Under the pieces are notes generated by a model. The model ran no database searches. It had not been told where the DNA came from and saw only the letters and a program-made list of their open reading frames with translations. The position numbers were made by a program, and so were the translations under genes. Below, one piece after another: positions 1-64,000 of a DNA stretch of 64,000 nucleotides; the first letter of the stretch is position 1; every line of letters begins with the position of its first letter. The stretch is from positions 65,140 to 129,139 of the IMG/VR virus record IMGVR_UViG_3300005617_000028, one strand, 5' to 3'. The DNA comes from a virus.

Positions 1-352
1 GACGGCAACACCGTTGCAGGCCGTACCGGCACAGTCCGCGCCCGTCCAGCCGGCGGTGACCACCGTGACCGCTGCCGCGACACCGGCGGTGGTGGACCTG
101 GGTGGTCTGCTGGACGGGCTCGGCACCACCCCGGCGGCACCGGTAGCGGCACCGGTGGCGGTATCCCCGCCCCCGGATCTGGCCGCCCTGTTCGCGCCCG
201 GCCCCCAGGCGGTGGAGACGGAACCGCTGTCCTTCGGCGCGCTCGCCCCCGCCACCGCTCCAGCATCAGCACCAGCGCCTGAGCCGGTACCGGCATCCGC
301 TGCGGCGGAGCCGGCGATCGACTTCGACCAGCTGTTGGCCAATCTGAGGTAG
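1..352 (+). CDS. 3' end of a gene; Pro/Ala-rich linker with acidic-hydrophobic tail, possibly a single-stranded DNA-binding protein
   Basis: Open frame from the window edge ending ...PAIDFDQLLANLR, reminiscent of gp32-type SSB tails; N-terminus not visible. Confidence 0.4.
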   Translation, partial: TATPLQAVPAQSAPVQPAVTTVTAAATPAVVDLGGLLDGLGTTPAAPVAAPVAVSPPPDLAALFAPGPQAVETEPLSFGALAPATAPASAPAPEPVPASAAAEPAIDFDQLLANLR

Positions 353-361
353 AAACACCAA

Positions 362-404
362 CGCCGAGCGCCGGGGAGAACCACCCGCTCCCCGGCGCTC
401 GGTG
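362..404. terminator. Strong hairpin between convergent genes
   Basis: CGCCGAGCGCCGGGGAG-N9-CTCCCCGGCGCTCGGTG inverted repeat. Confidence 0.8.
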
Positions 405-415
405 TGCCCGACTGA

Positions 416-658
416 TCAGAGGCCGTCGATACCCGGGTCGAATTCGGGCTCGCCTTCTGCCCCTCCCGCGTCGTCGGCGGTGGGTTCGGGGCCGGACACG
501 TTGGCCAGCAGGTCCACCGTGCCGTGGAACGTGGTGACGAGGGTCGCGGTGTAGGGACCTGCCGCGTCGGATGTCAGCGCCGCCCGCAGGTCATCGATCA
601 GGAACTGCTCATCGTCGGCGTTTTCGGCCGTACCGGTGGCATTGAGTGACCAGGTCAT
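416..658 (-). CDS. Small acidic hypothetical protein
   Basis: MTWSLNATG... ORF converging on the hairpin. Confidence 0.55.
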   Translation of the reverse strand: MTWSLNATGTAENADDEQFLIDDLRAALTSDAAGPYTATLVTTFHGTVDLLANVSGPEPTADDAGGAEGEPEFDPGIDGL

Positions 659-789
659 TGCAGGGGACCTCCGAAGCTGGGGAATGTACATCTTGACCGG
701 GTATACCATGAAAAGTGGCTTCAGCCCTCGTTTCCGTGCGGTGGGCGTGCCGAGCTTCACCTCTAGCCCCAGAGAGCAGCGCGCCGCTC

Positions 790-1806
790 ATGGCCACCAA
801 GACCCATTTGGACCTCCCGTTCCGCCAGGCGGCAGGGGACGGCGGCCGTCGCAGCCTCACCCAGCTGCTGGTCATCCACGCCACCGACAACCCCGGCGCC
901 GACAACCCGAAGACCCAGATCGACGAGGCCGCCGAAAACGAGGCCGGCTACGCCACCCACCGCCACGACCGGATCTCCGCCCACGCCGTCATCGACGACG
1001 ACTCGGCCATCCAGACCTTGCTGCTGGACCACGTCGCGTACGGCTGCTACCCCACCGGCAATTCCCGCAGCATTCAGCTGGAACTGGCCGGCCGCTCCGG
1101 GCATCTGTCCCCGGCCACCATCACCCGCGCCGCCAACCTGTCCGCCATCATCTGCCATCTGTGGGCCCTGCCGATCCGCAAGGTTGTCCCCGCCGACATG
1201 CGCCGGGGTGTCAAAGGCATCTGCGGCCACGTGGATGTCACCACCAGCTGGCATACCGGCCGCGACCACGGAGCCGACCACACCGACCCGGGCAGCAACT
1301 TCCCGTGGACGTCGTTCATCGGCCAGATCCGCCAGATCACCGCCAAGCTGTACGCGCCGCACGCGCCGGCCATCGTCCACCCCGCCGCGCCACATCTGGT
1401 CGTACCCGCGCCCGCCATCCCGCGCCCGGCGGCCCCCGCCGCGCCGGCCGTGGCGCACCCTGCCGTACCACACAGCGTTCCGCTGCCAACGGCGCCGACC
1501 TACGACACCATCACCACCATCGTCGGTGACCGTCTGGATCTGCTGGCCCGCACCTTCTACGGTGACCCGGCGAAGGCGGAGCAGATCAAGGCCGACAACC
1601 ACCTGGTGTCCGACACCCTCACCCCAGGCCAGAAGCTGCGTATCCGCCAGCCCCACAAGCCGGTGTACCGCGTGGCGCCCGGCGACACCGCCTGGGGCGT
1701 GGCCAAGAAGGGTCACCTGCTGTTGTCGGTGCTGACCACGCTGAATCAGCACCGGGTACCCGACATGAGCAAGCTGCCGGTAGGTATCTGGCTGCGCACC
1801 GCCTAA
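790..1806 (+). CDS. Endolysin: N-acetylmuramoyl-L-alanine amidase with two C-terminal LysM domains
   Basis: LLVIHAT, SAHAVID, N.RSIQLEL, GICGH, HTDPG amidase motifs; Pro/Ala linker; GD.L..LA..FYG and YRVAPGDTAWGVA LysM repeats. Confidence 0.9.
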   Translation: MATKTHLDLPFRQAAGDGGRRSLTQLLVIHATDNPGADNPKTQIDEAAENEAGYATHRHDRISAHAVIDDDSAIQTLLLDHVAYGCYPTGNSRSIQLELAGRSGHLSPATITRAANLSAIICHLWALPIRKVVPADMRRGVKGICGHVDVTTSWHTGRDHGADHTDPGSNFPWTSFIGQIRQITAKLYAPHAPAIVHPAAPHLVVPAPAIPRPAAPAAPAVAHPAVPHSVPLPTAPTYDTITTIVGDRLDLLARTFYGDPAKAEQIKADNHLVSDTLTPGQKLRIRQPHKPVYRVAPGDTAWGVAKKGHLLLSVLTTLNQHRVPDMSKLPVGIWLRTA

Positions 1807-1817
1807 GCCCGAACCGC

Positions 1818-1851
1818 AAAACAGGGCCCGCTGGCGGTAGAAGACGGCGTG
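1818..1851 (+). promoter_or_regulatory. Putative alternative-sigma promoter (leaderless)
   Basis: AAAACAG-N10-CGGTAG-AAGACGGC-GTG, near-identical to 34704-34737. Confidence 0.55.
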
Positions 1852-2073
1852 ATAGACGACGCGACATTGGACGAGTGGACCCGTTACGCCTATCAGGCGT
1901 ATGGGGAGAACACCGGCTTCAAGAATTTCCAGGGCAACCCGATGCCCTCCTTCGACGACCTGACGCAAACCAATCAGGACGCCTGGCGGGCCGCGGTGGT
2001 CGGGGTGGTGGGCCTGGCGTTGGCCGCCAACCAGATGCAGCTCACGACCGAGCCCGGCCAGGACCGTTCGTGA
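1849..2073 (+). CDS. Hypothetical protein
   Basis: ORF overlapping the next gene via GTGA. Confidence 0.7.
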   Translation: MIDDATLDEWTRYAYQAYGENTGFKNFQGNPMPSFDDLTQTNQDAWRAAVVGVVGLALAANQMQLTTEPGQDRS

Positions 2074-2366
2074 TCGACGACGCCGAGCAGTATTCGCCGG
2101 GCACGCTCACCGAAGCCGAACACCAGGCGATGCAGTTGACCGCGCAGCTGGCCAACGCGCTGGCGCACATCGTCGGGGATGACCTGACCCGTCTCAACGA
2201 CCTGCGGGAAGTGCTCGGCCATGTGCACGCCGTTCAACACGCGGTGCTGAGCCAGGCCGCCGCGCGGGCCTACCCGCACCGTTACCGCCTCCTCGGCGGG
2301 GCGCCCATACCCGTCCTGTTCACCGAGAACCGCGAGGACAGCCCCGCCGTGGCGGGCCCTCGGTGA
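2070..2366 (+). CDS. Hypothetical protein
   Basis: GTG start overlapping upstream stop; coupled to the next gene. Confidence 0.7.
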   Translation: MIDDAEQYSPGTLTEAEHQAMQLTAQLANALAHIVGDDLTRLNDLREVLGHVHAVQHAVLSQAAARAYPHRYRLLGGAPIPVLFTENREDSPAVAGPR

Positions 2367-2932
2367 CGGTGCTCGCCGTGGACCTGGCCGCCCGGTACTC
2401 GGCGGCCTGCCGGCTGGACCTGACCGACGGAACCGTGCTGCAGCAGTGGGATTCGTGGGGCCGCACCGAAGACGACTTCATCCTGAGCCTGGTCCAGCCG
2501 TGGATGGACAGCCCGGGCCAGGCGCCGGCCGCGATGGTGGTGGAGGACCTGCCGCACCGGCTGCCGTTCGCCGCCCTGGTGAAACGGGTGTGCCGTCTGC
2601 AGGGCCGCATCCTGGACCGGATGGGTGATCAGATCGGTGAGGTGGTGTTTCTGCCGCCGGCGGTGTGGCGCCGGGCGTACGCCGGCCTCAAACGCGGCAC
2701 CGGTCCCGACGCCGTCGTACCGGCAGCGGCCGAACTGGGCTACCAGGCACCCGGCCTGGCGCACCGCTGTCTGCGGGCGGGCGACAAGGCGATCGCCCGC
2801 AAGGTGGCTACCGACTACTGCGCCGCGTACCTGATCGGCACCTGGGCCGTGGCGACCTGGCAGAACACCCACACCTTCGACGCCGCCGGCACATCCCGCT
2901 ACACCGACCCGACCATGAGGAGCGCCACATGA
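2363..2932 (+). CDS. RuvC-like Holliday junction resolvase
   Basis: N-terminal VLAVDLA, central VVEDLP and C-terminal D.CAAYLIG pattern of RNase H-fold resolvases; adjacent to recA. Confidence 0.65.
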   Translation: MTVLAVDLAARYSAACRLDLTDGTVLQQWDSWGRTEDDFILSLVQPWMDSPGQAPAAMVVEDLPHRLPFAALVKRVCRLQGRILDRMGDQIGEVVFLPPAVWRRAYAGLKRGTGPDAVVPAAAELGYQAPGLAHRCLRAGDKAIARKVATDYCAAYLIGTWAVATWQNTHTFDAAGTSRYTDPTMRSAT

Positions 2933-4107
2933 GCATGGGCGAGGCGCTGAAAGACATCGCCAAGAAGTTCGACCTACGGGTGGGTCCGCCCTCAGTGATC
3001 GTGGAAACGGTGGGCCGGCTGTCCACCGGCAACCTGGCCATCAACCATGTCACCGGCGGTGGTCTGCCCGTCGGGCGCAGCATCGAGCTGTACGGCGTGG
3101 AATCATCCGGCAAGACGACCACCGGCTTGCAGGCCGCCGCCCAGCTGCAACCCAAACTGATCGCCGCCGGTAGCACCGAACACATCCTGTACCTGGACTT
3201 CGAGCATTCCTTCGACCCCGACTACGCGCAGGCGCTGGGCATCGACCACGAACACCCGACGTTTCTGCTCGCCCAGCCGCACAGCATGGAGCAGGGCGCT
3301 GAAGCCGCGCTGAAACTCATCGAAACCGGCCTGGTCCGACTGTCCATCTGGGACAGTGTGGCCGCGATGGCGCCTTTGAGCCGGCTGGAAGGTGACTTCG
3401 ACCAGCGCACCGCCGCGATGAACAAGGCCCGGCTGATGTCCGGACTGATGCTGCAGATGACCCCACTGCTGACCAAGTACCGTTCGACCGCTGTCTACAT
3501 CAACCACCTCATGGAATCCATCGACATGAACGCCGTGCGGTCCAACCTGCCGCCGAAGGTGACCACACCGGGCGGTCGGGCATTGAAGTACTACGCCAGT
3601 CTGCGGCTGGAGTACCGGCAGTTAGGCAGCACCAAGATCAAGTCTCTGGATTCGCTCACCGGCGAGATGGCCAACCGCGCCATCGCCTCCGTCATCCGCG
3701 TCAAATGCGTGAAAAGCAAGGTGTCCACACCGATGCGGGAAGCCGACGTGTGCGTGCGCTACGGCCGCGGATTCGACAACGCCTGGTCGGCGCTGCAGGT
3801 CCTCACCGCCCACGGTGTCATCCCGAAAGCCACCGGCGGTTGGTACCGGTTCAATCAACCGTTGCAACACCCGGACATGGAAACCCCCGGCCGGTCCGGA
3901 CCGTCCATCCACACCGAGGCGTCGGTGCTCGCCTTCGCCGACGAGCATCCGGAGTGGTCGGCCATCCTGGTCAGCGAAGCCGAACACCTGCTCGACCAGC
4001 TGGGCGACAAGGCGGTGGCCACCACTGACGTGGCCGTGGATCCGCTGGCCGTGGTGGAGGAGGACGACCCCCTGTCCGGCCTGGCCGCCGACGGGGCCCA
4101 GCCGTGA
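2929..4107 (+). CDS. recA: RecA-like recombinase
   Basis: GGLPVGRSIELYGVESSGKTT Walker A, LDFEHSFDP, WDSVAAM, TTPGGRALKYYAS. Confidence 0.95.
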   Translation: MSMGEALKDIAKKFDLRVGPPSVIVETVGRLSTGNLAINHVTGGGLPVGRSIELYGVESSGKTTTGLQAAAQLQPKLIAAGSTEHILYLDFEHSFDPDYAQALGIDHEHPTFLLAQPHSMEQGAEAALKLIETGLVRLSIWDSVAAMAPLSRLEGDFDQRTAAMNKARLMSGLMLQMTPLLTKYRSTAVYINHLMESIDMNAVRSNLPPKVTTPGGRALKYYASLRLEYRQLGSTKIKSLDSLTGEMANRAIASVIRVKCVKSKVSTPMREADVCVRYGRGFDNAWSALQVLTAHGVIPKATGGWYRFNQPLQHPDMETPGRSGPSIHTEASVLAFADEHPEWSAILVSEAEHLLDQLGDKAVATTDVAVDPLAVVEEDDPLSGLAADGAQP

Positions 4108-4577
4108 GTACCCGCTATGCCGAACGCACCGAGGTGTCCAGCGACCGCAGCCGGGCCGAGATCGAGGCGACCCTGCGCCGCTACGGCGCCTGCGCGTTCG
4201 GCTACGCCTGGGAGGACGCCGCCCGCTGCGCCCTGGTCATGTTCGAGATCGACGGGCGCCGGATCAGGTTCCGGCTGCCGCTGCCCGACCGCCACGATCG
4301 GGCATTCACCCACACCGCCAGTCGGCGGCTACCCCGCGACCAGGCGGCCCAGGACGCCGAATACGAACGCGCTGTCCGGCAACGCTGGCGGGCGCTGGCC
4401 CTGGTCATCAAAGCGAAGCTGGAGGCGGTCGCCGCCGGCATCACCACGGTCCAGGACGAGTTCCTGGCCCAGATCGTGCTACCGGCAGGGCCCACGGTGG
4501 GGGAATGGCTCACACCCCAGCTGGATTCGGCCTACGCGGGCCACCAGCTACCCGCCCTGCTACCCGGCTCCGGCTGA
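4104..4577 (+). CDS. Conserved phage hypothetical protein
   Basis: YA..TEVS..RSRAEIE..L.RYGA ... KAKLEAV pattern; coupled to recA. Confidence 0.75.
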   Translation: MSTRYAERTEVSSDRSRAEIEATLRRYGACAFGYAWEDAARCALVMFEIDGRRIRFRLPLPDRHDRAFTHTASRRLPRDQAAQDAEYERAVRQRWRALALVIKAKLEAVAAGITTVQDEFLAQIVLPAGPTVGEWLTPQLDSAYAGHQLPALLPGSG

Positions 4578-4792
4578 TGCGCCACCTCATCCCCGACGAC
4601 GGCGCACCGCACGCACCCACCAGCGAATGCGGCTGCGGACCCACCCTGCGCATGCGCCACAACCGCCGAGAGATGGTCCACCACCGGCAGGCCACCCGGT
4701 CACCCGGACGGGGTGGTCCGTCACCACAGCGGATCACCACGGTTGAGCAGACCGGTACGCCGCCACCGGATTCGGGAGAGGACCCGCGATGA
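4577..4792 (+). CDS. Small His/Cys protein
   Basis: TGATG coupling; H..P.DD...H...CGCGP. Confidence 0.55.
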   Translation: MRHLIPDDGAPHAPTSECGCGPTLRMRHNRREMVHHRQATRSPGRGGPSPQRITTVEQTGTPPPDSGEDPR

Positions 4793-4962
4793 TCACCCGC
4801 CGCCGCCACGTTCAGATGTGCCTGGGATGGATGTTCGCCGGTGGGGGTGCCGCCGCCCTGCTCGCGTTCGCGGACATGCCGTTTCCCGTCTGGGTGATCG
4901 TGTTCACCGGGCTGGCCCTGGGGGTCTGCTATCTGGATGCGCTGCTGCACAAGACGACGTAA
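4789..4962 (+). CDS. 57-aa two-helix membrane protein
   Basis: Hand-translated; GGAGAGG RBS; hydrophobic stretches. Confidence 0.6.
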   Translation: MITRRRHVQMCLGWMFAGGGAAALLAFADMPFPVWVIVFTGLALGVCYLDALLHKTT

Positions 4963-5037
4963 TGACGGGGTGAAACCGGCCCTGCGGTTTTCGGTATTGA
5001 CGGGGGAACCGAAACTGCCAGGGAAAGCGAGCCCACC

Positions 5038-6162
5038 GTGTCGACAACTGCTGAACAGATCACCTCGGAGAAGATGCGCGCCAAACTCCATCCGTTGTCC
5101 TACGTCCGGGAAGCGCTGGCCCGCACCGAACCGCTGGCCACCTACGCCTTTTCTGTCGGAAAAGAGGTCCGCTTCCGCATCCAGCCCGGCTGGCACCACG
5201 GGGTGGAGGCCAAAGACGGCCACGAGCTGGTGGACGCCTATCTGCGCATCGGGTCCGGCTCGGCCGGCAACGAATTTCGTCTCACCAAGGATTCGCTCCT
5301 GGAGGCCACCAGCCTGTGCGGGCTCGGCAAGGGGTACGCCTCACGGTGTCCGGCCGAGCTGGTGGAGCCCCACCTGAACTACTGGTTCCGGGAGGGTCTG
5401 GGCGGGCGCCCCATCCGCGACTTCCAACTCCTGGTGGCCGGCGACGCCGGGGCGGCCATCACCCGGGCCAGCATCCAACCGTTTTCGAATGTCCGCCTCG
5501 TCGACCAGGCCCTGGCCGGTATCGCCGCCAAGTACGGCGAGTCGGAGGTACTGGTCGACTACAAATTCAGCCACTCCCTGCGCCGCACCCACGTCCGGCT
5601 CATCGTGCCCGAACAGCAGCGGGTCATCCAGCGCACCGGTACCGCCGCCGACGCCTGGTCGCTGGGCATCCAACTCAACAACAGCCTGATCGGGGCGGAG
5701 AGCACCAGCATCTCCGGCTACCTGTTCCGCTGGTTCTGCACCAACGGCGCCACCGACACGATGGCCACCTCCGGCGTCTACAGCCGCCGCGGAGCCGGCC
5801 GGGAGCAGGAAGTGTACGAGTGGGCCCGCGCCGCCGTAGACGACGTTCTGGGCGGTCTGGAGCCGGCCCTGGACAACGTACAGGCGATGGTGGACATCCC
5901 GATTGAAGGCGAAGCCAACCAGGTCCTCCGCGACGTGTTCCAGCACTACCGCACCCCGCTGCCCGAGCGGGCCCGCATCATCGAACGCATGGTGGAGGCC
6001 GGGGAACTGACCATGTACTCGGTGATGGCCGCTATCACCGAGGTCGCCAACGACCCGAGCATGAGCCCCGCCCACGTGGACGGTCTGCTCCGGATGGGCG
6101 GCGACTTGCCGCACGCGGCCACCTCCCGGTGCACCGCATGCCGCCGGCTGCTGCCTCACTGA
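5038..6162 (+). CDS. DUF932-like protein
   Basis: GIQLNNS..G, LFRWFCTNG, TMYSVMAAITEVAN motifs. Confidence 0.65.
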   Translation: MSTTAEQITSEKMRAKLHPLSYVREALARTEPLATYAFSVGKEVRFRIQPGWHHGVEAKDGHELVDAYLRIGSGSAGNEFRLTKDSLLEATSLCGLGKGYASRCPAELVEPHLNYWFREGLGGRPIRDFQLLVAGDAGAAITRASIQPFSNVRLVDQALAGIAAKYGESEVLVDYKFSHSLRRTHVRLIVPEQQRVIQRTGTAADAWSLGIQLNNSLIGAESTSISGYLFRWFCTNGATDTMATSGVYSRRGAGREQEVYEWARAAVDDVLGGLEPALDNVQAMVDIPIEGEANQVLRDVFQHYRTPLPERARIIERMVEAGELTMYSVMAAITEVANDPSMSPAHVDGLLRMGGDLPHAATSRCTACRRLLPH

Positions 6163-6169
6163 GCCCCCG

Positions 6170-6394
6170 GTGAGTCACCTTCTGCGGTATGACCGCGTCA
6201 TCGGCGAAATCTGCGTCGGCCCGGTCAACGACCGGCCGGCCAACGTGGGCCTGATCCTGATGACCCGCCGCCGTATCGGCGGCCTACCCATCACCAGCGG
6301 CGGCGCCTGGTTCGAACTCAACCCCACCGAGGCCCGCGAACTGGGCGCCTACCTGGTCCGGGCCGCCGACGAAGCGGAAGCGGTGCAACCATGA
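6170..6394 (+). CDS. Hypothetical protein
   Basis: ORF ending L.P.EARELGAYLVRAADEAE, a common phage motif. Confidence 0.65.
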   Translation: MSHLLRYDRVIGEICVGPVNDRPANVGLILMTRRRIGGLPITSGGAWFELNPTEARELGAYLVRAADEAEAVQP

Positions 6395-6750
6395 TCGAAG
6401 TAAACGCCGAACAGCGCTACCGGGAACACGTAGCCGAGGTGGAACGGCACTGGGCCACCGTGTTACGGCGCAAAGCCATCCACGAAGCCACCGTGACGGC
6501 CCAGTACCGGCGCCGGCTACCCACCATCAAAGGCACCAAGCCCGAACAGGTCATTGACGGACTGTGCGCCGGGGACACCCAGATCCGCGACGCCAAATCC
6601 GGTATCGACCGCAACCAGCGCCTGGCGCTCATGTACGGCATCGGCGCCCTACTGGATCGGCTGCCACCACTGGACAGCTACCAGCCGGGACGAGTGGGGC
6701 ACCGTGTGCTCACATGGGACTCAGACGAAACGGTGCGGGACATACCGTGA
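6391..6750 (+). CDS. Hypothetical protein
   Basis: ATGA-coupled ORF. Confidence 0.65.
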   Translation: MIEVNAEQRYREHVAEVERHWATVLRRKAIHEATVTAQYRRRLPTIKGTKPEQVIDGLCAGDTQIRDAKSGIDRNQRLALMYGIGALLDRLPPLDSYQPGRVGHRVLTWDSDETVRDIP

Positions 6751-7004
6751 CCGAGACCGAGACGCTGTCGTCGTTCGAGATGTGCACCACACCGTGCCGG
6801 CGGCGCTGCCACGTGGCCCGCACCGTCAGCCTCAACCGGGCCAAGGACCGACAGGGCCGCCGTGGCTCCACCCTCTGTGGCCAGTACGCGATAGACGAAG
6901 AGTGGGCCAACTCACCACCCGGTCGACGGCTCGTTGTGGTGGTGGCGTTGCCACCGTGTCGCACGTGCATGCGTGTGGTGCGGACCCGCACCCACGCCCC
7001 CTGA
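6747..7004 (+). CDS. Cys-containing hypothetical protein
   Basis: GTGA-coupled; TLCG...CxxC. Confidence 0.55.
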   Translation: MTETETLSSFEMCTTPCRRRCHVARTVSLNRAKDRQGRRGSTLCGQYAIDEEWANSPPGRRLVVVVALPPCRTCMRVVRTRTHAP

Positions 7005-7072
7005 ACAGCGGTTGTGCTGCACCGACCGCGCGTGTCATGGTCATGGGGACAGCGACTATGGAGGTTCGAGTC

Positions 7073-7402
7073 ATGATCAGTCAACGCACGCCGCACCCCT
7101 CAGAACGCAACCCCTGGCCGGGGCACAACGTACCGGTACCCGTCCGCATCGACGGCAAACGGGTCCTCTCCGCCATCAAGCTGCTGCCCGCGCCGCGCCA
7201 GCCCGCCCACCAGTGGATGGTGGTCACCGAATTCCCCGGGGCCCTGTTCAACCTGCTGCGCGTGACCTACCGCGACGACCTGTACCAGGTTGCCGACAGC
7301 GTCGGTCCGATCGAGTCCTACTCGCAGGCGGTTGCCTGGATGATCCGGGTGGCCCAGTCCCACGGAACACCCGCGCAGCTCACCGATTCGACCACGTCAT
7401 GA
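7073..7402 (+). CDS. Hypothetical protein
   Basis: Preceded by GACT-atggaggttcg-AGTC-ATG start element. Confidence 0.7.
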   Translation: MISQRTPHPSERNPWPGHNVPVPVRIDGKRVLSAIKLLPAPRQPAHQWMVVTEFPGALFNLLRVTYRDDLYQVADSVGPIESYSQAVAWMIRVAQSHGTPAQLTDSTTS

Positions 7403-7800
7403 CCGCCACCCTGGACAGCATCGTGGTGCAACGCGGCGGCGTGTCCTACCAGGTCGACATCGTCCCCGATTCCTTCACCCACCCCCGCGACTTCGACGAC
7501 CACCGCTACACCCCGGCCGATGAAGCCAACTACGGGGACGGCTGGCAGTTCGTGTCGGTGTCGGTCACCCCGGTCGGACATCACCTGTGCGCCGACTTCG
7601 ATGGAATCGAATACGGGCAGAGCCTGCGCTGGCAGGTGAGTACCGCAGACCTGATCGAGCGCGCCGACGCCGAAAACTGGTTCGAGGAGGCCCATGCCAA
7701 GCTGATCACCGCTACCACCAAGAACCGGTCACGGTGGCTACAGGGCATACGCCGTCTTGTGGCGGCTGGCCGTAGGGCGCTCGTCAGTATCGTCCGCTGA
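7399..7800 (+). CDS. Hypothetical protein
   Basis: ATGA-coupled ORF. Confidence 0.65.
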   Translation: MTATLDSIVVQRGGVSYQVDIVPDSFTHPRDFDDHRYTPADEANYGDGWQFVSVSVTPVGHHLCADFDGIEYGQSLRWQVSTADLIERADAENWFEEAHAKLITATTKNRSRWLQGIRRLVAAGRRALVSIVR

Positions 7801-7840
7801 GCGTGGCCACTGTCGACTGTGGACAACGGGGGAGACGACC

Positions 7841-8047
7841 ATGGCAACCAAGATCACCGTCACCGACCGGCCGTGTCCGGACGCTGAACAGCACACCGTG
7901 GGCCCGCCCGGATACCTCGCATTCTTCGAGTGGGCCGCGCTCATGAACAAGACGCACCGCCAGTGCAAATGCTCCGGCTGCGGCTGCTGGATGATCTGGC
8001 GGCCACGGCGTGCCACCACGGAGCCACAAGACATCAATGTAAGCTGA
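7841..8047 (+). CDS. Small Zn-finger-like protein
   Basis: GGGGGAG RBS; C...HT..P.GY..W..M.KTH.Q..C..C. Confidence 0.65.
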   Translation: MATKITVTDRPCPDAEQHTVGPPGYLAFFEWAALMNKTHRQCKCSGCGCWMIWRPRRATTEPQDINVS

Positions 8048-8078
8048 CCTAGCCGCAACGACTACGGGAGTTTGAGTC

Positions 8079-8432
8079 ATGACCGATTCACTGTTTCAGG
8101 AACCTGCCGCCGCCGGACCGCCCGAGCCCCCGCGTCTGCGGGGCCGTATGAAACGCCGTTTCGGGAAGGGCAACGTCTACACCGAGGTGGAGATGGCCGG
8201 TCGTCACAAGGCCCTGGAGAAGCAGGGGCGCCACTGCGACGCCAACTCCGGCCGCTGTCTGCAGGCCGCCACCAGGGCCCTGGAGGTGGTGGAGCTGGAC
8301 AGCGTCACGGGTGAGCCACACGCCGAACGCGGCGAGCAGCGACGGGTACAGGTGTGCAGTCAGCACGCACCGATCTACACGCGCAGCTCCCGCTTCCGGG
8401 TGATCTCGGAGGAGCGCATCTCCGCGTCCTGA
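8079..8432 (+). CDS. Hypothetical Zn-binding protein
   Basis: GACT-N11-AGTC-ATG start element; C...C...CxxH. Confidence 0.7.
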   Translation: MTDSLFQEPAAAGPPEPPRLRGRMKRRFGKGNVYTEVEMAGRHKALEKQGRHCDANSGRCLQAATRALEVVELDSVTGEPHAERGEQRRVQVCSQHAPIYTRSSRFRVISEERISAS

Positions 8433-8435
8433 AAA

Positions 8436-8477
8436 GTCGGCGGCCCCTCCTGGTAGACACGGGGTGGGGCCGCCGAC
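8436..8477 (+). terminator. Hairpin
   Basis: GTCGGCGGCCCC / GGGGCCGCCGAC perfect 12-bp stem. Confidence 0.65.
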
Positions 8478-8494
8478 CTGTAGGGAGAACCGTC

Positions 8495-9052
8495 GTGACC
8501 GCAAACAACCTGTCCGTGTCCCAGGTGACGCTGGACGCCGTACAAGCCACCGCTGTGGTGGACCGTCACGTGCATCAGATTGACATCGGCGCCCTGGCCA
8601 TCCCTGAACAGATTCAGGCTCTCCGCGCGGCGTTCACCAGGGTGAGCGACGCGGGTACGGCCGGTGGTAGCAGCCAACAGTACCTACAGGCACTGCTGAC
8701 TCTCGCTACGCGGGCCCTGCTGGCCGCCGAAGCCGGGGAGAACAGCGCAGCCACGGTAGACACGGAAGCCGCCGCACCGACTGAGATACCGCCGGACCCG
8801 TATGTCGTGAGCCACCCCGTCTTTGTCCGCAAGCTCGTCGACGCCGCGCTCCAACTGTTGCTGGCCGAACGCGCGTGCCTTTCTTCCCACCCTGATCCAC
8901 AGACCGAACGTGCCACGGTGTCTCTGTGCCTGACCGCGCTGGATCTGGTCGCGGAGGTGGACCAGCTTCCCCGCGCCGCCCAGCCTGTCGGCTGGCGCCG
9001 GTCACACGCCCGCCCGCCAGTAGATTTACGTACACCGAGGGACTTGACTTAA
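8495..9052 (+). CDS. Hypothetical protein
   Basis: GGGAG RBS then GTG. Confidence 0.6.
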   Translation: MTANNLSVSQVTLDAVQATAVVDRHVHQIDIGALAIPEQIQALRAAFTRVSDAGTAGGSSQQYLQALLTLATRALLAAEAGENSAATVDTEAAAPTEIPPDPYVVSHPVFVRKLVDAALQLLLAERACLSSHPDPQTERATVSLCLTALDLVAEVDQLPRAAQPVGWRRSHARPPVDLRTPRDLT

Positions 9053-9111
9053 GTATGGTCGCCGCGTTACCATTCCCTGGCCAGGTTGGCTGAGCCGTGG
9101 AGGGAGTTCCA

Positions 9112-9564
9112 ATGACCGAGGTCCGCGTTCTTGGCCAGCAGGCAAGGAAGCTCATCGCTGAGTGCGGTGCCGAGCTGGACGACAATTCCCAGCACGCGCA
9201 GCAGCTTGTGGGGTGTGTCATCGCGCCGAGTGGAATCCGGTTCAAAGCCTCGGGCTGCCACACCATCGCCATGAACTACCTGACCGATCGTGCCGCCGGC
9301 TGGCGTGCGCTGCTGGCGGACCTGCGCGCGGGCGTGGAGCCATGCGACACACCAGAATGTGAAATGTGCGACGGCGTTGACCCGGGTAGCGCTGCGCTGC
9401 CGGTGGCCGGGCCGGCGAGCCCCACCCGCCGCCGCTACCGCCACGCGCGGTACCACCGGTCCCGTCCGGACACCACAGCCGTGTGTCCGGACCCAGAGAA
9501 CTGCCCGCACCCCGGCGCGGTATCCGGCGACTCTTGCGAATGCTGCGGCGCGATCATCCCTTGA
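9112..9564 (+). CDS. Cys-rich hypothetical protein
   Basis: GGAGGGAG RBS; stop codon lies inside the next -35 box. Confidence 0.6.
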   Translation: MTEVRVLGQQARKLIAECGAELDDNSQHAQQLVGCVIAPSGIRFKASGCHTIAMNYLTDRAAGWRALLADLRAGVEPCDTPECEMCDGVDPGSAALPVAGPASPTRRRYRHARYHRSRPDTTAVCPDPENCPHPGAVSGDSCECCGAIIP

Positions 9565-9642
9565 CTTCCGCCACCCGGACAAGGTAGGTTCTGTCTACCA
9601 GATAGACACCACCGCAACGCAAGGCTTAGGAAAGGTCGGGCC

Positions 9643-9888
9643 ATGAGCGCAACACCCACCGCGGACGCTCCCAGCGAGGAGCAGACCTGGACCTTCTTCG
9701 GGTTCTGGGAGAACGACCGCATCGTCGTACAGTTCGAGACGCCCGGCGAGGTGGACGACGACCGCGAAGACGATGGGACACACGAGCAGGGTCTGTGGGC
9801 CGCATCCGGCTCTGGCCCGACCATGGAAGAGGCACAGCGGCTCGTCGTTGCGGAGTACGAAGACGCCGAAGACGAGGACCTGTCATGA
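9643..9888 (+). CDS. Acidic hypothetical protein
   Basis: Directly follows a family A leader. Confidence 0.8.
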   Translation: MSATPTADAPSEEQTWTFFGFWENDRIVVQFETPGEVDDDREDDGTHEQGLWAASGSGPTMEEAQRLVVAEYEDAEDEDLS

Positions 9889-10136
9889 GCGCCGCTGTCA
9901 TGCATCCTTACCCAGACACGCTCGCGAAAGCACGAAAGGTAGGAGCGAGTAAGGCCAATGATGTTGAGCTGCTGGCGCTCTACTGCGCCGATGTTCTACA
10001 GATCATTGTCGGGGCGGTGTCACCTCGACTTGTGTTTGAGGCCGCCCAGCAAAGAGGCATGACCGCCCTCGATCTCGCAGCGCTCACACTCTCTGACCCC
10101 GCCGCCGTGTCCGAACTGCAATGGGACCTGTCATGA
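9885..10136 (+). CDS. Hypothetical protein flanked by 21-bp direct repeats
   Basis: ATGA-coupled at both ends. Confidence 0.7.
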   Translation: MSAAVMHPYPDTLAKARKVGASKANDVELLALYCADVLQIIVGAVSPRLVFEAAQQRGMTALDLAALTLSDPAAVSELQWDLS

Positions 10137-10300
10137 GCGCCGCTAGCGACCTGCGCCGGGCCGAGGCCGTCCTGACTGAGCTGCTGGCCACCTACGCCAA
10201 GCACGGCTGCACCCCGGCCGAGACGGAGGACATGGAATCCGTTGTCAAGGCGCGCCGTAACGTCGAATTCCTACGGGGCCGGAAGGGGGGCCGAAGGTGA
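10133..10300 (+). CDS. 55-aa hypothetical protein
   Basis: Hand-translated MSAASDLRRAEAVL... Confidence 0.55.
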   Translation: MSAASDLRRAEAVLTELLATYAKHGCTPAETEDMESVVKARRNVEFLRGRKGGRR

Positions 10301-10412
10301 CCGCGAATGTACGCCGGGCTGCCGGGAACTCTTGACTTCCGTCACCGGGACAAGGTAGGTTCTGTCTACGAGATAGACACCACCGAAATACCAGGCTAGG
10401 AAAGGTCGAGCC

Positions 10413-10805
10413 ATGAACGGAAACAGAGAACAGGTCATGACCACCGGTGCCGAATACGCTAGCTTGCCCGCAGACGAGCGCGAGGCTTTGCTGATGCGGC
10501 AACACGGCGAAGCGAGAACCGCCAGCCAGCGGTACGCCGCGCTGCTCGTGCTGGAGGCCGGGGTAAAGGCCCGCGAATTTCTGCCCTCGGTTACGAAGCT
10601 GGCTTTCCGGTTGGGTGATGGAGGGTCAGTGGTCACGCTGCTCACCGCCTACGGGGTCGGCGGGGAGGTTCTGTGGGACCTCGATGTGGATGAAGAGTGG
10701 CCCGACGAAAGCCAGGTCGCCGACAACCTGGAGGCGGCCTATGACGCGGATGTCAGGTGCTTTAAGCGTGACGGTGACCTGCATTGCATCACCGTCGACT
10801 GGTGA
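10413..10805 (+). CDS. Hypothetical protein
   Basis: Follows a family A leader. Confidence 0.8.
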   Translation: MNGNREQVMTTGAEYASLPADEREALLMRQHGEARTASQRYAALLVLEAGVKAREFLPSVTKLAFRLGDGGSVVTLLTAYGVGGEVLWDLDVDEEWPDESQVADNLEAAYDADVRCFKRDGDLHCITVDW

Positions 10806-10858
10806 CACCATCCCGTCACTCGTGTACGCAGTTTCTGACTAAGGAGTTTCGAGTCATC

Positions 10859-11584
10859 ATGAGTAATGTCAACCCGCCCAGCTACACCTTTGAGGAGCCG
10901 ATCGGCACGATCCGTGTCGACGTGCTCACCGCCGAGGAGAACGACAGTCGTCGGCTCGCGCCGGAGCTTCAACCGCGTATCCGTGTGGACGCGACGCTGA
11001 CCGTTCGCGGTGTGGCTTACCGCGTCTTCGCCAAATACCGGTGGGAGCGGACCGGTCACGCGGTCTATTCCCACGGCAATCCGACCGGCGCCCATACTTA
11101 TTGGCAGGAGATCGACAGTCAGTACACCCGTGTCGACTCCGGTAAGCGGCCTGACTACAGCACACCTACTTACCGCACTCTGTACGACACAGTGTGGCGC
11201 GTGCTCGGCCGGCTGGTCGCCGACCATCCCGAGTGGCAGCATGCCTCTCTGGTGGCCCGGCTGCGGAAGTTGGCCGCTGAGTCTGAGCAGACCGCTGCAT
11301 CGGCCCGGTACCAGTGGATGGAAGCCACCACCAGGGCGGCCGCGCTGCGCGGCGAGCTGGCCACCGCCCTACTCGACCACAGTGCCGGGGTCAGCGGTGT
11401 GTGTCAGCACTGCGACCAACCAGTACGGCTGTCGGTCGACCCGTCGGTTCCCTGGGTGCACACGCAGACTGGTAACGGTTACTGCGACGTGTACGTACCC
11501 GTAGATGCGGTCATGTTGGCCGGCACGTCCGGCCGTACCGAGGCCAGCCCGTTGGCACAGAGCATTCAGGGAGAGCAGTCATGA
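10859..11584 (+). CDS. Hypothetical protein with C-terminal CxxC...H...C module
   Basis: TGACT-aaggagtttcg-AGTCA start element. Confidence 0.75.
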   Translation: MSNVNPPSYTFEEPIGTIRVDVLTAEENDSRRLAPELQPRIRVDATLTVRGVAYRVFAKYRWERTGHAVYSHGNPTGAHTYWQEIDSQYTRVDSGKRPDYSTPTYRTLYDTVWRVLGRLVADHPEWQHASLVARLRKLAAESEQTAASARYQWMEATTRAAALRGELATALLDHSAGVSGVCQHCDQPVRLSVDPSVPWVHTQTGNGYCDVYVPVDAVMLAGTSGRTEASPLAQSIQGEQS

Positions 11585-11724
11585 CAGTCCGAGGCGTGTT
11601 CCTGGTAGGGCTGACCGTTGCGGTCGGCGGGCTGGGCCTGGTCTTCTTCCCGCCCCTGGTCGTGGTCCTCATCGTGGCGCTCTGCCTGAGCCGGTTACGC
11701 CGGACCGCCAAGACTGGCAGTTGA
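11581..11724 (+). CDS. 47-aa membrane peptide
   Basis: Hand-translated, hydrophobic; stop inside the next TTGACA. Confidence 0.6.
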   Translation: MTVRGVFLVGLTVAVGGLGLVFFPPLVVVLIVALCLSRLRRTAKTGS

Positions 11725-11814
11725 CAGGGCACCTGACCAGCGACTATGTTCTGTCTACGAGCTAGACACCCCGCCGAAGGCTAAGCACCTTCCAGCCACA
11801 TAAGGACGGACATC

Positions 11815-12069
11815 ATGGTAGTCATCACTGCCCGCACCGATCTCGCGCCTCTCACCGGCGTACGGGTGCGCATCCAGAACACAGTGCGCGGTGAGCGGTT
11901 CACGCGCTACGGCGTGTTCACGGAGTTGTGGCACAGCGACGGCGCCCGGACCGGCATGGGCCCCCACGCTGGTGGCTACCTCACCGAGGAGCCGCACGGT
12001 TCCTGCCGGGGCGGCAATACGGCGTTCTGCCTGGACTACAACGACTCCACTGTGGAGGTTGCGCGATGA
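11815..12069 (+). CDS. Hypothetical protein
   Basis: Follows a family A leader; AAGGA RBS. Confidence 0.75.
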   Translation: MVVITARTDLAPLTGVRVRIQNTVRGERFTRYGVFTELWHSDGARTGMGPHAGGYLTEEPHGSCRGGNTAFCLDYNDSTVEVAR

Positions 12070-12545
12070 GCGCGGTCGGGAGTCGGGTTCGTCTGCTCGC
12101 CTGGGGCTCGGACGAGGCACTGCGGGAAGACAGCGTGCCGCACGGCACCGAAGGCACCGTGGTCGCGGTAGAAGACGACGTCAACATGATTCACGTCCGG
12201 TGGGACACCGGCCTAGAGCTGGGGCTGATCCCCGAACACGACCGGTGGGAAGAGGTGGCACCTTCGGTGACCGAGGTCGACCGCATCAGCAAACGCGCTC
12301 ACGTGGCCGCGCTCCGGGCCGGGAACTTCTGCTACATCTACTCCGGCTCTGACCGTACCGAGGTCGCCGAGCGCGCCCGTACGGGGGAAGTGGGGATGAC
12401 CGCTGCCAACCTCGATACCGAGGTGACCTGGCTACAGCCGCAACACTTCCACGAGACCTACCAGCGGCTCTGTGACGCGGTCGGCTACCGCAACGTATAC
12501 CTGATGCCCAGTACCGAGGGGAACGGCGCGGAGGCTGGTCCGTGA
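12066..12545 (+). CDS. DUF4314-like domain protein
   Basis: GSRVRL...VPHGTEGTVVAVEDD...IHVRWDTG..LGLIP..DRW. Confidence 0.7.
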   Translation: MSAVGSRVRLLAWGSDEALREDSVPHGTEGTVVAVEDDVNMIHVRWDTGLELGLIPEHDRWEEVAPSVTEVDRISKRAHVAALRAGNFCYIYSGSDRTEVAERARTGEVGMTAANLDTEVTWLQPQHFHETYQRLCDAVGYRNVYLMPSTEGNGAEAGP

Positions 12546-12757
12546 GCCTGTTTCCTACCCCACAGGACTACGCAGCCAACCCGCCCGGTAGCTGGACGAT
12601 ACAACGGCTGACACGCCGTCTGTACGCGCTCTGCGCGAGGGACGGCCGGGTGCTGGCCACCTACCCGCGCCGTGGTGACGCGGTCCGTGACGCAGACAGG
12701 ATCAGAGCACAGTACGACCAGGAGAGACGCGCGACCACCGTAGACACTCGCTCTTGA
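12542..12757 (+). CDS. Hypothetical protein
   Basis: GTGA-coupled; stop inside the next TTGACT. Confidence 0.6.
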   Translation: MSLFPTPQDYAANPPGSWTIQRLTRRLYALCARDGRVLATYPRRGDAVRDADRIRAQYDQERRATTVDTRS

Positions 12758-13167
12758 CTTAGGTCTACCGCCCGGTGTACCTTACGTATGTAGGCAAACG
12801 AGCGACACCAGGAGGCGCCACCATGAACGATCAGGTACCCGCCAAGGAACCGACGGTAACCGTAAGTCTTCCGCGCAGTTACAGACTAGTCATCGAGTGT
12901 GGTGCGCCGGGCGAGAACATCGATGGTGCCGTGCGGCAGGCTACCGCCTGGTTGTGCGACAGCATCGACGAGAGTGGTGAGCATGACTTGACCGTAACGG
13001 TGACCGATGAAACGGGCGAGCTTGTCGCTCAGCACCAGTATCAAGCTCATTAGGGACGCGCGTGTCCACCGTAGACACTCGCTCTTGACTTAGGTCTACT
13101 GTTTGGTGTATCTTACGTATGTAAGCAAGCGAGCGACACCAGGAGGCGCCACCATGAACGACCAGGT
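12726..13167 (+). repeat. Two ~110-bp near-identical promoter-leader-start repeats
   Basis: ~12726-12836 vs ~13055-13167, both ending GGAGGCGCCACC-ATGAACGAYCAGGT. Confidence 0.9.
12823..13053 (+). CDS. Hypothetical protein (starts MNDQV)
   Basis: AGGAGG RBS in repeated leader. Confidence 0.8.
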   Translation: MNDQVPAKEPTVTVSLPRSYRLVIECGAPGENIDGAVRQATAWLCDSIDESGEHDLTVTVTDETGELVAQHQYQAH

Positions 13168-13426
13168 TTCCGTTACCGAGGTGGTCGACCTGTCCGACGA
13201 GCTGACCGGCGAGGCCGAACACATCCGCGATAGCGGCGTATCCACCGAGGCCGAGGTCCACCGGTTCTGGCACCGCATCAACGGGCCGGCCGAGGAGGTC
13301 GGGTGTCCGTGGGATGCTTGTCACAATCCGCGGGATGACTACGACGGGCCGGCCTGGTGTGGCCAGTGGATCGACTCGGCCGACTACTGCTCCGGCGACC
13401 ACGGCGCCGAACAACAACCGTTCTGA
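13154..13426 (+). CDS. Acidic Cys-containing hypothetical protein (starts MNDQV)
   Basis: AGGAGG RBS in repeated leader. Confidence 0.8.
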   Translation: MNDQVSVTEVVDLSDELTGEAEHIRDSGVSTEAEVHRFWHRINGPAEEVGCPWDACHNPRDDYDGPAWCGQWIDSADYCSGDHGAEQQPF

Positions 13427-13462
13427 GTCCGCACAACCGTTGAGGCTAGGGAGAATCAAGCC

Positions 13463-14086
13463 ATGAAACCGCTCACCACACTTGCCGCCGAGGTTGACCA
13501 GATCCGCGAAACGCTGTTTGGTATCGCCCGCGCGCACCGCTCGGTGATCCCACCGGCCGAGGTCGTCGCGACCGAGGCGGCAACGCTGGCCCAGCAACTG
13601 GGCGAGGTCATCTCCGCGCTCCTGGCGCCTGCGGGCCTGCTCTCCTCTGTGGAGTGGACAGCGGACCTGGCAGACGCGGAGGTCGCCACGCTCGACGACC
13701 AGAGCCGAAGGCTACTCGCCAACGCGCTACGTGAGGCGTGGAATGACAAGCAGGACTGGGCAGTCCTGGACAAGGTACGGGGCCGCATCGCTGGCAAATA
13801 CCCGTTCGCGGATGCGCGCGTGGTTCTGTTCACCGCCTCGGAGTGGGACAACGGGTGGTATCTAGATGACACTGCCGCCGTCTTCTTCGCGGACGGTACC
13901 TCGGATTCCAATGTGGATTTCGGGTGCACCACGGAGCTAACCGAGGGACACGGCAGCGTCGGGCCTGATTCAGCGCTGGCCGTCAACCTCCGCACGGGTG
14001 AGATGTTTTTCGACGATTACCGCGCCAACGTCACCGAGAAAATGTGTGAGTGGTTGGGACTTGCGGAGCTGCCGCCGAGCGCGTAA
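13463..14086 (+). CDS. Hypothetical protein
   Basis: GGCT-N11-AGCC-ATG start element. Confidence 0.8.
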   Translation: MKPLTTLAAEVDQIRETLFGIARAHRSVIPPAEVVATEAATLAQQLGEVISALLAPAGLLSSVEWTADLADAEVATLDDQSRRLLANALREAWNDKQDWAVLDKVRGRIAGKYPFADARVVLFTASEWDNGWYLDDTAAVFFADGTSDSNVDFGCTTELTEGHGSVGPDSALAVNLRTGEMFFDDYRANVTEKMCEWLGLAELPPSA

Positions 14087-14138
14087 GGTCCTGTCTATCA
14101 GCTAGACACCGCACACCGAGGCTAAGGACAATCAAGCC

Positions 14139-14522
14139 ATGACAAGCATCATCGACAGTGAGCCGACCCATATCCGGCGTGACCGGTCCATCGAGTTTCA
14201 GTGGCCGGTACGACCGGGCAAGTGTGACAGTCTCGACGGCCAGGGAACCGTGCACGCCGTTCTGTACGTGTCACACGATGGCGACGTCAAACGGTTCCGG
14301 GCCAGCACGCACCCGGCCACCATCTACCCGAACGGCGTAACCAGCATGGAGATCTCCCTGCTCGCGCAGGGCTTCCGGTTCAGTGAGTCCACGCCGCGCT
14401 ACAGCGTGAAAGCGTTGGAAGCGTTCGCGCTGCGGGCCGTCGCCGCGCTGCGTACCGCGTACGCCGCTGGCGACACTAAGGTACTGGCGCTGTTTGACAC
14501 GGAGCCGGCAACGGCAGAATAG
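14139..14522 (+). CDS. Hypothetical protein
   Basis: Follows a family A leader. Confidence 0.8.
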   Translation: MTSIIDSEPTHIRRDRSIEFQWPVRPGKCDSLDGQGTVHAVLYVSHDGDVKRFRASTHPATIYPNGVTSMEISLLAQGFRFSESTPRYSVKALEAFALRAVAALRTAYAAGDTKVLALFDTEPATAE

Positions 14523-14608
14523 ACAAGGGCTTGACACGCAGCCCCCGACCACATAGATTCTGTCTATCAGCTAGACACCGCACCACCGAGGCTAAGGAAA
14601 ATCAAGCC

Positions 14609-14923
14609 ATGGCACAGCAAGTGGTAACCCTGCCCGACTCGTTGATCAACGCAATCCGGGTGGTCTGCGCAGACACGGACACCGATCCGGGCGCAGCGGT
14701 TGAGGCCGCGCTGCTCATCACGTACGGATACGCGCTGTACCGGGCAGCCGATTCGATCGAGCCGACCAGCATCGTGATACCCAAGGCGCAGTGGCTACAG
14801 ATCGCTGAGATGCTGGTCAGTGGTCGGGGCCCGGCGGTCGACCGCGCAAACCTCGGACTGACGTGGATGAACCTCGGGCCATCATCGGCCGACGCTTACA
14901 GAAGTGGGCAGGTTCCGGCATGA
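14609..14923 (+). CDS. Hypothetical protein
   Basis: Follows a family A leader. Confidence 0.8.
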   Translation: MAQQVVTLPDSLINAIRVVCADTDTDPGAAVEAALLITYGYALYRAADSIEPTSIVIPKAQWLQIAEMLVSGRGPAVDRANLGLTWMNLGPSSADAYRSGQVPA

Positions 14924-15111
14924 GTGACACACGAGTCAAGTTGGCCGCGCTGCGCAAGGCGAGCGAGGGACCGGACCCGTACGCCGAGGCGGATGCGGAC
15001 CACACGCCGGTCCGCACGGTGCCGGGTGAGGATGGTTTCGAGTGTGGCCGGTGCGGGCTGGCCATCACGGCCGACGCGCGGAGGCACGGACACATCGCGG
15101 ACGGGAAGTGA
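14920..15111 (+). CDS. Small Zn-ribbon protein
   Basis: ATGA-coupled; H...CGRC...H. Confidence 0.6.
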   Translation: MSDTRVKLAALRKASEGPDPYAEADADHTPVRTVPGEDGFECGRCGLAITADARRHGHIADGK

Positions 15112-15116
15112 GCACC

Positions 15117-15347
15117 ATGAGCGGAGCCACCACACAACGGTGCGTCAACGACGATCCGTCCTGCCGGGGCCCGGTGGAGCTGCGCACGGCGCTGTCAGGT
15201 ACGGGTACGCCGTTCCCGCGCTGCGAGCTGCACTGGCAGAAACGGCTAGACCTGGAAGAGGGGTTGCGCGAGCGGTATCCGGTGCACCCGCCAGCGGGCT
15301 GGTCGCCGGCCGACATTGGCGAGAGCTGGAGTGAGGAGGACTACTGA
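15117..15347 (+). CDS. Small actinophage-type protein
   Basis: C....C.G.VE.R..LSGTG..FPRC..HW...P....P...GE.W pattern recalled from mycobacteriophage genes. Confidence 0.7.
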   Translation: MSGATTQRCVNDDPSCRGPVELRTALSGTGTPFPRCELHWQKRLDLEEGLRERYPVHPPAGWSPADIGESWSEEDY

Positions 15348-15658
15348 TGTTCTACGTGACGATTGTTCGTGACAGTAGGCAGGTTGGGGTACTGGCCGGG
15401 CCTTTCAACTCGGCCGAAGACGCGCAGCCGTGGGTGGAGCGCACCCGCGTCGCAGCGATCGCGGTAGACCGGTGGCCACACTTCGACGCTTTCGGCGTGT
15501 CGCACATCCCCGGACGGGGCGCGCCCGGCCGTCTCAACGCTCGCCTGGGGCTGCTGCCGGCCGGCTCGGTCGGGTACCGGGTCTGGCGACAGGGACCGGT
15601 CACGCACGCTGCCTCACATGAGGCCGCCGGTACCGTGCGTTCGGTACCGTCCGTCTGA
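15347..15658 (+). CDS. Hypothetical protein
   Basis: TGATG-coupled; FYVT..R....LAGPF. Confidence 0.7.
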   Translation: MFYVTIVRDSRQVGVLAGPFNSAEDAQPWVERTRVAAIAVDRWPHFDAFGVSHIPGRGAPGRLNARLGLLPAGSVGYRVWRQGPVTHAASHEAAGTVRSVPSV

Positions 15659-15876
15659 TGGATGACGAGGAGGCCGGCCGGCTCGCGCGGGAAGACGGCT
15701 ACGTGACCTGTGACGAGTGTGGGCACATGATGGAGCGCCACGACACCACGGGCTGTCAGACGGCGATTGACGGCGGTTGCCCGTGCCAGGTACGGGTTAC
15801 GCAGACGGAGATCCGCGCGATACGTGTCCGGTACGGACTGCCGGCCCGGTTCGACCGCAACCTCTTGATGCCGTAA
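15658..15876 (+). CDS. Small Cys/His protein
   Basis: TGATG-coupled; CDECGH...H...C...C.C. Confidence 0.65.
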   Translation: MDDEEAGRLAREDGYVTCDECGHMMERHDTTGCQTAIDGGCPCQVRVTQTEIRAIRVRYGLPARFDRNLLMP

Positions 15877-15990
15877 GCCACCTGTAGCGCAGACAGGCTA
15901 CAGCGGCGCGCGACAGCGCTTGACGTAGGTACACCGACGGGTGTACGTTCACCACATCAGCAAAGCACGGCTACGGAAAGTTGGAGCCAC

Positions 15991-16557
15991 ATGCGCAAGA
16001 CATGGAATCACGTACCGCCGGAGTCCACCCAGCCCTGTCCCGATGACAATATGAGTATGTGTGTGATCGGACAGGTCGGAGTCTGGCACGGTGACCGGCG
16101 GAAGCTCATTCACACGGAATCGGCTATGGAGATCGCCGCATGGTGGCAGGGTCCGCGCTCGCCCGGACTCACCGCGTTTGCCAGTACCGGAACCATCACG
16201 CCGGACCTGCTACTGGAAATCGCCGCCGCGCGTCGCACGGTGACCGGTGCCGACGGTGACGACCTGGACGCGCTGGCGGCCTACGTGCGCGCCGTGGTGA
16301 TCCTGACAGGCGACGACGCTGCCTACCACGGCGCAGAGGAGACGTGCGACCATTGCACCGATTCCGGTTGCCTCTACATGGCCAGCGCGATCACGTTCAC
16401 AGTCCAGGTGGAGGTAACGCGCGGTTCCGGCCCGTGGCAGGTTACGTCGGCAGTAGCCAGCGCTCTTGGTGAGGCTATCGCCAACGCGGGCGCCGGAGTT
16501 TTCTCCGTGCTGGGTTCTGAGTACTGGACCACGGGCGTACGGTCCCGCCGTGCCTGA
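15991..16557 (+). CDS. Hypothetical protein
   Basis: Follows a family B promoter and start element. Confidence 0.75.
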   Translation: MRKTWNHVPPESTQPCPDDNMSMCVIGQVGVWHGDRRKLIHTESAMEIAAWWQGPRSPGLTAFASTGTITPDLLLEIAAARRTVTGADGDDLDALAAYVRAVVILTGDDAAYHGAEETCDHCTDSGCLYMASAITFTVQVEVTRGSGPWQVTSAVASALGEAIANAGAGVFSVLGSEYWTTGVRSRRA

Positions 16558-16693
16558 TGAGGTTTGGATCAACGAGTCGCGCGCCGAGATGTGCGAGTGC
16601 GGTTGTGACACTGACCTACATGACGTAGTGGAAGTCGATGTTTTCTGTCCCAACTGCGGTGTGTGGTGCGCGGATGTGAGGGACATCGCTTGA
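16550..16693 (+). CDS. 47-aa Zn-ribbon protein
   Basis: CECGC...CPNC; stop inside the next TTGACA. Confidence 0.55.
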   Translation: MPDEVWINESRAEMCECGCDTDLHDVVEVDVFCPNCGVWCADVRDIA

Positions 16694-16760
16694 CACTGTG
16701 AGTACGACAGGCTAGCTTGTGTCTAGCAGGTAGACAGAACGGCTACGGAAAGTAGGAGCC

Positions 16761-17132
16761 ATGGAAATTCTCGCTTACCACAACGCACGGTCGAACGACG
16801 ATCGCGATTTCGCCTTTCTCACACACAAGACGGGTGAGCCGGTAGTCCTGGTCTTCCGCACCGAAATCCCGGATCAGGATGATCTCGCGGCGTGCGAGTG
16901 GGCTTTCCACCTGCTCAACGTTGGCCATGAGGCTTTCGGTACGCCCGATCCGGCAGCCATCGAGTACCGCGCACGCGGTAACAGGTCACTGTCGGTTGGC
17001 GACGTCGTTTCGGTTGACGGTCGGTTCTACGCGGTTGCGTCGTATAGCTGGGCGCCGATCGACAAACCGCCGATGGTCGAAACCACTGCGCCGGGCACTA
17101 CGCCGATCGCGGATACGGCTCTTGACGGGTGA
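16761..17132 (+). CDS. YodL-like domain protein
   Basis: F..LN......RSLSVGDVV.VDGRFYAV motif. Confidence 0.7.
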   Translation: MEILAYHNARSNDDRDFAFLTHKTGEPVVLVFRTEIPDQDDLAACEWAFHLLNVGHEAFGTPDPAAIEYRARGNRSLSVGDVVSVDGRFYAVASYSWAPIDKPPMVETTAPGTTPIADTALDG

Positions 17133-17197
17133 TGGGCAAGCAGGCTACTGTCTAGCTAGTTGACAGGCACAACCCAACGGCTAGGGAAGTAGGAGCC

Positions 17198-17533
17198 ATG
17201 GAAACTCGCAGCTACGCGGACGGTACATCGATCACAGTCAAGATGCCGTGGTCGGTGTACGTGAGCGCACGGGTACTCTGTTCGGACGGCAAGGTGCGCG
17301 CCACGGCACGGATTGCATTGACGGCCGACACCTTCTTTTCGGTGCCGTGCGCGGTTAAGGTTTCCGGCCGGACGGTTTCCGGTTACCTCACAGTGGAGAC
17401 GCGCGAGGGAATGTCTACCGAAACCACGGATGATCCGGCCGTCGTTAAGTTCATCGCGTGCGGCAAGAACGCCGACGCGCTGCCGACCGGTGCCTACGTC
17501 GTACCCGCCACGGTTTCATCGGCGGTTTCCTGA
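17198..17533 (+). CDS. Hypothetical protein
   Basis: Follows a family A leader; DGKVR...ADTFFSVP..V...G..VSGY. Confidence 0.8.
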   Translation: METRSYADGTSITVKMPWSVYVSARVLCSDGKVRATARIALTADTFFSVPCAVKVSGRTVSGYLTVETREGMSTETTDDPAVVKFIACGKNADALPTGAYVVPATVSSAVS

Positions 17534-17766
17534 TGGGCGCCACACGGCAGCGTTTCACGCCGGCCGAGCGCTCGGCCCTGCTGATCGGCGCGGACATCGA
17601 ATGGCGCCACGGTTCTCGGTGGTACGCCGGAACGGTTTCCGGCCCGATTACCACGGATGAAATCGGTGCGCAGTACGTACCGGTTACGCACACAATCAAG
17701 AGCCCAACGGTTTCACCCGGAGGGATGCGCGGTTACCCGAAACAGATTCGCGTGCTGGCGGTTTGA
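17533..17766 (+). CDS. Hypothetical protein
   Basis: TGATG-coupled. Confidence 0.65.
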   Translation: MGATRQRFTPAERSALLIGADIEWRHGSRWYAGTVSGPITTDEIGAQYVPVTHTIKSPTVSPGGMRGYPKQIRVLAV

Positions 17767-17848
17767 CACGGGTTTCAGCTCTTGACTTAGGTTCACTACG
17801 GTGTGTACGTTCATGCCACACAACCAAACGGCTACGGAAGTAGGAGCC

Positions 17849-18289
17849 ATGTCAAGTACCCGTATCGGCGTAGCGTACGGCCCGATTCACAACGGTCGAC
17901 AGAACACGTACGCGGTTTACCGCGTCAACGTGGACGCGACGGTAACCGTTGAACACACCGGTCACCGTGAGGGTACGACCATGGTCGGGCTGCCGTTGGG
18001 CGGGCCCGGGTGGCGGCCGCCGACACGGTTCGATAGCGACATCGATCACTTCGTTGAGATCACGTTTCTCCGCCACTGTGGCGAGATGCCATCGCACATC
18101 GGCTCGCGCGCCATGGCTGGCATCGATCAGGCAACCGACAGCGACGGCGTACGGGTGCGTGAGTGCACCGGCCGGTACGGCACGCTAGACGGGCCGCACA
18201 GTACGTACGGTGCCACGGTCCGATGGGATGATGGCTCGCGGTTCTACGTGGACTCTGCGTGCCTGTGGCGGGTCCCATCGGCCCTGTAG
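17849..18289 (+). CDS. Hypothetical protein
   Basis: Follows a family B leader. Confidence 0.75.
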   Translation: MSSTRIGVAYGPIHNGRQNTYAVYRVNVDATVTVEHTGHREGTTMVGLPLGGPGWRPPTRFDSDIDHFVEITFLRHCGEMPSHIGSRAMAGIDQATDSDGVRVRECTGRYGTLDGPHSTYGATVRWDDGSRFYVDSACLWRVPSAL

Positions 18290-18301
18290 CGTGGACACGC
18301 T

Positions 18302-18332
18302 AGGCCCGGTCGGTACGCCCGGCCGGGCCTTT
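18302..18332 (+). terminator. Intrinsic terminator-like hairpin
   Basis: AGGCCCGGTCGG-N5-CCGGCCGGGCCT-TT. Confidence 0.7.
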
Positions 18333-18338
18333 GCCGTC

Positions 18339-18583
18339 GCTGCCCGCTTGCACGCTGCCGCTCGCCTGTCCGCTTGCACGCTGCCGCTTGCACGCTGCCG
18401 CTCGCCTGTCCGCTCGCACGCTGCCGCTCGCCTGTCCGCTCGCACGCTGCCGCTCGCACGCTGCCGCTCGCACGCGCACGCACGCCTGTCCGCTCGCACG
18501 CCTGTCCGCTCGCACGCGCACGCACGCTGCCGCTCGCACGCTGCCGCTCGCCTGTCCGCTCGCACGCTGCCGGCTCGCCTCGC
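18339..18583. repeat. Mosaic tandem repeat, ~15 copies of CCGCT(C/T)GC at mostly 12/14-bp spacing
   Basis: Units GCTGCCGCTCGCAC and CTGTCCGCTCGC read directly. Confidence 0.9.
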
Positions 18584-18674
18584 TAGCTAGAAATTATTGC
18601 TACTTGACTCGCCAGAGACGCACAGGCTACTGTCTACCTAGTTGACACCACGGCTACGGAACATGGGAGCTATC

Positions 18675-19697
18675 ATGACTGCCGAAATGACTCGATTCGC
18701 CCGATCGCTGGACAGTACGGAATTTCAGCCGTTGAACGGCAGGCGTGACCCGTTCGATCTACTGTCCAGTGTGAGTGCCAACGTTGGCGACGCACAGACC
18801 ATGATGGAAACGGCCGGCGTACTCGGTTGGTCGCCGGAAATGATTCCGCTATCCGGAATGGATAGCGTCGGCAACATGTACGAAACTCCGGCCAGCAATT
18901 ACGGAATCGTCGTACCGACCTATCCGACAGGTCCGGCCTATTTCGGTCAGGCTCACAAGGATTTCAAATTCATCCGTCCGGAAGCGTTGCATCCGCTGAT
19001 CGACGCGATTGTCGCGCACGGCAATCCGCTCACGGGGATTATTCCGGGCCCGGTTACCCGATTCGTCTTCGATTCTAAACTGATCGACATCACGCCGTAT
19101 AGCAAGGCAGCGGCTGAGAACATCGGCGAAATTATCCGTGTGCGCTGGCAACTGGACCTCGGCAACACTGGCAAGAATTCCCTTGTCATTGGCCAGAAGG
19201 GTATGCGTCTAATCTGCGCGAATGGGGTGAGTACGGCTTCGTCAATGGGTAGCGTGTCGATCTCGCATAGCAATCTCGCGCCGGGCAAGATCGCTGCCAC
19301 GGTCGATCGGATCATGAGTCAGGGAAACATCGGACTCGATAAGTGGATTACGGACGCTCGCCAGACGATCAACGCTCGCTTGACACTGGACGGAGCACTC
19401 GCACTGTGGGCGGATCTGTTCTCATGGACTGACGACAAGGACGGGCGCGCGCTCACCACACAAGACTCGCAGCGTGCGACGCTTACCCAGCTCTGGCGGT
19501 CCCCTACCCAGACGATCACGTACCCGGAAACAGCGTGGGCGTTTTTCGGCGCGACAACCGAATACCTCGACCATGAGGCGACCGTCCGATTTGGTGGCGA
19601 CACTCGTGAGCGTGCGCTCGCACGTCGGGTAGTCGAGTCCGCTCCGGCCGTCGAGTCCGTCAAGAATCGCGCATGGGAGATGGCGCTAGCCGTCTAG
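18675..19697 (+). CDS. DUF932-like protein
   Basis: GMRLICANG, ISH, TAWAFFGATTEYLDH, K.RAWE.AL motifs. Confidence 0.8.
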   Translation: MTAEMTRFARSLDSTEFQPLNGRRDPFDLLSSVSANVGDAQTMMETAGVLGWSPEMIPLSGMDSVGNMYETPASNYGIVVPTYPTGPAYFGQAHKDFKFIRPEALHPLIDAIVAHGNPLTGIIPGPVTRFVFDSKLIDITPYSKAAAENIGEIIRVRWQLDLGNTGKNSLVIGQKGMRLICANGVSTASSMGSVSISHSNLAPGKIAATVDRIMSQGNIGLDKWITDARQTINARLTLDGALALWADLFSWTDDKDGRALTTQDSQRATLTQLWRSPTQTITYPETAWAFFGATTEYLDHEATVRFGGDTRERALARRVVESAPAVESVKNRAWEMALAV

Positions 19698-19712
19698 GCA
19701 ACGCGCACGGGT

Positions 19713-19750
19713 GAGGCGAGGGGACAGTCCCCTCGCCTCGCTCTTGTTTG
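19713..19750 (+). terminator. Intrinsic terminator
   Basis: GAGGCGAGGGGA-CAG-TCCCCTCGCCTC followed by T-rich tract. Confidence 0.85.
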
Positions 19751-19855
19751 TCATACGTACGTTGTTCGTTTGACTTAGGTACAGCACGGATGCTAGTTTG
19801 ACATCTCAACCAAACGGCCACGGATAATCGGGCCCAGAGCAAAGGATCAGCCATC

Positions 19856-20188
19856 ATGGATGTCAACGCTACGTGGTCAGAAATTCTCGCCATCCTGTCG
19901 CAGCCGATGACATCGGAAAACGCAGACCGGCTCGAAGAGCTTGCCTACGCGCTTGACGGTTGGCTTGCGCGTGGCGGTTACGCTCCCGGTACTTGGCCGG
20001 TAGGCACACTCGGGTACTACCGCCACGCATGCGCTTACGGTGAGTCGGTAGGCATGTCCGATGGCGAGTGCGTCACGTACGCCGCATGGTTCGTGGCGGA
20101 ATGGGCAACCGACATCGACACAGACACGGATCACACTCGCGAGGTAGTGCGCTTCCGTCGGATCATGAGCGTCGCCACGGTCGTCTAG
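19856..20188 (+). CDS. Two-module hypothetical protein
   Basis: MD.NAT...ALDGWL.RGG..P..W N-module; C-module shared with 20615-21016. Confidence 0.75.
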   Translation: MDVNATWSEILAILSQPMTSENADRLEELAYALDGWLARGGYAPGTWPVGTLGYYRHACAYGESVGMSDGECVTYAAWFVAEWATDIDTDTDHTREVVRFRRIMSVATVV

Positions 20189-20192
20189 CCCG

Positions 20193-20243
20193 TACGCCGC
20201 AACGCGGAACCGCGCCACCCAAACCATGGGTGGCGCGGTTTCT
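20193..20243 (+). terminator. Terminator, duplicated at ~21022-21070
   Basis: TACGCCGCAACGCGG-AACCGCGCCACCCA-N5-TGGGTGGCGCGGTT-TCT. Confidence 0.85.
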
Positions 20244-20305
20244 GTATCTGCCCTACATCTGTAGTCTGTTTGACTTAGGTACCCTCGCCACGGTACCGTG
20301 CGCCT

Positions 20306-20515
20306 ATGAGTCGTGATACCGCAGAGAACCGCGCCGCGTACGTCCGTGGTTGGGCTGCGTCCGTTCGCCACGCAGAAGGCGCCTTAGAACGCGCCGATGA
20401 TCGTGGCGAAATCGGCGCATGGTACGACGGATATCTCGACTACGCAGCCGATCGGCCGAAGTGGCACACGCTGCGTTGCCTAAGCGATAACCACGACACG
20501 TGCGACACGCCTTAA
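20306..20515 (+). CDS. Hypothetical protein, probably leaderless
   Basis: ATG 6 nt after the -10 of a family B promoter. Confidence 0.7.
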   Translation: MSRDTAENRAAYVRGWAASVRHAEGALERADDRGEIGAWYDGYLDYAADRPKWHTLRCLSDNHDTCDTP

Positions 20516-20614
20516 ATCTGTACCTCGTTTGACTTAGGTACTCTCGCCACGGTACGTTGACATCTCAACCAAACGGCCACGCATAATCGGCCACGCGCTA
20601 CGGAGGTTCCACCC

Positions 20615-21016
20615 ATGGTCAGCTACTCCACAGATGAGATGATCAACATTCTGCGTTCCGGCCACGGCTACTCGCCAGACGACGTTACGTCGGTCCTAGA
20701 TCAACTCATCTCGGCCGGACTGGACACTGTGACCGAGAATGAGGCTAGCGGCTACACGTTCACTGTCGATGAATTGCGTACCGCGTTGCTGCAGCTCATC
20801 GCACGGGTACCTATGGCGCTGCAGTCGTGGCTTTGGCGCCACGCATACTACTACGCCGAGGTAGTTCATCACATGTACGCCGATGAGTGTGAGGCGTACG
20901 CGGAGTGGTTCACGCTGCGATACGCCGACCCGTTGACACTGACCACGGCTATCTGTCACTCACGCGAGGTTCCGGTATGGCGCGCCACGGTACCGACCAT
21001 GGTCACGCTCGGCTAG
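20615..21016 (+). CDS. Two-module hypothetical protein
   Basis: GGAGG RBS after a family B promoter. Confidence 0.75.
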   Translation: MVSYSTDEMINILRSGHGYSPDDVTSVLDQLISAGLDTVTENEASGYTFTVDELRTALLQLIARVPMALQSWLWRHAYYYAEVVHHMYADECEAYAEWFTLRYADPLTLTTAICHSREVPVWRATVPTMVTLG

Positions 21017-21021
21017 CCGCT

Positions 21022-21070
21022 TACGCCGCAACGCGGAACGCGCCACCCAACCATGGGTGGCGCGGTTTTC
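21022..21070 (+). terminator. Terminator, copy 2
   Basis: CGCGCCACCCA-N4-TGGGTGGCGCG-GTTTT. Confidence 0.85.
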
Positions 21071-22110
21071 GTATGTCCGGCCGACGTGACCACAGAAACA
21101 GCGCTTTCCGCCGACTTCCCGATTCTCCCAGAAAAGCCAAGAGGCCCGTAGAGCCGATCGCTACCCGTTGTCTGTCGGGATGGTAAGCCCATCCCTGCCT
21201 ACCCTGCCCGATCGCTGCCCTACGGACACCACAGAGGCTCTGGCGACCCATCCTCCGGACCATGGGTCCCCAACCGATGATGTGACCTCTGTACCGTCCG
21301 GCTACTCGTGGCCAACTCGGCCAATCATCAGGGAACCGCGTGCGCTCACGTACCCGTACCGCGTAGCCGGCTAACCGTCGGGACCGCTTACGTACCCGTG
21401 CGACTGTGAACCGCTAGCCGGTACCCGTACGGTCAGCACACGTGGCAGTCACCTTCAGTTGGGGCTTACTGTCAGAATCGCTGGCCACGCTCATTCGCAC
21501 GCTGATCGATCCGAGCATGTCCGGCTAGTCCGAGCCTGACTGTATCGCGTCCCAGAGTCCATTTCTGCCAGATCGACGCTACCGGCTCAGAACGGCTACA
21601 GGGTCCACGGGTACCAACTTGGCATGCTGGACCGCGTATGGGCCTCTGTGGCTGTCGCAAGCCCTACCGTGGCGCGGTTCGTACCCTGCCAATCGGGAGC
21701 GTGGCTTGCCATTCTGAACATGGGTGACCGATCGGTCGGGTACGTGACCTAGCGTCCGATATTGTCGGCAATCCCTTACGCCGCAACGGATGTAGCCTCG
21801 CCACGACGCTTGCGCTCCATAAAGGACGTTGAGTGGATCATGCGAAAACGCTAGTTGATCTTTCCTACCCGATCCAGCACCAGACAAGATCAACCCATGC
21901 CCGAAAGCCCGATCACGCTGATCCGTGGGCACCTATGATCGGGCAGGCTTTCGGGCAGGGTCGGAACAGGACCTATCGGCTGCTAGAGCGACGCTTGCCA
22001 TGGGTGCCCAGAGGTACGCTTTTGGGCATGGCTATCTGTGCGCAATTCCTGTAGCGTCACGGGTAGCGCGCACCCATCGGAACGCGCACCGGTCACGGAA
22101 GTAGGGACCC

Positions 22111-22260
22111 ATGGACGAACAATGCGAGTACGGGGACTGTGTCTCAGAGGACGGCTACGGCACGTGCGAGGGATGCGGCCACCCGATGTCGGTTGATCAC
22201 TCGCCTGTGAGCGTGCGCAGCACGTGCGAAGACGCTCCCTGTTGCGGATGTTGCTCATGA
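22111..22260 (+). CDS. 49-aa Cys-rich protein ending CEDAPCCGCCS
   Basis: Hand-translated; preceded by GGTC-acggaagtagg-GACC start element. Confidence 0.7.
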   Translation: MDEQCEYGDCVSEDGYGTCEGCGHPMSVDHSPVSVRSTCEDAPCCGCCS

Positions 22261-22451
22261 GCGCGACACGGCACAGTTGCGGCGGGCCCGTGTTCGGTCG
22301 CCTCACCGATGGTTGCCCGCGTTGCGACGAACTGAGGGATGGCGCCACGCCCATCAAGGTCACGTGGTACGACGCGCCACGCTACAGCGGCGGGCCCGTG
22401 CACCGGTGCTCGGGTACCTGCCCTAGGACGTGCACCGGTGGTGACTGGTGA
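22257..22451 (+). CDS. Small Cys/His protein
   Basis: ATGA-coupled; HSCGGPVFGR...CPRCDEL..G...H.C...C...CT.GDW. Confidence 0.7.
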   Translation: MSATRHSCGGPVFGRLTDGCPRCDELRDGATPIKVTWYDAPRYSGGPVHRCSGTCPRTCTGGDW

Positions 22452-22470
22452 GCCGCTAGCGCGTACGCGC

Positions 22471-22500
22471 ACGGGCCCGAGGAGCGCTCCTCGGGCCCGT
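22471..22500. terminator. 30-bp perfect palindrome
   Basis: ACGGGCCCGAGGAGCGCTCCTCGGGCCCGT. Confidence 0.75.
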
Positions 22501-22599
22501 TCGTGCGTCCGGACCATCGGCTGATCGGTCGGCAAATTCTGACCGCTCGGCCTATTGACTTTCCGCATATGGGGGTATTCGGACATGGCTCCGGCCGGG

Positions 22600-22900
22600 T
22601 CAAATTTTTTCCGCCTGGCTACGTAGCCCAAGAATTTTCTGGAATTTCTACGGATTTCCCAGAACCATCAAGATCCACTAAAGACCGGCTAACAAGATCC
22701 ACTAAAGACAGCGTGCGGTGAGGCTTCCCCGTACGGAGCCCGCGGTGAGCCCCGCCGGTGAGAGCCTCGGTACGAACACCAGACGGCGCCGGCGAGCTAA
22801 CAAGATCCACTATCGGTAGCAACACGGGGATTTTGCGCGCAATCAAGATCATCTGGATCCTGGCTCCGCGGGCTGGCAGAAACTCGGATCAAGATCGTTT
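22600..22900. repeat. AT-rich tract plus CAAGATC(CACTA) direct repeats; possible origin or packaging site
   Basis: CAAGATCCACTA at 22669, 22693, 22801; CAAGATC at 22844, 22890. Confidence 0.6.
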
Positions 22901-23097
22901 TTCAGGATTCCGCTACGGGGTACCAGCGCCGACACTTTGACGGGGGAAAGGGGCCCCGCGGAGGTCTACCGGGAGGGGTCCCGGTAATGTGGGGGCGAAG
23001 CCGGGCAAGATACCGCGAAACGACACCGTAAAACGGCCTGAGATGGCCGTAGAGCCACGAAAACGGCTCCGGGGTGGTGACGGGAAGGGTGTGGGGC

Positions 23098-23463
23098 ATG
23101 GCGGAGGTGCGCGCTTTGGTGGCGGTGCCCGGCCAGGAGGTGAAGATGGCCCGCTTCGTGCCGTCACCGGGGGAGTTTCTGAACATCGTCGGCGGGGAGG
23201 TCCACCGGATCGGCCCGGAGGTGTCCCAGGCCCTTTCCGGCTGGCACGGCTACGTCAACGCCCGTGGCGGTTCGGAGAACGCCCGCTTCAACGTGGTGGC
23301 GACCGCGCTGGCCCGGGCCGCCGGCGGCTGGCCCGACGACGTGTTTCTGGGCACGGCGGTGTTTCTGGGGGACACCCCGAGCCACCCGGAGGCGGACATC
23401 CCGGAGCGGCTGCTGGCGTTGGGCCTGCGGATGGGGCTGTGGCGCTCCCGGGAGGCCAGGTGA
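23098..23463 (+). CDS. DUF3846-like protein
   Basis: VGG.V....YVN..G......N..AT.L......D...G.AVFLG. Confidence 0.6.
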   Translation: MAEVRALVAVPGQEVKMARFVPSPGEFLNIVGGEVHRIGPEVSQALSGWHGYVNARGGSENARFNVVATALARAAGGWPDDVFLGTAVFLGDTPSHPEADIPERLLALGLRMGLWRSREAR

Positions 23464-23675
23464 GGCCCGCGGACGGCCCGACGGCGGCGGGTCCCGAGCC
23501 CCACGGCGCGTTCGTGTGCCCGCTGTGCGGCCGGAGTTCAGCCAATCCGCGGGACCTGGCGGAGCGGTACTGCGGCGGGTGCCACCGCTTCGTCGACGAC
23601 GGCGTCCCGGACGACCCCGTGGCCGGCCCGCCAGGGCCGCTGACAGCCCCGCAGCCGGCCCGGGAGGCGACGTGA
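23460..23675 (+). CDS. Small Zn-finger protein
   Basis: CPLCGRSS.NP.D...RYCGGCH. Confidence 0.65.
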   Translation: MRPADGPTAAGPEPHGAFVCPLCGRSSANPRDLAERYCGGCHRFVDDGVPDDPVAGPPGPLTAPQPAREAT

Positions 23676-23968
23676 GCCCCCCGCTGTCCCGCGACGGTGA
23701 CGACGCGCTGGTGGCGTCCACGGGGCCGCTTCGGCGGGCGGTGGCGGCGAAGCTGTCCGCCTCGATGACCAGGACGCTGGCCGGCTGGACCAGCTGGGCC
23801 CTGGACGCGGCGCTGAGCGGGGTTCACGGCTGGCTGCTCAGCGACGACGTGGTGGCGGTGGTGACGTCCGCGCTGGACCGGGCCGAGGGTGAGAACGAGT
23901 CCGTCACCAACACCCAGCGGGCCGGCTACGTGGTGGCGGCGCTGGCCCGCTGTCTGGCCCGCCGGTGA
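23672..23968 (+). CDS. Hypothetical protein
   Basis: GGAGG RBS; GTGA coupling. Confidence 0.6.
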   Translation: MSPPLSRDGDDALVASTGPLRRAVAAKLSASMTRTLAGWTSWALDAALSGVHGWLLSDDVVAVVTSALDRAEGENESVTNTQRAGYVVAALARCLARR

Positions 23969-24348
23969 GCCCCCAGCCGGACCCGGCGACCGCCCAGGAG
24001 GCCCGGCTACGGGCCCAGCTCGGCGACGCGCTGTGCCGGATCCAGCGGGCCCACCTGGCCGTGGCGGGGCGCCGCTGGGTGTCGGTGGCCAGGCTGCTGG
24101 CGGCGCTGGACGGCCCGGTGGCGACGCCGGTCCCCGCGGACCCGCCCGCGCCGGGGCTGAGCCTGAGCGCCGCGTACGAGGAGACGCCGTGGTGGGCCCA
24201 CCGGGAGGGTGTTCCGGTCGGTGAGGTGGTGCTGCGGCTCAACGCGGCGGAGGTCTGCCGCTGGCCGTCGGCACCGCCCGGCCCGGGCGACGACCTGGCC
24301 GTGTTCATCGGCGAGAAGCTGGGCCGGATCCTCGCCGCGGACGGCTAA
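23965..24348 (+). CDS. Hypothetical protein
   Basis: GTGA-coupled. Confidence 0.6.
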   Translation: MSPQPDPATAQEARLRAQLGDALCRIQRAHLAVAGRRWVSVARLLAALDGPVATPVPADPPAPGLSLSAAYEETPWWAHREGVPVGEVVLRLNAAEVCRWPSAPPGPGDDLAVFIGEKLGRILAADG

Positions 24349-24820
24349 TCGACGGCTAGTGACGGCAAAATTAGCCGTCCCGGACGCGGAAACGTGCGGT
24401 CGGCCCGGGTTTTGCCGCCAAACCGCCCACAGTCGCCGAACCGGCCCGCTAATCTGGACCGCGAGGCGCCGTCCTACGGCCCGCCTACCGTGTCGAGCAC
24501 CGACACCCGCCAGTACCGCTGCACCAACCGCAGGGCGGTCCGCCGCCCACCCGCCAGGACCGCGGAAGCCGACAGAGCTAACCTCCGTCACCCGCAACCC
24601 CAACCCACCGCAACATGACCGGTCTTTGCGACGGCAGCCACAGCCCCTCAGCAGGGTGAGGTATCAGTCCGACAAACACGCACCAAGGCCGGCGTCGAGC
24701 ACCGCAGCGGGACCGGGTCGAACGGAGCCACACAGCACGGCACGCCTTCGGGTGTGTGGCCCGGCGTGGATTCTTCATAGCGGGCCCGGCACGACAACGC
24801 AGCGTCCTACGGGAGACCGG

Positions 24821-25048
24821 ATGAGCGTGGCACCGCCCGACGGCGGAACCCCGCCGACCGAGCCCCCACCGAAGGTGGAGACGACCCTCACCGTCAACGA
24901 GGCGCTGGCCAATGCGGCCCGGTTGTTGCGGGCGGCGGAAATGGAAACGAATCTGGCCCTCATGGAGCGGCTGGAAAAGCTCGCCGACTCGTGGACCTCC
25001 ATCGCCGGCATGCTCATCTCGGCCGCCGAGCTGGGGGAGCCGGATTGA
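24821..25048 (+). CDS. Hypothetical helical protein
   Basis: GGGAG RBS, ATG. Confidence 0.6.
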   Translation: MSVAPPDGGTPPTEPPPKVETTLTVNEALANAARLLRAAEMETNLALMERLEKLADSWTSIAGMLISAAELGEPD

Positions 25049-25287
25049 CGTTGGCGACCCACCGTTTCGTCAGGTAGGCCGAAAACGGCCGACAAGTTGG
25101 CGCCGGTCTCCAAAACGGCGCTGAATAGCGTTGTCAGGTCGCGTTCAGACCTGTGGCGAGGCCTCGAATTCGGTTTTCACCGTAACCGGGGCCAGGAATA
25201 CCGCGCCCATGTCGAATGACATGGGCCAATAGTGTGCGGCCCCCGGTGAGTCGGGCGTCGAATGTGACGCCGTCGTCGTCCGCTCAA

Positions 25288-25560
25288 TCAGGATGGCGGC
25301 GCCGGGCGCGCCCGCCACAGTTCCGCCGGGTCGACCTCTTGCGCGGTGGCGTCCTCGTCGGCCAGTGACTTGACGACCCCCGGCTCGGACAGGATGTCCA
25401 GCGTCTCCTGCAGTGCGGCCAGGGCTTCCACGGCGAGGATCACCACGGTCGGTACGCCGTCCTGGGTAATCGCCACCCGGTCCTCGGTGCCGGCCACGTC
25501 GGCGACCAACGAGGACAGCTGTTCGCCGGCCTGGGTGAGGGACACGGTTGCCACAATCAT
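25288..25560 (-). CDS. Phd/YefM-family antitoxin (orphan)
   Basis: VSLTQA...LSSLV..V......VAIT.DG.P.VVIL.......LQETLDILS.P. Confidence 0.8.
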   Translation of the reverse strand: MIVATVSLTQAGEQLSSLVADVAGTEDRVAITQDGVPTVVILAVEALAALQETLDILSEPGVVKSLADEDATAQEVDPAELWRARPAPPS

Positions 25561-25658
25561 GCGTGAACCCTAGCTGCTAGGCGACCCAGGTCTACACGTG
25601 TTTCCTGGACCCTTCGGCAATCCCGGGTGACGGGTCCCGGGGCGTCTACGCTGGCGGG

Positions 25659-26027
25659 ATGACGCTGCGACACGAGGCCGAGGCCGCGGTGGGTTTGGAA
25701 GACACGGTCAAGGCGGAAGACGGCACCGTCCACCACATCCGCTTGATCTCCAATGTGGAGGCCGGATGGCGCTACGAGGTGTTCTCCGCCGATGAGCGGC
25801 TGATCGGGTTCCTGTTCCTGCACCGCTGCGACGTCCCCGGCGCGCAGTGGCGCCTGGCTGTGCTGGACGTCGACAACGAGACGGTGTGGAACCCTCCGGG
25901 GGTGGAAGGCCAGCCGAGACTGTCGGTACCGGGGTGGGCCGCGTCTGCTGGCTGTCAGGCTAGCGCGTTCGAAGCGCTGATCGAGCTGCGGCTCTGGATG
26001 AGCCGGCCGGTGGCGATTCCGACATAA
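25659..26027 (+). CDS. Hypothetical protein
   Basis: ORF with plausible codon usage. Confidence 0.55.
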   Translation: MTLRHEAEAAVGLEDTVKAEDGTVHHIRLISNVEAGWRYEVFSADERLIGFLFLHRCDVPGAQWRLAVLDVDNETVWNPPGVEGQPRLSVPGWAASAGCQASAFEALIELRLWMSRPVAIPT

Positions 26028-26097
26028 CACCCGGGGTGGCGTTGGGTCGGTTGGCCTGGTCGGGCCTATTCTGACGTTTCGGGGAGGGAGGTGCGTT

Positions 26098-26658
26098 GTG
26101 ACGATGACTGAGGTTGGCCGCCTGGCGGTGCCCGCTCGGCCCCTGTCCGTGGAGGACTGGCTTGACCTGGACGTGGACGGCGAGCTGGCCAAGCGCGTCG
26201 AGCTTCAGGGCGGGGGCCTGATCATCATGGCGCCTCCGGTGAGCGGCCACGCGATGGTGATCAGCCGGTTGATGGGCTGGCTGCTGCGGGCCGGCCTCGA
26301 ACCCAACCGGGTGCTGGCCGGTGTCGGCCTGATCACCGGTCCCGCCACCGCCCGGATCCCCGATCTCGTGGTGTTACGGCGGGCGCCCAGTGCGCGGGTC
26401 CGGGCGTTCCAGCCCGGTGACGTGGTCCTGGCGGTGGAGGTGGTCAGTCCCAGCACCGCGGCGCAGGACCGCCAGGTGAAGCCCGACGAGTACGCGGCCG
26501 CCGGCGTGGAGTGGTTCTGGCGGGTGGAGGGCGCCCACAGCCCGGATACCGCGATGGTGCATCCGGCGCACCGCATGCGGGTCGGTCTGGATCCGCTGGA
26601 CCCGCTGCCGCTGGCTGCTGTTCTGGTGGACGACCCGACCCGGCTGTTCGGTGGCTGA
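26098..26658 (+). CDS. Uma2-family PD-(D/E)XK endonuclease-like protein
   Basis: RVEL.GG....P...H, RIPDLVV, LAVEVVSPST...DR..K..EYAAAGV.WFWRV. Confidence 0.85.
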   Translation: MTMTEVGRLAVPARPLSVEDWLDLDVDGELAKRVELQGGGLIIMAPPVSGHAMVISRLMGWLLRAGLEPNRVLAGVGLITGPATARIPDLVVLRRAPSARVRAFQPGDVVLAVEVVSPSTAAQDRQVKPDEYAAAGVEWFWRVEGAHSPDTAMVHPAHRMRVGLDPLDPLPLAAVLVDDPTRLFGG

Positions 26659-26832
26659 CGCGCCGACGCAGCGGGCGATACGAGCGGACGACCGGCTGCG
26701 GTGCGACGTTGTACGTAGGTAATGGGTTGGCGCAGCTGCTCGCGGCCGGCTGGACGTGGCAGGACGGTCCGGGCGACCTTGTGGCCGGAAAGCGGATCAG
26801 GTACCTGCGGGCGCCCCACGTACGCTGCTGAA

Positions 26833-27084
26833 ATGGATCACGTAGCGCCCATCGGGCAGGTCCGGCGCAGGCTGGCTGGTGTCGTGGAACGCGCCACGCG
26901 ACATGAGTCCACCATCATTACTCGGAACGGTGTTGAGGTCGCCGCGGTGGTGCCCGTTTCGTTGTTGCGGGAGTGGCGTTTGTGGGAAGAGCAGCACGTT
27001 TTGGCCACGGCCGCTGAGCGGGCGGGTGAGTCGACGTATTCCTTGAATCAGGTTCTCGCTGAGGTGGCAGGTACTGAGACGTGA
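26833..27084 (+). CDS. Phd/YefM-family antitoxin (orphan)
   Basis: IGQVRRRLAGVVERA....TIITRNG..VAAVVP. Confidence 0.8.
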   Translation: MDHVAPIGQVRRRLAGVVERATRHESTIITRNGVEVAAVVPVSLLREWRLWEEQHVLATAAERAGESTYSLNQVLAEVAGTET

Positions 27085-27326
27085 AGGCACCCACGTGCGC
27101 GCAGTGTGGCGCGGCTGATCAGGAGCTGCGACCGTACGGCCCGGGCGGCTCGATGACCTGTTTCGACTGTGCGATGGCCAGCCCGGAGCGCATGGAGGCC
27201 ACTGGGGCCGCGTTCGGCGCGCTGCTGGCGGCGGCCGAGGCGGTCAGTCCGGTCGGTGTCGCTGTCGTCGGCCAGGAGTCCGGGCCCGCGCCGTACGAGC
27301 CGGAGGCCACCCAGACCTGCGGCTAG
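27081..27326 (+). CDS. Small Zn-finger protein
   Basis: CAQCG...ELRPYGPGG...CFDCAM. Confidence 0.65.
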   Translation: MKAPTCAQCGAADQELRPYGPGGSMTCFDCAMASPERMEATGAAFGALLAAAEAVSPVGVAVVGQESGPAPYEPEATQTCG

Positions 27327-27598
27327 TCGGTCGCGACACCATCCGCCGTTGTACTCGCGTCAATAACCGCCCTCGTCCGGATTGCTAGGAGCTGGCCGAC
27401 GCGAGCGCGGCTCATACCCATCACGGCGGCGATCTGGGCATGGGTCATGCCGGCGGTGACCATGTCGTTCATCGCCTCGCGCCGCAGTGCTGACAGCTCA
27501 CCGATGACTGTCTGGTGGTAGTCGATCAGTGTGCTGGCGCGTACGGCCCGTTCGGCCGGGTCGATGAGGCCGCTGAGCGTGTCGAGTGGGTCGTCCAC
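27323..27598 (-). CDS. HTH DNA-binding protein
   Basis: GMTHAQIAAVMGMSRARVGQLL. Confidence 0.75.
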   Translation of the reverse strand: MDDPLDTLSGLIDPAERAVRASTLIDYHQTVIGELSALRREAMNDMVTAGMTHAQIAAVMGMSRARVGQLLAIRTRAVIDASTTADGVATD

Positions 27599-27819
27599 GG
27601 GGCCAGGCTAGTCCCGGATTCGAGGTCCGGCCAAGGGGGGTTGCGTGCTGTCTGGCGCCAACTCCCGGGCCGGTTCCGTGGTCGCCACCACGTGTCGCGC
27701 CAACGTGGTCTTGCCACCATCGGTGGTGTGGCGTCCGCCGTCAACGCCAGACACGGTATTAGGCTGTTGACCTGCGTAAACAAGAGCTGTTCGGCCGCTG
27801 TCGCGGGCCGGGGGTCGTG

Positions 27820-27835
27820 TAATACGCTCGTATTA
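27820..27835 (+). promoter_or_regulatory. Palindromic operator overlapping the RHH gene start
   Basis: TAATAC-GCTC-GTATTA. Confidence 0.5.
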
Positions 27836-28140
27836 TGACCAATGATCGTCGCCCCGCTGGTGTACCGGAGCCGCTGGGCCTGTCCGGCCTGTTGGCCCTG
27901 GATCGTGAGGGCTTTCTGGAGTATTACCGGGCTGGCGGGGACATGAGCGCGTTGACTCCGTTCACCGCTGCGTGGCGGGACACCGCGGACGACACGATGC
28001 GAGTCATCACGGTGCGCCTGCCTCGCATCCTGCTGGGCCGCTTGGACAAGCTGGTCGGCGCCCGCAACCGGGAGGGCCGCTCCGGGCTGATCCGGACTGC
28101 GATTGAGGAGTACCTGCACCGACTGGAGTCAGGCCTGTGA
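27835..28140 (+). CDS. Ribbon-helix-helix (CopG-like) protein
   Basis: MRVITVRLP..LL.RLD.L.......RSGLIRTAIEEYL. Confidence 0.8.
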   Translation: MTNDRRPAGVPEPLGLSGLLALDREGFLEYYRAGGDMSALTPFTAAWRDTADDTMRVITVRLPRILLGRLDKLVGARNREGRSGLIRTAIEEYLHRLESGL

Positions 28141-28388
28141 CCAGCCCACAGCGTGAAGACCTGGTGCGTCAGGCGCGCGAGCTGCGTCGCCGCATTGACC
28201 GCCTGAACGCCGACTTGGTGGCCGCGTACGCCGAGCGGCGCGAACTGATGCTCACGATGGACCAGGTGATGACCCGACGCGCTTCTGCTGCCGTCTGGGG
28301 CCTGTCCAATGTGGCTGTCACCCACACCGTCAACCGTGACCGGTTCGGTCGCGCATCCGCTAGCCCACCCACCGAAGGAGAATCCTGA
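28137..28388 (+). CDS. Coiled-coil/HTH-like small protein
   Basis: Coupled to the resolvase; MTRRASAAVWGLSNVAV. Confidence 0.55.
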   Translation: MTSPQREDLVRQARELRRRIDRLNADLVAAYAERRELMLTMDQVMTRRASAAVWGLSNVAVTHTVNRDRFGRASASPPTEGES

Positions 28389-28978
28389 TGGCTGAGAAGG
28401 TGGGCTATGCCCGGGTCAGCACCAAAGACCAGAACCTCGCCCGCCAGCTGAGCGCGCTCACCGCGGAAGGCTGCACCCGCATCTTCCAGGAGAAGAGGAG
28501 CGGTAAGCGCGGGACCGAACGGCCCCAGCTGGAGGCCGCCCTGGACTACCTGCGGGAGGGTGACACCCTCGTGGTCACCGAGCTGGCCCGGCTGGGCCGT
28601 TCGACAAAGCACCTGATCGAGCTGCTGCTCACCTTCGGCATGCGGGGCATCAACCTGCGCTCGCTCAACGGCGCCATCGACACGACCACCGCGATGGGCC
28701 GTCTGGTGTTTCACATCGCGGCCGCGTTCGCCGAGTTCGAGCGGGACATCATCGCCGAACGTGCCGATGAGGGCCGGGCCGCGGCGAAGGAGCGCGGCGA
28801 AACCGGTGGCCGGCCGCTGGCGGACCCGCGCAAACTGGAGGCCGCGCGGCTGCTGGTGGAGGGTGGGATGTCGCAGAAGCAGGCTGCGTACCAGGTCGGT
28901 ATCGGCCGGACCACGCTGGCCCGGCACGGCATCCGCACCCCGGTCGTTGGCGCACCGGATAGCGAAGCCGCCGCCTGA
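28388..28978 (+). CDS. Small serine recombinase (resolvase/invertase family)
   Basis: GYARVST.DQ, LREGDTLVV..L.RLGRS, AFAEFER..I.ER, GGRP, C-terminal HTH. Confidence 0.95.
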   Translation: MAEKVGYARVSTKDQNLARQLSALTAEGCTRIFQEKRSGKRGTERPQLEAALDYLREGDTLVVTELARLGRSTKHLIELLLTFGMRGINLRSLNGAIDTTTAMGRLVFHIAAAFAEFERDIIAERADEGRAAAKERGETGGRPLADPRKLEAARLLVEGGMSQKQAAYQVGIGRTTLARHGIRTPVVGAPDSEAAA

Positions 28979-29352
28979 TGGTTCCGCCGGACGGGTGGGA
29001 CCGGTACGCGGCGGCGTTGGCGGAGCGGTGCCCGGAGTGCGGCGCCGCTCGCGGTGAGCCGTGCGTCTACATGCCGGTGAAGGGCGTCGACTCCGCGTTC
29101 GTCCACTACCTGTCGGCCGCGCGGCAGGCCCAGGTCGCCCGGGTGGGCACGCCCACCAAGCGCCCGCACAACGCCCGGCTCAACCGGGCCAGCGATCGCG
29201 TCTACCGGGCCGCCCGACGACACCAACGCAATACGGTCACCCAGGCCAGCGCCGTCCGGCGCGCCGCCGCCCGGGCCGAGGTCGAGTTCGACCGCCGCGA
29301 ACACCAGCGGCTGCGGGCCTGGCTCGTGCGTAACGCTGGGCTGTTCCGATAG
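28978..29352 (+). CDS. Zn-finger hypothetical protein
   Basis: CPECGA..GEPC...H.AR. Confidence 0.6.
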   Translation: MVPPDGWDRYAAALAERCPECGAARGEPCVYMPVKGVDSAFVHYLSAARQAQVARVGTPTKRPHNARLNRASDRVYRAARRHQRNTVTQASAVRRAAARAEVEFDRREHQRLRAWLVRNAGLFR

Positions 29353-29372
29353 CAAGACACACCTGCGGGTGC

Positions 29373-29413
29373 TGTTTAGCGATTTGACAGTTGACCTGTG
29401 TAGCCGCTAAACA
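29373..29413 (+). promoter_or_regulatory. Inverted repeat flanking TTGACA upstream of the hicB-like gene
   Basis: TGTTTAGCG ... CGCTAAACA. Confidence 0.55.
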
Positions 29414-29418
29414 TCATC

Positions 29419-29814
29419 ATGAGCTACGGACCCCATCTTGTGCGCGTCTGGCGCGAAGACGAAGGCGGCTGGTCGGCCGCTGCGGTCGACGTCGATGGCG
29501 CCTTCACCGCCGGCGACAGTTTGGCCGAGGTGGAACGCCAGATCCGGGAGTCCATCGCGGCACGATTGGATCTTCCGCGCGGCGCGGAAGCTGATATGAC
29601 CGTCACGTTCGAGGTCAGCATCGACAACGGTGGTCCTGTTGACCAACTGGTCAGCACCGCCCGCGCCGCCCGCGAAGCCGCCACCCGGGCCGCCGCAGCC
29701 ACCGAGGCCGCGGTGACCGAGCTACGCGGGCGTGGTGTGTCTGTGCGGGACGTCAGTCGCCTCGTTGGAGTGACCCCTGGGCGTGTTTCCCAGCTGGGGA
29801 GAGGCGCGGCGTGA
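29419..29814 (+). CDS. HicB-like antitoxin with C-terminal HTH (orphan)
   Basis: EGGWSA....V.GAFT.GDSL.EV...IRESIA; GVSVRDVSRLVGVTPGRVSQL. Confidence 0.75.
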   Translation: MSYGPHLVRVWREDEGGWSAAAVDVDGAFTAGDSLAEVERQIRESIAARLDLPRGAEADMTVTFEVSIDNGGPVDQLVSTARAAREAATRAAAATEAAVTELRGRGVSVRDVSRLVGVTPGRVSQLGRGAA

Positions 29815-30059
29815 GGCTCGGCACCGCGCGCCAGACCAAGGTGTGCGCGTCCAACGGTGACCGGCTGTGGCGTACCGCGATCGTCGGGGCGGTCGCCATG
29901 GGGGTCACCTGCGACTGGTGCGGCAGCGCGGGTGGCCTCTGCCGGCTCTACGCCTACAACTGGGGTCACCGGGTGAATTCGTTCTACGCCAGCAAGAGCA
30001 ATGGCTGGTTCTGCTCGTTGCACTGTTGGGGCCAACGACACGGCTTCACTGACTTGTAA
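29811..30059 (+). CDS. Small Zn-binding protein
   Basis: CDWCG...FCS..C. Confidence 0.55.
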   Translation: MRLGTARQTKVCASNGDRLWRTAIVGAVAMGVTCDWCGSAGGLCRLYAYNWGHRVNSFYASKSNGWFCSLHCWGQRHGFTDL

Positions 30060-30088
30060 CGTGCAGACAGCACACGGAGAAGTAGCTA

Positions 30089-30343
30089 ATGGTGAATGAG
30101 CCGCGTAGTAGGTTTCACGTTGTCGCCTTCGTTACCACAAGGTTCGAGATTGACGTGGACGCCAGAGACAGCGCTGACGCGGCCGTGGCGCTGGGCGACA
30201 TGATTCGCAGCGGCGAGCTGTGGCCAGCTGTGGACCGAACCGAACTCGGTATCACCGATCTTCGGGTGCAGCGGTGTGATGATGAGGCTGACGGCGTTAC
30301 CCAAATGGACGCCCAGCTGTTGGACAAACAGCCCCCGCCGTGA
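30089..30343 (+). CDS. Hypothetical protein
   Basis: GGAG RBS. Confidence 0.6.
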   Translation: MVNEPRSRFHVVAFVTTRFEIDVDARDSADAAVALGDMIRSGELWPAVDRTELGITDLRVQRCDDEADGVTQMDAQLLDKQPPP

Positions 30344-30367
30344 GTAGCAACCATAGGGCAGCAGACA

Positions 30368-30892
30368 TTGCGCACCTTCCAGTTTGCCGAGAGACACCCA
30401 CCGGGTGACGGGCCGTGGCGGGATGAACCCGACAAGGCCCAGTGGGTCGACGAGAAGACCGGGCTGGACTGCCTGATCGTCCGCGGGCCATTCGGCGCGT
30501 TGTGTGGCTATGTCGGCCTGCCGCCGGAACATCCGTGGCACGGCGCCGGGCATAAGATGAAGCTGCTCGCGAAGGTGAGGGTGCACGGCGGCCTCACCTT
30601 CGCGTCGTACTGCCAGGAGGGTGCGGAGGACGGGCCGGGCGTATGTCATGTGCCTGAGCCGGGGCGTCCTGAACACCCCTGGTGGATCGGGTTCGACTGC
30701 TGTCATCCCTATGACCACCAGCCTGGTCTGCACTCCGTGCTGGCTTTGGTGGGCATTCAAACGGCGTTGGCGAAGATGCAGACCTACCGCACCTTCCACT
30801 ACGTCCAGGTGCAGGTGACTCGCCTCGCGGCTCAGGCCGCTGCCGCAAAGCCTCGACGGGGCGCGGCGACCCCGCGCGTTGACTGTAGGTGA
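30368..30892 (+). CDS. Conserved phage hypothetical protein
   Basis: PW.DEPD, GALCGYVG.P..HPW, VHGGLTF, WWIGFDC.H. Confidence 0.75.
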   Translation: MRTFQFAERHPPGDGPWRDEPDKAQWVDEKTGLDCLIVRGPFGALCGYVGLPPEHPWHGAGHKMKLLAKVRVHGGLTFASYCQEGAEDGPGVCHVPEPGRPEHPWWIGFDCCHPYDHQPGLHSVLALVGIQTALAKMQTYRTFHYVQVQVTRLAAQAAAAKPRRGAATPRVDCR

Positions 30893-30919
30893 TCTCTCCG
30901 TTGCACTACGCTGCGCACC

Positions 30920-31219
30920 GTGGAAGTCGTCCTGGAGATGCTGCGGTTGGACCAGTGGCGACGCCTTGGTGGGGTGGGGGAGGCCGAGCCGCCGGGCTCG
31001 CTGTCGTGGACGGTCGCCGGCCACCGCGACGTCTACATGTTCGGCTTCTACGAGGGTGTTGCCGGCGTGTGGCGCAGTACCGGGGGCATCGACACGGCGA
31101 ACGCCGTGGTTCGGGACATCATCAGTGAAGGGGTGGAGAAGCTGTCCGATCTGGCCCAGCCGTTTGTGCTGCCCAGCGACGACCGCGGTATCCGGGTCAG
31201 GATGCGGCTGATCAGCTGA
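30920..31219 (+). CDS. Hypothetical protein
   Basis: ORF. Confidence 0.5.
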   Translation: MEVVLEMLRLDQWRRLGGVGEAEPPGSLSWTVAGHRDVYMFGFYEGVAGVWRSTGGIDTANAVVRDIISEGVEKLSDLAQPFVLPSDDRGIRVRMRLIS

Positions 31220-31592
31220 CCTGCGCGGCCTGTGCTTCGCAGTCCCAGCCCGGTTCCGGGTCGATGACCCGGTCGCCGCAGTTCGGGATCTTGCAGCTGT
31301 ACACGACGTGGCCGCCGCAGGAACAGATGATCCAGGTGATGATTGCCCGGGTGGCTGACCCGCCACTGAGGGAATGGCCGTGGCGGCACCGCTCGGGCAC
31401 GGACCCGACCATCTCCCGCACCGAGGTGTAGCGCAGCGTCGTGACCAGCGGGTCGGCGCGGGCTTTCTCCACCAGGTGGCGCAGCTGGGCCGCCGTGTCG
31501 ACGCGGACCTGGTGTGTGCGGCCACCGGTGGGTGAGTCGGCGGCCCGGTCCCAGCCGATGGTGACCTCCCACCGGCGCGTCCATTCGTGCAC
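31212..31592 (-). CDS. Cys-containing hypothetical protein
   Basis: P.RC..GH...W..CSCGGH....C...C. Confidence 0.6.
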   Translation of the reverse strand: MHEWTRRWEVTIGWDRAADSPTGGRTHQVRVDTAAQLRHLVEKARADPLVTTLRYTSVREMVGSVPERCRHGHSLSGGSATRAIITWIICSCGGHVVYSCKIPNCGDRVIDPEPGWDCEAQAAQVS

Positions 31593-31730
31593 CCCGGTTA
31601 CGGTAGTCGAACGTGCGTGCGAATCTCAACCGGCACGCCGATCTGACCGGATATACCACTCCGCATCCTTAATCTCACGTAACGTGGCTTCTGCAGAGTC
31701 GGGCCGGGAGATGTGTGAGGAGCGAAACCT

Positions 31731-32240
31731 GTGGCGAAAACCGCTGCCGCCGTTGCCGAAGTACCTGTTGTGCCTGCCCAGTCGACCGGGCCGGCCTCGG
31801 CCGGTGGCCCTGTTGTCGACGACGGTGACGGGTCTGCCCCGCCGGTACGGCACCGCGTGACGAAGGTCCGTAAGACGGTCCTGGCCAACGGCTCCGAGGC
31901 CTACGGCTGCGCGGCCTGCTCGTACACCGACGCCACCCGCGACCGGGTGCGCACTCACTTCCAGAGGGCGCACGGGGACACCGTCACGCCGGCCCCACCC
32001 GCGGCCGCCGCCCCACCCCGCCGGCTGAGCATCACCGCCGACGCCGCTGCCGTCACCCTCGCCGAGCTGATGCAGCTGGCCAGCAGCGCCAACCAGTGGG
32101 CGGTTCTGCTCGAACAGATGCGAGAGCAGCGCGACCAGTACCGGGACCGGGCCCTCACCGCGGAGGCGGAACTACGTCGGATGCGGGTCGGGATGGAACG
32201 CCTCGGATTCGTCGTCAAGACCGATGACGATGATGACTGA
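31731..32240 (+). CDS. C2H2 Zn-finger plus coiled-coil protein
   Basis: GAGGAG RBS; YGCAACSY......VRTHFQRAH. Confidence 0.7.
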   Translation: MAKTAAAVAEVPVVPAQSTGPASAGGPVVDDGDGSAPPVRHRVTKVRKTVLANGSEAYGCAACSYTDATRDRVRTHFQRAHGDTVTPAPPAAAAPPRRLSITADAAAVTLAELMQLASSANQWAVLLEQMREQRDQYRDRALTAEAELRRMRVGMERLGFVVKTDDDDD

Positions 32241-32590
32241 TGGCACGCGCGAAGCGGCTCAAGCTGGAAGTCGACAGTCGTACCGGTGCGATGTCCACCT
32301 CGGTGTTGATGTGCCGGTTCAACAATCATGCGTGGGAGTACATCCCGCTCACGCCGGCGCGGCGCCAAGAACTGAAGCGGCTTGGTATGACCGAGTTCCT
32401 GTTTGTGTGTATGCGCTGCACCAGTTCAAAGTCGGAACTGTGTGATCTCGACGGCACGGTCCTCTCCCGTGCCGGCAGCAAATACTGCGACGGGTACCTG
32501 GTGGCGGATAAAGGTACCGGCCGGCTGCGTCGGGTGGACGCGCGCAAAGCGTTCTATGTGCGTGTCGAACCCGACCTGGTTGACGGCTAG
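32240..32590 (+). CDS. Zn-binding hypothetical protein
   Basis: TGATG-coupled; CR...HAW...CMRC...Y.DGYL. Confidence 0.65.
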   Translation: MARAKRLKLEVDSRTGAMSTSVLMCRFNNHAWEYIPLTPARRQELKRLGMTEFLFVCMRCTSSKSELCDLDGTVLSRAGSKYCDGYLVADKGTGRLRRVDARKAFYVRVEPDLVDG

Positions 32591-32597
32591 GTCAGCG

Positions 32598-32915
32598 ATG
32601 CCTTCCCATCAGGTCGGTGACCCGGTTACCCGCAAGGTGCGGCTATTGTCACGGCCATGTCCGTCATGCGTGATGTTCCCCGATGACCGGGTGCATCTGG
32701 GACAACAGCGACGGCGGGCCTTCATCCAGGCGGCTCTGGACAAGGACTCCTACGTGGTCTGCCACGAGACCCTGGTAGCCGGAGTTCTGCCTGCTGTGTG
32801 CCGCGGATTCTTCAATGTCCACCGGCGTGACACCTTTCCACTTCGTCTGATGGTGGTGCTCGACCTGTGCGCGGAGGTGGACCCGCCGGAACACCCCCGT
32901 TCGGATCTCGCCTGA
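32598..32915 (+). CDS. Cys/His hypothetical protein
   Basis: CPSC...CHETL...CRGFF. Confidence 0.65.
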   Translation: MPSHQVGDPVTRKVRLLSRPCPSCVMFPDDRVHLGQQRRRAFIQAALDKDSYVVCHETLVAGVLPAVCRGFFNVHRRDTFPLRLMVVLDLCAEVDPPEHPRSDLA

Positions 32916-32969
32916 GCCCCTGACCTGCGTGTACTGTCGCCAGCTGTAGAGGAATGGGGGTGGCGACCT

Positions 32970-34439
32970 GTGGCGGCATGGGAGAACAAAAACCGGATGA
33001 TGTGCGGCCGGTGCCAGCTACTCCTGAACACCTACGTGCACCCGGACGGCTCCACCGAATACGAGCACACCCGTATCTGGGAAGAACACGACCACGAGCC
33101 CGTCCCGGTGCCCGCCACCGGCCGGTTGGACAGTCTCAGCTGCGATTTCTGCGGCCAGCGCGGCCCCAAATACTTCTATGTCGCTGACAGTGACATTGAA
33201 GCGCGGTTCGGCAATAAGGTCATCGAATACGGGCGGATATGGTCGGCCTGTGTGGACTGTGATGTGTTTCTGCGCCGAGGCGATCTGGTCGGCCTAGGCC
33301 AGCATTGTCGTGGCATTCACCGCTCCGACCAACTGATCATTAAGGCTATTGAGCGTGAGCGTGGACGCCCCGTCACCCCGCAGGAGATGGCCAGCGTTGC
33401 CGCTGACCGCGACCGGGTCCACGCGCTGTTCTTGTCGGCCAACCCCCGTCGCAGCCTGATCCCGCCACCCCCGCCGCCGCCCAGACCGTTGACACCGTCA
33501 CGGCTGCCCCGGGTCCAGGACCGGCTGGTGCAGTACTGGAGTGGCGACGTGGTCCGCAGCGTTCTCGACACGCCCAAACTGCCGGAGTCGGTACTCATAC
33601 CAGGAGAGGACCTGGACAGCGCCCGCTTCTGCCACCTGCTCGACCGGGTGTCCACCCAGGCCGCGAACCGATTCTGTGACCGGATGGTCCACGCCACCAC
33701 CGAAGCCGGGCTGTACTGGAGCAGCAGCGAATTCACCGCTCTGGCCGTTGGAGCGGGCGCCAAACTGCCCGACCTGTCGGTCACCGCTGACGAGATGCCC
33801 GAACCCCACGGCCTGATCGTCTACGCCGATCCCGTCGCTGCCATCAAAGGCGACAAGCTCGTCGTCGCGCTTGGCTGGACTACCGTCCCCGGCGGGGTGT
33901 GGTGCGTCCTGTACGGCCAACCTGAGCAGGTCTTCCCCGACATCGACCGGGGCAAGCTGCGCGCGGATATGGGCTTCCTCAGCGCGATGAGCCTCGGTGG
34001 CGGCCTGCAGTTCGGGCTGCACCTGCGCCCCGACGAGGACGCCAGCGGCAAGGTCCGGGCCGGGGTTGAGGTGTGGGCGACGTTGCTGGCCACCTGGTTT
34101 CTGATGCGTCAGCCCGGCGTCGCCGCCGTCACCGACCATGTCCTGGAGAAGAAGGAGACGGCCCGGTACCGCCGCGCTGGGCGCCCCACGCCCCGGGTCC
34201 GGCTGGTGGACCTGCGCCGCCAACCCAGCCGCGAGCAGGCCGGCGGCGACCCGACCGGGCGGACCTTCCACTACAGCGTCCGGTTCCTGGTCGGCGGTAA
34301 GACCGGCGGGTTCTGGCGCGACCAGGCCTACGGCCCCGGCCGCTCCCTGCGCTATCGGCGCTGGATTGCGCCGTTCCTGAAAGGTCCCCAGGACGCGCCG
34401 CTGCAGCCGACGCCGCCGGTGGTCAACATCCTGCGATGA
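32970..34439 (+). CDS. Large multi-domain hypothetical protein
   Basis: N-terminal CDFC/WSAC..C Zn module; C-terminal G.WR.Q.YG....WIAPF.KGP..AP motif. Confidence 0.75.
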   Translation: MAAWENKNRMMCGRCQLLLNTYVHPDGSTEYEHTRIWEEHDHEPVPVPATGRLDSLSCDFCGQRGPKYFYVADSDIEARFGNKVIEYGRIWSACVDCDVFLRRGDLVGLGQHCRGIHRSDQLIIKAIERERGRPVTPQEMASVAADRDRVHALFLSANPRRSLIPPPPPPPRPLTPSRLPRVQDRLVQYWSGDVVRSVLDTPKLPESVLIPGEDLDSARFCHLLDRVSTQAANRFCDRMVHATTEAGLYWSSSEFTALAVGAGAKLPDLSVTADEMPEPHGLIVYADPVAAIKGDKLVVALGWTTVPGGVWCVLYGQPEQVFPDIDRGKLRADMGFLSAMSLGGGLQFGLHLRPDEDASGKVRAGVEVWATLLATWFLMRQPGVAAVTDHVLEKKETARYRRAGRPTPRVRLVDLRRQPSREQAGGDPTGRTFHYSVRFLVGGKTGGFWRDQAYGPGRSLRYRRWIAPFLKGPQDAPLQPTPPVVNILR

Positions 34440-34446
34440 TTCTGCT

Positions 34447-34704
34447 GTGGCCGCCTTCGAACTACTCGTACAGCTGGTGTACAGCATCAACCGCCACGTG
34501 GCCCGCACCATGCTGGTGGCCGTTCCCCGCGGCCTGCGCAGCCGGTATGCCCGCTACCGGATCCGCGAACTGCTCGCATTCCACACCGCGCTGGCCGGAG
34601 CCCGCGCCGGCTCCGACACCCCGCCGACACCAGCCCTGCGATACCTCGACGCGCAGATCGCATCGTGGGTGGCGTTTCTCATCGACAGCGAGCGGCAGCG
34701 CTGA
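34447..34704 (+). CDS. Hypothetical protein
   Basis: ORF fills the gap before the SbcC gene. Confidence 0.45.
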   Translation: MAAFELLVQLVYSINRHVARTMLVAVPRGLRSRYARYRIRELLAFHTALAGARAGSDTPPTPALRYLDAQIASWVAFLIDSERQR

Positions 34705-34734
34705 AAACAGGCCACCGCGCCGGTAGTAGACGGC

Positions 34735-35691
34735 GTGATCACGTTTGTCTCGGCACGCAACTGGCAGAGCCTGCGCTCGGTGGATCTGAGCCTGGGCCGG
34801 TTCACCGTCATTGTCGGCCCGTCCAACAGCGGAAAGAGCGCTCTGGTGCGCGCCCTGCGCGCGGTGGCCAGCAACGTCCGCGGCGGCGGCAACGTCACCC
34901 GTGGCGCCCGGGCCGCCGCGGTGGCCGTCACCACCAGCGCCGGGCACATCGTCACCCTTGAACGCTCCGCCACCGCCGGCAGCTACCGCATCGTCAACCC
35001 CGACGGCACGGAAGACACCTACACCAGCCTCGCCGGCGCCGTCCCGGAGGCAGTCACTCGGGCGCTGGGCATCCAACCCATCCCCGCCGGCGGTACCTCC
35101 ATCAACGTGGCTGGCCAGCTCGACCCGCCCTACCTGCTCGCCGACACCGGCGCCACCGTCGCCCGGGAGCTGGGGGAGCTGACCAACGTCACCACCATCT
35201 TCGCCGCCGTCCGCGAAGGCGCCCGCCGCCGCACAGCGCTGGCCGGCCTGCTCAAAACTCGGGAAGCGGACCTGGTCACCGTCAGCGCCTCCGCGCAGGC
35301 CTTCGCCGCCCTACCCACCAGAATGGTCGGCTGCGCCGCCGCGGAGGAGGCCCTGCAACGCGCGCAGGCCGCCGCCAGCAAAGTGGCCCGGCTGCGCGCC
35401 GCCACCCAGAGCCTGGTCATCGCCGAAGAGGTCCTGGCCCGCACCGCCGTCCCCGACGTACCGTCTTTCGACGCTGTGCACGCCGCCCACACCCGGCTGG
35501 TTCGGTTCCGGGCCGTCATCACCGCGGCCACCACCGCCCACAACGCCGTGTGGACCACCACCGCGGCCGCCGACCAGGCCCACGCCGACGAAGCGGCCAC
35601 CGACCAGCAGCTGCATGACGCACTGGTCGCCCTGGGCACCTGCCCCACCTGCCGCCAGCCCATCCGGAAACCGTCGCCGGTACGCCGGTAG
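34735..35691 (+). CDS. Rad50/SbcC-like ATPase, N-terminal half (Walker A, coiled coil, Zn hook)
   Basis: RNWQS, VGPSNSGKSAL, Q-loop NVAGQLD, coil, terminal CPTC; no Walker B. Confidence 0.85.
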   Translation: MITFVSARNWQSLRSVDLSLGRFTVIVGPSNSGKSALVRALRAVASNVRGGGNVTRGARAAAVAVTTSAGHIVTLERSATAGSYRIVNPDGTEDTYTSLAGAVPEAVTRALGIQPIPAGGTSINVAGQLDPPYLLADTGATVARELGELTNVTTIFAAVREGARRRTALAGLLKTREADLVTVSASAQAFAALPTRMVGCAAAEEALQRAQAAASKVARLRAATQSLVIAEEVLARTAVPDVPSFDAVHAAHTRLVRFRAVITAATTAHNAVWTTTAAADQAHADEAATDQQLHDALVALGTCPTCRQPIRKPSPVRR

Positions 35692-35735
35692 AGGTCACTG
35701 TGAGGTCCACCTCACCCAAGACGGGAGGCGCACCG

Positions 35736-36710
35736 GTGACTGGAGTCCTACTGGTCAACGACATCCACCTGGCTGACCGGCCCCCGTCGGCGTGCACCGA
35801 CACCTACACCGAAGACCTGTTCGCCCTGCTGACCAACATCGCGGACCTGGCCCGCACCACCCACGCCACCGCGGTCGTCTGGGCCGGCGACGTGTTCCAC
35901 TCCAAGATCCCCGCCCGCACCTCCCACGCCACCGTACGGGCCCTCATCGAAGTCGCCCGCGCCCACCCGTGCCCGGTCCTGGTGGTGCCCGGCAACCACG
36001 ACCTCACCCACGACCGGCTCGACTCCCTCGACCACGCCCAGCCCCTCGGCGTGCTGTTTGCCAGCGGCGCGGTCACCATGCTGGACCGCTGGTCAGCGGT
36101 GGAGCAGCACGCGGTCAACCTGCCCATCTACGGCGTGCCCTGGCTGAAAACCTTCACCGACGACACCGTCGGGGACGCCCTGGCCGACTGGCGCAGCCGG
36201 GTGTCCGCCGCGACGGTGGGCCTGGTCGTCACCCACGCCCCGCTGTACCCGCCCGGGCAGGAACTGCCGTACGAGAACTACCCGGCCGCCCAGTGGGCCA
36301 AGGCGATGGACAACCACGGCACCGTCCACTACGGACACGTCCACGAGCCCCACGGCATCTACACCGTGGACGGAGTCACCTTCTCCAACCCCGGCGCGCT
36401 GTCCCGGGGCAGCCTGCACGAACACAACCTGAGCCGTCCGGTGGCCATCGCCGCCTGGGACCCGAAAACCGGGGCCGTCACCCACCACACCCTGCCGTCC
36501 CGGCCGGCGGATGAGGTGTTCCGCCTGGCCGAGATCAGCCAGTCCACCGCCAGCCAGCAACGCCTCGACGACTTCCTCGACACCATCGGACAGACCCGCA
36601 TCGAAGTGACCTCCATCGAAGCGGTGGTGGCCCACATCCGCGGCATGGAGCTGGGCGGCGACCTGGAAGCCCTCATCGCGGAACTGCTCGCCGAAGGCGC
36701 CCACCGGTGA
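35736..36710 (+). CDS. Mre11/SbcD-like metallophosphoesterase nuclease
   Basis: DIH, AGDVFH, PGNHD, TH, GHVH, NPG motifs; GGAGG RBS. Confidence 0.9.
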   Translation: MTGVLLVNDIHLADRPPSACTDTYTEDLFALLTNIADLARTTHATAVVWAGDVFHSKIPARTSHATVRALIEVARAHPCPVLVVPGNHDLTHDRLDSLDHAQPLGVLFASGAVTMLDRWSAVEQHAVNLPIYGVPWLKTFTDDTVGDALADWRSRVSAATVGLVVTHAPLYPPGQELPYENYPAAQWAKAMDNHGTVHYGHVHEPHGIYTVDGVTFSNPGALSRGSLHEHNLSRPVAIAAWDPKTGAVTHHTLPSRPADEVFRLAEISQSTASQQRLDDFLDTIGQTRIEVTSIEAVVAHIRGMELGGDLEALIAELLAEGAHR

Positions 36711-37192
36711 GCGTCGTTGAGCCGGCCCAGGTGGTGTGCGTCGACCTGGACTCCACCCTCACTGACACCCGCCACCGCCGCGACCTGTGCCCCACCGTCA
36801 ATCCCGACTGCAGCTGGGACGACTACCACGCCGCCTGCGCCGGCGACGCCCCGGTGACCGGGGTGGTCACCCTGGTCCGGATGCTCGTCACCGCCGGATA
36901 TGGCATCCACATCGTCACCAACCGCTCCGCCCGCTTCTACGAGAAAACCGTGGCCTGGCTTACGCAGCACAACGTTCCACATCACCACCTGGCCATGCGG
37001 CCGGGGGACATTGCGTTGGAGGACACCAACCGGTGGAAGCTGCAGTACCTGGCCTACCTGGACCGGGTCGAAGGCTACGAGGTGCGGCTGTTCATCGAAG
37101 ACTGGCCGGAAACCGCCAATGCCATCGAAGCCGCCGGCGTACCGGTGCTGTGCATCAACCCCCGCTACGCCACCGCCCCGGTACCGGCGTGA
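36707..37192 (+). CDS. HAD-family phosphatase (PNKP phosphatase-like)
   Basis: VDLDSTL, IVTNR, T..WL, MR......K, FIED. Confidence 0.85.
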   Translation: MSVVEPAQVVCVDLDSTLTDTRHRRDLCPTVNPDCSWDDYHAACAGDAPVTGVVTLVRMLVTAGYGIHIVTNRSARFYEKTVAWLTQHNVPHHHLAMRPGDIALEDTNRWKLQYLAYLDRVEGYEVRLFIEDWPETANAIEAAGVPVLCINPRYATAPVPA

Positions 37193-37998
37193 GCCCCGAC
37201 ATCGACATCCGGATCAGCTGGTCCGGCATCCGCAATCACGAGGAGTGCCGACAACGCTCGTCGCTGCTGCGCGCCGGCAAACGCAACCCGCTGGGCAACC
37301 TGCGCTCCTACTTCCACGGCATGGTCGTCGACCGGGCCTGCCGGGACTGGCTGGCCGACCCCGCCCGCGTCGACGGCGGCATGCTCGCCATGATCGACTC
37401 ACTGATCGACACCGAAGCCACCCGCGCCCGGGAAAGCGGCGACGGCATCGTCAAATGGAAAAGCCCCGGCGACCGCGGCGAGCTGCGCGCCTTCTGCGCC
37501 GAATTGGTGCAGCGCCTGGAGCCGATGCTCTACGAACACGTGCTGCCCTATCCGTTCCAGGCGGGGCTGCGTTTCGCGGTACCGGTGAGCGTGCCCTACC
37601 TGGATGGCACCCCCACCACCATCCACCTGGTCGGGGAGATGGACATCCTCGTCGACCACGACGGGTACCGGCCGCTGGACCTCAAAGGCACCAAGGACGG
37701 CTCGTACTGGCGCAAGGTGGTGGGGCAGCTGGTCTTCTACGACCTGGCCGTCATGCTGCTGCACCAGCGCCGCTGCCACTCCGCCGCACTGATCCAACCC
37801 ATGTGCACCCAGCCGTACCTGCAGTTCGTGTTCACCGACGACGACCGGCGTGCGATGTGGGCCCGCATCATCGCGATGGCCTCCGACATCTGGCGGGGCG
37901 AGGCCAGCTGCACCACCGACGTCAACCACTGCACGTTCTGCTCGGTACGCCACGCCTGCGCCCGGTTCACACCCGCCGCACCGTTCGCCCGCGCCTGA
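37189..37998 (+). CDS. Cas4/RecB-like PD-(D/E)XK exonuclease with 4-Cys cluster
   Basis: SWS.....EC, HG..V, GEMD, DLK, QL.FY, CTFC....AC. Confidence 0.85.
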   Translation: MSPDIDIRISWSGIRNHEECRQRSSLLRAGKRNPLGNLRSYFHGMVVDRACRDWLADPARVDGGMLAMIDSLIDTEATRARESGDGIVKWKSPGDRGELRAFCAELVQRLEPMLYEHVLPYPFQAGLRFAVPVSVPYLDGTPTTIHLVGEMDILVDHDGYRPLDLKGTKDGSYWRKVVGQLVFYDLAVMLLHQRRCHSAALIQPMCTQPYLQFVFTDDDRRAMWARIIAMASDIWRGEASCTTDVNHCTFCSVRHACARFTPAAPFARA

Positions 37999-38010
37999 AA
38001 GGAGCCCGTG

Positions 38011-38271
38011 ATGAGCCAGACCGTCGTCAGCGCCGAGGGCCAGATCCGTGCCCTGCAGGACCGCCTGGCCACTGCCCAACGGGCCCGGGTACGCGCCGAA
38101 CACGAACGCGACACCGCCGCCGCCAGCGCCCGCACCGCCGCCGACGCGCTGCGTGAAGAATTCGGCGTATCCACTGTGGAGGAAGCCAAGGACCTGCTCG
38201 CCACCCTGGAGCAGGACCTGGCCGCGCAGCTGGCCACGGTCACCGGACGACTCGACCAGCTGGGCCAGTAA
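38011..38271 (+). CDS. Short coiled-coil protein, candidate third piece of Rad50
   Basis: AAAGGAG RBS; heptad-rich with FGV.TVEEA..LL turn. Confidence 0.7.
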   Translation: MSQTVVSAEGQIRALQDRLATAQRARVRAEHERDTAAASARTAADALREEFGVSTVEEAKDLLATLEQDLAAQLATVTGRLDQLGQ

Positions 38272-38279
38272 GCCACCGC

Positions 38280-39476
38280 ATGCGCAGCCTCGTCGACACC
38301 CACGCCTTCATCGGTGCGCTGCTCGCGCCGGAGCCGGCCGAGGCGGATACCCGCACCGAGGCGACCCCGATCACATTCACCGCCCAGTACCCGGTCTTCG
38401 CCACCGCCCTGGAACGCGCCGCCGTGGTCCTGCCGGCCGGGGACACCATGCCGGTACTGCGCAACTTCCAGATCCACGTCGGCACCGACCGGCTACGGAT
38501 CATCGCCACCGACACGCAGCTGTCGATGCTGGTCAGCGCCCACACCCTCACCTCCCGGCCCGGGGTTTTCGTCCTGCCCGCCAAACGCGGCCTGGAGATC
38601 ATCAAAGAGGCCGCCGGGGACACCGTCGAACTGGCGGTGCGGTCCTCGGTGGCCAGCATCACCATCGGGCGGACCACCTGGAACCTGCGGCTGCCCGGCG
38701 GCGCGGACTATCCGCCGATGCCCGACCTGACCGAGGTCACCCTCACCCCGGTGGGCCGGGCCGCCCTCGCCGCCGCGTTGGCGACGGTGCGGTACGCCGC
38801 CGGCCGCGACGCGGGCAAGCCCGCCCTGATGCAGGTCGACGTCAGCCGGGGCCGGTTCACCGCCTCCGACGGGATCCGCTTCCAACAGGCCACCCTCAGC
38901 ACCGAACTGGGCGACTACGCCGTACCGGTCACCGCCGTCGACGACCTGCTCAAACTGCTCCGTGGCAGCGACGCGGCGGAGATCACCATCGGGGAAACCG
39001 CCCGGCACCTAGTGTTCGGCTTCGGCGCCGACATCCTCATCGTCACCCGGCTCACCGCCGCATTCCCCGACATGGCCTCGCTGCTGCTCCGCCCCGCGCT
39101 GGAAAACACCCGCCCGCTCACAGTGGCCCGCGCCGAGCTGCTGGCCGCCGTCAAACGGGTCCGGATCACCGCCGACCCGCAGACCCTCGCCGTCGGGCTC
39201 ACCCTCGCCGACGGGGCACTGACCGTGCGGGCCCGCGACGAACACGGCAACGACGCCACCGAAACCCTCACCGCCGGCTGGGCCGGCACCGCCCACACCG
39301 TGGTCCTCAACCACACCTACCTCACCGACATGATCGCCGCCTGCCCGCAGGACACCCTGCACTTCCGCCTCGGCGAAGACAGCGTCACCCGCAAGGCGCC
39401 GCTGCTGCTCACCCACACCGACACCGGTGCCGTCGGTGTCGTCCAGCAGATGCACATCGATTGGAGCCATCGCTGA
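38280..39476 (+). CDS. dnaN: DNA polymerase III beta sliding clamp
   Basis: MPVL.NF, IATD..LS, DYP..P, ASDG.R, FPD...L, LN..YL.D; three-domain length. Confidence 0.9.
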   Translation: MRSLVDTHAFIGALLAPEPAEADTRTEATPITFTAQYPVFATALERAAVVLPAGDTMPVLRNFQIHVGTDRLRIIATDTQLSMLVSAHTLTSRPGVFVLPAKRGLEIIKEAAGDTVELAVRSSVASITIGRTTWNLRLPGGADYPPMPDLTEVTLTPVGRAALAAALATVRYAAGRDAGKPALMQVDVSRGRFTASDGIRFQQATLSTELGDYAVPVTAVDDLLKLLRGSDAAEITIGETARHLVFGFGADILIVTRLTAAFPDMASLLLRPALENTRPLTVARAELLAAVKRVRITADPQTLAVGLTLADGALTVRARDEHGNDATETLTAGWAGTAHTVVLNHTYLTDMIAACPQDTLHFRLGEDSVTRKAPLLLTHTDTGAVGVVQQMHIDWSHR

Positions 39477-39491
39477 TGAGTCCGTGTGTGG

Positions 39492-39788
39492 TCAAAGATC
39501 CAGGTAGGTGCGCAGACCGGCATCGACGCTGCGCAGCGCTGTGGCCGTCAGGGCGCCAAGACGGGTCTGTACTGCCGTCGGATCCACCGGGCGCAGCCGC
39601 ACCAGGTCCACCACACCGGTTACGGGATGGTCAACGGCGACCGCGACAGTGCTGGGCAACGGCTGATCTGTTGAACCGCGGACAACGACGAAGGTCGCCC
39701 GGGTCGCACCGTACCGAGTGGCCGACACGATCACGATGCGCGCCCGCTGACTGCCCACCACGTACTCATAGACCTCACCGCGCTTCAC
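39492..39788 (-). CDS. PemK/MazF-like toxin
   Basis: MKRGEVY, R.VIVS, RLG.L.......VD.GLR.YLDL. Confidence 0.75.
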   Translation of the reverse strand: MKRGEVYEYVVGSQRARIVIVSATRYGATRATFVVVRGSTDQPLPSTVAVAVDHPVTGVVDLVRLRPVDPTAVQTRLGALTATALRSVDAGLRTYLDL

Positions 39789-40012
39789 GGCCGGGCCCCA
39801 CGGTCAACCGCCTCCAAGGCGGCCTCGATAGCCTTGTCCTCCTCGCTCCACGACTGTCGCCACCGCTCGTAGACACCCAGGTCCTCCGCCGCGGCCAGCT
39901 CCCGGATGGCCCGCTCCACCCATGCGGACAGCTCGACGCCGGCCGCGGTGGCATGCCGGCGGGCAGTATCGGCGGCCACATCATCAAGACTCAGAGACGT
40001 TTTCACCTTCAT
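39785..40012 (-). CDS. Cognate RHH-type antitoxin
   Basis: KTSLSLDD....A...A...G..LSAW.ERAIR; coupled upstream of the toxin. Confidence 0.75.
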   Translation of the reverse strand: MKVKTSLSLDDVAADTARRHATAAGVELSAWVERAIRELAAAEDLGVYERWRQSWSEEDKAIEAALEAVDRGARP

Positions 40013-40062
40013 ACCGCCGATCTTACTGCCAAACGGCGGTACACCCGTGGTGGGTGGTCGGG

Positions 40063-40716
40063 ATGAGCATCGACGCGCTGCCCGCCCTGCACCAACGCTG
40101 CCGCCTGATCCGGCGCACCCTGGACCAGCAGGTCGGCGAGGCCCGCGGCCTGGCCGTGGCCGGCAAGCGCCTCACCGAGGAAACCGCCGGGCTGCGCCGC
40201 CAGATCGAGCTGCTGGACCGGGCCACCGGCGTGCTCACCACCATTGGCGAAGAGCGTCAGGCCACCGCCCAGACGCAGATTGAAGCCCTCGTCACCCGCG
40301 GCCTGGTGACCATCTTCGGTACCGACCTGTCCTTCCACCTGGTCGCCGTGGTGCGTGGCAAACGCCCCGAAGTCGACTTCGTGGTCCGCTCCCGGCTGGG
40401 CGACACCGTCGTGGACACCGACGTCATCGACGCCCGCGGCGGTGGCCTGGCCGCCACCGTCGGGTTCCTGCTGCGCCTGGTCGTGCTGCTGCTGTCGGCG
40501 AAACCCGGCACCGACAGCGTGCTCATCCTCGACGAGACGTTCGCCCACGTCAGCGCCGAATACGAACCTGGTCTGGCCGAATTCCTGGCCGAGCTGGTCG
40601 CCCGCACCGGGGTGCAGATCATCATGGTGACCCACTCCGACGTGTACTCCGAACACGCCGACGCCCGGTACCGGTTCACCCTCAAAGACGGCGTCACCAC
40701 GGTCGCCGCGGTGTAG
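40063..40716 (+). CDS. Rad50/SbcC-like ATPase, C-terminal half
   Basis: Coil, variant signature ARGGG, Walker B/D-loop LILDETFAHV, H-loop IMVTH. Confidence 0.85.
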   Translation: MSIDALPALHQRCRLIRRTLDQQVGEARGLAVAGKRLTEETAGLRRQIELLDRATGVLTTIGEERQATAQTQIEALVTRGLVTIFGTDLSFHLVAVVRGKRPEVDFVVRSRLGDTVVDTDVIDARGGGLAATVGFLLRLVVLLLSAKPGTDSVLILDETFAHVSAEYEPGLAEFLAELVARTGVQIIMVTHSDVYSEHADARYRFTLKDGVTTVAAV

Positions 40717-40833
40717 CGCCGGCAACCCCGGCCCGCGCCGATGTAGAAGAGGGTGGGAGCCCGCCACACCCGATGAGGGCGCGTCGGCCCACCGTCCGAG
40801 GTCTGCTCATTCCCACTGAAAGGGCCGCCGCCC

Positions 40834-41961
40834 GTGGAAACGCTTGCCTTGACGCACCGGCCCACCTGTTTCGAAGACCTGATCGGGCAGCGCCCCATCA
40901 CCGGAGTGCTCCGACAGATGGTCAACACCAACCGGGTGCCCACCGCGTTGCTGTTCAAAGGCAGCCACGGTACCGGCAAGACCTCCACCGCCCGCATCCT
41001 GGCCGCCGCCCTCAACTGCGAAAGCCCGCCGGCGCCGTGCCGGCACTGCGTGTCCTGCAAATCCGTGTTCAACGCCACCAGCCTGGATCTGATGGAAATC
41101 GACGCCGCCAGCAACGGCCGGGTCGAAGACATCCGCGAGCTGCGCCAGCAGGTCCTCTACGCCGTCGGCGGCCGTTGCCGGGTGGTCGTCCTGGACGAGG
41201 CCCAGTCGATGTCGGCGGCGGCGTTCAACGCGCTGCTGAAGACGCTGGAGGAGCCCCCGCCGGGCGCGGTGTTCATCCTGGCTACCACCGAGGCGTCCCG
41301 CATTCCCGACACCGTCACCAGCCGTTGCATGCCGTTCGCGTTCCGGCGCATCAGCGTCGCCGACATCGCCGCCCGGCTGGCCCACATCTGCCAGCAGGAG
41401 AACATCCCCGCTGACCCGGCCCTGCTCACCGCCCTCGCCGACAGCGCCGACGGCGCGATGCGCGACGCGATCATGAGCCTGGACCAGCTGCGCCGAGCTG
41501 ACATCCTCACCCTGGCCGCCTACCGGGGCCTCACCGGCGACCTGGACTACGGCCCCGACCTGCTCACCGCCATCGTCGCTGGCGACACCGCGCACACCTT
41601 CGCCGTCCTCGACGACATCCTCACCCGCGCCGGTGACGCCCGGGCGGTGGCCGTAGATCTGTCCGCCACCCTGCGCGACGTGCTCATCATCCAGGCCGGC
41701 GGGCACCTCACCGCCCAGGGTCACGCCCTGCACAGCCGCACCGAGCTGGCCCGGCGCATCAGTACCCAGCAGGCCTTTTCCGCTCTCAAAGTGCTGTGGG
41801 AGCTGGCTGCGCGGATCTGTGGCAACCAGACCGCACGGCCCGTCCTGGACCTGGCCGTCCTGATGATCGCCGAACGGTGCGCCATCCCCACCGCGGCTCC
41901 ACCGCCGGCGCCGGCGGCCACCGCCCGGCTCACCCTGGCACAGATGGCGGCCGCCCGGTGA
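40834..41961 (+). CDS. dnaX: DNA polymerase III gamma/tau-like clamp loader
   Basis: RP..FEDLIGQ, G.HGTGKTSTARI, C...PC..C.SC, EIDAAS, DEAQ, NALLKTLEEPP, SRC. Confidence 0.95.
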   Translation: METLALTHRPTCFEDLIGQRPITGVLRQMVNTNRVPTALLFKGSHGTGKTSTARILAAALNCESPPAPCRHCVSCKSVFNATSLDLMEIDAASNGRVEDIRELRQQVLYAVGGRCRVVVLDEAQSMSAAAFNALLKTLEEPPPGAVFILATTEASRIPDTVTSRCMPFAFRRISVADIAARLAHICQQENIPADPALLTALADSADGAMRDAIMSLDQLRRADILTLAAYRGLTGDLDYGPDLLTAIVAGDTAHTFAVLDDILTRAGDARAVAVDLSATLRDVLIIQAGGHLTAQGHALHSRTELARRISTQQAFSALKVLWELAARICGNQTARPVLDLAVLMIAERCAIPTAAPPPAPAATARLTLAQMAAAR

Positions 41962-42671
41962 CCGACCTGATCGTGCTGGTTCCGACCCGCCAGCGACCCC
42001 ACACCGTGGTCCAGATGTGCGCCGCGTTCGCCGACACCTGCACCGCCGACACCGGCCTGGTGTTCTGCGTGGACGGCTGCACGCAGGTGGAGCAGTACTG
42101 GCAGGCCCACCGCGACGCCCAGGCCATCTTTCCCCGCCAGTCCATGTTCGCTGGGCCTCGCCGTCGCCTGGTCGGCACGCTCAACCACTACGCCACCATC
42201 CTGGCCGAGGCTGAACACGCGCCCACCGTCATCGCCTACCTGGGCGATGACCACCGCCCGCTCACCCCAGGCTGGGACCGGGCGTACCTGAAAGCACTGC
42301 GCGCCGCCGGCACCGGCATCGTCTACGGCGACGACACCGTGCAGGGGGAAAACCTGCCCACCCAGGTCGCCATCACCACCGACATCGTGCGCGCCCTGGG
42401 CTTCTACGCCCCGCCCGTGCTGACCCACATGTACTGCGACAACTTCTGGCTCGACCTCGGCCGCGGAGCCGACTGCCTCACCTACCTGCCCGACGTGGTC
42501 GTCGCCCACCGCCACCCCGGCACCGGCGCCGTCGGGTGGGACGAGTCGTACCGCGAATCCAATTCCGCCGCCAGCTACCTCACCGACCGCGACGCCTACC
42601 ACGCCTACGTCCGGGACGGGCTTGCGCCGGCCATCGCGGCAGTGGCCGCGCTGAAAGCAGCACACCCATGA
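41958..42671 (+). CDS. GT-A (family 2-like) glycosyltransferase
   Basis: VLVPTR.RP, LGDDH, HMYCDN, V.H.H. Confidence 0.75.
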   Translation: MTDLIVLVPTRQRPHTVVQMCAAFADTCTADTGLVFCVDGCTQVEQYWQAHRDAQAIFPRQSMFAGPRRRLVGTLNHYATILAEAEHAPTVIAYLGDDHRPLTPGWDRAYLKALRAAGTGIVYGDDTVQGENLPTQVAITTDIVRALGFYAPPVLTHMYCDNFWLDLGRGADCLTYLPDVVVAHRHPGTGAVGWDESYRESNSAASYLTDRDAYHAYVRDGLAPAIAAVAALKAAHP

Positions 42672-43282
42672 CCCAGATCCACCTGGCGCCCGCCCAGGCC
42701 TGGACCTTCGCCCGGCTCAACGGGTTGATCACCGGCCTGGGCATCCAGCCGTGGGTGGTCACCCACATTGGCGCCCACCACGGTGAAGAGGTACCCGTCT
42801 ACCGCCAGTGCGGCTTTCACCACATCCGCCTGGTCGAACCCGATCCCCGGTCGGTGCAGATCCTGCGGGAAAACCTGGGAGCCGCCCCCGATGTCACCAT
42901 CATCGCTGCGGCCGCCGCGGAGAAGCCCGGCACGGTACGCCTGCACTACGCCGAACGCACCGTCTGGAGTGGTCTCACCCCCCACCCCAGCGCCGACGGT
43001 GACGGGGTGGCGGTCACCGCTATGACCATGGCTGAACTTCAGGGCGAAGCCAACGTCCTGGTCCTGGACACCCAGGGCTCCGAACTGGACCTGCTGCGCC
43101 ACGCCGTGTTCACCATGCTCGACGTCGTCATCGTGGAAACCACCCGCCGCCCCGGTGATGGGGCCGCGTACTTCGACGAGGCCGTCGCCTACATGGACAG
43201 CCACAACTGGGTAGCGGCGGAGGAGTGGATCCATGACGGCAGCGGCTACACCGACACCGTCTTCACCCGACGCCCCCGGTGA
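42668..43282 (+). CDS. FkbM-family methyltransferase
   Basis: HIGAH.GEE, VEP.P, LDTQGSEL..L, ..VE. Confidence 0.85.
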   Translation: MTQIHLAPAQAWTFARLNGLITGLGIQPWVVTHIGAHHGEEVPVYRQCGFHHIRLVEPDPRSVQILRENLGAAPDVTIIAAAAAEKPGTVRLHYAERTVWSGLTPHPSADGDGVAVTAMTMAELQGEANVLVLDTQGSELDLLRHAVFTMLDVVIVETTRRPGDGAAYFDEAVAYMDSHNWVAAEEWIHDGSGYTDTVFTRRPR

Positions 43283-44004
43283 CCGCCATGAACCATCGGC
43301 TGGTGTTCACCGCCTACAGCCGGCCCCGCTACTTCATCGAGGTCCTGCAGGCTTGGGAGAACGTGCGTGGATATCCGCGGTGGCGGCCCCACGCCTTCAT
43401 CGAGCCCAGTCCACACGAGCATGTGATGACCTTCGCGGCCGCCACCTTCGGCGCCGGTGTCACCGTCAACCCGCACCGCCGTGGTGTGCTCTCCAACCCC
43501 TGGCACGCCTTGGAAACCGCGTTCACCGACGGCGCCGACTTCACCGTCCTCGCCGAAGAGGACGTGCTGCCCAGCACTGACGTGCTGGAGCTGTTCACCG
43601 ACGCCGCGCACCGGTTCCGCGACCAGCACATCCTGGCCGTCTGCGCCGCGTCATTCGCACCCACCTGCCCAGCCGACCAGGTCCAGCAACTCACCGCGCA
43701 CCAGGCCTTCAGCCCGCTGATCTGGGGCACCTGGCGGGACCGGTGGACCGGTGTCCTGCGCGACACCTGGGACCACCACTACGACACCGGCACCCCCGAG
43801 CACCCCGAGTCCGGTTGGGACTGGAACATCAACCTGCGGATCATGAAGGACTGGCGGGTGATCTCACCCATCGCCAGCCGGTCGGTACACATCGGCGCTG
43901 ACGGCGGTACCCACACCACCGCGCAGAGCTTCCCGGCCAGCGTTGCCCCCACCTTCACCGCCGACCGGGCGCCGGGAGCCTTCCTGGCCCCGACCGATAT
44001 GTAA
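43279..44004 (+). CDS. GT-A glycosyltransferase
   Basis: TAYSRP.Y, LAEEDV, WGTWRDRW, GWDW, P..SRS.HIG..GG.H. Confidence 0.75.
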   Translation: MTAMNHRLVFTAYSRPRYFIEVLQAWENVRGYPRWRPHAFIEPSPHEHVMTFAAATFGAGVTVNPHRRGVLSNPWHALETAFTDGADFTVLAEEDVLPSTDVLELFTDAAHRFRDQHILAVCAASFAPTCPADQVQQLTAHQAFSPLIWGTWRDRWTGVLRDTWDHHYDTGTPEHPESGWDWNINLRIMKDWRVISPIASRSVHIGADGGTHTTAQSFPASVAPTFTADRAPGAFLAPTDM

Positions 44005-44007
44005 GGC

Positions 44008-44451
44008 ATGGCGAACCCGCTGGACGACCTGGACACCGCCTTCGAGCTGCCCAGCATCGTCAAAGACGCAAAGCTGCGTGCCCTCTACGAAGTGCTCGTG
44101 TACCGCATGCGGCAGGAAGCCCGACACCTGCCGATGAACACCGTCCAGCAGCTGCTCATCGAACGCATCGCCACCAACTACATCGTGCTGCGCTCCAAGG
44201 AACGCGGTGACCTCGGCGGCTTCGCCCACGCCGGCGTGCAGAAGGACTACAACACCTTCTGGCTCGCCATGACCAGCGAATTCAACCGGCTGCTGGCCAA
44301 GTCGGACGCGGGCAGCGACCGGGTCGGCGTGCTCAAGGAAATGCACTCGATCATCGTCAACACCCTGACCACCACGGTGCCCGATCCCCGGCTGCGTAGC
44401 GCGGTGCTGGAAAAGATGGCGCTCGCCTTCGAAAACGCCGGAGTAGCCTGA
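44008..44451 (+). CDS. Helical protein, possible terminase small subunit
   Basis: Size, helical character and position at the head of the virion gene block; no diagnostic motif. Confidence 0.4.
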   Translation: MANPLDDLDTAFELPSIVKDAKLRALYEVLVYRMRQEARHLPMNTVQQLLIERIATNYIVLRSKERGDLGGFAHAGVQKDYNTFWLAMTSEFNRLLAKSDAGSDRVGVLKEMHSIIVNTLTTTVPDPRLRSAVLEKMALAFENAGVA

Positions 44452-44466
44452 ACAGGAGCACCAGCC

Positions 44467-45300
44467 GTGGCCACCACCGCCGCCCCACCTGTCGTCATCT
44501 TCAGCCGTGCTGACCTCGACCTGATCGTCGCCTTCGCCGGCTGCTCCCTGGATGAAAAGCCCGGCAGCAACTGGGTCCAAGACGCCGGCGGCCTGCCCGA
44601 CTACATCTGCCGCATCGCCCGCGCCATCAAACGCAAGGGCCACACCACCGGACAGGCCATCTCCATCGCCGTGTCCCGCGTCAAAAAGTGGTCCACCGGA
44701 GCCGGTGTCAACGCCGACACCCAGGCCAAGGCCACCACCGCGGTCGCTGAATGGGAGAAGCTGAAGGCCAAGGCGCACACCAAGAGCGCCAGTACCGTCG
44801 CCGCCTCCGCCGCCGCCCGCCACGACCTGCTGTATCTGGCCAACACCACTGTCGAGTACAACGTCGACATCGTCCGGTCAGCCTTCGAACAACGGGCCCG
44901 CGACGCACGCCACGCCTGGCGCGCCGCCAACCCCGGCGCCGCCTACGACGACTGCCCGGTGCCCTACACCTGGGTGAAGGAACAGTGGACAAGTTTCATC
45001 ATCGTCCAGTCCGACTACGGCAAGAACCCTGAGCTGTACAAGGTGTCCTACCAGGTCGATTCTGCCAACAACGTGACCTTCGGCGAGCCGGTGGAAGTGA
45101 AGACCGAATACGTCGTCGTGGCAGAGTCCGACATGGTGGGCGCCGACCTCACCGACGCCGACCTGCAGGCCCTGCTCGCCATGACACCCAACGCGGTCGA
45201 CAACCCGGTCAACAAGCTGCTCTCCCTCACCCCGGCGCAGAGCCCACTCCAGCGCATCCTCAGCCAGGCGGGCGCCAGCGTCAACGCCGAAGGGTCCTAG
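44467..45300 (+). CDS. Virion-associated hypothetical protein
   Basis: AGGAG RBS; NWV...GGLP.YI.RIA.AI...G.....AI.IAV..VK.W domain recalled from actinophage head modules. Confidence 0.7.
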   Translation: MATTAAPPVVIFSRADLDLIVAFAGCSLDEKPGSNWVQDAGGLPDYICRIARAIKRKGHTTGQAISIAVSRVKKWSTGAGVNADTQAKATTAVAEWEKLKAKAHTKSASTVAASAAARHDLLYLANTTVEYNVDIVRSAFEQRARDARHAWRAANPGAAYDDCPVPYTWVKEQWTSFIIVQSDYGKNPELYKVSYQVDSANNVTFGEPVEVKTEYVVVAESDMVGADLTDADLQALLAMTPNAVDNPVNKLLSLTPAQSPLQRILSQAGASVNAEGS

Positions 45301-45304
45301 TCCC

Positions 45305-45691
45305 ATGGCGGCCGGGAACCTGCCAATCCAGGTGGACCTGGTCATCTACGCCGCCACCACGTTTCACCGGGAATTCCGCTGGCTACCCGACGGCGCCATC
45401 CCACAGGACTTCACCGGCTGGACCGCGGTGATGTTGATCGGCCCCCAACATGGCGTCGCCTTGCAACAACTGACTAGCCCTACCGGCGGTCTCACCCTGG
45501 GCACCGACGGCATGGTCACCATCACCCTCACCCCGGCTGCCACCGAGGCATTGGCCGCCGTTGACGGGCTCGCCTACCAGCTCGACCTGACCGAGCCCGC
45601 CGCACCCGACCCCACCGCGCCCGCCCCCACCGTCACCCGTTTTCTCCGCGGCCGCTGCAACGTCGTCCGCGATGTGGAGCCCGCGCCATGA
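45305..45691 (+). CDS. Small beta-rich fibre-anchor/adaptor-like protein
   Basis: L.I....TF....W...DFTGWTA.M.I...YQLDL...RFLRG; coupled to the fibre gene. Confidence 0.6.
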
Positions 45692-48600
45692 CCGACTCCA
45701 TCCTGGTCGTCAAAAGCAGCACCCCGTCGGTGGTGGAAGTCGTCACCTCCGGCCCCGCCGGCCCCGCGGGAGCCGACTCCACCGTCCCCGGGCCGGCCGG
45801 AGCTGATGGACTGGACGGGGCTGACGGCGCGGACGGTACCGACGGCGCCGACTCCACCACGCCCGGCCCCATCGGACCCACCGGAGCCGACGGCCCCGCC
45901 GGCCCGCCCGGAGCCGACGGAGCAGACGGAGTCGATGGCGCCGACGGCGCTGACGGACTACCCGGGCCAGCCGGAGCAGACTCCACAGTGCCCGGGCCGA
46001 TCGGGCCCATGGGGCCCGCCGGCGCTGACGGCCTGGATGGACTGCCCGGAGCCGACTCCACCGTGCCAGGACCCACCGGGGCTGATGGTCCCACCGGCCC
46101 CGCCGGCGCTGACGGCATTGACGGCATTGACGGTATTGACGGCGCAACCGGCCCAGCCGGAGCGGACTCCATCATCCCCGGCCCCACCGGCCCGACTGGA
46201 GCAGACGGTCCCATGGGGCCCGCTGGAGCGGACTCCACCGTCCCCGGGCCCGTCGGACCCGACGGAGCAGTAGGGCCAGCCGGCGCGGACGGTCTGGCCG
46301 GCATTGATGGCGCTGTCGGTCCCATCGGCCCCACCGGTGCGGACGGCCCGATCGGGGCTGACGGCCCAGCCGGACCCATCGGCGCGGACGGACCAGCGGG
46401 ACCGGTCGGCCCTGCCGGCCTCGACGGGGCCGACGGCGCAGATTCCACCGTGCCAGGACCCGTCGGGCCCGCCGGCCCCGCTGGCATAGATGGCATCGAC
46501 GGAGCTACCGGCGCGACCGGGCCAGCAGGGGTGGATGGCGTCGATGGCGCAATCGGACCGGTTGGACCCATCGGCGCAGACGGCCTCGCCGGACCCATCG
46601 GACCCGTAGGTCCTGCCGGCGCGGACGGACTGGACGGCGCCGACTCGGTTGTCCCCGGACCGACTGGTCCGACCGGCGCAACCGGCCCGTCGGGTGCTGA
46701 TGGTGCTGATGGTGTTGATGGAGCCACCGGCCCCGCTGGCAATGACGGTGTCGATGGCGCAGTGGGCGCTGATGGACCGATCGGGCTCACCGGACCGATC
46801 GGGCTCACCGGACCGATCGGGCTCACCGGACCGATCGGGCTCACCGGCGCGACTGGGGCAGCCGGCCCAGCCGGTATAGATGGGCTTGACGGTGCTACCG
46901 GCGCAACCGGTCCGGCCGGCGCTGACGGCGTCGACGGCGCAACGGGTCCCGCTGGACTTGACGGTGCTGACGGAGCTACCGGCCCAGCAGGCGCAGACGG
47001 ACCGATGGGGCTTACCGGCCCCGTTGGCCTCACTGGACCGACCGGGCTCACTGGACCGATCGGGGCCGACGGCGCAGACGGTCTTGACGGAGCGACGGGG
47101 CCCGCTGGTGCGGACGGTCTTGATGGAGCAGTAGGACCGACCGGGTTGACAGGGCCGACCGGGCTCACCGGTCCGATTGGCCTGACCGGCGTAGACGGGC
47201 CCGCTGGCGCTGACGGTCTTGACGGAGCGGACGGGGCTACCGGACCAGCGGGTGCGGATGGCGCCGACGGCCTGCCCGGAATTGACGGAGCGCCCGGCCC
47301 TGCCGGCGCGGATGGTCTCGACGGCGCTGATTCAACTGTTCCCGGACCGGTAGGTCCGATCGGCCCGACCGGGCTCATGGGACCCGCGGGCACCGACGGC
47401 GCTACCGGTCCAGTTGGGCCCATGGGCGTAATTGGGCCCACCGGTGCTGTCGGCCCCATCGGACCGGCTGGTATTGACGGCGCTGACGGAGCGATTGGAC
47501 CCGCCGGCGCTGACGGAGCCGATGGCGCCACTGGACCCGCCGGCATTGACGGCATAGATGGCGCCGACGGTGCTGACGGCGCAATCGGACCAACAGGACC
47601 CACCGGCGCGACCGGGGCTGCTGGCATGGACGGTGCTGACGGCCTGACCGGACCCGCCGGTGCCGATGGAGCAATTGGTCCAGCAGGCGCCGACGGCGTA
47701 GACGGCGTCGACGGAGCCACCGGTCCCGCTGGCTCCGTCGGGCCAACCGGCCCGATTGGACTGACCGGAGCAACCGGTTCGACAGGTCTGACTGGCCCAG
47801 CTGGCATTGACGGCCCAACCGGCCCCGCAGGTATTGACGGAACCGACGGCGCGACAGGCCCGGCCGGCGCCGATGGAATTGATGGAGCGGACGGTGCCAC
47901 CGGCGCTACCGGACCCGTAGGACCAACCGGGACGACGGGACTTACCGGTCCGACAGGTCCAATCGGGCTTACCGGTCCAGCAGGAACCGACGGAGCAGAC
48001 GGAGCCGACGGAGCTATAGGCCCCGCAGGAGTCGATGGCGCGACAGGCCCAGCCGGCGCGGATGGGGCCGATGGTGCTGTCGGGCCCGCGGGCGTGGACG
48101 GAGCCGATGGCGCTATCGGCCCGGCCGGACCTACTGGTGCCACCGGCGCGACTGGTTCCACCGGCGCGACTGGGCTGACCGGTGCGATTGGTCCGATCGG
48201 CCCAGCAGGGATCGATGGAGTCGATGGAGCAGTCGGGCCCGCGGGCACCGACGGGGCCGATGGTGCTACCGGACCTGCTGGCCCAACAGGCCCAGCCGGT
48301 GCTGACGGCATCGATGGAGCGGTTGGCCCAGCCGGGGCGGACTCCACCGTGCCCGGACCGGCTGGTGCGGGTGGGATCGACGGAGCGGACTCCACCGTCC
48401 CCGGGCCTGTAGGCCCGGCTGGTGCCACGGGTCTGACAGGTGCCACCGGCTCCATCGGGCTCACCGGGGCCACCGGTCCGATCGGGCTCACCGGGGCCGT
48501 TGGCCCGGCTGGAGCAGACGGGATAGATGGAGCCACCGGCCCCGCCGGTGCCGACGGTGCCGACGGTGCCGATGGCCTGCCCGGGGCTGACTCCACGGTG

Positions 48601-51600
48601 CCAGGGCCGGCCGGGGCGGATGGGGCCGATTCGACTGTGCCAGGCCCGGCGGGACCCACCGGCGCAACCGGACCCACCGGCGCTACGGGGCCAGCTGGAG
48701 CAGACGGCGCTGACTCCACCGTCGCAGGACCCACCGGCGCCACTGGCTTGACTGGCCCCACCGGTGCTACCGGCTTGACCGGTGCCACCGGCGCTATCGG
48801 TCCTGCGGGCGCTGTTGGCCTAACAGGCCCCGCCGGCGCGGACGGCGTTGACGGGATTGACGGGGCAACGGGACCGGCTGGCGCGGACGGCCTGGACGGA
48901 GTTGACGGCCCGATCGGGCTCACAGGAGCGACGGGACCGGCTGGCGCCGACGGGGCAGATGGCGCGGACGGCGCCGACTCGACGGTTCCTGGCCCCGCAG
49001 GAGCAACTGGAGCGACCGGCCCGACCGGAGCGACCGGCCCGACCGGAGCGACCGGCCCAGCCGGCGCGGATGGCGTAGACGGCCTTGATGGAGCCGACTC
49101 GACCGTGCCTGGGCCCACCGGGCCCGCCGGGCCTACAGGTCCAACAGGAGCGACCGGGGCAACCGGTCCGACTGGCGCTACCGGAGCGACCGGTTCTACC
49201 GGGGCAACAGGCGACCCGGCGACCAACCTGGTGACCTCGGTCGCCGGACGCCAGGGCGTGGTGGTCCTGGTCAAAGGCGATGTCGGTCTGTCCAGTGTGG
49301 ACAATACCGCGGACGCCGACAAGCCCGTGTCGACCGCGCAGGCGACCGCCAACACCGCTGACCGGATGCGCGCAAATCACACCGGTACACAGCTTGCGGT
49401 GACGATCTCCGACTTCGCGGCGGCCGCGGATGCCCGCATCAGTGCTGACGTCACCGTCAAACAGCCCCTCGATGCTGACCTGACCGCCATCGCCGCACTT
49501 GCACCGCCCAATGACAGCGTGCTGCAGCGCAAGGGCAGTGTCTGGGTCGCGAGCACACCAGCCACCATCAAGGCAGACCTACTGCTCGTCAAGGCGGATG
49601 TCGGTTTGTCCAACGTGGACAACACGGCAGACGTCGACAAGCCTGTCAGCACCGCGCAGGCGGCCGCCAACACGAGCGACCGGGCTCGCGCAAACCACAC
49701 CGGTACCCAACTCGCTGTTACCGTCTCCGACTTCTCGGCTGCCGTAGACGCCCGTATCGGTGCCGACTCCACGGTGAAGCAGCCGCTGGACTCGGACCTG
49801 ACCGCGATCGCCGCGCTGGCGCCTGCGAATGACACCGTCCTTCAGCGCAAGGGCGACGTTTGGGTCGCGAGCACCCCGGCCACCGTTAAGACAGATCTGG
49901 TCCTCGTCAAGGCGGACGTGGGACTGTCCAACGTGGACAACACGTCCGACACAAACAAGCCGGTGTCCACCGCACAGTCCGCGGCGGACGCCCTGCGGGT
50001 ACTGAAGACCGGCGACACGATGACCGGCCTGTTGACCGTGACGTCCGGCGGCGCTATCGGCGTGCAGCTGAACGGTGGGGTGCTGCGCACCCTGGACGCC
50101 ACGCTGCGCTACCGCAACGACATTCAGGTCAACTCGTCGGGCCTGAGCTTCATCCCGTGGGACAACACGGGCGGCGTAGGTATGCCGATCACGTTGAACG
50201 GCATCAGCGTCCTGGTCAACAGTTCGTTGCAGACAACCGGAACGCTGACATTCGGTTCCGCGGGCGACACCAACCTGTACCGTTCCGCGGCCGACACACT
50301 GAAGACCGACGATTCCCTGATCGTGGCCGGTAACCTCACGGTCACTGGTACAACCACAGGTACGTTCGTCGACGCCTCGAAGCTTCCACTGGCCGGCGGC
50401 ACCATGACGGGCCAGCTCGACGTCAACGTCAACACCGGGATCAAGGTACGGGCGGGCACCTCGGGCTTCACCCTTCAAGAGAACAACACCAATATCTGGC
50501 AGTTCGCCCCGGTCACCGCCACCGCTGCAGCGCTGCGGGTCGTGTCGGCGGACTTCGTCATCGCCTCGGACGGGGTTTTCAAGCTGCTGTTCGGCTCCAC
50601 ATCGGACACCAACCTGTACCGGTCCGCGGCTGACCAACTCAAGACCGATGACGCTTTCGTCGTCGCGGGCATCTCGTACTCCCTGGCGGAGAACCGTTCA
50701 CAGGTGGCCACCTCCGGCGACGTGGCGTACGGAGTACTGTCCGCTGGTGCGGGTGTGCGCCAGCTCGCCATCATGGGCGACGGCTCGATGCGGTGGAGTT
50801 CCGGAGCAGCGGCATACGACACCACCCTGTACCGCTCTGCGGTCGGCACGCTGACCACCGACGGTCAGCTGACTGCCGGCGGCAGCCTCATCTCCACTGG
50901 CGGGACGGTCACTGCCTCCAGCACCAACGTCGGTAACTTCGTAGCCAACCAGGCCGTGGCCTCGGGCGGTAGCGCCGGTCTCTACCTGCAGGTCGCCACC
51001 GTCAGCAAGTGGTCGCTCTACATGGCGGGCGCCAACGACCAGCACCTCTACCTACGGGACGTCGCCAATTCCCGGATGATGGTGACGTTCACGCCGGGCG
51101 CACCCGGTTCGATGGTGGTGGACGGCTCGTTGCAGACGACCGGCGCGATCACCGCCGGGGGGGTACTGCTGACCGGCGGTGCGACGTTGGCCGCCAATAC
51201 CGGGGCTGCACTCTACCTCACCACTAACGGCATCGCCGGGTCCAACGCCGCGCCCCTGTACCCGCTGTTGGAGTTCCGCGGGTACGCCAACGCTGCCAAG
51301 GCCCGTATCCGCGCCTCGGAGCAGACCGCGGACACCAACGGCTCGATCCTGTCGTTCTGGGCCAACGACAACGTGGGAACCGGCGGCACGATCACCGAGC
51401 GCATCCGCATGTCGTACACGGGTGCCGCGCTCACCCCGAACCCCGCGCCGGGTGGCGTGGAGATCCTAACCAGCCTGGCCGTCGACGGCACCGTCTACTT
51501 CGGTACGGCGGCCGACACCAACCTGTACCGGTCCGCCGCCGACACACTCAAGACCGACGATACGTTGATCGTGGCCGGCACGGTGCTGGCCCTGGATCAC

Positions 51601-52716
51601 GCCTCGGCGCCCCGCCTGCAGTTGATGGTCGCCGGCACGGAGCGTGCCTACATCACGACCACCTCGGGTGGCATAACGCGCTTCGATTCAGACGCCAGCC
51701 TGACGTTCGCGACGAACAACCTCGTCGCACTGGTGATCTCCACCACCGGGGTGTTGCAGCTCGGGACCGCCAGCGACACCAACCTCTACCGCCTGAGTGC
51801 GAACGCGCTGAAGACGGATGGCAGCCTGACCGTCGTCGGTGCTATGGGCGTCAACGGCGCCACGGCGGGCGCGGTCGCCAAGTTCGAGGTGGCCACGACC
51901 GGTGGTGACGGTGTCAAGATCACCAGCACTGCGCAGAACAACTGGCCGTTGAACATCTCATCGATCAACGCGACCACGTCCAACGGCATCTATCTGGATA
52001 TCCGGGGGCAGGCGGACTCCAACTACGCGATCCTGGTGCGCAACAACGCCACCGATTTGTTCCGGGTGACGTCGCTGTCCGGCAACGTGTACGCGCTGGG
52101 GACCATCACCACCCCGTCGACCGTGTCGGCCGCCACGGTGGCGACCGCCAACCTGACCGCCACCTCCGACATCCGGGTGACCCGCGCCGCCGCCAACTCG
52201 GCGTACCTGACGTACGTGGGCACCGACTCGGCGCACAGCTTCCGGATCGACACGGGTGGTCTGCACCAGTGGGGGCCGGGCGGCGCCGCGGCGATCGACA
52301 CCAACCTGTACCGGGCGAGTGCTGCATCGCTGCGCACCGACGGGGAGATGGTCGCCAACACCTTCTGGGCGATGACCGGCATCACGGCGTACGGGACGGT
52401 GACGGTCAACGACTCGTTCAGTATGCGTGGCTCGCAGTTCGTGATGGCCCCGGTGGCCAAGACGGTGGACACGACCCTGGCCTTCGCGACGGACCGGTAC
52501 GCCGTGGCGAATAAGACGACCGGCATCATGACCCTGCCGGCCGCGTCGTCGTGTACCGGGGCACTGATAGCGGTGAAGAACATCAACATCTCGTCGTGTC
52601 AGGTGAAAGCCGTCAGCGGCACCATCGACGGTGCCGCTGCGTCGGTCGGGATCGCGCTGGCCCAGTGGGCGGTGAAGACGTTCCTGTCCGACGGCACCAA
52701 CTGGCTGACTGTCTAA
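45688..52716 (+). CDS. Giant collagen-like fibre protein (2342 aa)
   Basis: ~1150 aa of Gly-X-Y; 3x [18 protein letters not shown]; 6x DT(N/T)LYR....L.TD; C-terminal TLPAA...TIDG...SDGTNW tip. Confidence 0.9.
46774..46845 (+). repeat. Perfect 18-bp tandem repeat x4 within the collagen gene
   Basis: GGACCGATCGGGCTCACC x4 (GPIGLT). Confidence 0.9.
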
Positions 52717-52733
52717 AAAGGATGGAGCATGAA

Positions 52734-52925
52734 ATGCCGCAACAAATCGAGGTCGCCGCAGAAGAGCTGATCACGGCATTCCAGAAGGAGTGGCCGTTGC
52801 AGTACGAGGTGACCGCGCTGCGACTGGTCAACGCCAAGCAGGCCGCCCAGCTGTCGGCGATCAACAGCGCCACCACTGAGCCGGCCCGGCTCGGCCCAGC
52901 GGAAGACTTGCCTGCCGGCAGGTAG
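52734..52925 (+). CDS. Small hypothetical protein, possible fibre chaperone
   Basis: GGAG RBS directly after the fibre gene. Confidence 0.55.
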   Translation: MPQQIEVAAEELITAFQKEWPLQYEVTALRLVNAKQAAQLSAINSATTEPARLGPAEDLPAGR

Positions 52926-52933
52926 TAGACCTT

Positions 52934-54838
52934 GTGAGTTACGACTTCGCGGACATGCTCCGCCAGACCGCCCAGAGCAGCACCGCCGGGGCGGCCGGGG
53001 CGGTGTTCAGCGAAGAACCGGTGAGCCTGACCACCTTTGTGCAGGACCGCAGGTTCCTGGGCAATCCGCCACTGTCGGATGTGCAGTTCGCCGCGGTCCG
53101 CCACACCGAACGCATCTTCTACCCGCACACGTACCCGCTGCTGGCCGCTGAGTTCGAGGCTGCCAAGCAAGAGGGCCGCTTGCATGTCGGCCCAGCTACG
53201 GCGTGGCGGGAGCAGAAGTACTGGTCCGAGCCGGTGCAGCTGGTCAACTTCATTACCCTGCAATGGGGTAAGGGTGGCGGCAAGGACCACGTCTGCCGGG
53301 TGGCGTCCCTGCGGGTGGCGTACCTGCTGCTGTGCCTGCGTAGCCCACAGGGGTACTACGGCCTCCCAGCGCAGGACACCATCCACCTGCTCAACGTCGC
53401 CTCCAGCTCCGGTCAGGCCCAGCAGGCGTTCTTTATCCCCATCACCCGGGTGGTGCGCGACAGCAGCTGGTTCGCTGACCGGTGTGACCCGAAGCAGAAC
53501 ACCATCAGCTTCGACAAGAACGTCGAGTCGATGTCGGGGCACTCCGACGCCGAGACGCAGGAAGGGCTCAACCTGCTGCTCGGCATCGCTGACGAGATCG
53601 ACGCCTTCAAGTCCCGAAAGGAGATGGCGGGCCGCCGCGGTGTTACCGCCCGTGAACCCACCAAGAGCGCTGAGGGCATCCTCAACATGCTGCGTACCTC
53701 CGGATCCACCCGGTTCCCGGAGGTCTTCAAGAACATGCGGATCAGTTACCCGCGGTTCCTCGGATCCACCATCCAGCGGCTCACCGCGGAAGCACGCGCC
53801 GACGTGATCGCCCGCGGTGTGGACACCCGCCACTACGTGTCCGGGCCACTGGCGACGTGGGAAGTGAACCCACGGGTGAAAGACAAGGACGTCTTCGCCG
53901 CCGACTACATCGAAGACCCCGTGATGGCCCGCAGCAAGTACGAGTGCAAGCCGGCCCGCGCGGTCAACCCGTACTTCCGCAACCACCAGGCCATCGACGC
54001 CTGCTTCGTGCCGACCCCCGTCATGCCCCTCGAAGTCGACTACCGGGTGGAGCAGGGCGCCGGATCCGGGGCGTGGATACCGGTCTACACCTTTGGCGGT
54101 CAGCTCTACCCGATCCGCGGCGCCCGCTACGCGATGCACGCCGACCTGGCTGTCACCGGCGACCGGGCCGGCGTCACCATGGCACACGTGGTCCGTTACA
54201 GCGAGCACGAGACCATCGCCGAAGACGGCGACGGCGCGCCGCACCCGATCCGGGAGATCCGCCCCCACGTCAAAGTCGATTTCGTAATCTCCTACGAGGC
54301 CTCCGCGTCGACCCGACCACCCCGCGAGATCCAGATCCGCTGGGCCCGTCAACTCGCCTTCGAACTGATCCGTCGGGGCTTCAATATAGTGAGATACACC
54401 TTCGACTCGTTCCAGTCGCGCGATTCTATGCAGATCCTGGACAGTCGGGGGATTGAGTGTTCCCGGGTGTCCACCGACACCTCCGAGGACCCGTGGCGTA
54501 CCTTGCGGGACCTGTCCTACGAGGGCCGGCTCATCATCCCCTGCCCCGTTGGTTTCGATGAGCCTGATGCCGCGCCGTTTCTGTTGCGCGATGAGCTGTT
54601 CAGCCTCACCCGGATGCCCAACGGCCGGGTCGACCACCCCTCCGACGGGTCGAAGGACACAGCTGATTCGTTGGCGTGTGCGGTCTTCGGGGCCGTCAAC
54701 ATCGGTGGCAAGGAGATGGAGGACGGCCAACGCGCGCACTACGGCACCTCTGTCATCAGCGTCGGTGGGACCTTCCAGATGCCGTTGGGGGTCAACCTCG
54801 CCAACGTGTTCGGCGCCTCCCTGCCCGGGGTCGACTGA
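52934..54838 (+). CDS. Terminase large subunit
   Basis: WGKGGGKD Walker A, IADEID Walker B, ISYP, TWEVNP, MHADLA nuclease, TFD.FQS, DHP..GSKD.AD. Confidence 0.9.
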   Translation: MSYDFADMLRQTAQSSTAGAAGAVFSEEPVSLTTFVQDRRFLGNPPLSDVQFAAVRHTERIFYPHTYPLLAAEFEAAKQEGRLHVGPATAWREQKYWSEPVQLVNFITLQWGKGGGKDHVCRVASLRVAYLLLCLRSPQGYYGLPAQDTIHLLNVASSSGQAQQAFFIPITRVVRDSSWFADRCDPKQNTISFDKNVESMSGHSDAETQEGLNLLLGIADEIDAFKSRKEMAGRRGVTAREPTKSAEGILNMLRTSGSTRFPEVFKNMRISYPRFLGSTIQRLTAEARADVIARGVDTRHYVSGPLATWEVNPRVKDKDVFAADYIEDPVMARSKYECKPARAVNPYFRNHQAIDACFVPTPVMPLEVDYRVEQGAGSGAWIPVYTFGGQLYPIRGARYAMHADLAVTGDRAGVTMAHVVRYSEHETIAEDGDGAPHPIREIRPHVKVDFVISYEASASTRPPREIQIRWARQLAFELIRRGFNIVRYTFDSFQSRDSMQILDSRGIECSRVSTDTSEDPWRTLRDLSYEGRLIIPCPVGFDEPDAAPFLLRDELFSLTRMPNGRVDHPSDGSKDTADSLACAVFGAVNIGGKEMEDGQRAHYGTSVISVGGTFQMPLGVNLANVFGASLPGVD

Positions 54839-54895
54839 CCCGGCGCCGATATGGCACAGGGAGACACCCGGTGGTTCGAAGGACGGTGGTAGGCG

Positions 54896-56806
54896 ATGTC
54901 CCGGCCGATAGACCAGCTCCGTAAAGGTGTGACGCCGAAGCCGCCACAGACCTCCGAGGTGGGCGTGTCGGCCCACCTGCCGTTCATGGTGTCCTACCGC
55001 AACGCCTGGGAAACCCTGCGCAGCGAAGAGGTCACCGTCGCCCAGCTGGTGGCGATGCGCAAGACCGACGGGCAGGCCCGCGCCCTGTACCGGCTGATCA
55101 CCCTGCCGATACGGGCCGCCCTCAAAGCGGCCACGTTTGTGCCGGAAACCAATGTGGAGGGCGGGGAGGAGGAGGCTGCGTTCATCGAGCAGATGTTCAC
55201 CCTGCCCACTGAGGCCGGGGGGATGTCGGTACCGTTCGGCCGGGTCATCGCCCAGTTCCTGATGGCCGTCTTCGACGGGTTCTCCGCCTTCGAAATGGTC
55301 TACTGGGCGCCACGTAGCGGCCCGCTGAAAGACAAGTGGACGTTGAAGAAGCTCGCTCAGCGGCCGTCGGAGTCGGTGACCTTCCTGCTGGACAACCACA
55401 GCGAGTGGGTCGGGCTACGCCAGCGGACCATGTACCAGAACCGCAACATCGACGTCACCATCAAGGCGGAGGACTGCGTCTACTACGCCGCCAACGAGGA
55501 GGAGCGCGCCTTCTACGGGCAGAGCTACTTCCAGGCCGCGTTCTACCACTGGGACAAGAAGTTCCGCCTGTACGTCATCGCCCACATCGCCTGCCAGCGC
55601 GCCGCGGTGGGCACCCGCGTCGGCACCGTACCGGCCAGCCCGGACACCACCGAAGAGGCCAGCTTCAAAAAGGCCCTCGCCGACCTGGGCGTCGCCCAGT
55701 ACATGACCATCCCCGACGGGTACAAGGTCGACTCGCTGCGGGAAGGCACCAACTTCGACTTCCTCGCCTACATCAACCACCACAACTCCCAGATGTCGAA
55801 GAGTGTGCTCGCCCCGTTCTTCGACGACAACCAGGGCTCCGGCGGCGACACCACACTGGTCGACTTCGGCCGGCAGTCCGACGCGCTGTTCCTGCTGATG
55901 CTGGAAACGATCATGGGGGAGCTGGAGGAGGTCATCAACCAGCAGGTCATTCCGCGGTTCATCAACTGGAATTTCGGGACCGGCAAGTACCCCAAGTTCC
56001 AGTTCGGCTCCCTCAGCCAGGAGCAGAAGGCGGCCCTGCTGGACATGTTCAAGACCCTGTCCACCGCCGGGCAGGCCCTGACCATCAGCCCCGAATTCGT
56101 GCACGAGCTAGAAAAGCAGGTCGCCGAACAGTTCGGCCTGGAAATCGACTACGACAGCATCGAAGCCCAGATGGCCGAGGAGGCCCAAGCGGCCGCCGAC
56201 CAGCTCGCCGCCGGCGTGGCCCCGGGGCAGGAGGGCGCCGCCGTGTCGGTCGCCGCCGTCGACCCGTCGCTGGTGCCCACCGGGTTTGTGCTCAGCCACC
56301 CCGACTCCGGGGTTGAACTGACCCGCGGCGTACCCACCACCGGCGGGCCGAAGGTCGTCCGAACCCCGGCCGGCGCCCGCGCCTACGGCGAGCCGATCGG
56401 CACCCCGATCAGCCGGGACATGGCCCAGCGCACCGCCAAGGAGGGTGTGAAGGGCAAGCCCTACGGCGGGCAGCGAGGCAAGCCCGGCCAGAGCGGACAC
56501 CAGGTCTACGGCGGTGGCCCCGGCGCGCAGGCCCAGAACCCGGGTGGGGTGGTCACGGTGGCTGATGCGCACACCACGCCCAAGCGGGTTCTCACCAATA
56601 CCGCTTCGCCCGGCGCGCAGCTGCTCGACTTCGGCGACGGGACTGTGGCCATCCGCGATGCGCAGGGCCACCTTTCCGCCCGACAGCATTTCGACATCAA
56701 GGCGTTCATCAAACTCGGCTGGGCGGTGCAGGCTTCGCCGACCAAGGCGCCGCCGGCAGTGCGCGGGGCCGGCCGGGCTGCGGCGAAACCGTTGCCGGCC
56801 CGCTGA
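54896..56806 (+). CDS. Portal protein (DUF935-like) with C-terminal extension
   Basis: Follows terminase; GFSAFEMVY, YGQS, I.HHN.QMSKSVLA.F, YPKF.FG. Confidence 0.85.
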   Translation: MSRPIDQLRKGVTPKPPQTSEVGVSAHLPFMVSYRNAWETLRSEEVTVAQLVAMRKTDGQARALYRLITLPIRAALKAATFVPETNVEGGEEEAAFIEQMFTLPTEAGGMSVPFGRVIAQFLMAVFDGFSAFEMVYWAPRSGPLKDKWTLKKLAQRPSESVTFLLDNHSEWVGLRQRTMYQNRNIDVTIKAEDCVYYAANEEERAFYGQSYFQAAFYHWDKKFRLYVIAHIACQRAAVGTRVGTVPASPDTTEEASFKKALADLGVAQYMTIPDGYKVDSLREGTNFDFLAYINHHNSQMSKSVLAPFFDDNQGSGGDTTLVDFGRQSDALFLLMLETIMGELEEVINQQVIPRFINWNFGTGKYPKFQFGSLSQEQKAALLDMFKTLSTAGQALTISPEFVHELEKQVAEQFGLEIDYDSIEAQMAEEAQAAADQLAAGVAPGQEGAAVSVAAVDPSLVPTGFVLSHPDSGVELTRGVPTTGGPKVVRTPAGARAYGEPIGTPISRDMAQRTAKEGVKGKPYGGQRGKPGQSGHQVYGGGPGAQAQNPGGVVTVADAHTTPKRVLTNTASPGAQLLDFGDGTVAIRDAQGHLSARQHFDIKAFIKLGWAVQASPTKAPPAVRGAGRAAAKPLPAR

Positions 56807-56821
56807 GCCGATTAGAAGGGT

Positions 56822-58003
56822 ATGCCTGACGAGCTTGTGATCGTGCCGTGCAGCGGTGATGAGGGCTACATCGAGCTGGCCCGCACCAAGACCGGCCGGC
56901 TGTTCAAGAAGCACATCCTCACCATGGGCGACCTGCGGCACCCGGTCACCGGCGAGACGATCAAGGTGGATGACACGTTCACCAAGGCGCTCGCCAAGAA
57001 TTTCCGTGACGGGGCCTGTGACATCGTCCAGGTCCCGCTGGCCAACGACAAGAACGAGCACACCGAAGACCCCGAACGCAACATCGGTGAGGTCATCGAC
57101 GTGCAGGTCCAGGACAAGAAGATCTACGCCGTCCTCGACGTCCGCGACGACAAGCACGCCGACAAGATGGGCAAGACCTATCTGGGCGTGTCGGCCATGT
57201 TGAACCTCGACTACACCGACACCAAGACCGGCACCAAAGTCGGTCCGACCCTCCTGCACACGTGCGTGACCAACCGGCCATACGTGACCGGGCTGGAGCC
57301 CTATCAGGAGATCGTCGCGGCAACGTCCGATACATCACAGGGAGCGGTCCTGCTCAGTACCGACGTGATTGCTCCTGGCGCCACCGAGGTCGATCCGGGA
57401 ACCGCCACTGCGCACGAATCCAAGGAGACGGACATGGCAGAAACGGCCACCATCGACACACCGCCGGCCAAGCTGTCCCTGGAGGACATGCTCGCGGCGC
57501 TGAAGACCGAGCACGGTATCGATGTGCCGTCGCTGCAGACCCAGGCCGGTGCCGCCGACCAGGCCGCCGCGCAGGCCGCCACCCTGTCCGCGTCGCTGAC
57601 GAAGGCCCTCACCGACGCCGGCGTCATCTCGCTGACCGCCGGTACCGACACCACGCAGGTGTCCACCGAGGACGTGGTGCACGCGGTGGCCGAGCTGGCC
57701 ACCAACAACGTCACGCTCACCGACCGGGTGCACAAGCTGGAGCGCACCGAGGCGGAGACCCTGGTCTCCACCCTGATCGGTGAAGGTCGGGTCCTGCCGG
57801 CGCAGAAGAACGCCCTCGTCGAACTGCGCCTGACCAACCCGACCATGTTCGGTCAGCTCATCCCGGCCGAGCCGATCGTGAAGCTCAACAACGAGTCCGG
57901 GGTCACTCCGGCCGACGACACGGCCCACACGCAGAACGTGGACGCGGAAATCGCGCGCCTGTCCAACCTGATGAACGACAACGCCGGCAAGTCGAAGAAG
58001 TAA
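56822..58003 (+). CDS. Capsid maturation protease/scaffold fusion
   Basis: H...PE.NIG, YLGVSA, GPTLLH...TNRPY..GL; C-terminal V..LI.EGRVLPAQK scaffold. Confidence 0.8.
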   Translation: MPDELVIVPCSGDEGYIELARTKTGRLFKKHILTMGDLRHPVTGETIKVDDTFTKALAKNFRDGACDIVQVPLANDKNEHTEDPERNIGEVIDVQVQDKKIYAVLDVRDDKHADKMGKTYLGVSAMLNLDYTDTKTGTKVGPTLLHTCVTNRPYVTGLEPYQEIVAATSDTSQGAVLLSTDVIAPGATEVDPGTATAHESKETDMAETATIDTPPAKLSLEDMLAALKTEHGIDVPSLQTQAGAADQAAAQAATLSASLTKALTDAGVISLTAGTDTTQVSTEDVVHAVAELATNNVTLTDRVHKLERTEAETLVSTLIGEGRVLPAQKNALVELRLTNPTMFGQLIPAEPIVKLNNESGVTPADDTAHTQNVDAEIARLSNLMNDNAGKSKK

Positions 58004-58057
58004 CCCGGGCAGGTTGTCGGGGTCCACGGGGAACAACCAGCCGAGGGAGAGGCCAAC

Positions 58058-58459
58058 ATGGCCACCACTGCTTACGAGAAACTTCCGGTCCCTGGAGTCG
58101 TGTCGCCGACGGGTACATTCGTCGACCCGGAGATCCTGTACTCCACGGCCGGGCACACCCAGAAGGGTGTCACCCTCGCCGGCGGGCAGGGCATCCTCCC
58201 GGCCGGCTGTGTCCTGGCCCGCAAGACCAGCGACAAGAAGTACTACGCCTACAACAACGCCGGGGCGGGTGGCCTGGAGGTCGCCCGTGGCGTCCTACGC
58301 CGCGGCGCCGACACCGGGGGAGCCGGTTCACCCGACCAGCTCGGCAACATCGTCATCGCCGGCATCCTGCGGCTGTCCGCACTGTCCGGCGCGGACTCCG
58401 CCGCCCTCGTGGATCTGGGCGCGGTCACCAACACCGTGATGGACACCTTCAAGTTCTGA
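58058..58459 (+). CDS. Head decoration protein
   Basis: GVTL..GQG.LP.G.VL.....KY..Y....G...A.GVL; directly upstream of the capsid gene. Confidence 0.8.
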   Translation: MATTAYEKLPVPGVVSPTGTFVDPEILYSTAGHTQKGVTLAGGQGILPAGCVLARKTSDKKYYAYNNAGAGGLEVARGVLRRGADTGGAGSPDQLGNIVIAGILRLSALSGADSAALVDLGAVTNTVMDTFKF

Positions 58460-58598
58460 GCTTGACCTATCAGGCCAGCTGGATGATCCCGACTTCGGGA
58501 AGCGCAGGCCGGGCTCGACCAGAGCCGCAGACGTCAGGTGCTGGTCGGTACTCACCGCAGCGGGTCGTCCGTTGACGCGGTGCCCTGTTTAGGAGAAG

Positions 58599-59624
58599 GT
58601 GAGTAGTTTGCCCGACATTAGCCTTTTGGAGCCGATGGTCCTCCGCGGCGTGGTGGAGAAATTCCTGGCACCGGAGAACCTGCCGATGCTCAGCCGTCTC
58701 GACCAGACTCCGTGGCCATTCCCGTCAGCGGCGTGGGATGTTATCCGGGGCAGCCGGATGGTGGCCAAGCCGAACGTGCCCAACAGCGAGGCGCACATCG
58801 TTCCGCGGCTGGGCCGGTCGCAGGAAAGCGCCGCGTTCGTCTACCTGCGCGAGAAGAAGGTCTTCGAACCGACCACCCTGCACTGGCTGCGCACCCCCGG
58901 GCAGATCGCGGCGACCAACGCTGAGAAGGCCGTGCTGCGTGAGGTCGCCGACCTCAACCAGCGTTTCGACAACTTTGCCGAGTTCTGCATCTGGGGTGCG
59001 ATGAAGGGCCAGCTGGTGCTGGACTTCCCGGACGTGCAGGCCAACATCGACTACAAGATGCCGGCCACCCACAAGCCTTTCCCCGGTACCGGCTGGGACA
59101 CCGCCACACCGGCGCAGATCGTCGGCGACGTGCGCGCCTGGAAGCGGGTCATCGCCCGCGACGGCCGCGTGCCGGCCAAGGAGGCGTTCGCCACCGAACT
59201 CACCCTGGCCTACATCTTCGATGCGTTCGCCACCACCGGCAACGGCACCTCCTTCTTCGGCGGCACACTGCTGTCGGACCGGATGAAGGACCAGTACTAC
59301 ACCCAGGGCATGCTGCCCGGATTCATGGGTCTGGACTGGAAGACGGTGGAGACCATCTACGACGACGAGAGTGGCGTGGCCACCCTGTTCGTCCCGGACA
59401 ACGCCCTGTTCATGGGCAACTACACCGACCAGCGGCCGATGGAGCTGCTGATCGGCCCGACCGCCGATGACGAGGCCCCGGACAACTTCACGGGCAAGTT
59501 CGCCAAGACGTGGAAGGACAAGGACCCGTCGGCGCGGCAGTACCTGCTGGAGTGGAATCTCCTGCCGGTGGTCACCCGGCCCGAGCAGATGGTCTACGTG
59601 GCCGACGTGACGTCTACTTCCTGA
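58599..59624 (+). CDS. Major capsid protein (lambda gpE-like family)
   Basis: AGGAG RBS; E......L/M.G, IDY..P..H, W...DP.......LPV; size and position. Confidence 0.9.
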   Translation: MSSLPDISLLEPMVLRGVVEKFLAPENLPMLSRLDQTPWPFPSAAWDVIRGSRMVAKPNVPNSEAHIVPRLGRSQESAAFVYLREKKVFEPTTLHWLRTPGQIAATNAEKAVLREVADLNQRFDNFAEFCIWGAMKGQLVLDFPDVQANIDYKMPATHKPFPGTGWDTATPAQIVGDVRAWKRVIARDGRVPAKEAFATELTLAYIFDAFATTGNGTSFFGGTLLSDRMKDQYYTQGMLPGFMGLDWKTVETIYDDESGVATLFVPDNALFMGNYTDQRPMELLIGPTADDEAPDNFTGKFAKTWKDKDPSARQYLLEWNLLPVVTRPEQMVYVADVTSTS

Positions 59625-59659
59625 TCCCTTTCAGGTCGGCACCAGGGGATCAGGTCATC

Positions 59660-59691
59660 GAGGGGGCACCGGGAACGCACCGGGCCCCCTC
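59660..59691 (+). terminator. Hairpin after the capsid gene
   Basis: GAGGGGGCACCGG...CCGGGCCCCCTC. Confidence 0.6.
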
Positions 59692-59765
59692 GCTGGCGTA
59701 TATCGCACCCCCCGTACCGGTAGCGATAGGTGTGGGACGCCAATGAGCCGACTTGTTGAGGGTAC

Positions 59766-60119
59766 GTGAATGCCCTGGACACACTCCTCCCGACAGGCGG
59801 GGTTGGCGCCTGCCTGGCGGCGGTCATCTTCTATCTCCTCGCCTCCAACCGCACCGACCGCAAGGAATACCAGGAAGCCATCGACCGGGAGCAGGACCGC
59901 GCCGACTCCGCCGGTGCCCGCGCAGTGGTGGCGGAACTGGGGCTGGATGAGGCCCGGGCTGCCCGGCGCCTCGCCGAAGACGCGGCAGCTCACATCAACC
60001 GCGAGGTGGTCGCCGATCTGCGGGTCCAGATCCGGGACCTGGAACGTCAGGTGGCCACCCTGCGCCACACCGTTGTCGCCAAGAGCGGCACCATCCTCGA
60101 ACGGCCGGGACCCCAATGA
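59766..60119 (+). CDS. Single-TM plus coiled-coil protein (holin/lysis accessory-like)
   Basis: N-terminal hydrophobic helix, then heptad coil. Confidence 0.55.
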
Positions 60120-60925
60120 CCGAAGATGAGCAACCGACCATAGCCATGGCGGCGGTACCCGACGAGGAACCCCAGCCTGGCCTCAGCGAGGTACGCCACC
60201 AGCTCACCGCGCTGCGTGAACGCCAACTCCGCCGCCGCGTCATCGGCGTGGTCATGGTGGTGGCACTGCTGTTCGCGGTACTCGGCTGGATCACCGCGTC
60301 GGTCACCTCCAAGGCGCAGACCGAGAACCGCCGCGCCAACAACGCCGTGGTGGGCGCGCAGCAGCTCTGCGACCAGGTCCAGGCCCTCGGCGGGCGATGT
60401 GTGGTGGACCCGGGTCAACTTCAGGGCCAGACCGGCGCCCAGGGCCCACCCGGCCCACCCGGACTGGACGGTGTGGACGGTCTGGAAGGCGCGCCCGGCC
60501 CGCAAGGCGCCGACGGTGATCCCGGGCCGTCCGGCCAAGACGGGCAGAACGGCGCCGACGGCGCTACCGGGCCGGCGGGAGCGGACGGAGCGGACGGTGC
60601 CGCCGGACCAGCCGGAGGTCCTGGACCTGATGGACCACCCGGGCCGCAGGGCGAGCCCGGGCCGCCCGGACCGCAGGGTGACCCCGGACCGCGTGGAGAT
60701 CCCGGCCCGACCGGCTCGCCCGGCCCGGCTGGTGCGGTCTGCCCACCTGGCACCCATCTGGCCACCGTCGAGCTGGAAAACCCCGACGGCACTCCCGTCA
60801 CCGTGCTGGGCTGCCAGCCCGACCACCCGACACCCACCCCCAGTGACACACCACCCAGCGAACCGCCAGCCAGCGCCGAACCGACCCCGTCGTCGGTGAC
60901 CGTGGCCAGCGCGGCAATCCGATAG
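60116..60925 (+). CDS. Membrane-anchored short collagen-like protein
   Basis: TM helix, LC.QV..LGG.C, ~105 aa Gly-X-Y, CP.G...C. Confidence 0.8.
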
Positions 60926-60949
60926 AGACAGATGAGAGGCGGGGACACC

Positions 60950-61663
60950 ATGGCGAAGCGCATTGACCGGTCCGGTGAGGCCACCGTGGTCGACGTCCTG
61001 GCCGGCGGTGACCTGGTCACCCCGGCCTCCTACGGGCAGCAGACCGCCCTGGACACCGACATGGACTTCGACACCACGGACACCGACATTGGTTGGGATG
61101 ACATACCCGACGACCAGGACGACGACACGCCCGATGACGTACCGGCTGTGGCGGCGCCCCGGCTGGTGCCTGAGCGTGAGCTGAGCCCCGAGCAGCGACG
61201 CATCCGCGACCTCGAACACCAGCTGGCCCTGGAACGCGGCCGCAAAGACCCCGACCCCGAGCTGGAACCACCGGTCATCAACGGGTCCACCGCCAACATC
61301 CTCATCCACTTCGTCGACGACGGACTCACCGCCCTGGGCAAGGTGTGGTGCCGCGGACAGGAGCTGGAATTCACCCCCGGCTCCCGCGCCTACAACGACA
61401 CCAAGGACCGCACCGGGCGTTCCTGGCTGGAACTGCGCGACGACGAGGCCGGCCAGCTGCAGCGCTACGGCCGGGTCATGTTCCGCAGCGGCCCCTGGAC
61501 CGGCAAGGGTTATGACGACATCGCCACCGCGGCGTTCGAACCGCTGAAGCCGCTGACCAAAGACGGCGCGCCCCCCGCCCGTCCGACGTCGGCGGAACTG
61601 GCCGCCGCGATGAAGGCCGAGGCCACCCGCCGGCGTTCCGCACCCGTCCTGCCGGCCCGGTAA
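60950..61663 (+). CDS. Hypothetical virion-region protein
   Basis: IHFV.DG.TA.G.VW.RGQE.E...Q..RYG.V.F..GPW. Confidence 0.7.
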   Translation: MAKRIDRSGEATVVDVLAGGDLVTPASYGQQTALDTDMDFDTTDTDIGWDDIPDDQDDDTPDDVPAVAAPRLVPERELSPEQRRIRDLEHQLALERGRKDPDPELEPPVINGSTANILIHFVDDGLTALGKVWCRGQELEFTPGSRAYNDTKDRTGRSWLELRDDEAGQLQRYGRVMFRSGPWTGKGYDDIATAAFEPLKPLTKDGAPPARPTSAELAAAMKAEATRRRSAPVLPAR

Positions 61664-61668
61664 CAGCC

Positions 61669-62178
61669 ATGCTCACCGTGCCCAGCGTCACCGCCCTGGC
61701 CACCTTCAGCGGTCGGGGCGACAGCAGCTACAGCGCCTTCGCCACCCAGGCACTGGCCCAGGCGACTCTGCTGTTCGCGCTGCGCACCGACCTGTCGGAG
61801 TACCCCGACGACCCGCAGCTGCTGCAACTGGCCACCAACGCGATCCTGGAGATGGCCGACCGGATCTACCTGGAACAGCCCCACGCGGCCGCGTTCGCCA
61901 GCCCACTGACCAGCGAATCGATCGGCTCGTACAGCTACAGCAAGGGCAGCGCCGCGTTTCGGGCCAAAGACGGCGAGAAGACCGGCCTGTTCTGGTGGGA
62001 CCTGGCCCTGGACCGGCTCTCCGGGATCGGCCGCTCCCGCATCAGCAGCGGATCCGTGTCGGTGATGGAGCGGGTGGTGCAGATGTCCGCCGAGGGGGAC
62101 CTCTATGTCACCGGACCGGCCGACGTCGACGCCACCATGGTGTTTTCCGGCAGTATTGCGCCCTGGATCAGCACCTGA
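61669..62178 (+). CDS. Head-to-tail adaptor
   Basis: SESIGSYSYSK motif; position. Confidence 0.75.
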   Translation: MLTVPSVTALATFSGRGDSSYSAFATQALAQATLLFALRTDLSEYPDDPQLLQLATNAILEMADRIYLEQPHAAAFASPLTSESIGSYSYSKGSAAFRAKDGEKTGLFWWDLALDRLSGIGRSRISSGSVSVMERVVQMSAEGDLYVTGPADVDATMVFSGSIAPWIST

Positions 62179-62624
62179 TGGCCGGGCTGCGCCACCTGTA
62201 CAACTGCCGGGCCCGGGTGCAGCGCCTGTCCGGGATCCTCACCGCCGGCACACCGACCATCACGTGGTCCACTGTGGACGACATGTTGGATCCGGTGCTC
62301 GGCGAACCCGGTCAGCTGATGTGCCGGCTGGATCTGACCTTTGTCCGCCCCGGCAAAGACCAGCCGATGGCGGTGGTTGCCGGACGTGCCCCCGACCGGG
62401 TCGGTCTGCTGTTCTGCGACGCCACCAACGCGCTGAAAGCCGGCGACCGGCTGCACCTGCTCGCCGGACCCGTGACAGGAACGTTCGAGGTTCGGGTCAC
62501 CCCAGACCCGGCCCTCGACCTGGCCAGCGCCCACCACCTGGAGGTCCAGGTCATCGAAGTCGCCCAGGCCCTGGTGAACGTGTTCCCCGGTGCCCCGATG
62601 GAGAACCAGGAGCCGGTGCCGTGA
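62178..62624 (+). CDS. Head closure/stopper
   Basis: TGATG-coupled; LKAGDRL...HHLEVQV.E. Confidence 0.7.
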   Translation: MAGLRHLYNCRARVQRLSGILTAGTPTITWSTVDDMLDPVLGEPGQLMCRLDLTFVRPGKDQPMAVVAGRAPDRVGLLFCDATNALKAGDRLHLLAGPVTGTFEVRVTPDPALDLASAHHLEVQVIEVAQALVNVFPGAPMENQEPVP

Positions 62625-62995
62625 GCGTGGACGTAGAAGTCGACACCAGCGACGTCGACCATGAGCTGCGCCGGCTGCGTGATGGGCCGGACGTGCGTAC
62701 CGACCTGCGACTGGACGCGGCACTGACCGCGCTGTTCCTGCAGACACAGCGGGTGGTGCACGTCATCACCGGCTCGCTGAAGGGCTCCGGCGACCACGAC
62801 AGCCACGTGGGGCGCCACACGTGGAACGGGTCGATCAGCTACGGCGGCGCCTCACCCGGGCGGGTCCACGACCCGGTCCGCTACGCCGAGCTGGAAGCCT
62901 CCCGCGGCGACCTGCACAACTTCATGCGGCCCACCTTCAACGCCGACGCCGGCTACATCGAGGCCATGATGGCCTACCTGCGCGGTGACGGGTGA
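62621..62995 (+). CDS. Tail completion protein (HK97 gp10-like)
   Basis: V.V.TGSLK.S, YA..E, FMRP. Confidence 0.7.
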   Translation: MSVDVEVDTSDVDHELRRLRDGPDVRTDLRLDAALTALFLQTQRVVHVITGSLKGSGDHDSHVGRHTWNGSISYGGASPGRVHDPVRYAELEASRGDLHNFMRPTFNADAGYIEAMMAYLRGDG

Positions 62996-63477
62996 GTACC
63001 CCGGTCGTCGCCGACGACCTGGTGCAGGGCGCCGCCCGGTACCTGGGCGTTCTGCCCGATCTGACCGCCGCCCTGGGCAGGTTCCCCGATGGCACGCCCT
63101 GGCTGTTTCAGCACAGCCTGTGGGCCACCGTGGAAGGGTCCAGCTCCGCCGCCGCGGTGCTGACCAACACGGGCGGCTGGGCCGGCGGCAATCAGCACAA
63201 CACCCTGCGGTTTCCCCGCCTCGGTCTGGAACTGTGGGTGGATCCCCAGCGAGACTCCGCCGGCAATGTCACCACCCCCGGCGAAGCGCAGCGCCGCGCC
63301 GAGGCTCTGTTCGCCCTGTTCGACAAGTACCTGCACCGCCCGGCCGGCGGCACCCAGATGTGGGGCACGGTACGCACCATCACCTCCCTGCGCCTGGCCG
63401 AGCCCACCGTGTACCCGGCACCCGATGGCGACGGTTTGCTGCGCGCCCAGACCTTCTACGCGATCACCCAGGGGTGA
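62992..63477 (+). CDS. Tail terminator
   Basis: Synteny after the gp10-like gene; size. Confidence 0.6.
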   Translation: MSTPVVADDLVQGAARYLGVLPDLTAALGRFPDGTPWLFQHSLWATVEGSSSAAAVLTNTGGWAGGNQHNTLRFPRLGLELWVDPQRDSAGNVTTPGEAQRRAEALFALFDKYLHRPAGGTQMWGTVRTITSLRLAEPTVYPAPDGDGLLRAQTFYAITQG

Positions 63478-63481
63478 GCTA

Positions 63482-63796
63482 ATGCCGACCACCACCGATC
63501 CCGACGACCCACGCCTGACCCATGGCACCGACGAGGCGCCGGTGGCCCAGGCTTCGGCGTACCTGGTCCTCTCCGAAGAGGAACGCGCCCACGGCTTCAT
63601 CCGCCCGGTCCGACGCTCCTACATCCACGACACCTGCGGCACCCTCACCACCATGTCGCTGGCCATCGCCGAGACGTACGCCAGAGACCCGCGCTTCTAC
63701 GGCAGCACCTACTGCACCCGGTGCCAGATGCACCGCCCGGTCGGCCCTAACGGCGAATTCACCTGGGACGGTGGCGCGGACAAGGTCGGCACATGA
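63482..63796 (+). CDS. Conserved Zn-binding hypothetical protein
   Basis: YLVLSEEER..GF.RPVR.SY.H..CG..T.M...IAETYARDP.FYG.TYC..C. Confidence 0.75.
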   Translation: MPTTTDPDDPRLTHGTDEAPVAQASAYLVLSEEERAHGFIRPVRRSYIHDTCGTLTTMSLAIAETYARDPRFYGSTYCTRCQMHRPVGPNGEFTWDGGADKVGT

Positions 63797-64000
63797 AGTG
63801 CCTGGTCAAAACAGCGCTGTCGCCCTACACCGGATACGGCAACGACGGCATCGGCATCGTGCAGGCCCTCCTCGCCGCCGGCGTGGACACCTACCTCGAT
63901 CCGTCGCACGTCTCCGCGCCGCTGCCCCCGGTGGTGGCGAACCTGCTCACCAAGCGGCTGGTCGCCCCGTTCGACCTGCTCATCCACCACACCGACCCGG
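63793..64000 (+). CDS. Probable GT-B glycosyltransferase, 5' part (truncated by window end)
   Basis: Hand-translated MKCLVKTALSPYTGYGNDGIGIVQALLAAGVD...; the TGYG....L...GV motif is typical of GT4 N-termini. Confidence 0.55.
   Translation, partial: MKCLVKTALSPYTGYGNDGIGIVQALLAAGVDTYLDPSHVSAPLPPVVANLLTKRLVAPFDLLIHHTDP

Follow-up and report, generated by a model that had tools for sequence, protein, structure and literature searches.

Recurring predicted promoters and a putative operator palindrome in a small-gene array of an uncultured actinophage

What holds together the run of small, mostly unrelated genes between 7.0 and 22.5 kb of this phage sequence, and why do such similar leaders recur in front of them? 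The genome is that of an uncultured soil phage, a high-GC actinophage, and is 129,139 bp long (about 129 kb); the window analysed here is the 64,000-nucleotide stretch from positions 65,140 to 129,139 of IMG/VR record IMGVR_UViG_3300005617_000028, and positions refer to the window unless the genome is named. We consider it likely that the region is hyperplastic and expressed early, with the host RNA polymerase transcribing it from two classes of promoter and with a palindrome as a putative repressor operator. The array consists of 36 co-oriented genes on the + strand (7073..22451), called by hand, and all 36 frames were checked to be open. The proteins are small (34–340 amino acids) and mostly ORFans according to Pfam, PHROGs and blastp, and the genes are arranged in units of one to five. 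This agrees with the original prediction of about 35 short, co-oriented and mostly unrelated genes: all-against-all blastp of the 36 proteins gave two related pairs at E < 1e-5, g32/g34 (30% identity, E = 8e-7) and g24/g35 (related N-termini, E = 2e-6), and the remaining pairs listed each had E ≥ 0.007. Pfam gave no match at E ≤ 0.01 for 33 of the 36 proteins and a match for three; PHROGs matched eight of the 36.

Both strands of the whole 129,139-bp genome were scanned for the promoter pattern TTGAC.{17,20}TA...T. There are 17 matches on the + strand and none on the − strand, compared with 1.71 ± 1.27 (maximum 7) in 200 dinucleotide shuffles. All but one of the matches (16 of 17) lie within 9044–20558, a region of 11.5 kb which on shuffling gave 0.22 matches (maximum 2; 500 shuffles); the remaining match is elsewhere in the genome. 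The 16 TTGAC-type copies in two families within 11.5 kb that had been claimed are thus recovered, against 0.22 expected. A narrower pattern, with N16–18 after TTGAC, gives just two matches because the true spacing after TTGAC is 18–19. The match at 17763 overlaps the promoter at 17782, and the array therefore has 15 distinct promoters; a degenerate promoter at 14061 (TTGCGG-N17-TAAGGT) brings the total of leaders to 16. The hexamers are separated by 17–18 nt in all 16. Leaders of this type are absent from g1–g5 (7073–9052) and from g35–g36. The motif, its statistics and its restriction to the array are direct observations, from which promoter activity is predicted. That the leaders are expression signals, as first proposed, is supported by near-consensus −35 and −10 boxes, by the 17–18 nt spacers and by one predicted leaderless promoter: the −10 box of P20270 ends 6 nt from the ATG of g33, a spacing that would imply a leaderless mRNA. 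Leaderless mRNAs are common in Actinobacteria.

Eight leaders, family A, carry a 17-bp palindrome, TGTCTA-N5-TAGACA, directly past the −10 box, in six perfect copies and two with one mismatch. These leaders, all on the + strand, are P9561 (9561..9608; TTGACT-N18-TAGGTT, then the palindrome at 9592–9608), P10332 (10332..10379; palindrome 10363–10379), P11721 (11721..11768; TTGACA-N18-TATGTT, then the palindrome at 11752–11768), the degenerate leader before g19 (14061..14108; perfect palindrome 14092–14108), P14531 (14531..14577; TTGACA-N17-TAGATT, then the palindrome at 14561–14577), which precedes the five-gene unit g20–g24, P16690 (16690..16736; palindrome 16720–16736) and two variants termed A′: P17122 (17122..17165), with a −10 box TACTGT overlapping a one-mismatch palindrome at 17149–17165, and P18604 (18604..18647; one-mismatch palindrome 18631–18647), the promoter of g31 (18675..19697, +), a DUF932 protein by Pfam. 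The TGA stop codons of g6, g12 and g26 lie within the TTGAC of P9561, P11721 and P16690, respectively. At up to two mismatches the window holds ten palindrome sites compared with 0.48 expected; genome-wide there are six, nine and 12 sites at zero, up to one and up to two mismatches. All 12 half-site positions are invariant across the six perfect palindromes; the mean column identity of the leaders is 60%. The phasing is fixed: the palindrome lies 1–2 nt past the −10 box in six leaders and overlaps the box in the two A′ leaders, so that it covers the predicted transcription start.

Such a palindrome might instead act in RNA, as a 6–7 bp hairpin in read-through transcripts that serves as a processing site, stabilizer or attenuator between units. 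Most units have no terminator, so the complete palindrome should be present, folded as a hairpin, in read-through transcripts; the copy at 14092 is preceded by a degenerate promoter only, and the leaders of Microbacterium phage Magritte do contain a truly covarying RNA hairpin. The arms of the palindrome here are invariant, however, with no compensatory changes that would indicate RNA pairing, and the palindrome is locked to the −10 box rather than to the gene start. Because of this fixed position, the left arm falls either on the likely start or ahead of it and would not be transcribed in full from its own promoter. The 6-bp half-sites, spaced ∼11 bp centre to centre, are a fit for a dimeric operator of the helix-turn-helix type. 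A role in RNA is thus very unlikely, and we favour a putative operator in DNA. No DNA-binding Pfam domain was found in the 36 array proteins, even at E ≤ 1, and an Atlas search for the repressor with g20 gave RHH/CopG/ParG leads, all of them sub-threshold.

Family B is defined by the motif TTGAC[TG]TA[GA]GT, found in eight leaders of the array; TTGAC[TG]TA[GAC]GT occurs nine times in the genome, always on the + strand, with eight copies in the array and one at genome position 40776. The B-like P9044 (9044..9073; TTGACT-N18-TACCAT) lies upstream of g6, P12754 (12754–12783) lies before g16 and P13085 (13085–13114) before g17. P15920 (15920..15949) reads TTGACG-TAGGTACACC-N4-GGTGTAC, and its spacer contains a perfect dyad of 7 bp; the next member of the family is P17782 (17782..17811). 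Two members form composites with a terminator: a terminator hairpin (19709–19743) and then P19770 (19706..19799), and a terminator homologous to that at 21039–21064 and then P20270 (20211..20299). P20529 (20529..20558) is identical to P19770 over the 20 nt past the −10 box, and the terminator after g34 (21039..21064) is ∼85% identical, flanks included, to the one after g32. These too are all on the + strand. As the dyad is clear in just two of the eight class B promoters, the case for a class B operator is weak.

A further element lies at the gene starts. The strict motif GGCTA-N9–11-AGCC-N0–3-ATG has eight copies in the genome, all eight inside the array on the + strand (span 10394..17851, starting at 10394, 13444, 14120, 14590, 15969, 16741, 17179 and 17830). 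The original prediction of a stem-enclosed Shine–Dalgarno sequence stands in so far as a 4-bp bracket (GGCT..AGCC or a compatible variant, with three compensated variants) surrounds a purine-rich loop at 14 gene starts, but the folding energies of the 5′-UTRs are ordinary (z from −0.99 to +2.1).

Neighbouring leaders had been held to be each other's closest relatives through local duplication. The pairs 9561/10332, 12754/13085, 14061/14531, 17122/18604 and 19770/20529 confirm the relationship, and the duplication is borne out by these pairs, by a 102-bp block and by the flanks of g32 and g34. Copy 1 of the block (12735..12836, +) comprises the 3′ coding end of g15, P12754, the 5′-UTR and the first codons of g16; copy 2 (13066..13167, +) comprises noncoding DNA, P13085, the 5′-UTR and the opening codons of g17, a gene unrelated to g16. 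The block thus starts 19 nt before the −35 box, in sequence that is coding in one copy and noncoding in the other, extends 14 nt into two unrelated genes and includes two stretches, of 34 and 31 nt, without a mismatch. For g32 and g34 the promoter and terminator flanks are 82–85% identical, compared with 30% for the proteins. The leaders are 33–114 bp long and 74–94% identical, and lie around unrelated ORFans. A pre-ATG module is common to families A, A′ and B (73–93% identity), that of P17782 (B) being 93% identical to that of P17122 (A′); among the leaders, the grouping by promoter family conflicts with that by pre-ATG module, and the layers are genuinely modular. The mosaics, the 102-bp block and the conserved flanks round diverged paralogues, all directly observed, are footprints of recombination among leaders. 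Short repeats of about 35–115 bp dispersed across 11.5 kb, with neighbours most alike, could in principle lack any regulatory role and be either copies of a non-autonomous mobile element of small size, like a MITE or MPME, or mere remnants of tandem duplication in the recent past. All copies, however, share a single orientation and the same register to the gene starts, conservation falls precisely on the −35 and −10 boxes, the dyad and the Shine–Dalgarno sequence while the spacers vary, neither the repeats nor their alignments showed terminal inverted repeats or duplicated target sites, and only one copy lies in the genome outside the array. We give this explanation almost no credence.

Leaders that recombine could also be primarily homology arms, for a recombinase-independent, integron-like capture and shuffling of host-takeover and anti-defence cassettes via RecA and Mre11–Rad50, as in the promoter-early stem-loop (PeSL) cassettes; we regard this as unlikely. 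The lengths and identities of the leaders around unrelated ORFans, the perfect tracts of the 12735/13066 pair, the cross-family mosaics and the terminator-plus-promoter composites flanking g32 and g34 all speak for it. So do mini-circles and leader-bounded indels described for PeSLs in T4-like phages (PMC2839356) and repeat-bounded indels described for Cluster O phages (PMC4351075). Of the RecA/RuvC/Mre11–Rad50 system originally invoked, RecA and an SbcC/Mre11-like pair are encoded in the genome, but RuvC (PF02075) was not found there. There is no attC- or attI-like structure and no adjacent integrase, and neither Pfam nor PHROGs gives the array proteins the host-takeover or anti-defence annotation that had been expected of them. 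The upstream stop codon directly abuts most leaders with no terminator between, so the cassettes lack the transcriptional insulation of PeSL, and regulatory constraint by itself accounts for the conservation of the leaders.

Other phages and loci bear on both the regulatory and the capture reading. A search against Magritte matched just one of the 36 array proteins, and that one weakly, compared with six of the 23 flanking proteins searched (34–38%), which include RecA, a 374-amino-acid protein, SbcC-like and Mre11-like proteins, a nuclease and a clamp; this complete turnover of array content speaks for a hyperplastic region and also favours capture. In Magritte some dozen leaders each combine a promoter-like box with the covarying hairpin and a conserved Shine–Dalgarno sequence, and metagenome contig L005 has an 18-bp palindrome in six copies: the grammar is the same and the words are different. 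In L005 a g25-like gene and a DUF932 gene are in the opposite relative order, again in keeping with capture. Contigs from four sequencing runs, on the other hand, show the identical array arrangement, with joints that have sides of only 21–22 nt, below the reliability bar. Homologues of the DUF932 protein g31 (68–82% amino-acid identity) occur in ten metagenome loci that have only the coding sequence in common. As they lie behind unrelated leaders, that gene was not exchanged via shared leaders, which points to acquisition between lineages without leader homology.

In the regulatory reading that we prefer, ∼15 near-consensus principal-sigma promoters (TTGAC[A/T/G]-N17/18-TANNNT) would each drive one to five small ORFan genes, presumably early. 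The class A palindrome would bind a dimeric repressor, as a candidate operator that silences these promoters together, either at an early-to-middle switch or in a lysogen, the latter being considered because the phage encodes a tyrosine integrase. The asymmetric TTAGGT element adjoining the −35 box of class B may provide a second, independent control, and the GGCTA..AGCC-ATG element around the Shine–Dalgarno sequence probably tunes translation. Later genes would probably be expressed via the two sigma70-like proteins of the phage, both encoded outside the array (genome 16030–16833 and 59582–60316). The leaders spread through local duplication and have recombined among themselves, leaving as a by-product identity tracts of 30 bp and more where cassettes may be lost, duplicated or swapped.

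Each layer has a described counterpart. PeSL cassettes of T4-like phages, as described by Arbiol et al. (2010; PMC2839356) and Comeau et al. (2014; PMC4122927), are likewise repeated intergenic composites of ∼100 bp with a host-consensus early promoter and a Shine–Dalgarno sequence, concentrated in a hyperplastic ORFan region of a phage with its own recombination genes, and true terminator-plus-promoter composites occur here at 19.7–21.1 kb. The present leaders are of unrelated sequence and lineage (a high-GC actinophage), most lack an upstream stem-loop or terminator and, unlike PeSL as described, half carry a palindromic putative operator overlapping the start site; recombination at PeSLs is demonstrated by circles and by indels between close relatives, whereas our leaders are known from sequence. 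Cluster O mycobacteriophages, as reported by Cresawn et al. (2015; PMC4351075), have more than 30 copies of a 17-bp dyad repeat and eight or nine SigA-like promoters, with indels attributed to recombination between repeats. Like this phage they are actinophages with invariant dyad arms and strongly predicted principal-sigma promoters; their sequence differs, with 7-bp arms and a 3-bp centre rather than 6-bp arms and a 5-bp centre, and their sites are described as scattered over the genome, about one third inside genes and unlinked to promoters, whereas here all eight are fused to a promoter.

The conserved inverted repeats of phiC31 are the operator array of a temperate actinophage. As with these repeats and the Cluster A stoperators, one repressor-type site would here be present in many copies over early, non-structural genes for coordinated silencing. 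Stoperators of temperate Cluster A actinophages are described as 13 bp long, asymmetric, bound by a monomer and acting on elongation (PMC9283540, PMC6550527); the site here is symmetric and at the predicted start site, in a phage whose temperate lifestyle is uncertain. The start-associated sequences (SAS/ESAS) of Cluster K mycobacteriophages (Pope et al., 2011; PMC3203893) are, as described, also conserved and asymmetric, include the Shine–Dalgarno sequence a few nucleotides before the ATG and occur in one orientation, only in the non-structural region, before unrelated genes. The motif here, GGCTA[A/C]GGA..AGCC, differs from the 13-bp Cluster K consensus, lies 0–3 nt from the ATG, is combined with promoters and has the 4-bp bracket with its compensated variants. 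The three-layer grammar, put forward as undescribed, is accordingly new as a combination and, judged by the published descriptions of PeSL, of the Cluster O palindromes with their SigA promoters and of SAS, already known in kind.

The promoter pattern TTGAC-N17–20-TANNNT has 17 matches in the whole genome, every one of them on the + strand, against 1.71 ± 1.27 (maximum of 7) in 200 dinucleotide shuffles of the genome; a narrower spacer setting picked up only two of them. Sixteen of the 17 fall at window positions 9044–20558, where 500 shuffles of that region gave an expectation of 0.22, which bears out the ∼16 consensus copies that the original prediction had placed in the 11.5 kb array. One match is an overlap, leaving 15 distinct promoters and a degenerate one at 14061; each leader is named below by P and the window start of its −35 box. 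The hexamer spacer is 17–18 nt and the −10 box is TANNNT in all 16 leaders. In four of them the gene end is fused with the promoter start: the TGA stops of g6, g12, g15 and g26 are the TGA within the next −35 TTGAC (9562–9564, 11722–11724, 12755–12757 and 16691–16693, respectively). In P20270 (20270–20308) the ATG of g33 stands only 6 nt past the −10 box, so that a leaderless g33 mRNA is predicted. The sole consensus promoter outside the array (genome 40776–40805, window −24363) resembles class B (TTGACGTACGTAC..TATGTT), and the gene it precedes is a short ORF close to a MazF-like gene.

Two families of leader were confirmed, each with eight members. Family A carries the 17 bp palindrome TGTCTA-N5-TAGACA (six perfect copies and two with one mismatch), and at up to two mismatches the window has ten such sites where 0.48 are expected. 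In the six perfect copies the 12 half-site positions are invariant, the mean column identity of the leaders being 60%. Class A leaders with a perfect palindrome have it 1–2 nt past the −10 hexamer, and in the two A′ leaders it overlaps the TACTGT −10 box. Family B carries TTGAC[TG]TA[GA]GT, of which the genome has nine copies, all on the + strand and the ninth at genome 40776; its TTAGGT element is asymmetric and adjoins the −35 box. A general dyad in the class B spacers was rejected, as it is clear in only two of the eight promoters, P15920 (7/7 pairs) and P20270 (6/6). Near-palindromes with one or two mismatches at genome 56314/56337 and window 29373/29397 have an unconvincing promoter context.

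Outside the array, consensus principal-sigma promoters are almost absent from a genome that encodes two sigma70-like proteins (genome 16030–16833 and 59582–60316, in the first half and outside the window). The best reading of the array is accordingly that of an early region, which would be transcribed by unmodified host polymerase. We consider it probable that it forms an early regulon with a predicted operator. The phasing of the palindrome to the −10 box means that the dyad spans the expected start site, with its left arm at or before +1. This is where repressor operators sit and would be an awkward place for an RNA hairpin formed by the leader's own transcript. The palindromes also resemble a repressor operator array, of the type of Cluster O or of the conserved inverted repeats (CIR) of phiC31, in being multiple short sites with dyad symmetry and invariant arms, all eight of them just past the −10 box or overlapping it. 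The palindrome would thus be a shared putative operator for coordinated shut-off, either in lysogeny or when early expression gives way to middle expression. No DNA-binding domain was credible in a permissive Pfam scan (E ≤ 1) of 44 proteins from the array and its neighbourhood, and an ESM Atlas search with g20, the model of which is poor (pLDDT of 0.44), gave only sub-threshold RHH/CopG/ParG neighbours. Candidate repressors are found elsewhere: an RHH protein (window 27835–28140), a 416-residue HTH_31 protein (genome 51998–53248) and a zinc-finger protein.

A third element stands at the gene starts. GGCTA-N9–11-AGCC-N0–3-ATG has eight copies in the genome, all in the array, on the + strand and 0–2 nt from the ATG. 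With looser variants included, a 4 bp bracket is present at 14 gene starts: GGCT/AGCC at nine, wobble variants at two, GGCC/GGCC at two and GGTC/GACC at one. The three compensated variants hint at pairing. The bracket thus upholds part of the earlier description of a stem-enclosed Shine–Dalgarno sequence, which was nevertheless overstated because the folding energies of the UTRs are ordinary (z of −0.99 to +2.1); an unusually stable hairpin sequestering the Shine–Dalgarno sequence was rejected on the same grounds.

The array comprises 36 co-oriented + strand genes (g1–g36, 7073–22451), with all frames verified. No Pfam match was found for 33 of the proteins; the other three match at E ≤ 0.01 (DUF4314, a sub-threshold DUF6894, and DUF932 in g31). 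PHROG matches were obtained for eight, seven of them of unknown function, and nothing in the Pfam or PHROG annotation of the 36 proteins points to the host-takeover or anti-defence roles that had been proposed. The genes are mutually unrelated except for g32 and g34 and the N-termini of g24 and g35. The 1.1 kb between the g34 terminator and g35 (21017–22110) has no convincing ORF, a lower G+C content (∼61%) and no Rfam match; inside it, at ∼21775, the CTTACGCCGCAACG terminator flank recurs in a third, incomplete copy. Between the end of g30 and P18604 there is a degenerate G+C-rich tandem repeat (18332–18580, ∼250 bp, periods of 26, 40 and 66), at which the Logan unitigs of one sequencing run (X1) break.

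The window is the second half of a single 129,139 bp contig with 67% G+C, the IMG/VR record of which is rated 96% complete. The array (∼7–22.5 kb) follows an amidase/LysM lysin (715–1806) and RecA (2665–4107) and precedes a serine resolvase (28388–28978), an SbcC-like ATPase (34735–35691), an Mre11-like phosphoesterase (35700–36710), a sliding clamp (38280–39476), a clamp loader (40834–41961), a Mu-type portal (54896–56806) and the major capsid protein (58599–59624). RuvC, previously named as a recombination partner, is absent from the genome. The first half encodes DNA polymerase A and DnaB, together with Lsr2, a hybrid histidine kinase–receiver protein and toxin–antitoxin pairs, with Phd/YoeB and MazF-like modules, a set that includes genome 54607–56178. 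Scans for tRNAs and Rfam families were empty, an SAH riboswitch match being dismissed as sub-threshold (E = 0.91). Adjoining RecA is a 374-residue protein (5038–6162) with 36–49% identity to gene 76 of Microbacterium phage Magritte and to five IMG/VR loci on phage contigs of 47–142 kb. Its match to DUF932 is faint (E = 0.077), so that this gene and g31 may be two distant members of a DUF932-like kind in the one phage. Directly 3′ of the array, 22560–22900 is non-coding and A+T-richer, with three perfect copies of CAAGATCCACTA (22669, 22693 and 22801) and related CAAGATC pieces; at up to two mismatches the window has eight sites where 1.5 are expected. The copies look iteron-like and the region may be a replication origin or a partition site.

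The array had been likened to an integron, but each unit has its own promoter, and we found no adjacent IntI, no attI, no attC-bounded promoterless cassettes and no common Pc promoter. Just one tyrosine integrase is encoded, ∼37 kb away from where the array begins (genome 34004–35284), and a self-comparison of the array showed no repeats besides leaders, terminators and a single tandem array. The same comparison agrees with the claim that neighbouring leaders are each other's closest relatives, the named pairs being mutual best matches. The leaders are mosaic, in that promoter cores group by family and the ends before the ATG cross families: the last 30 nt 5′ of the ATG are 73–93% identical among P15920 (B), P16690 (A), P17122 (A′), P17782 (B) and P18604 (A′). 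The blocks 12735–12836 and 13066–13167 share a perfect 34 nt tract that starts 19 nt upstream of the −35 box, in a stretch that is coding in only one of the two copies, and a 31 nt tract that continues into two genes, unrelated to each other, as far as their first codons; such sharing reflects duplication or recombination rather than convergence. The promoters and terminators of g32 and g34 are 82–85% identical and their proteins 30% identical.

Four rhizosphere metagenome runs from four studies contain pieces of the stretch as short or broken contigs, and among the listed pieces that align over more than 100 nt every one matches without differences; none of the runs listed is an RNA run. Contig-level data of this kind cannot reveal circles or rare deletions. 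Two listed contig joints were rejected as evidence, since their sides of 21–22 nt are below the reliability bar and their ends are outside the leaders. In run X1 the mean contig depth is 5.9 in the bin 12737–13303 versus 11–12 in the flanking bins, and the unitigs stop at 12764 and resume at 13132. The duplicated leader could have disturbed the assembly graph here, or part of the phage population could be without the g16 cassette. No close relative was found among the phages, IMG/VR, GTDB genomes or metagenome contigs searched: the array had no megablast match in 50,697 phage records, the leader pattern had none in IMG/VR and GTDB genomes, and searches of both with DUF932 or g11 gave no close relative. 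RecA and the 374-residue protein found IMG/VR relatives at 23–49% identity only, and the 10 kb downstream of the query gene at these loci had no comparable leader family.

The nearest named phage is Magritte (133 kb), with a portal 50% identical; our literature search on it found no paper. RecA, the 374-residue protein, the SbcC-like and Mre11-like proteins, a nuclease and the clamp, which flank the array, are common to both phages at 34–38% identity, and a single array protein of the 36 matches Magritte, weakly. Magritte has a small-gene array (27200–44500 of the segment OR553905.1 60000–105000) with its own repeated leader: a promoter-like box (TTG(T/A)C..GTTAGCGCGTGACGTG..(C/T)AA(T/A)AAT), a hairpin with a stem that covaries around a conserved CAAGAGA/CAACAGA loop, and a conserved Shine–Dalgarno sequence (CCCACGAAGGGAATCAC before the ATG), often with Rho-independent terminators upstream. 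Its core motif has 11 forward matches and one reverse, with none in the control. DUF932 proteins 68–82% identical to g31 were found at ten metagenome loci, where the homology is limited to the coding sequence and none has the array leader. The longest (L005), a different high-GC phage contig, has six copies of a perfect 18 bp palindrome, GATTAACGGCCGTTAATC (2023, 2994, 9125, 11380, 12883 and 13144), mostly in short intergenic stretches, and carries a g25-like gene and the DUF932 gene in reversed relative order. A second palindromic element occurs there three times, once directly after a TTGACT box. Leaders are thus a property of the resident phage, and genes move without them, which argues against acquisition from other lineages via leader homology. 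In Magritte and L005 the architecture is alike and the sequences differ, as would fit co-evolution of leader and regulator.

That leader-mediated shuffling is a significant process seems to us doubtful; if true, it would provide a mechanistic link between regulation and gene turnover. Likewise of low probability is a further, more novel proposal for a ∼130 kb high-GC actinophage lineage with PeSL-like three-module leaders, in which promoter class, operator and start-associated element would be separable and recombine independently. Each phage would keep a leader dialect of its own that suits the repressor it encodes; ORFans that arrive would be domesticated by placement behind a resident leader, and leader-to-leader homologous recombination would then duplicate, delete and reorder cassettes within the lineage, so that one set of repeats would couple regulation and gene flux.

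The regulatory architecture itself is real and tidy. The array is an unusually clean, statistically unambiguous map of predicted host-sigma promoters in an uncultured 129 kb soil phage. The predicted early regulon has two classes and a defined 17 bp putative operator, which opens the putative repressor and ∼36 ORFan early proteins to direct tests with reporter fusions, pull-down assays and screens for toxicity. Every layer of the leader has a precedent. PeSLs are described as ∼100 bp composite terminator/promoter motifs in hyperplastic regions of T4-like phages that recombine into mini-circles (PMC2839356, PMC4122927); Cluster O mycobacteriophages as having 8–9 SigA-like promoters, more than 30 copies of a 17 bp dyad repeat, and repeat-bounded indels (PMC4351075); and the start-associated sequences (SAS) of Cluster K as start-linked motifs with unknown role (PMC3203893). 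We did not find a description of their fusion into a single modular leader in which operator and promoter are locked together. The array motif, GGCTA[A/C]GGA..AGCC, is not the Cluster K 13 bp consensus, but like the SAS it lies directly 5′ of the ATG, in one orientation, in the non-structural region only and before unrelated genes. Unlike PeSLs, the leaders do not in general form a composite with an adjacent conserved stem-loop or terminator: a hairpin stands directly 5′ of P19770 and P20270 only, a further one being read from the sequence ∼270 nt upstream of P18604, and in the four leaders named above the preceding gene ends within the −35 box. The array shares with PeSLs a repeated ∼100 bp intergenic composite motif with a host-consensus promoter (15 promoters and one weak) and a hyperplastic region of flanking ORFans between conserved core genes, and in this way carries the concept of repeated regulatory leaders in hyperplastic regions beyond the T4-like phages, to actinophages of high GC content.

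Follow-up and report, generated by a model that had tools for sequence, protein, structure and literature searches.

A small RNA hairpin with a covarying stem at early gene starts of an uncultured soil actinophage

The window analysed here, 64,000 nucleotides long, makes up the second half of an IMG/VR actinophage record of 129 kb (IMGVR_UViG_3300005617_000028, full record 129,139 bp) from an uncultured soil phage. When the sequence was read and the entire record scanned by script, 17 early-gene leaders proved to share one small RNA hairpin, a 4-bp stem closing a purine-rich loop of 10-12 nt (18-20 nt in total; Table 1). In 14 of the 17 copies the Shine-Dalgarno (SD) sequence lies inside the loop and 0-3 nt separate the 3' arm from the ATG, the arm reaching exactly -1 in 10 of these 14. 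The other three (11779, 19816 and 20575) are displaced, lying 17-22 nt upstream of a start codon that has its own, separate SD. The original prediction had listed 15 sites, every one of which was recovered where it had been placed; 19816 and 20575 are additional, the latter read by eye with a model score of 14.9 bits. The predicted stems also held site by site: GGCT/AGCC at eight, GACT/AGTC at three, GGTC/GACC at one, and the two wobble variants GGCT/GGCC (9623) and GGCT/AGCT (18652), with one G·U each. The GGCT-N11-AGCC stem at 11779 does enclose a loop without an SD, as had been noted, and its ATG follows 17 nt downstream. Model R1 recovers the 9623 hairpin although this copy was absent from its training set. 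The loops fall into four subfamilies and start with A-N-GGA in this phage.

Each of the 17 frames behind the hairpins opens with ATG and has the coding-type GC3>GC1>GC2 pattern. Early phage genes usually lack a Pfam family, and none was found for 16 of the 17 proteins, the exception being a DUF932 protein. The commonest form, GGCT-N11/12-AGCC, has 13 occurrences in the window where 2.85 would be expected (sd 1.52), and none of 100 shuffles reaches 13. Nine of these occurrences belong to the family; the remaining four (1790, 6146, 11974 and 22722) are followed by no start codon, and their number fits the chance expectation. Across the whole 129-kb record, the motif is found on the + strand only and is confined to window positions 7054-22109. 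A look-alike at genome position 33783 was rejected as a gene start, since only a three-codon frame lies behind it.

Many copies belong to larger leader cassettes. On the + strand between 9044 and 20558 there are 15 promoter-like sites (0.8 expected), 11 of which have a hairpin 17-33 nt past the -10 element, and the inverted repeat TGTCTA-N5-TAGACA occurs eight times against 0.48 expected.

Table 1. Hairpins and leader cassettes in the window (IR, inverted repeat)
Feature	Composition	Coordinates	Strand	Remarks
RBS hairpin	GACT-atggaggttcg-AGTC	7054..7072	+	ATG 7073, 109-aa orphan
RBS hairpin	GACT-acgggagtttg-AGTC	8060..8078	+	ATG 8079, 117 aa
RBS hairpin	GGCT-taggaaaggtcg-GGCC	9623..9642	+	One U·G; ATG 9643, 81 aa
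RBS hairpin	GGCT-aggaaaggtcg-AGCC	10394..10412	+	ATG 10413, 130 aa
RBS hairpin	GACT-aaggagtttcg-AGTC	10837..10855	+	3-nt gap, ATG 10859, 241 aa
Displaced hairpin	GGCT-aagcaccttcc-AGCC	11779..11797	+	Loop without SD; separate SD, ATG 11815
RBS hairpin	GGCT-agggagaatca-AGCC	13444..13462	+	ATG 13463, 207 aa
RBS hairpin	GGCT-aaggacaatca-AGCC	14120..14138	+	ATG 14139, 127 aa
RBS hairpin	GGCT-aaggaaaatca-AGCC	14590..14608	+	ATG 14609, 104 aa
RBS hairpin	GGCT-acggaaagttgg-AGCC	15969..15988	+	2-nt gap, ATG 15991, 188 aa
RBS hairpin	GGCT-acggaaagtagg-AGCC	16741..16760	+	ATG 16761, 123 aa
RBS hairpin	GGCT-agggaagtagg-AGCC	17179..17197	+	ATG 17198, 111 aa
RBS hairpin	GGCT-acggaagtagg-AGCC	17830..17848	+	ATG 17849, 146 aa
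RBS hairpin	GGCT-acggaacatggg-AGCT	18652..18671	+	One G·U; 3-nt gap, ATG 18675, 340-aa DUF932 protein
Displaced hairpin	GGCC-acggataatcg-GGCC	19816..19834	+	Separate SD, ATG 19856, 21 nt downstream
Displaced hairpin	GGCC-acgcataatc-GGCC	20575..20592	+	10-nt loop, no GGA; separate SD, ATG 20615, 22 nt downstream
RBS hairpin	GGTC-acggaagtagg-GACC	22091..22109	+	1-nt gap, ATG 22111, 49 aa
Leader cassette	TTGACT-N-TAGGTT promoter-like, TGTCTA-N5-TAGACA (9592-9608), hairpin, ATG	9561..9645	+
Leader cassette	IR 10363-10379	10332..10415	+	Near-duplicate of 9561-9645
Leader cassette	Promoter-like site, IR 11752-11768, displaced hairpin	11721..11817	+
Leader cassette	TTGACA-17-TAGATT, IR 14561-14577, hairpin	14531..14611	+
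Leader cassette	Second promoter class, GTACAC..GTGTAC repeat in spacer, hairpin	15920..15993	+	Repeat by eye
Leader cassette	Promoter-like site, IR 16720-16736, hairpin	16690..16763	+
Leader cassette	Promoter-like site, IR 17149-17165 (1 mismatch), hairpin	17122..17200	+
Leader cassette	Second promoter class, hairpin	17782..17851	+
Leader cassette	Promoter-like site, IR 18631-18647 (1 mismatch), hairpin, DUF932 gene	18604..18677	+
Leader cassette	Second promoter class, displaced hairpin	19770..19858	+
Leader cassette	Second promoter class, displaced hairpin	20529..20617	+

The two arms of the stem change together. In a set of 15 of the sites all 60 stem cells pair, with double-sided changes in three of the four pairs; neither the pairing nor the covariation score is reached by any of 500 shuffles, and controls in which the arms were slid are 18-52% paired. 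The 22091 and 17830 copies have an identical loop and differ by four substitutions, all in the stem, which exchange two of its pairs. Against this, gene 20615 has a family-like SD region, the flanks of which are unpaired (2/4). A second set of copies came from a related metagenome phage (L069), reached through its DUF932 protein (78% identity) and searched by the loop word GAAAGG alone, with the stems left free. Eight copies of N4-A-N-GAAAGGAAAC-N4-(0-3 nt)-ATG were found; between them they have six different stem pairings, and all 32 cells pair, which none of 500 shuffles equals (slid controls, 6-42%). Base pairing thereby receives independent support from a second phage. RNAalifold returns exactly the four stem pairs on both alignments. 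Reverse-complementary flanks around SD-like loops at gene starts number 45 in this genome against 23, 31 and 29 in three composition-matched arrangements, and 13 against 5, 9 and 5 in L069; among the genomes compared, only these two show the excess. The element was not found in the DUF932-bearing relatives L070, L077 and L082, leaving two phages as carriers.

Over the 25 copies of both phages, all 100 stem cells pair (96 Watson-Crick, four G·U, no mismatch), with double changes at six pair positions. As copies within one phage are paralogues, the independent compensatory events are few, about four in this phage and about four in L069. The shuffled and slid controls lie far below this complete pairing and therefore support pairing in the sense-strand RNA, and we regard it as well supported that selection has kept the stem paired in two phages. 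This agrees with the original prediction, which had preferred base pairing to a fixed DNA operator. The flanks are indeed inverted repeats of each other, and true operator-like palindromes are present in the array, namely the eight TGTCTA-N5-TAGACA repeats; however, a palindromic site for a dimeric DNA-binding protein would leave much unaccounted for. The half-sites vary in sequence around a conserved, asymmetric centre, their spacing ranges from 10 to 12 nt, orientation and distance to the ATG are fixed, and the four imperfect cells are all G·U on the sense strand (A·C on the opposite strand), with no A·C among them. We consider such a double-stranded DNA site highly improbable.

It could also be argued that the motif is the mere footprint of cassette duplication or recombination, the complementarity of the flanks having no function, with a promoter-leader module duplicated ahead of many orphan genes, as in the PeSL cassettes of T4-type phages. 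The near-duplicate cassettes at 9561-9645 and 10332-10415 and the four loop subfamilies are in keeping with copying, as are the genes behind the motif, which are unrelated between the two phages apart from DUF932. The contigs of a related strain appear joined across cassette-bounded genes, a weak indication as the joined sides are short. Copying nevertheless explains neither the matched changes in the arms nor the drift of the L069 stems around fixed loops, and we judge it improbable as the whole explanation, although the cassettes may have a shuffling role alongside a structural one.

Given its position, the hairpin is plausible as a translational control element, and we lean towards a start-associated RNA structure that displays or tunes the ribosome binding site of early orphan genes in cis. 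We infer that it folds in vivo and acts on translation initiation. The four bases just 5' of the SD would pair with the four that end 0-3 nt before the AUG, presenting the SD in an 11-12-nt purine-rich loop with the start codon at the helix base. The 30S subunit could then dock on the exposed loop and melt the stem, so placing the AUG; a stem this weak (about -2 to -6 kcal/mol) would allow it. In GC-rich leaders, the hairpin would hold the SD unpaired, and it would give 14 unrelated orphan genes, most with their own host-type promoter, one uniform ribosome site. Folding predictions are mixed. In isolation the hairpin is predicted to be favourable at all 16 sites folded (-1.7 to -5.9 kcal/mol), but in contexts of 74-95 nt the stem reaches a probability of 0.5 or more at only seven of the 16 and is near zero at four. 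Complementing one arm in silico lowers the predicted accessibility of the SD, but the compensatory double change fails to restore it, and the predictions thus do not support SD display. In the displaced copies, two of which (11779 and 20575) have no GGA in the loop, the stem is remote from the SD in use, which suits a function of the hairpin as such better than display of the SD.

The uniform ribosome site may double as an address for one trans-acting factor, and a possible, if rather unlikely, reading is that the hairpin is chiefly a shared binding or cleavage site through which such a factor turns the early set as a whole off or on. An RNA-binding protein of the phage or of its host could fill this role, as could an endoribonuclease, possibly of a new protein family, with a logic like that of T4 RegA/RegB, of the coat-protein operator of MS2 or of CsrA acting on GGA loops. 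One uniform structure is shared by 17 early leaders and by nothing else in 129 kb, and three copies retain the stem without serving as the ribosome binding site. In L069 the stems drift around a loop in which 11 of the 12 positions are invariant; such conservation goes beyond the need of an SD and points to a sequence-specific partner. The A(N)GGA loop start emphasised in the original prediction, which would suit CsrA, is present in this phage but is not kept in five of the eight L069 loops, which begin ACGAAAGG or ATGAAAGG. The suggested CsrA/RsmA and RegA/RegB parallels fail as memberships: the phage record has no match to CsrA (PF02599, E up to 1), T4 RegA (PF01818) or RegB (PF10715), nor any CSD, S1 or ANTAR homologue at E up to 0.1-1. 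A search for an antisense RNA partner was equally negative, the longest complementary words being 12 nt, in coding DNA and at chance level.

Leaderless mRNAs are well translated in actinobacteria, and a cut at the 3' foot of the hairpin, 0-3 nt before the AUG, would release such messages. The 3' arms that end exactly at -1 would suit such processing, and array gene 20306 looks leaderless, its ATG lying about 7 nt past a -10-like hexamer (by eye). Yet the loops contain a normally spaced SD, which would be superfluous in a leaderless mRNA, and the displaced hairpins are too far from their start codons, at 17-22 nt. We therefore think a processing site very unlikely and retain a role in cis as the preferred reading.

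Several known systems, T4 RegA and RegB targets among them, control initiation on groups of mRNAs through a hairpin or a GGA at the ribosome binding site. In CsrA/RsmE sites, A-N-GGA lies in a short hairpin loop that overlaps the SD; that loop has 5-6 nt, against 11-12 here. In the hairpins of T4 genes 25 and 38 the SD is upstream of the hairpin rather than inside its loop, and our hairpin differs from the MS2 coat-protein operator in leaving the AUG outside the stem. Rfam gives only two matches, far below the gathering score and neither at a hairpin. The promoter-early stem-loop (PeSL) cassettes of T4-type phages, as far as the available text describes them, are also small and repeated and have host sigma-70-type promoters; they stand before numerous early orphan genes of a hyperplastic region, where they may provide crossover points at which genes are gained or lost (Arbiol et al. 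2010, PMC2839356). Their stem-loops, however, are transcription terminators, whereas here the stem has 4 bp and no U-run, encloses the SD and adjoins the start codon; a terminator scan lists none of our hairpins.

The closest known elements are the start-associated (SAS) and extended (ESAS) motifs of Cluster K and Cluster EF actinophages, which the original prediction did not mention. In the accessible text on Cluster K (Pope et al. 2011, PMC3203893; Adephagia, PMC11373665; a 188-genome survey, PMC12699233), SAS precede 13-19 non-structural or early genes at the RBS position, in a single orientation and with a strong preference for ATG, their SD core lying between symmetric outer bases GGG...CCC; in ESAS, a SigA-like promoter and an inverted repeat stand before about half of the copies. 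The present family has the same organisation: 14 copies at 0-3 nt from the start, 17 copies on the + strand within the early or non-structural part, ATG throughout, flanks conserved or covarying beyond the need of an SD and symmetric around it, and a promoter-like site with inverted repeat before a subset (11 of the 15 promoter-like sites lie ahead of a hairpin), again about half of the copies. Our element is longer (18-20 nt against 13) and closer to the ATG (0-3 nt against 3-9 bp), and its sequence is different: the Cluster K consensus GGGATAGGAGCCC, at up to two mismatches, occurs once in the window (1.91 expected) and not at a family site. Its flanks vary yet always pair, whereas Cluster K gives no clear covariation; in Pixie, Anaya and Kratio, three of 20 SAS sites with non-consensus flanks are fully paired, against two, none and one of 20 in slid controls. 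Membership of Cluster K was rejected, as the phage has no megablast match among 50,697 GenBank phage records and its protein hits reach at most 32% identity. The function of SAS is still called unknown in the literature of 2024-2025 (PMC11373665, PMC12699233), and the published Cluster K work, in its accessible parts, does not propose a hairpin. The covarying hairpin offers a testable idea for these unexplained sequences.

The Cluster EF Microbacterium phages have the SAS/ESAS consensus GGGAAAGGACCCC in ten copies at RBS positions, 13 bp long, with flanks reported as fixed and an upstream motif linked to it (Jacobs-Sera et al. 2020, PMC7302621, accessible text). At up to one or two mismatches, this consensus occurs twice in the window (2.51 expected), neither time at a family site, and the published description sets Cluster EF apart by its fixed flanks, its length and its phage group. 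The G-rich and C-rich flanks are complementary, as in our family, a linked upstream motif is common to both, and the purine-rich core AAAGGA resembles the L069 loop and the AGGAAAGG loops of this phage.

The hairpin follows one plan in 14 of its 17 copies: a 4-nt arm, an 11- or 12-nt loop that holds the Shine–Dalgarno (SD) sequence, a complementary 4-nt arm, 0–3 nt and then the ATG. Every hairpin site listed in the original prediction was recovered, among them the copy at 11779, flagged there as keeping its stem with no SD in the loop; two more copies of this displaced kind, 19816 and 20575, have now been added. In all three the gene has a separate SD and ATG, with the hairpin 17–22 nt upstream. 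The loops form four subfamilies (see the table). The arrangement GGCT-N11/12-AGCC is present 13 times where 2.85 are expected, a count reached by none of 100 shuffles; of these, nine belong to the family and four match what chance alone would give. A scan of the whole record places the family exclusively on the + strand between window positions 7054 and 22109. All 17 downstream frames start with ATG, extend for 49–340 codons and have a coding-type GC by codon position; 16 of the encoded proteins have no Pfam family and the other is a DUF932 protein. The hairpin has no match among Rfam families.

The two arms vary together. MAFFT did not align site 9623 correctly, nor the two phages together; 9623 was left out of the alignment and the phages were counted separately. 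Across the 15 cleanly aligned sites, all 60 stem cells form standard pairs and three of the four stem pairs show changes on both sides (6 cells). None of 500 shuffles reaches either the observed pairing or the covariation score, and sliding the 3′ arm by 1–3 columns lowers the pairing to 18–52% and leaves no double changes. The hairpins at 22091 and 17830 have an identical 11-nt loop and differ by GGCT/AGCC to GGTC/GACC; the four substitutions all lie in the stem and compensate one another. Because the sites of the original prediction had been chosen partly by their pairing, the whole genome was scanned with a weight matrix made from the loop only; of the matches followed by an ATG, only 20596, which is in the SD region of gene 20615, falls short of full pairing, with two of four cells paired. 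A model trained on the 15 sites, which is dominated by sequence, recovers all 15 and, weakly, 20575 and 9623; in the relatives it gives no match with E below 1.

The strongest control for selected pairing is L069, a related metagenome phage locus of 15.4 kb with a DUF932 protein 78% identical to that of the window, since it belongs to an independent phage. A search of L069 by the word GAAAGG alone gave N4-A-N-GAAAGGAAAC-N4 eight times, in each case with an ATG 0–3 nt further on that opens a coding frame of 32–211 codons. The loop is invariant at 11 of its 12 positions, all 32 stem cells pair, and double changes occur in three of the four pairs; the observed pairing is reached by none of 500 shuffles and the slid controls give 6–42%. 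The original prediction had looked to related phages for covariation, and in L069 it is seen. On the alignments of both phages, the RNAalifold prediction consists of precisely these four pairs. Taken over both, the 100 stem cells of 25 copies (a total that includes 9623 and 20575, added by eye) comprise 96 Watson–Crick pairs, four G·U pairs and no mismatches. Copies inside one phage are paralogues, and we therefore put the number of independent compensatory events at only about four in each phage. Reverse-complement flanks at SD-like start loops number 45 in this genome against 23, 31 and 29 in three composition-matched arrangements, and 13 in L069 against 5, 9 and 5; L070, L077 and L082, three other DUF932-bearing loci, show no excess over such controls.

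An operator read in duplex DNA would also give complementary arms, and several features argue against it: the four G·U cells would read A·C on the other strand, the half-sites vary yet the asymmetric centre between them is kept, and the spacing is not fixed (10 to 12 nt). For these reasons, pairing in the sense RNA is favoured. The preference of the original prediction for base pairing over a fixed DNA operator is thus borne out by the covariation in this phage and independently in L069, and the hairpin is strongly supported as a real RNA-level feature.

The DUF932 protein has 45 homologues with 52–82% identity. A search with their alignment fetched 15 related loci (14 metagenome loci and one viral locus); the same search of genome contigs gave no locus, and a single-protein query of viral contigs gave none. 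Two phages only carry the element, L069 being the sole carrier among those related loci that are long enough to judge. In IMG/VR, the SD-stem pattern met 56 loci and the L069 loop pattern at least 112, each locus with one match and none a useful relative; the operator pattern met four loci, again with one match each and none related. When the 35 translated array proteins were compared with the related loci, matches were confined to DUF932 and the protein of gene 15991, the latter a weak match to L070 (36% over 116 residues). The other array proteins are without a match, so that one kind of leader serves unrelated genes in both phages. L070 is without the SD hairpin and, by eye, repeats another leader hairpin, in which complementary arms of varying sequence close an AGCAC-type loop 15–30 nt before start codons; L076, also by eye, has GCTCC-ACAC-GGGAGC in the equivalent position. 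This by-eye listing of leader hairpins in the related loci left out L080–L082.

Among published elements, the start-associated sequences (SAS) of actinophages come closest; they have been known from these genomes since 2011, and their role is given as still unknown or unverified in reports of 2020, 2024 and 2025 (PMC7302621, PMC11373665, PMC12699233). In the published descriptions the Cluster K SAS is GGGATAGGAGCCC, located 3–9 bp before 13–19 right-arm gene starts, mostly ATG, and about half of the copies have an extended SAS upstream, which is now interpreted as a SigA-like promoter with an inverted repeat (PMC3203893, PMC11373665, PMC12699233); Cluster EF Microbacterium phages are described with ten copies of GGGAAAGGACCCC (PMC7302621). 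The window hairpin is like these elements in architecture and differs in sequence, length and phage lineage. The outer GGG...CCC symmetry in the published Cluster K and EF flanks is nearly invariant, and comparison of published SAS could therefore not reveal pairing. In the present phage group, unlike those clusters, the flanks drift yet stay complementary in every copy. On this comparison, we would place the hairpin in the SAS kind, distinguished by its covarying flanks, which suggest mutual pairing of the bases on either side of the SD. Two things set this case apart, the clean covariation and the position of the SD inside the loop. The promoter-early stem-loop cassettes of T4-type phages, as described, have the cassette logic in common with the window hairpins; their stem-loops, however, are terminators (PMC2839356).

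In three Cluster K genomes, with sites picked by the inner core only, 38 of 58 sites have GGG/CCC flanks. Full pairing is seen in three of the other 20, while slid controls give 2, 0 and 1; the difference is not significant, and departures in a single arm occur, so that clear support for pairing is not obtained from Cluster K. We consider it unlikely that actinophage SAS generally (Cluster K, Cluster EF, this group and others) are one class of SD-displaying hairpin with a loop read by a phage or host factor switching all the early genes together at their ribosome-binding sites. If this were true, the covarying stems of this phage group would give comparative evidence, the first of its kind, that SAS are elements of RNA. 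Apart from that wider reading, the drifting yet complementary flanks of this group turn the puzzle of conserved SD-adjacent bases incapable of pairing with 16S rRNA into a concrete hypothesis, that the flanks pair mutually; Cluster K phages grown in Mycobacterium smegmatis are one tractable system for testing it directly.

The hairpin may work in several ways and is best read as a cis-acting module. In isolation, the 4-bp hairpin is predicted to be favourable and weak at all 16 sites folded (−1.7 to −5.9 kcal/mol), such that the stem could be melted by the ribosome, and the loop carries a run of purines at the usual distance of an SD. The words GAAAGGA in L069 and AAGGA, GGAGG and AGGAAAGG in the window phage are presumably complementary to the actinobacterial 16S 3′ end. 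The module would keep the SD unpaired within GC-rich leaders and provide one uniform initiation site across the early genes. We do not commit fully to this reading because the predicted stem probability in longer contexts is at least 0.5 in just seven of 16 sites, because complementing the arms in silico leaves predicted SD accessibility unrestored in the double mutant, and because of the displaced copies and the conservation of the L069 loop. The last two points favour a sequence-specific partner, perhaps a new protein family, that recognises the hairpin: three copies keep the stem without being ribosome-binding sites, and the L069 loop is conserved beyond the needs of an SD. CsrA, RegA, RegB, cold-shock, S1 and ANTAR domains were not found in the phage, which leaves the analogies to CsrA and T4 RegA/RegB in the original prediction without a counterpart, and a search for an antisense RNA partner found only chance-level words. 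As a cis-acting module, the hairpin would define a compact, portable ribosome-binding site for high-GC hosts. It also serves as a marker of the early regulon in this soil phage of 129 kb, in which every early gene would otherwise be an orphan.

The source IMG/VR record, of which the window is positions 65,140–129,139 (129,139 bp in all, 96% complete by CheckV), has no nucleotide match among 50,697 GenBank phage records, and its matches to actinobacterial phages are two proteins with 27–32% identity only. Its DNA occurs in rhizosphere metagenome runs, no RNA run being listed for it, and the source is an uncultivated actinophage without a close cultured relative. The GC content of the window is 0.61–0.72, with a lower-GC block at about 10–22 kb. 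Contigs were obtained from four DNA runs, three identical to the record and one, X6, representing a relative about 90–95% identical. In the X6 contigs, 9664 seems to be joined to 10432, and 20221 to 21054, so that cassette-bounded genes would be absent; 3 nt also seem to be missing at 10854, which would place the ATG directly after hairpin 10837. Each of these weak observations comes from one contig with a depth below 5 and short sides.

Features of the window, of related loci and of a Cluster K phage
Feature	Source	Coordinates	Sequence or remark
Loop subfamily 1	Window		a-N-GGAG-tttcg; stems GACT/AGTC
Loop subfamily 2	Window		(t)aggaaaggtcg
Loop subfamily 3	Window		a-R-gga-N-aatca
Loop subfamily 4	Window		a-N-ggaa(a)gtagg
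Stem pairings	L069		GGCC/GGCC (two), GACC/GGTC (two), CGTC/GACG, CGTC/GGCG, GGCC/GGTC, CGCC/GGCG
Other leader hairpin	L070	1425–1470, 2050–2100, 4223–4282, 9200–9257 (examples)	e.g. CCGCC-AGCAC-GGCGG, CCGGCC-AGAAC-GGGCCGG
SAS core ATAGGAG, non-consensus flanks, full pairing	Mycobacterium phage Pixie (L195)	18520, 20060, 12866	CGG/CCG, TAC/GTA (before integrase gene), TGA/TTA; not significant among 20 variant sites
Palindrome TGTCTA-N5-TAGACA	Window	9592–18647	Eight copies, downstream of −10-like hexamers
Weaker tandem palindrome copies	Window	29373 and 29397 (29373–29413)	Two mismatches each; far from array
Second promoter class	Window	12754–12783, 13085–13114, 15920–15949, 17782–17811, 19770–19799, 20270–20299, 20529–20558	TTGAC(T/G)TAGGT...; GTACAC..GTGTAC-type inverted repeat in spacer
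Gene 20306	Window	20270–20308	69 codons; ATG about 7 nt past −10-like TACCGT
Short degenerate tandem repeats	Window	18300–18590	About 290 bp; units e.g. GCTCGCACGCTGCC, GCTCGCCTGTCC; directly upstream of DUF932 promoter
Promoter-leader segments	Window	12740–12825, 13070–13156	Near-identical, about 85 bp; lead small genes starting MNDQV; plain AGGAGG site, without hairpin
Strong terminator-like hairpins	Window	19709–19743, 20205–20240, 21039–21064	After DUF932 gene and next two small genes; last two are near-copies, GCGCCACCCAA(A/-)CCATGGGTGGCGCG

The promoter-like pattern TTGAC-N17–19-TANNNT has 15 matches, all on the + strand at 9044–20558, against 0.8 expected. At 11 of the 15 a hairpin begins 17–33 nt past the −10 element, and at eight the palindrome TGTCTA-N5-TAGACA lies directly past it (0.48 expected); others have, by eye, an inverted repeat within the spacer. 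The array is therefore a string of promoter–operator–hairpin–orphan-gene cassettes. Array genes without a hairpin mostly have, by eye, a stop/start overlap with the preceding gene or a plain GGAGG site. The TGTCTA-N5-TAGACA set looks like an operator regulon, and the weaker copies at a distance may perhaps lie near the regulator's own gene. The inverted repeat of the second promoter class suggests a second operator type, so that two early promoter sets may be under different regulation. Gene 20306, with its start so close to the −10-like hexamer, may be expressed from a leaderless mRNA.
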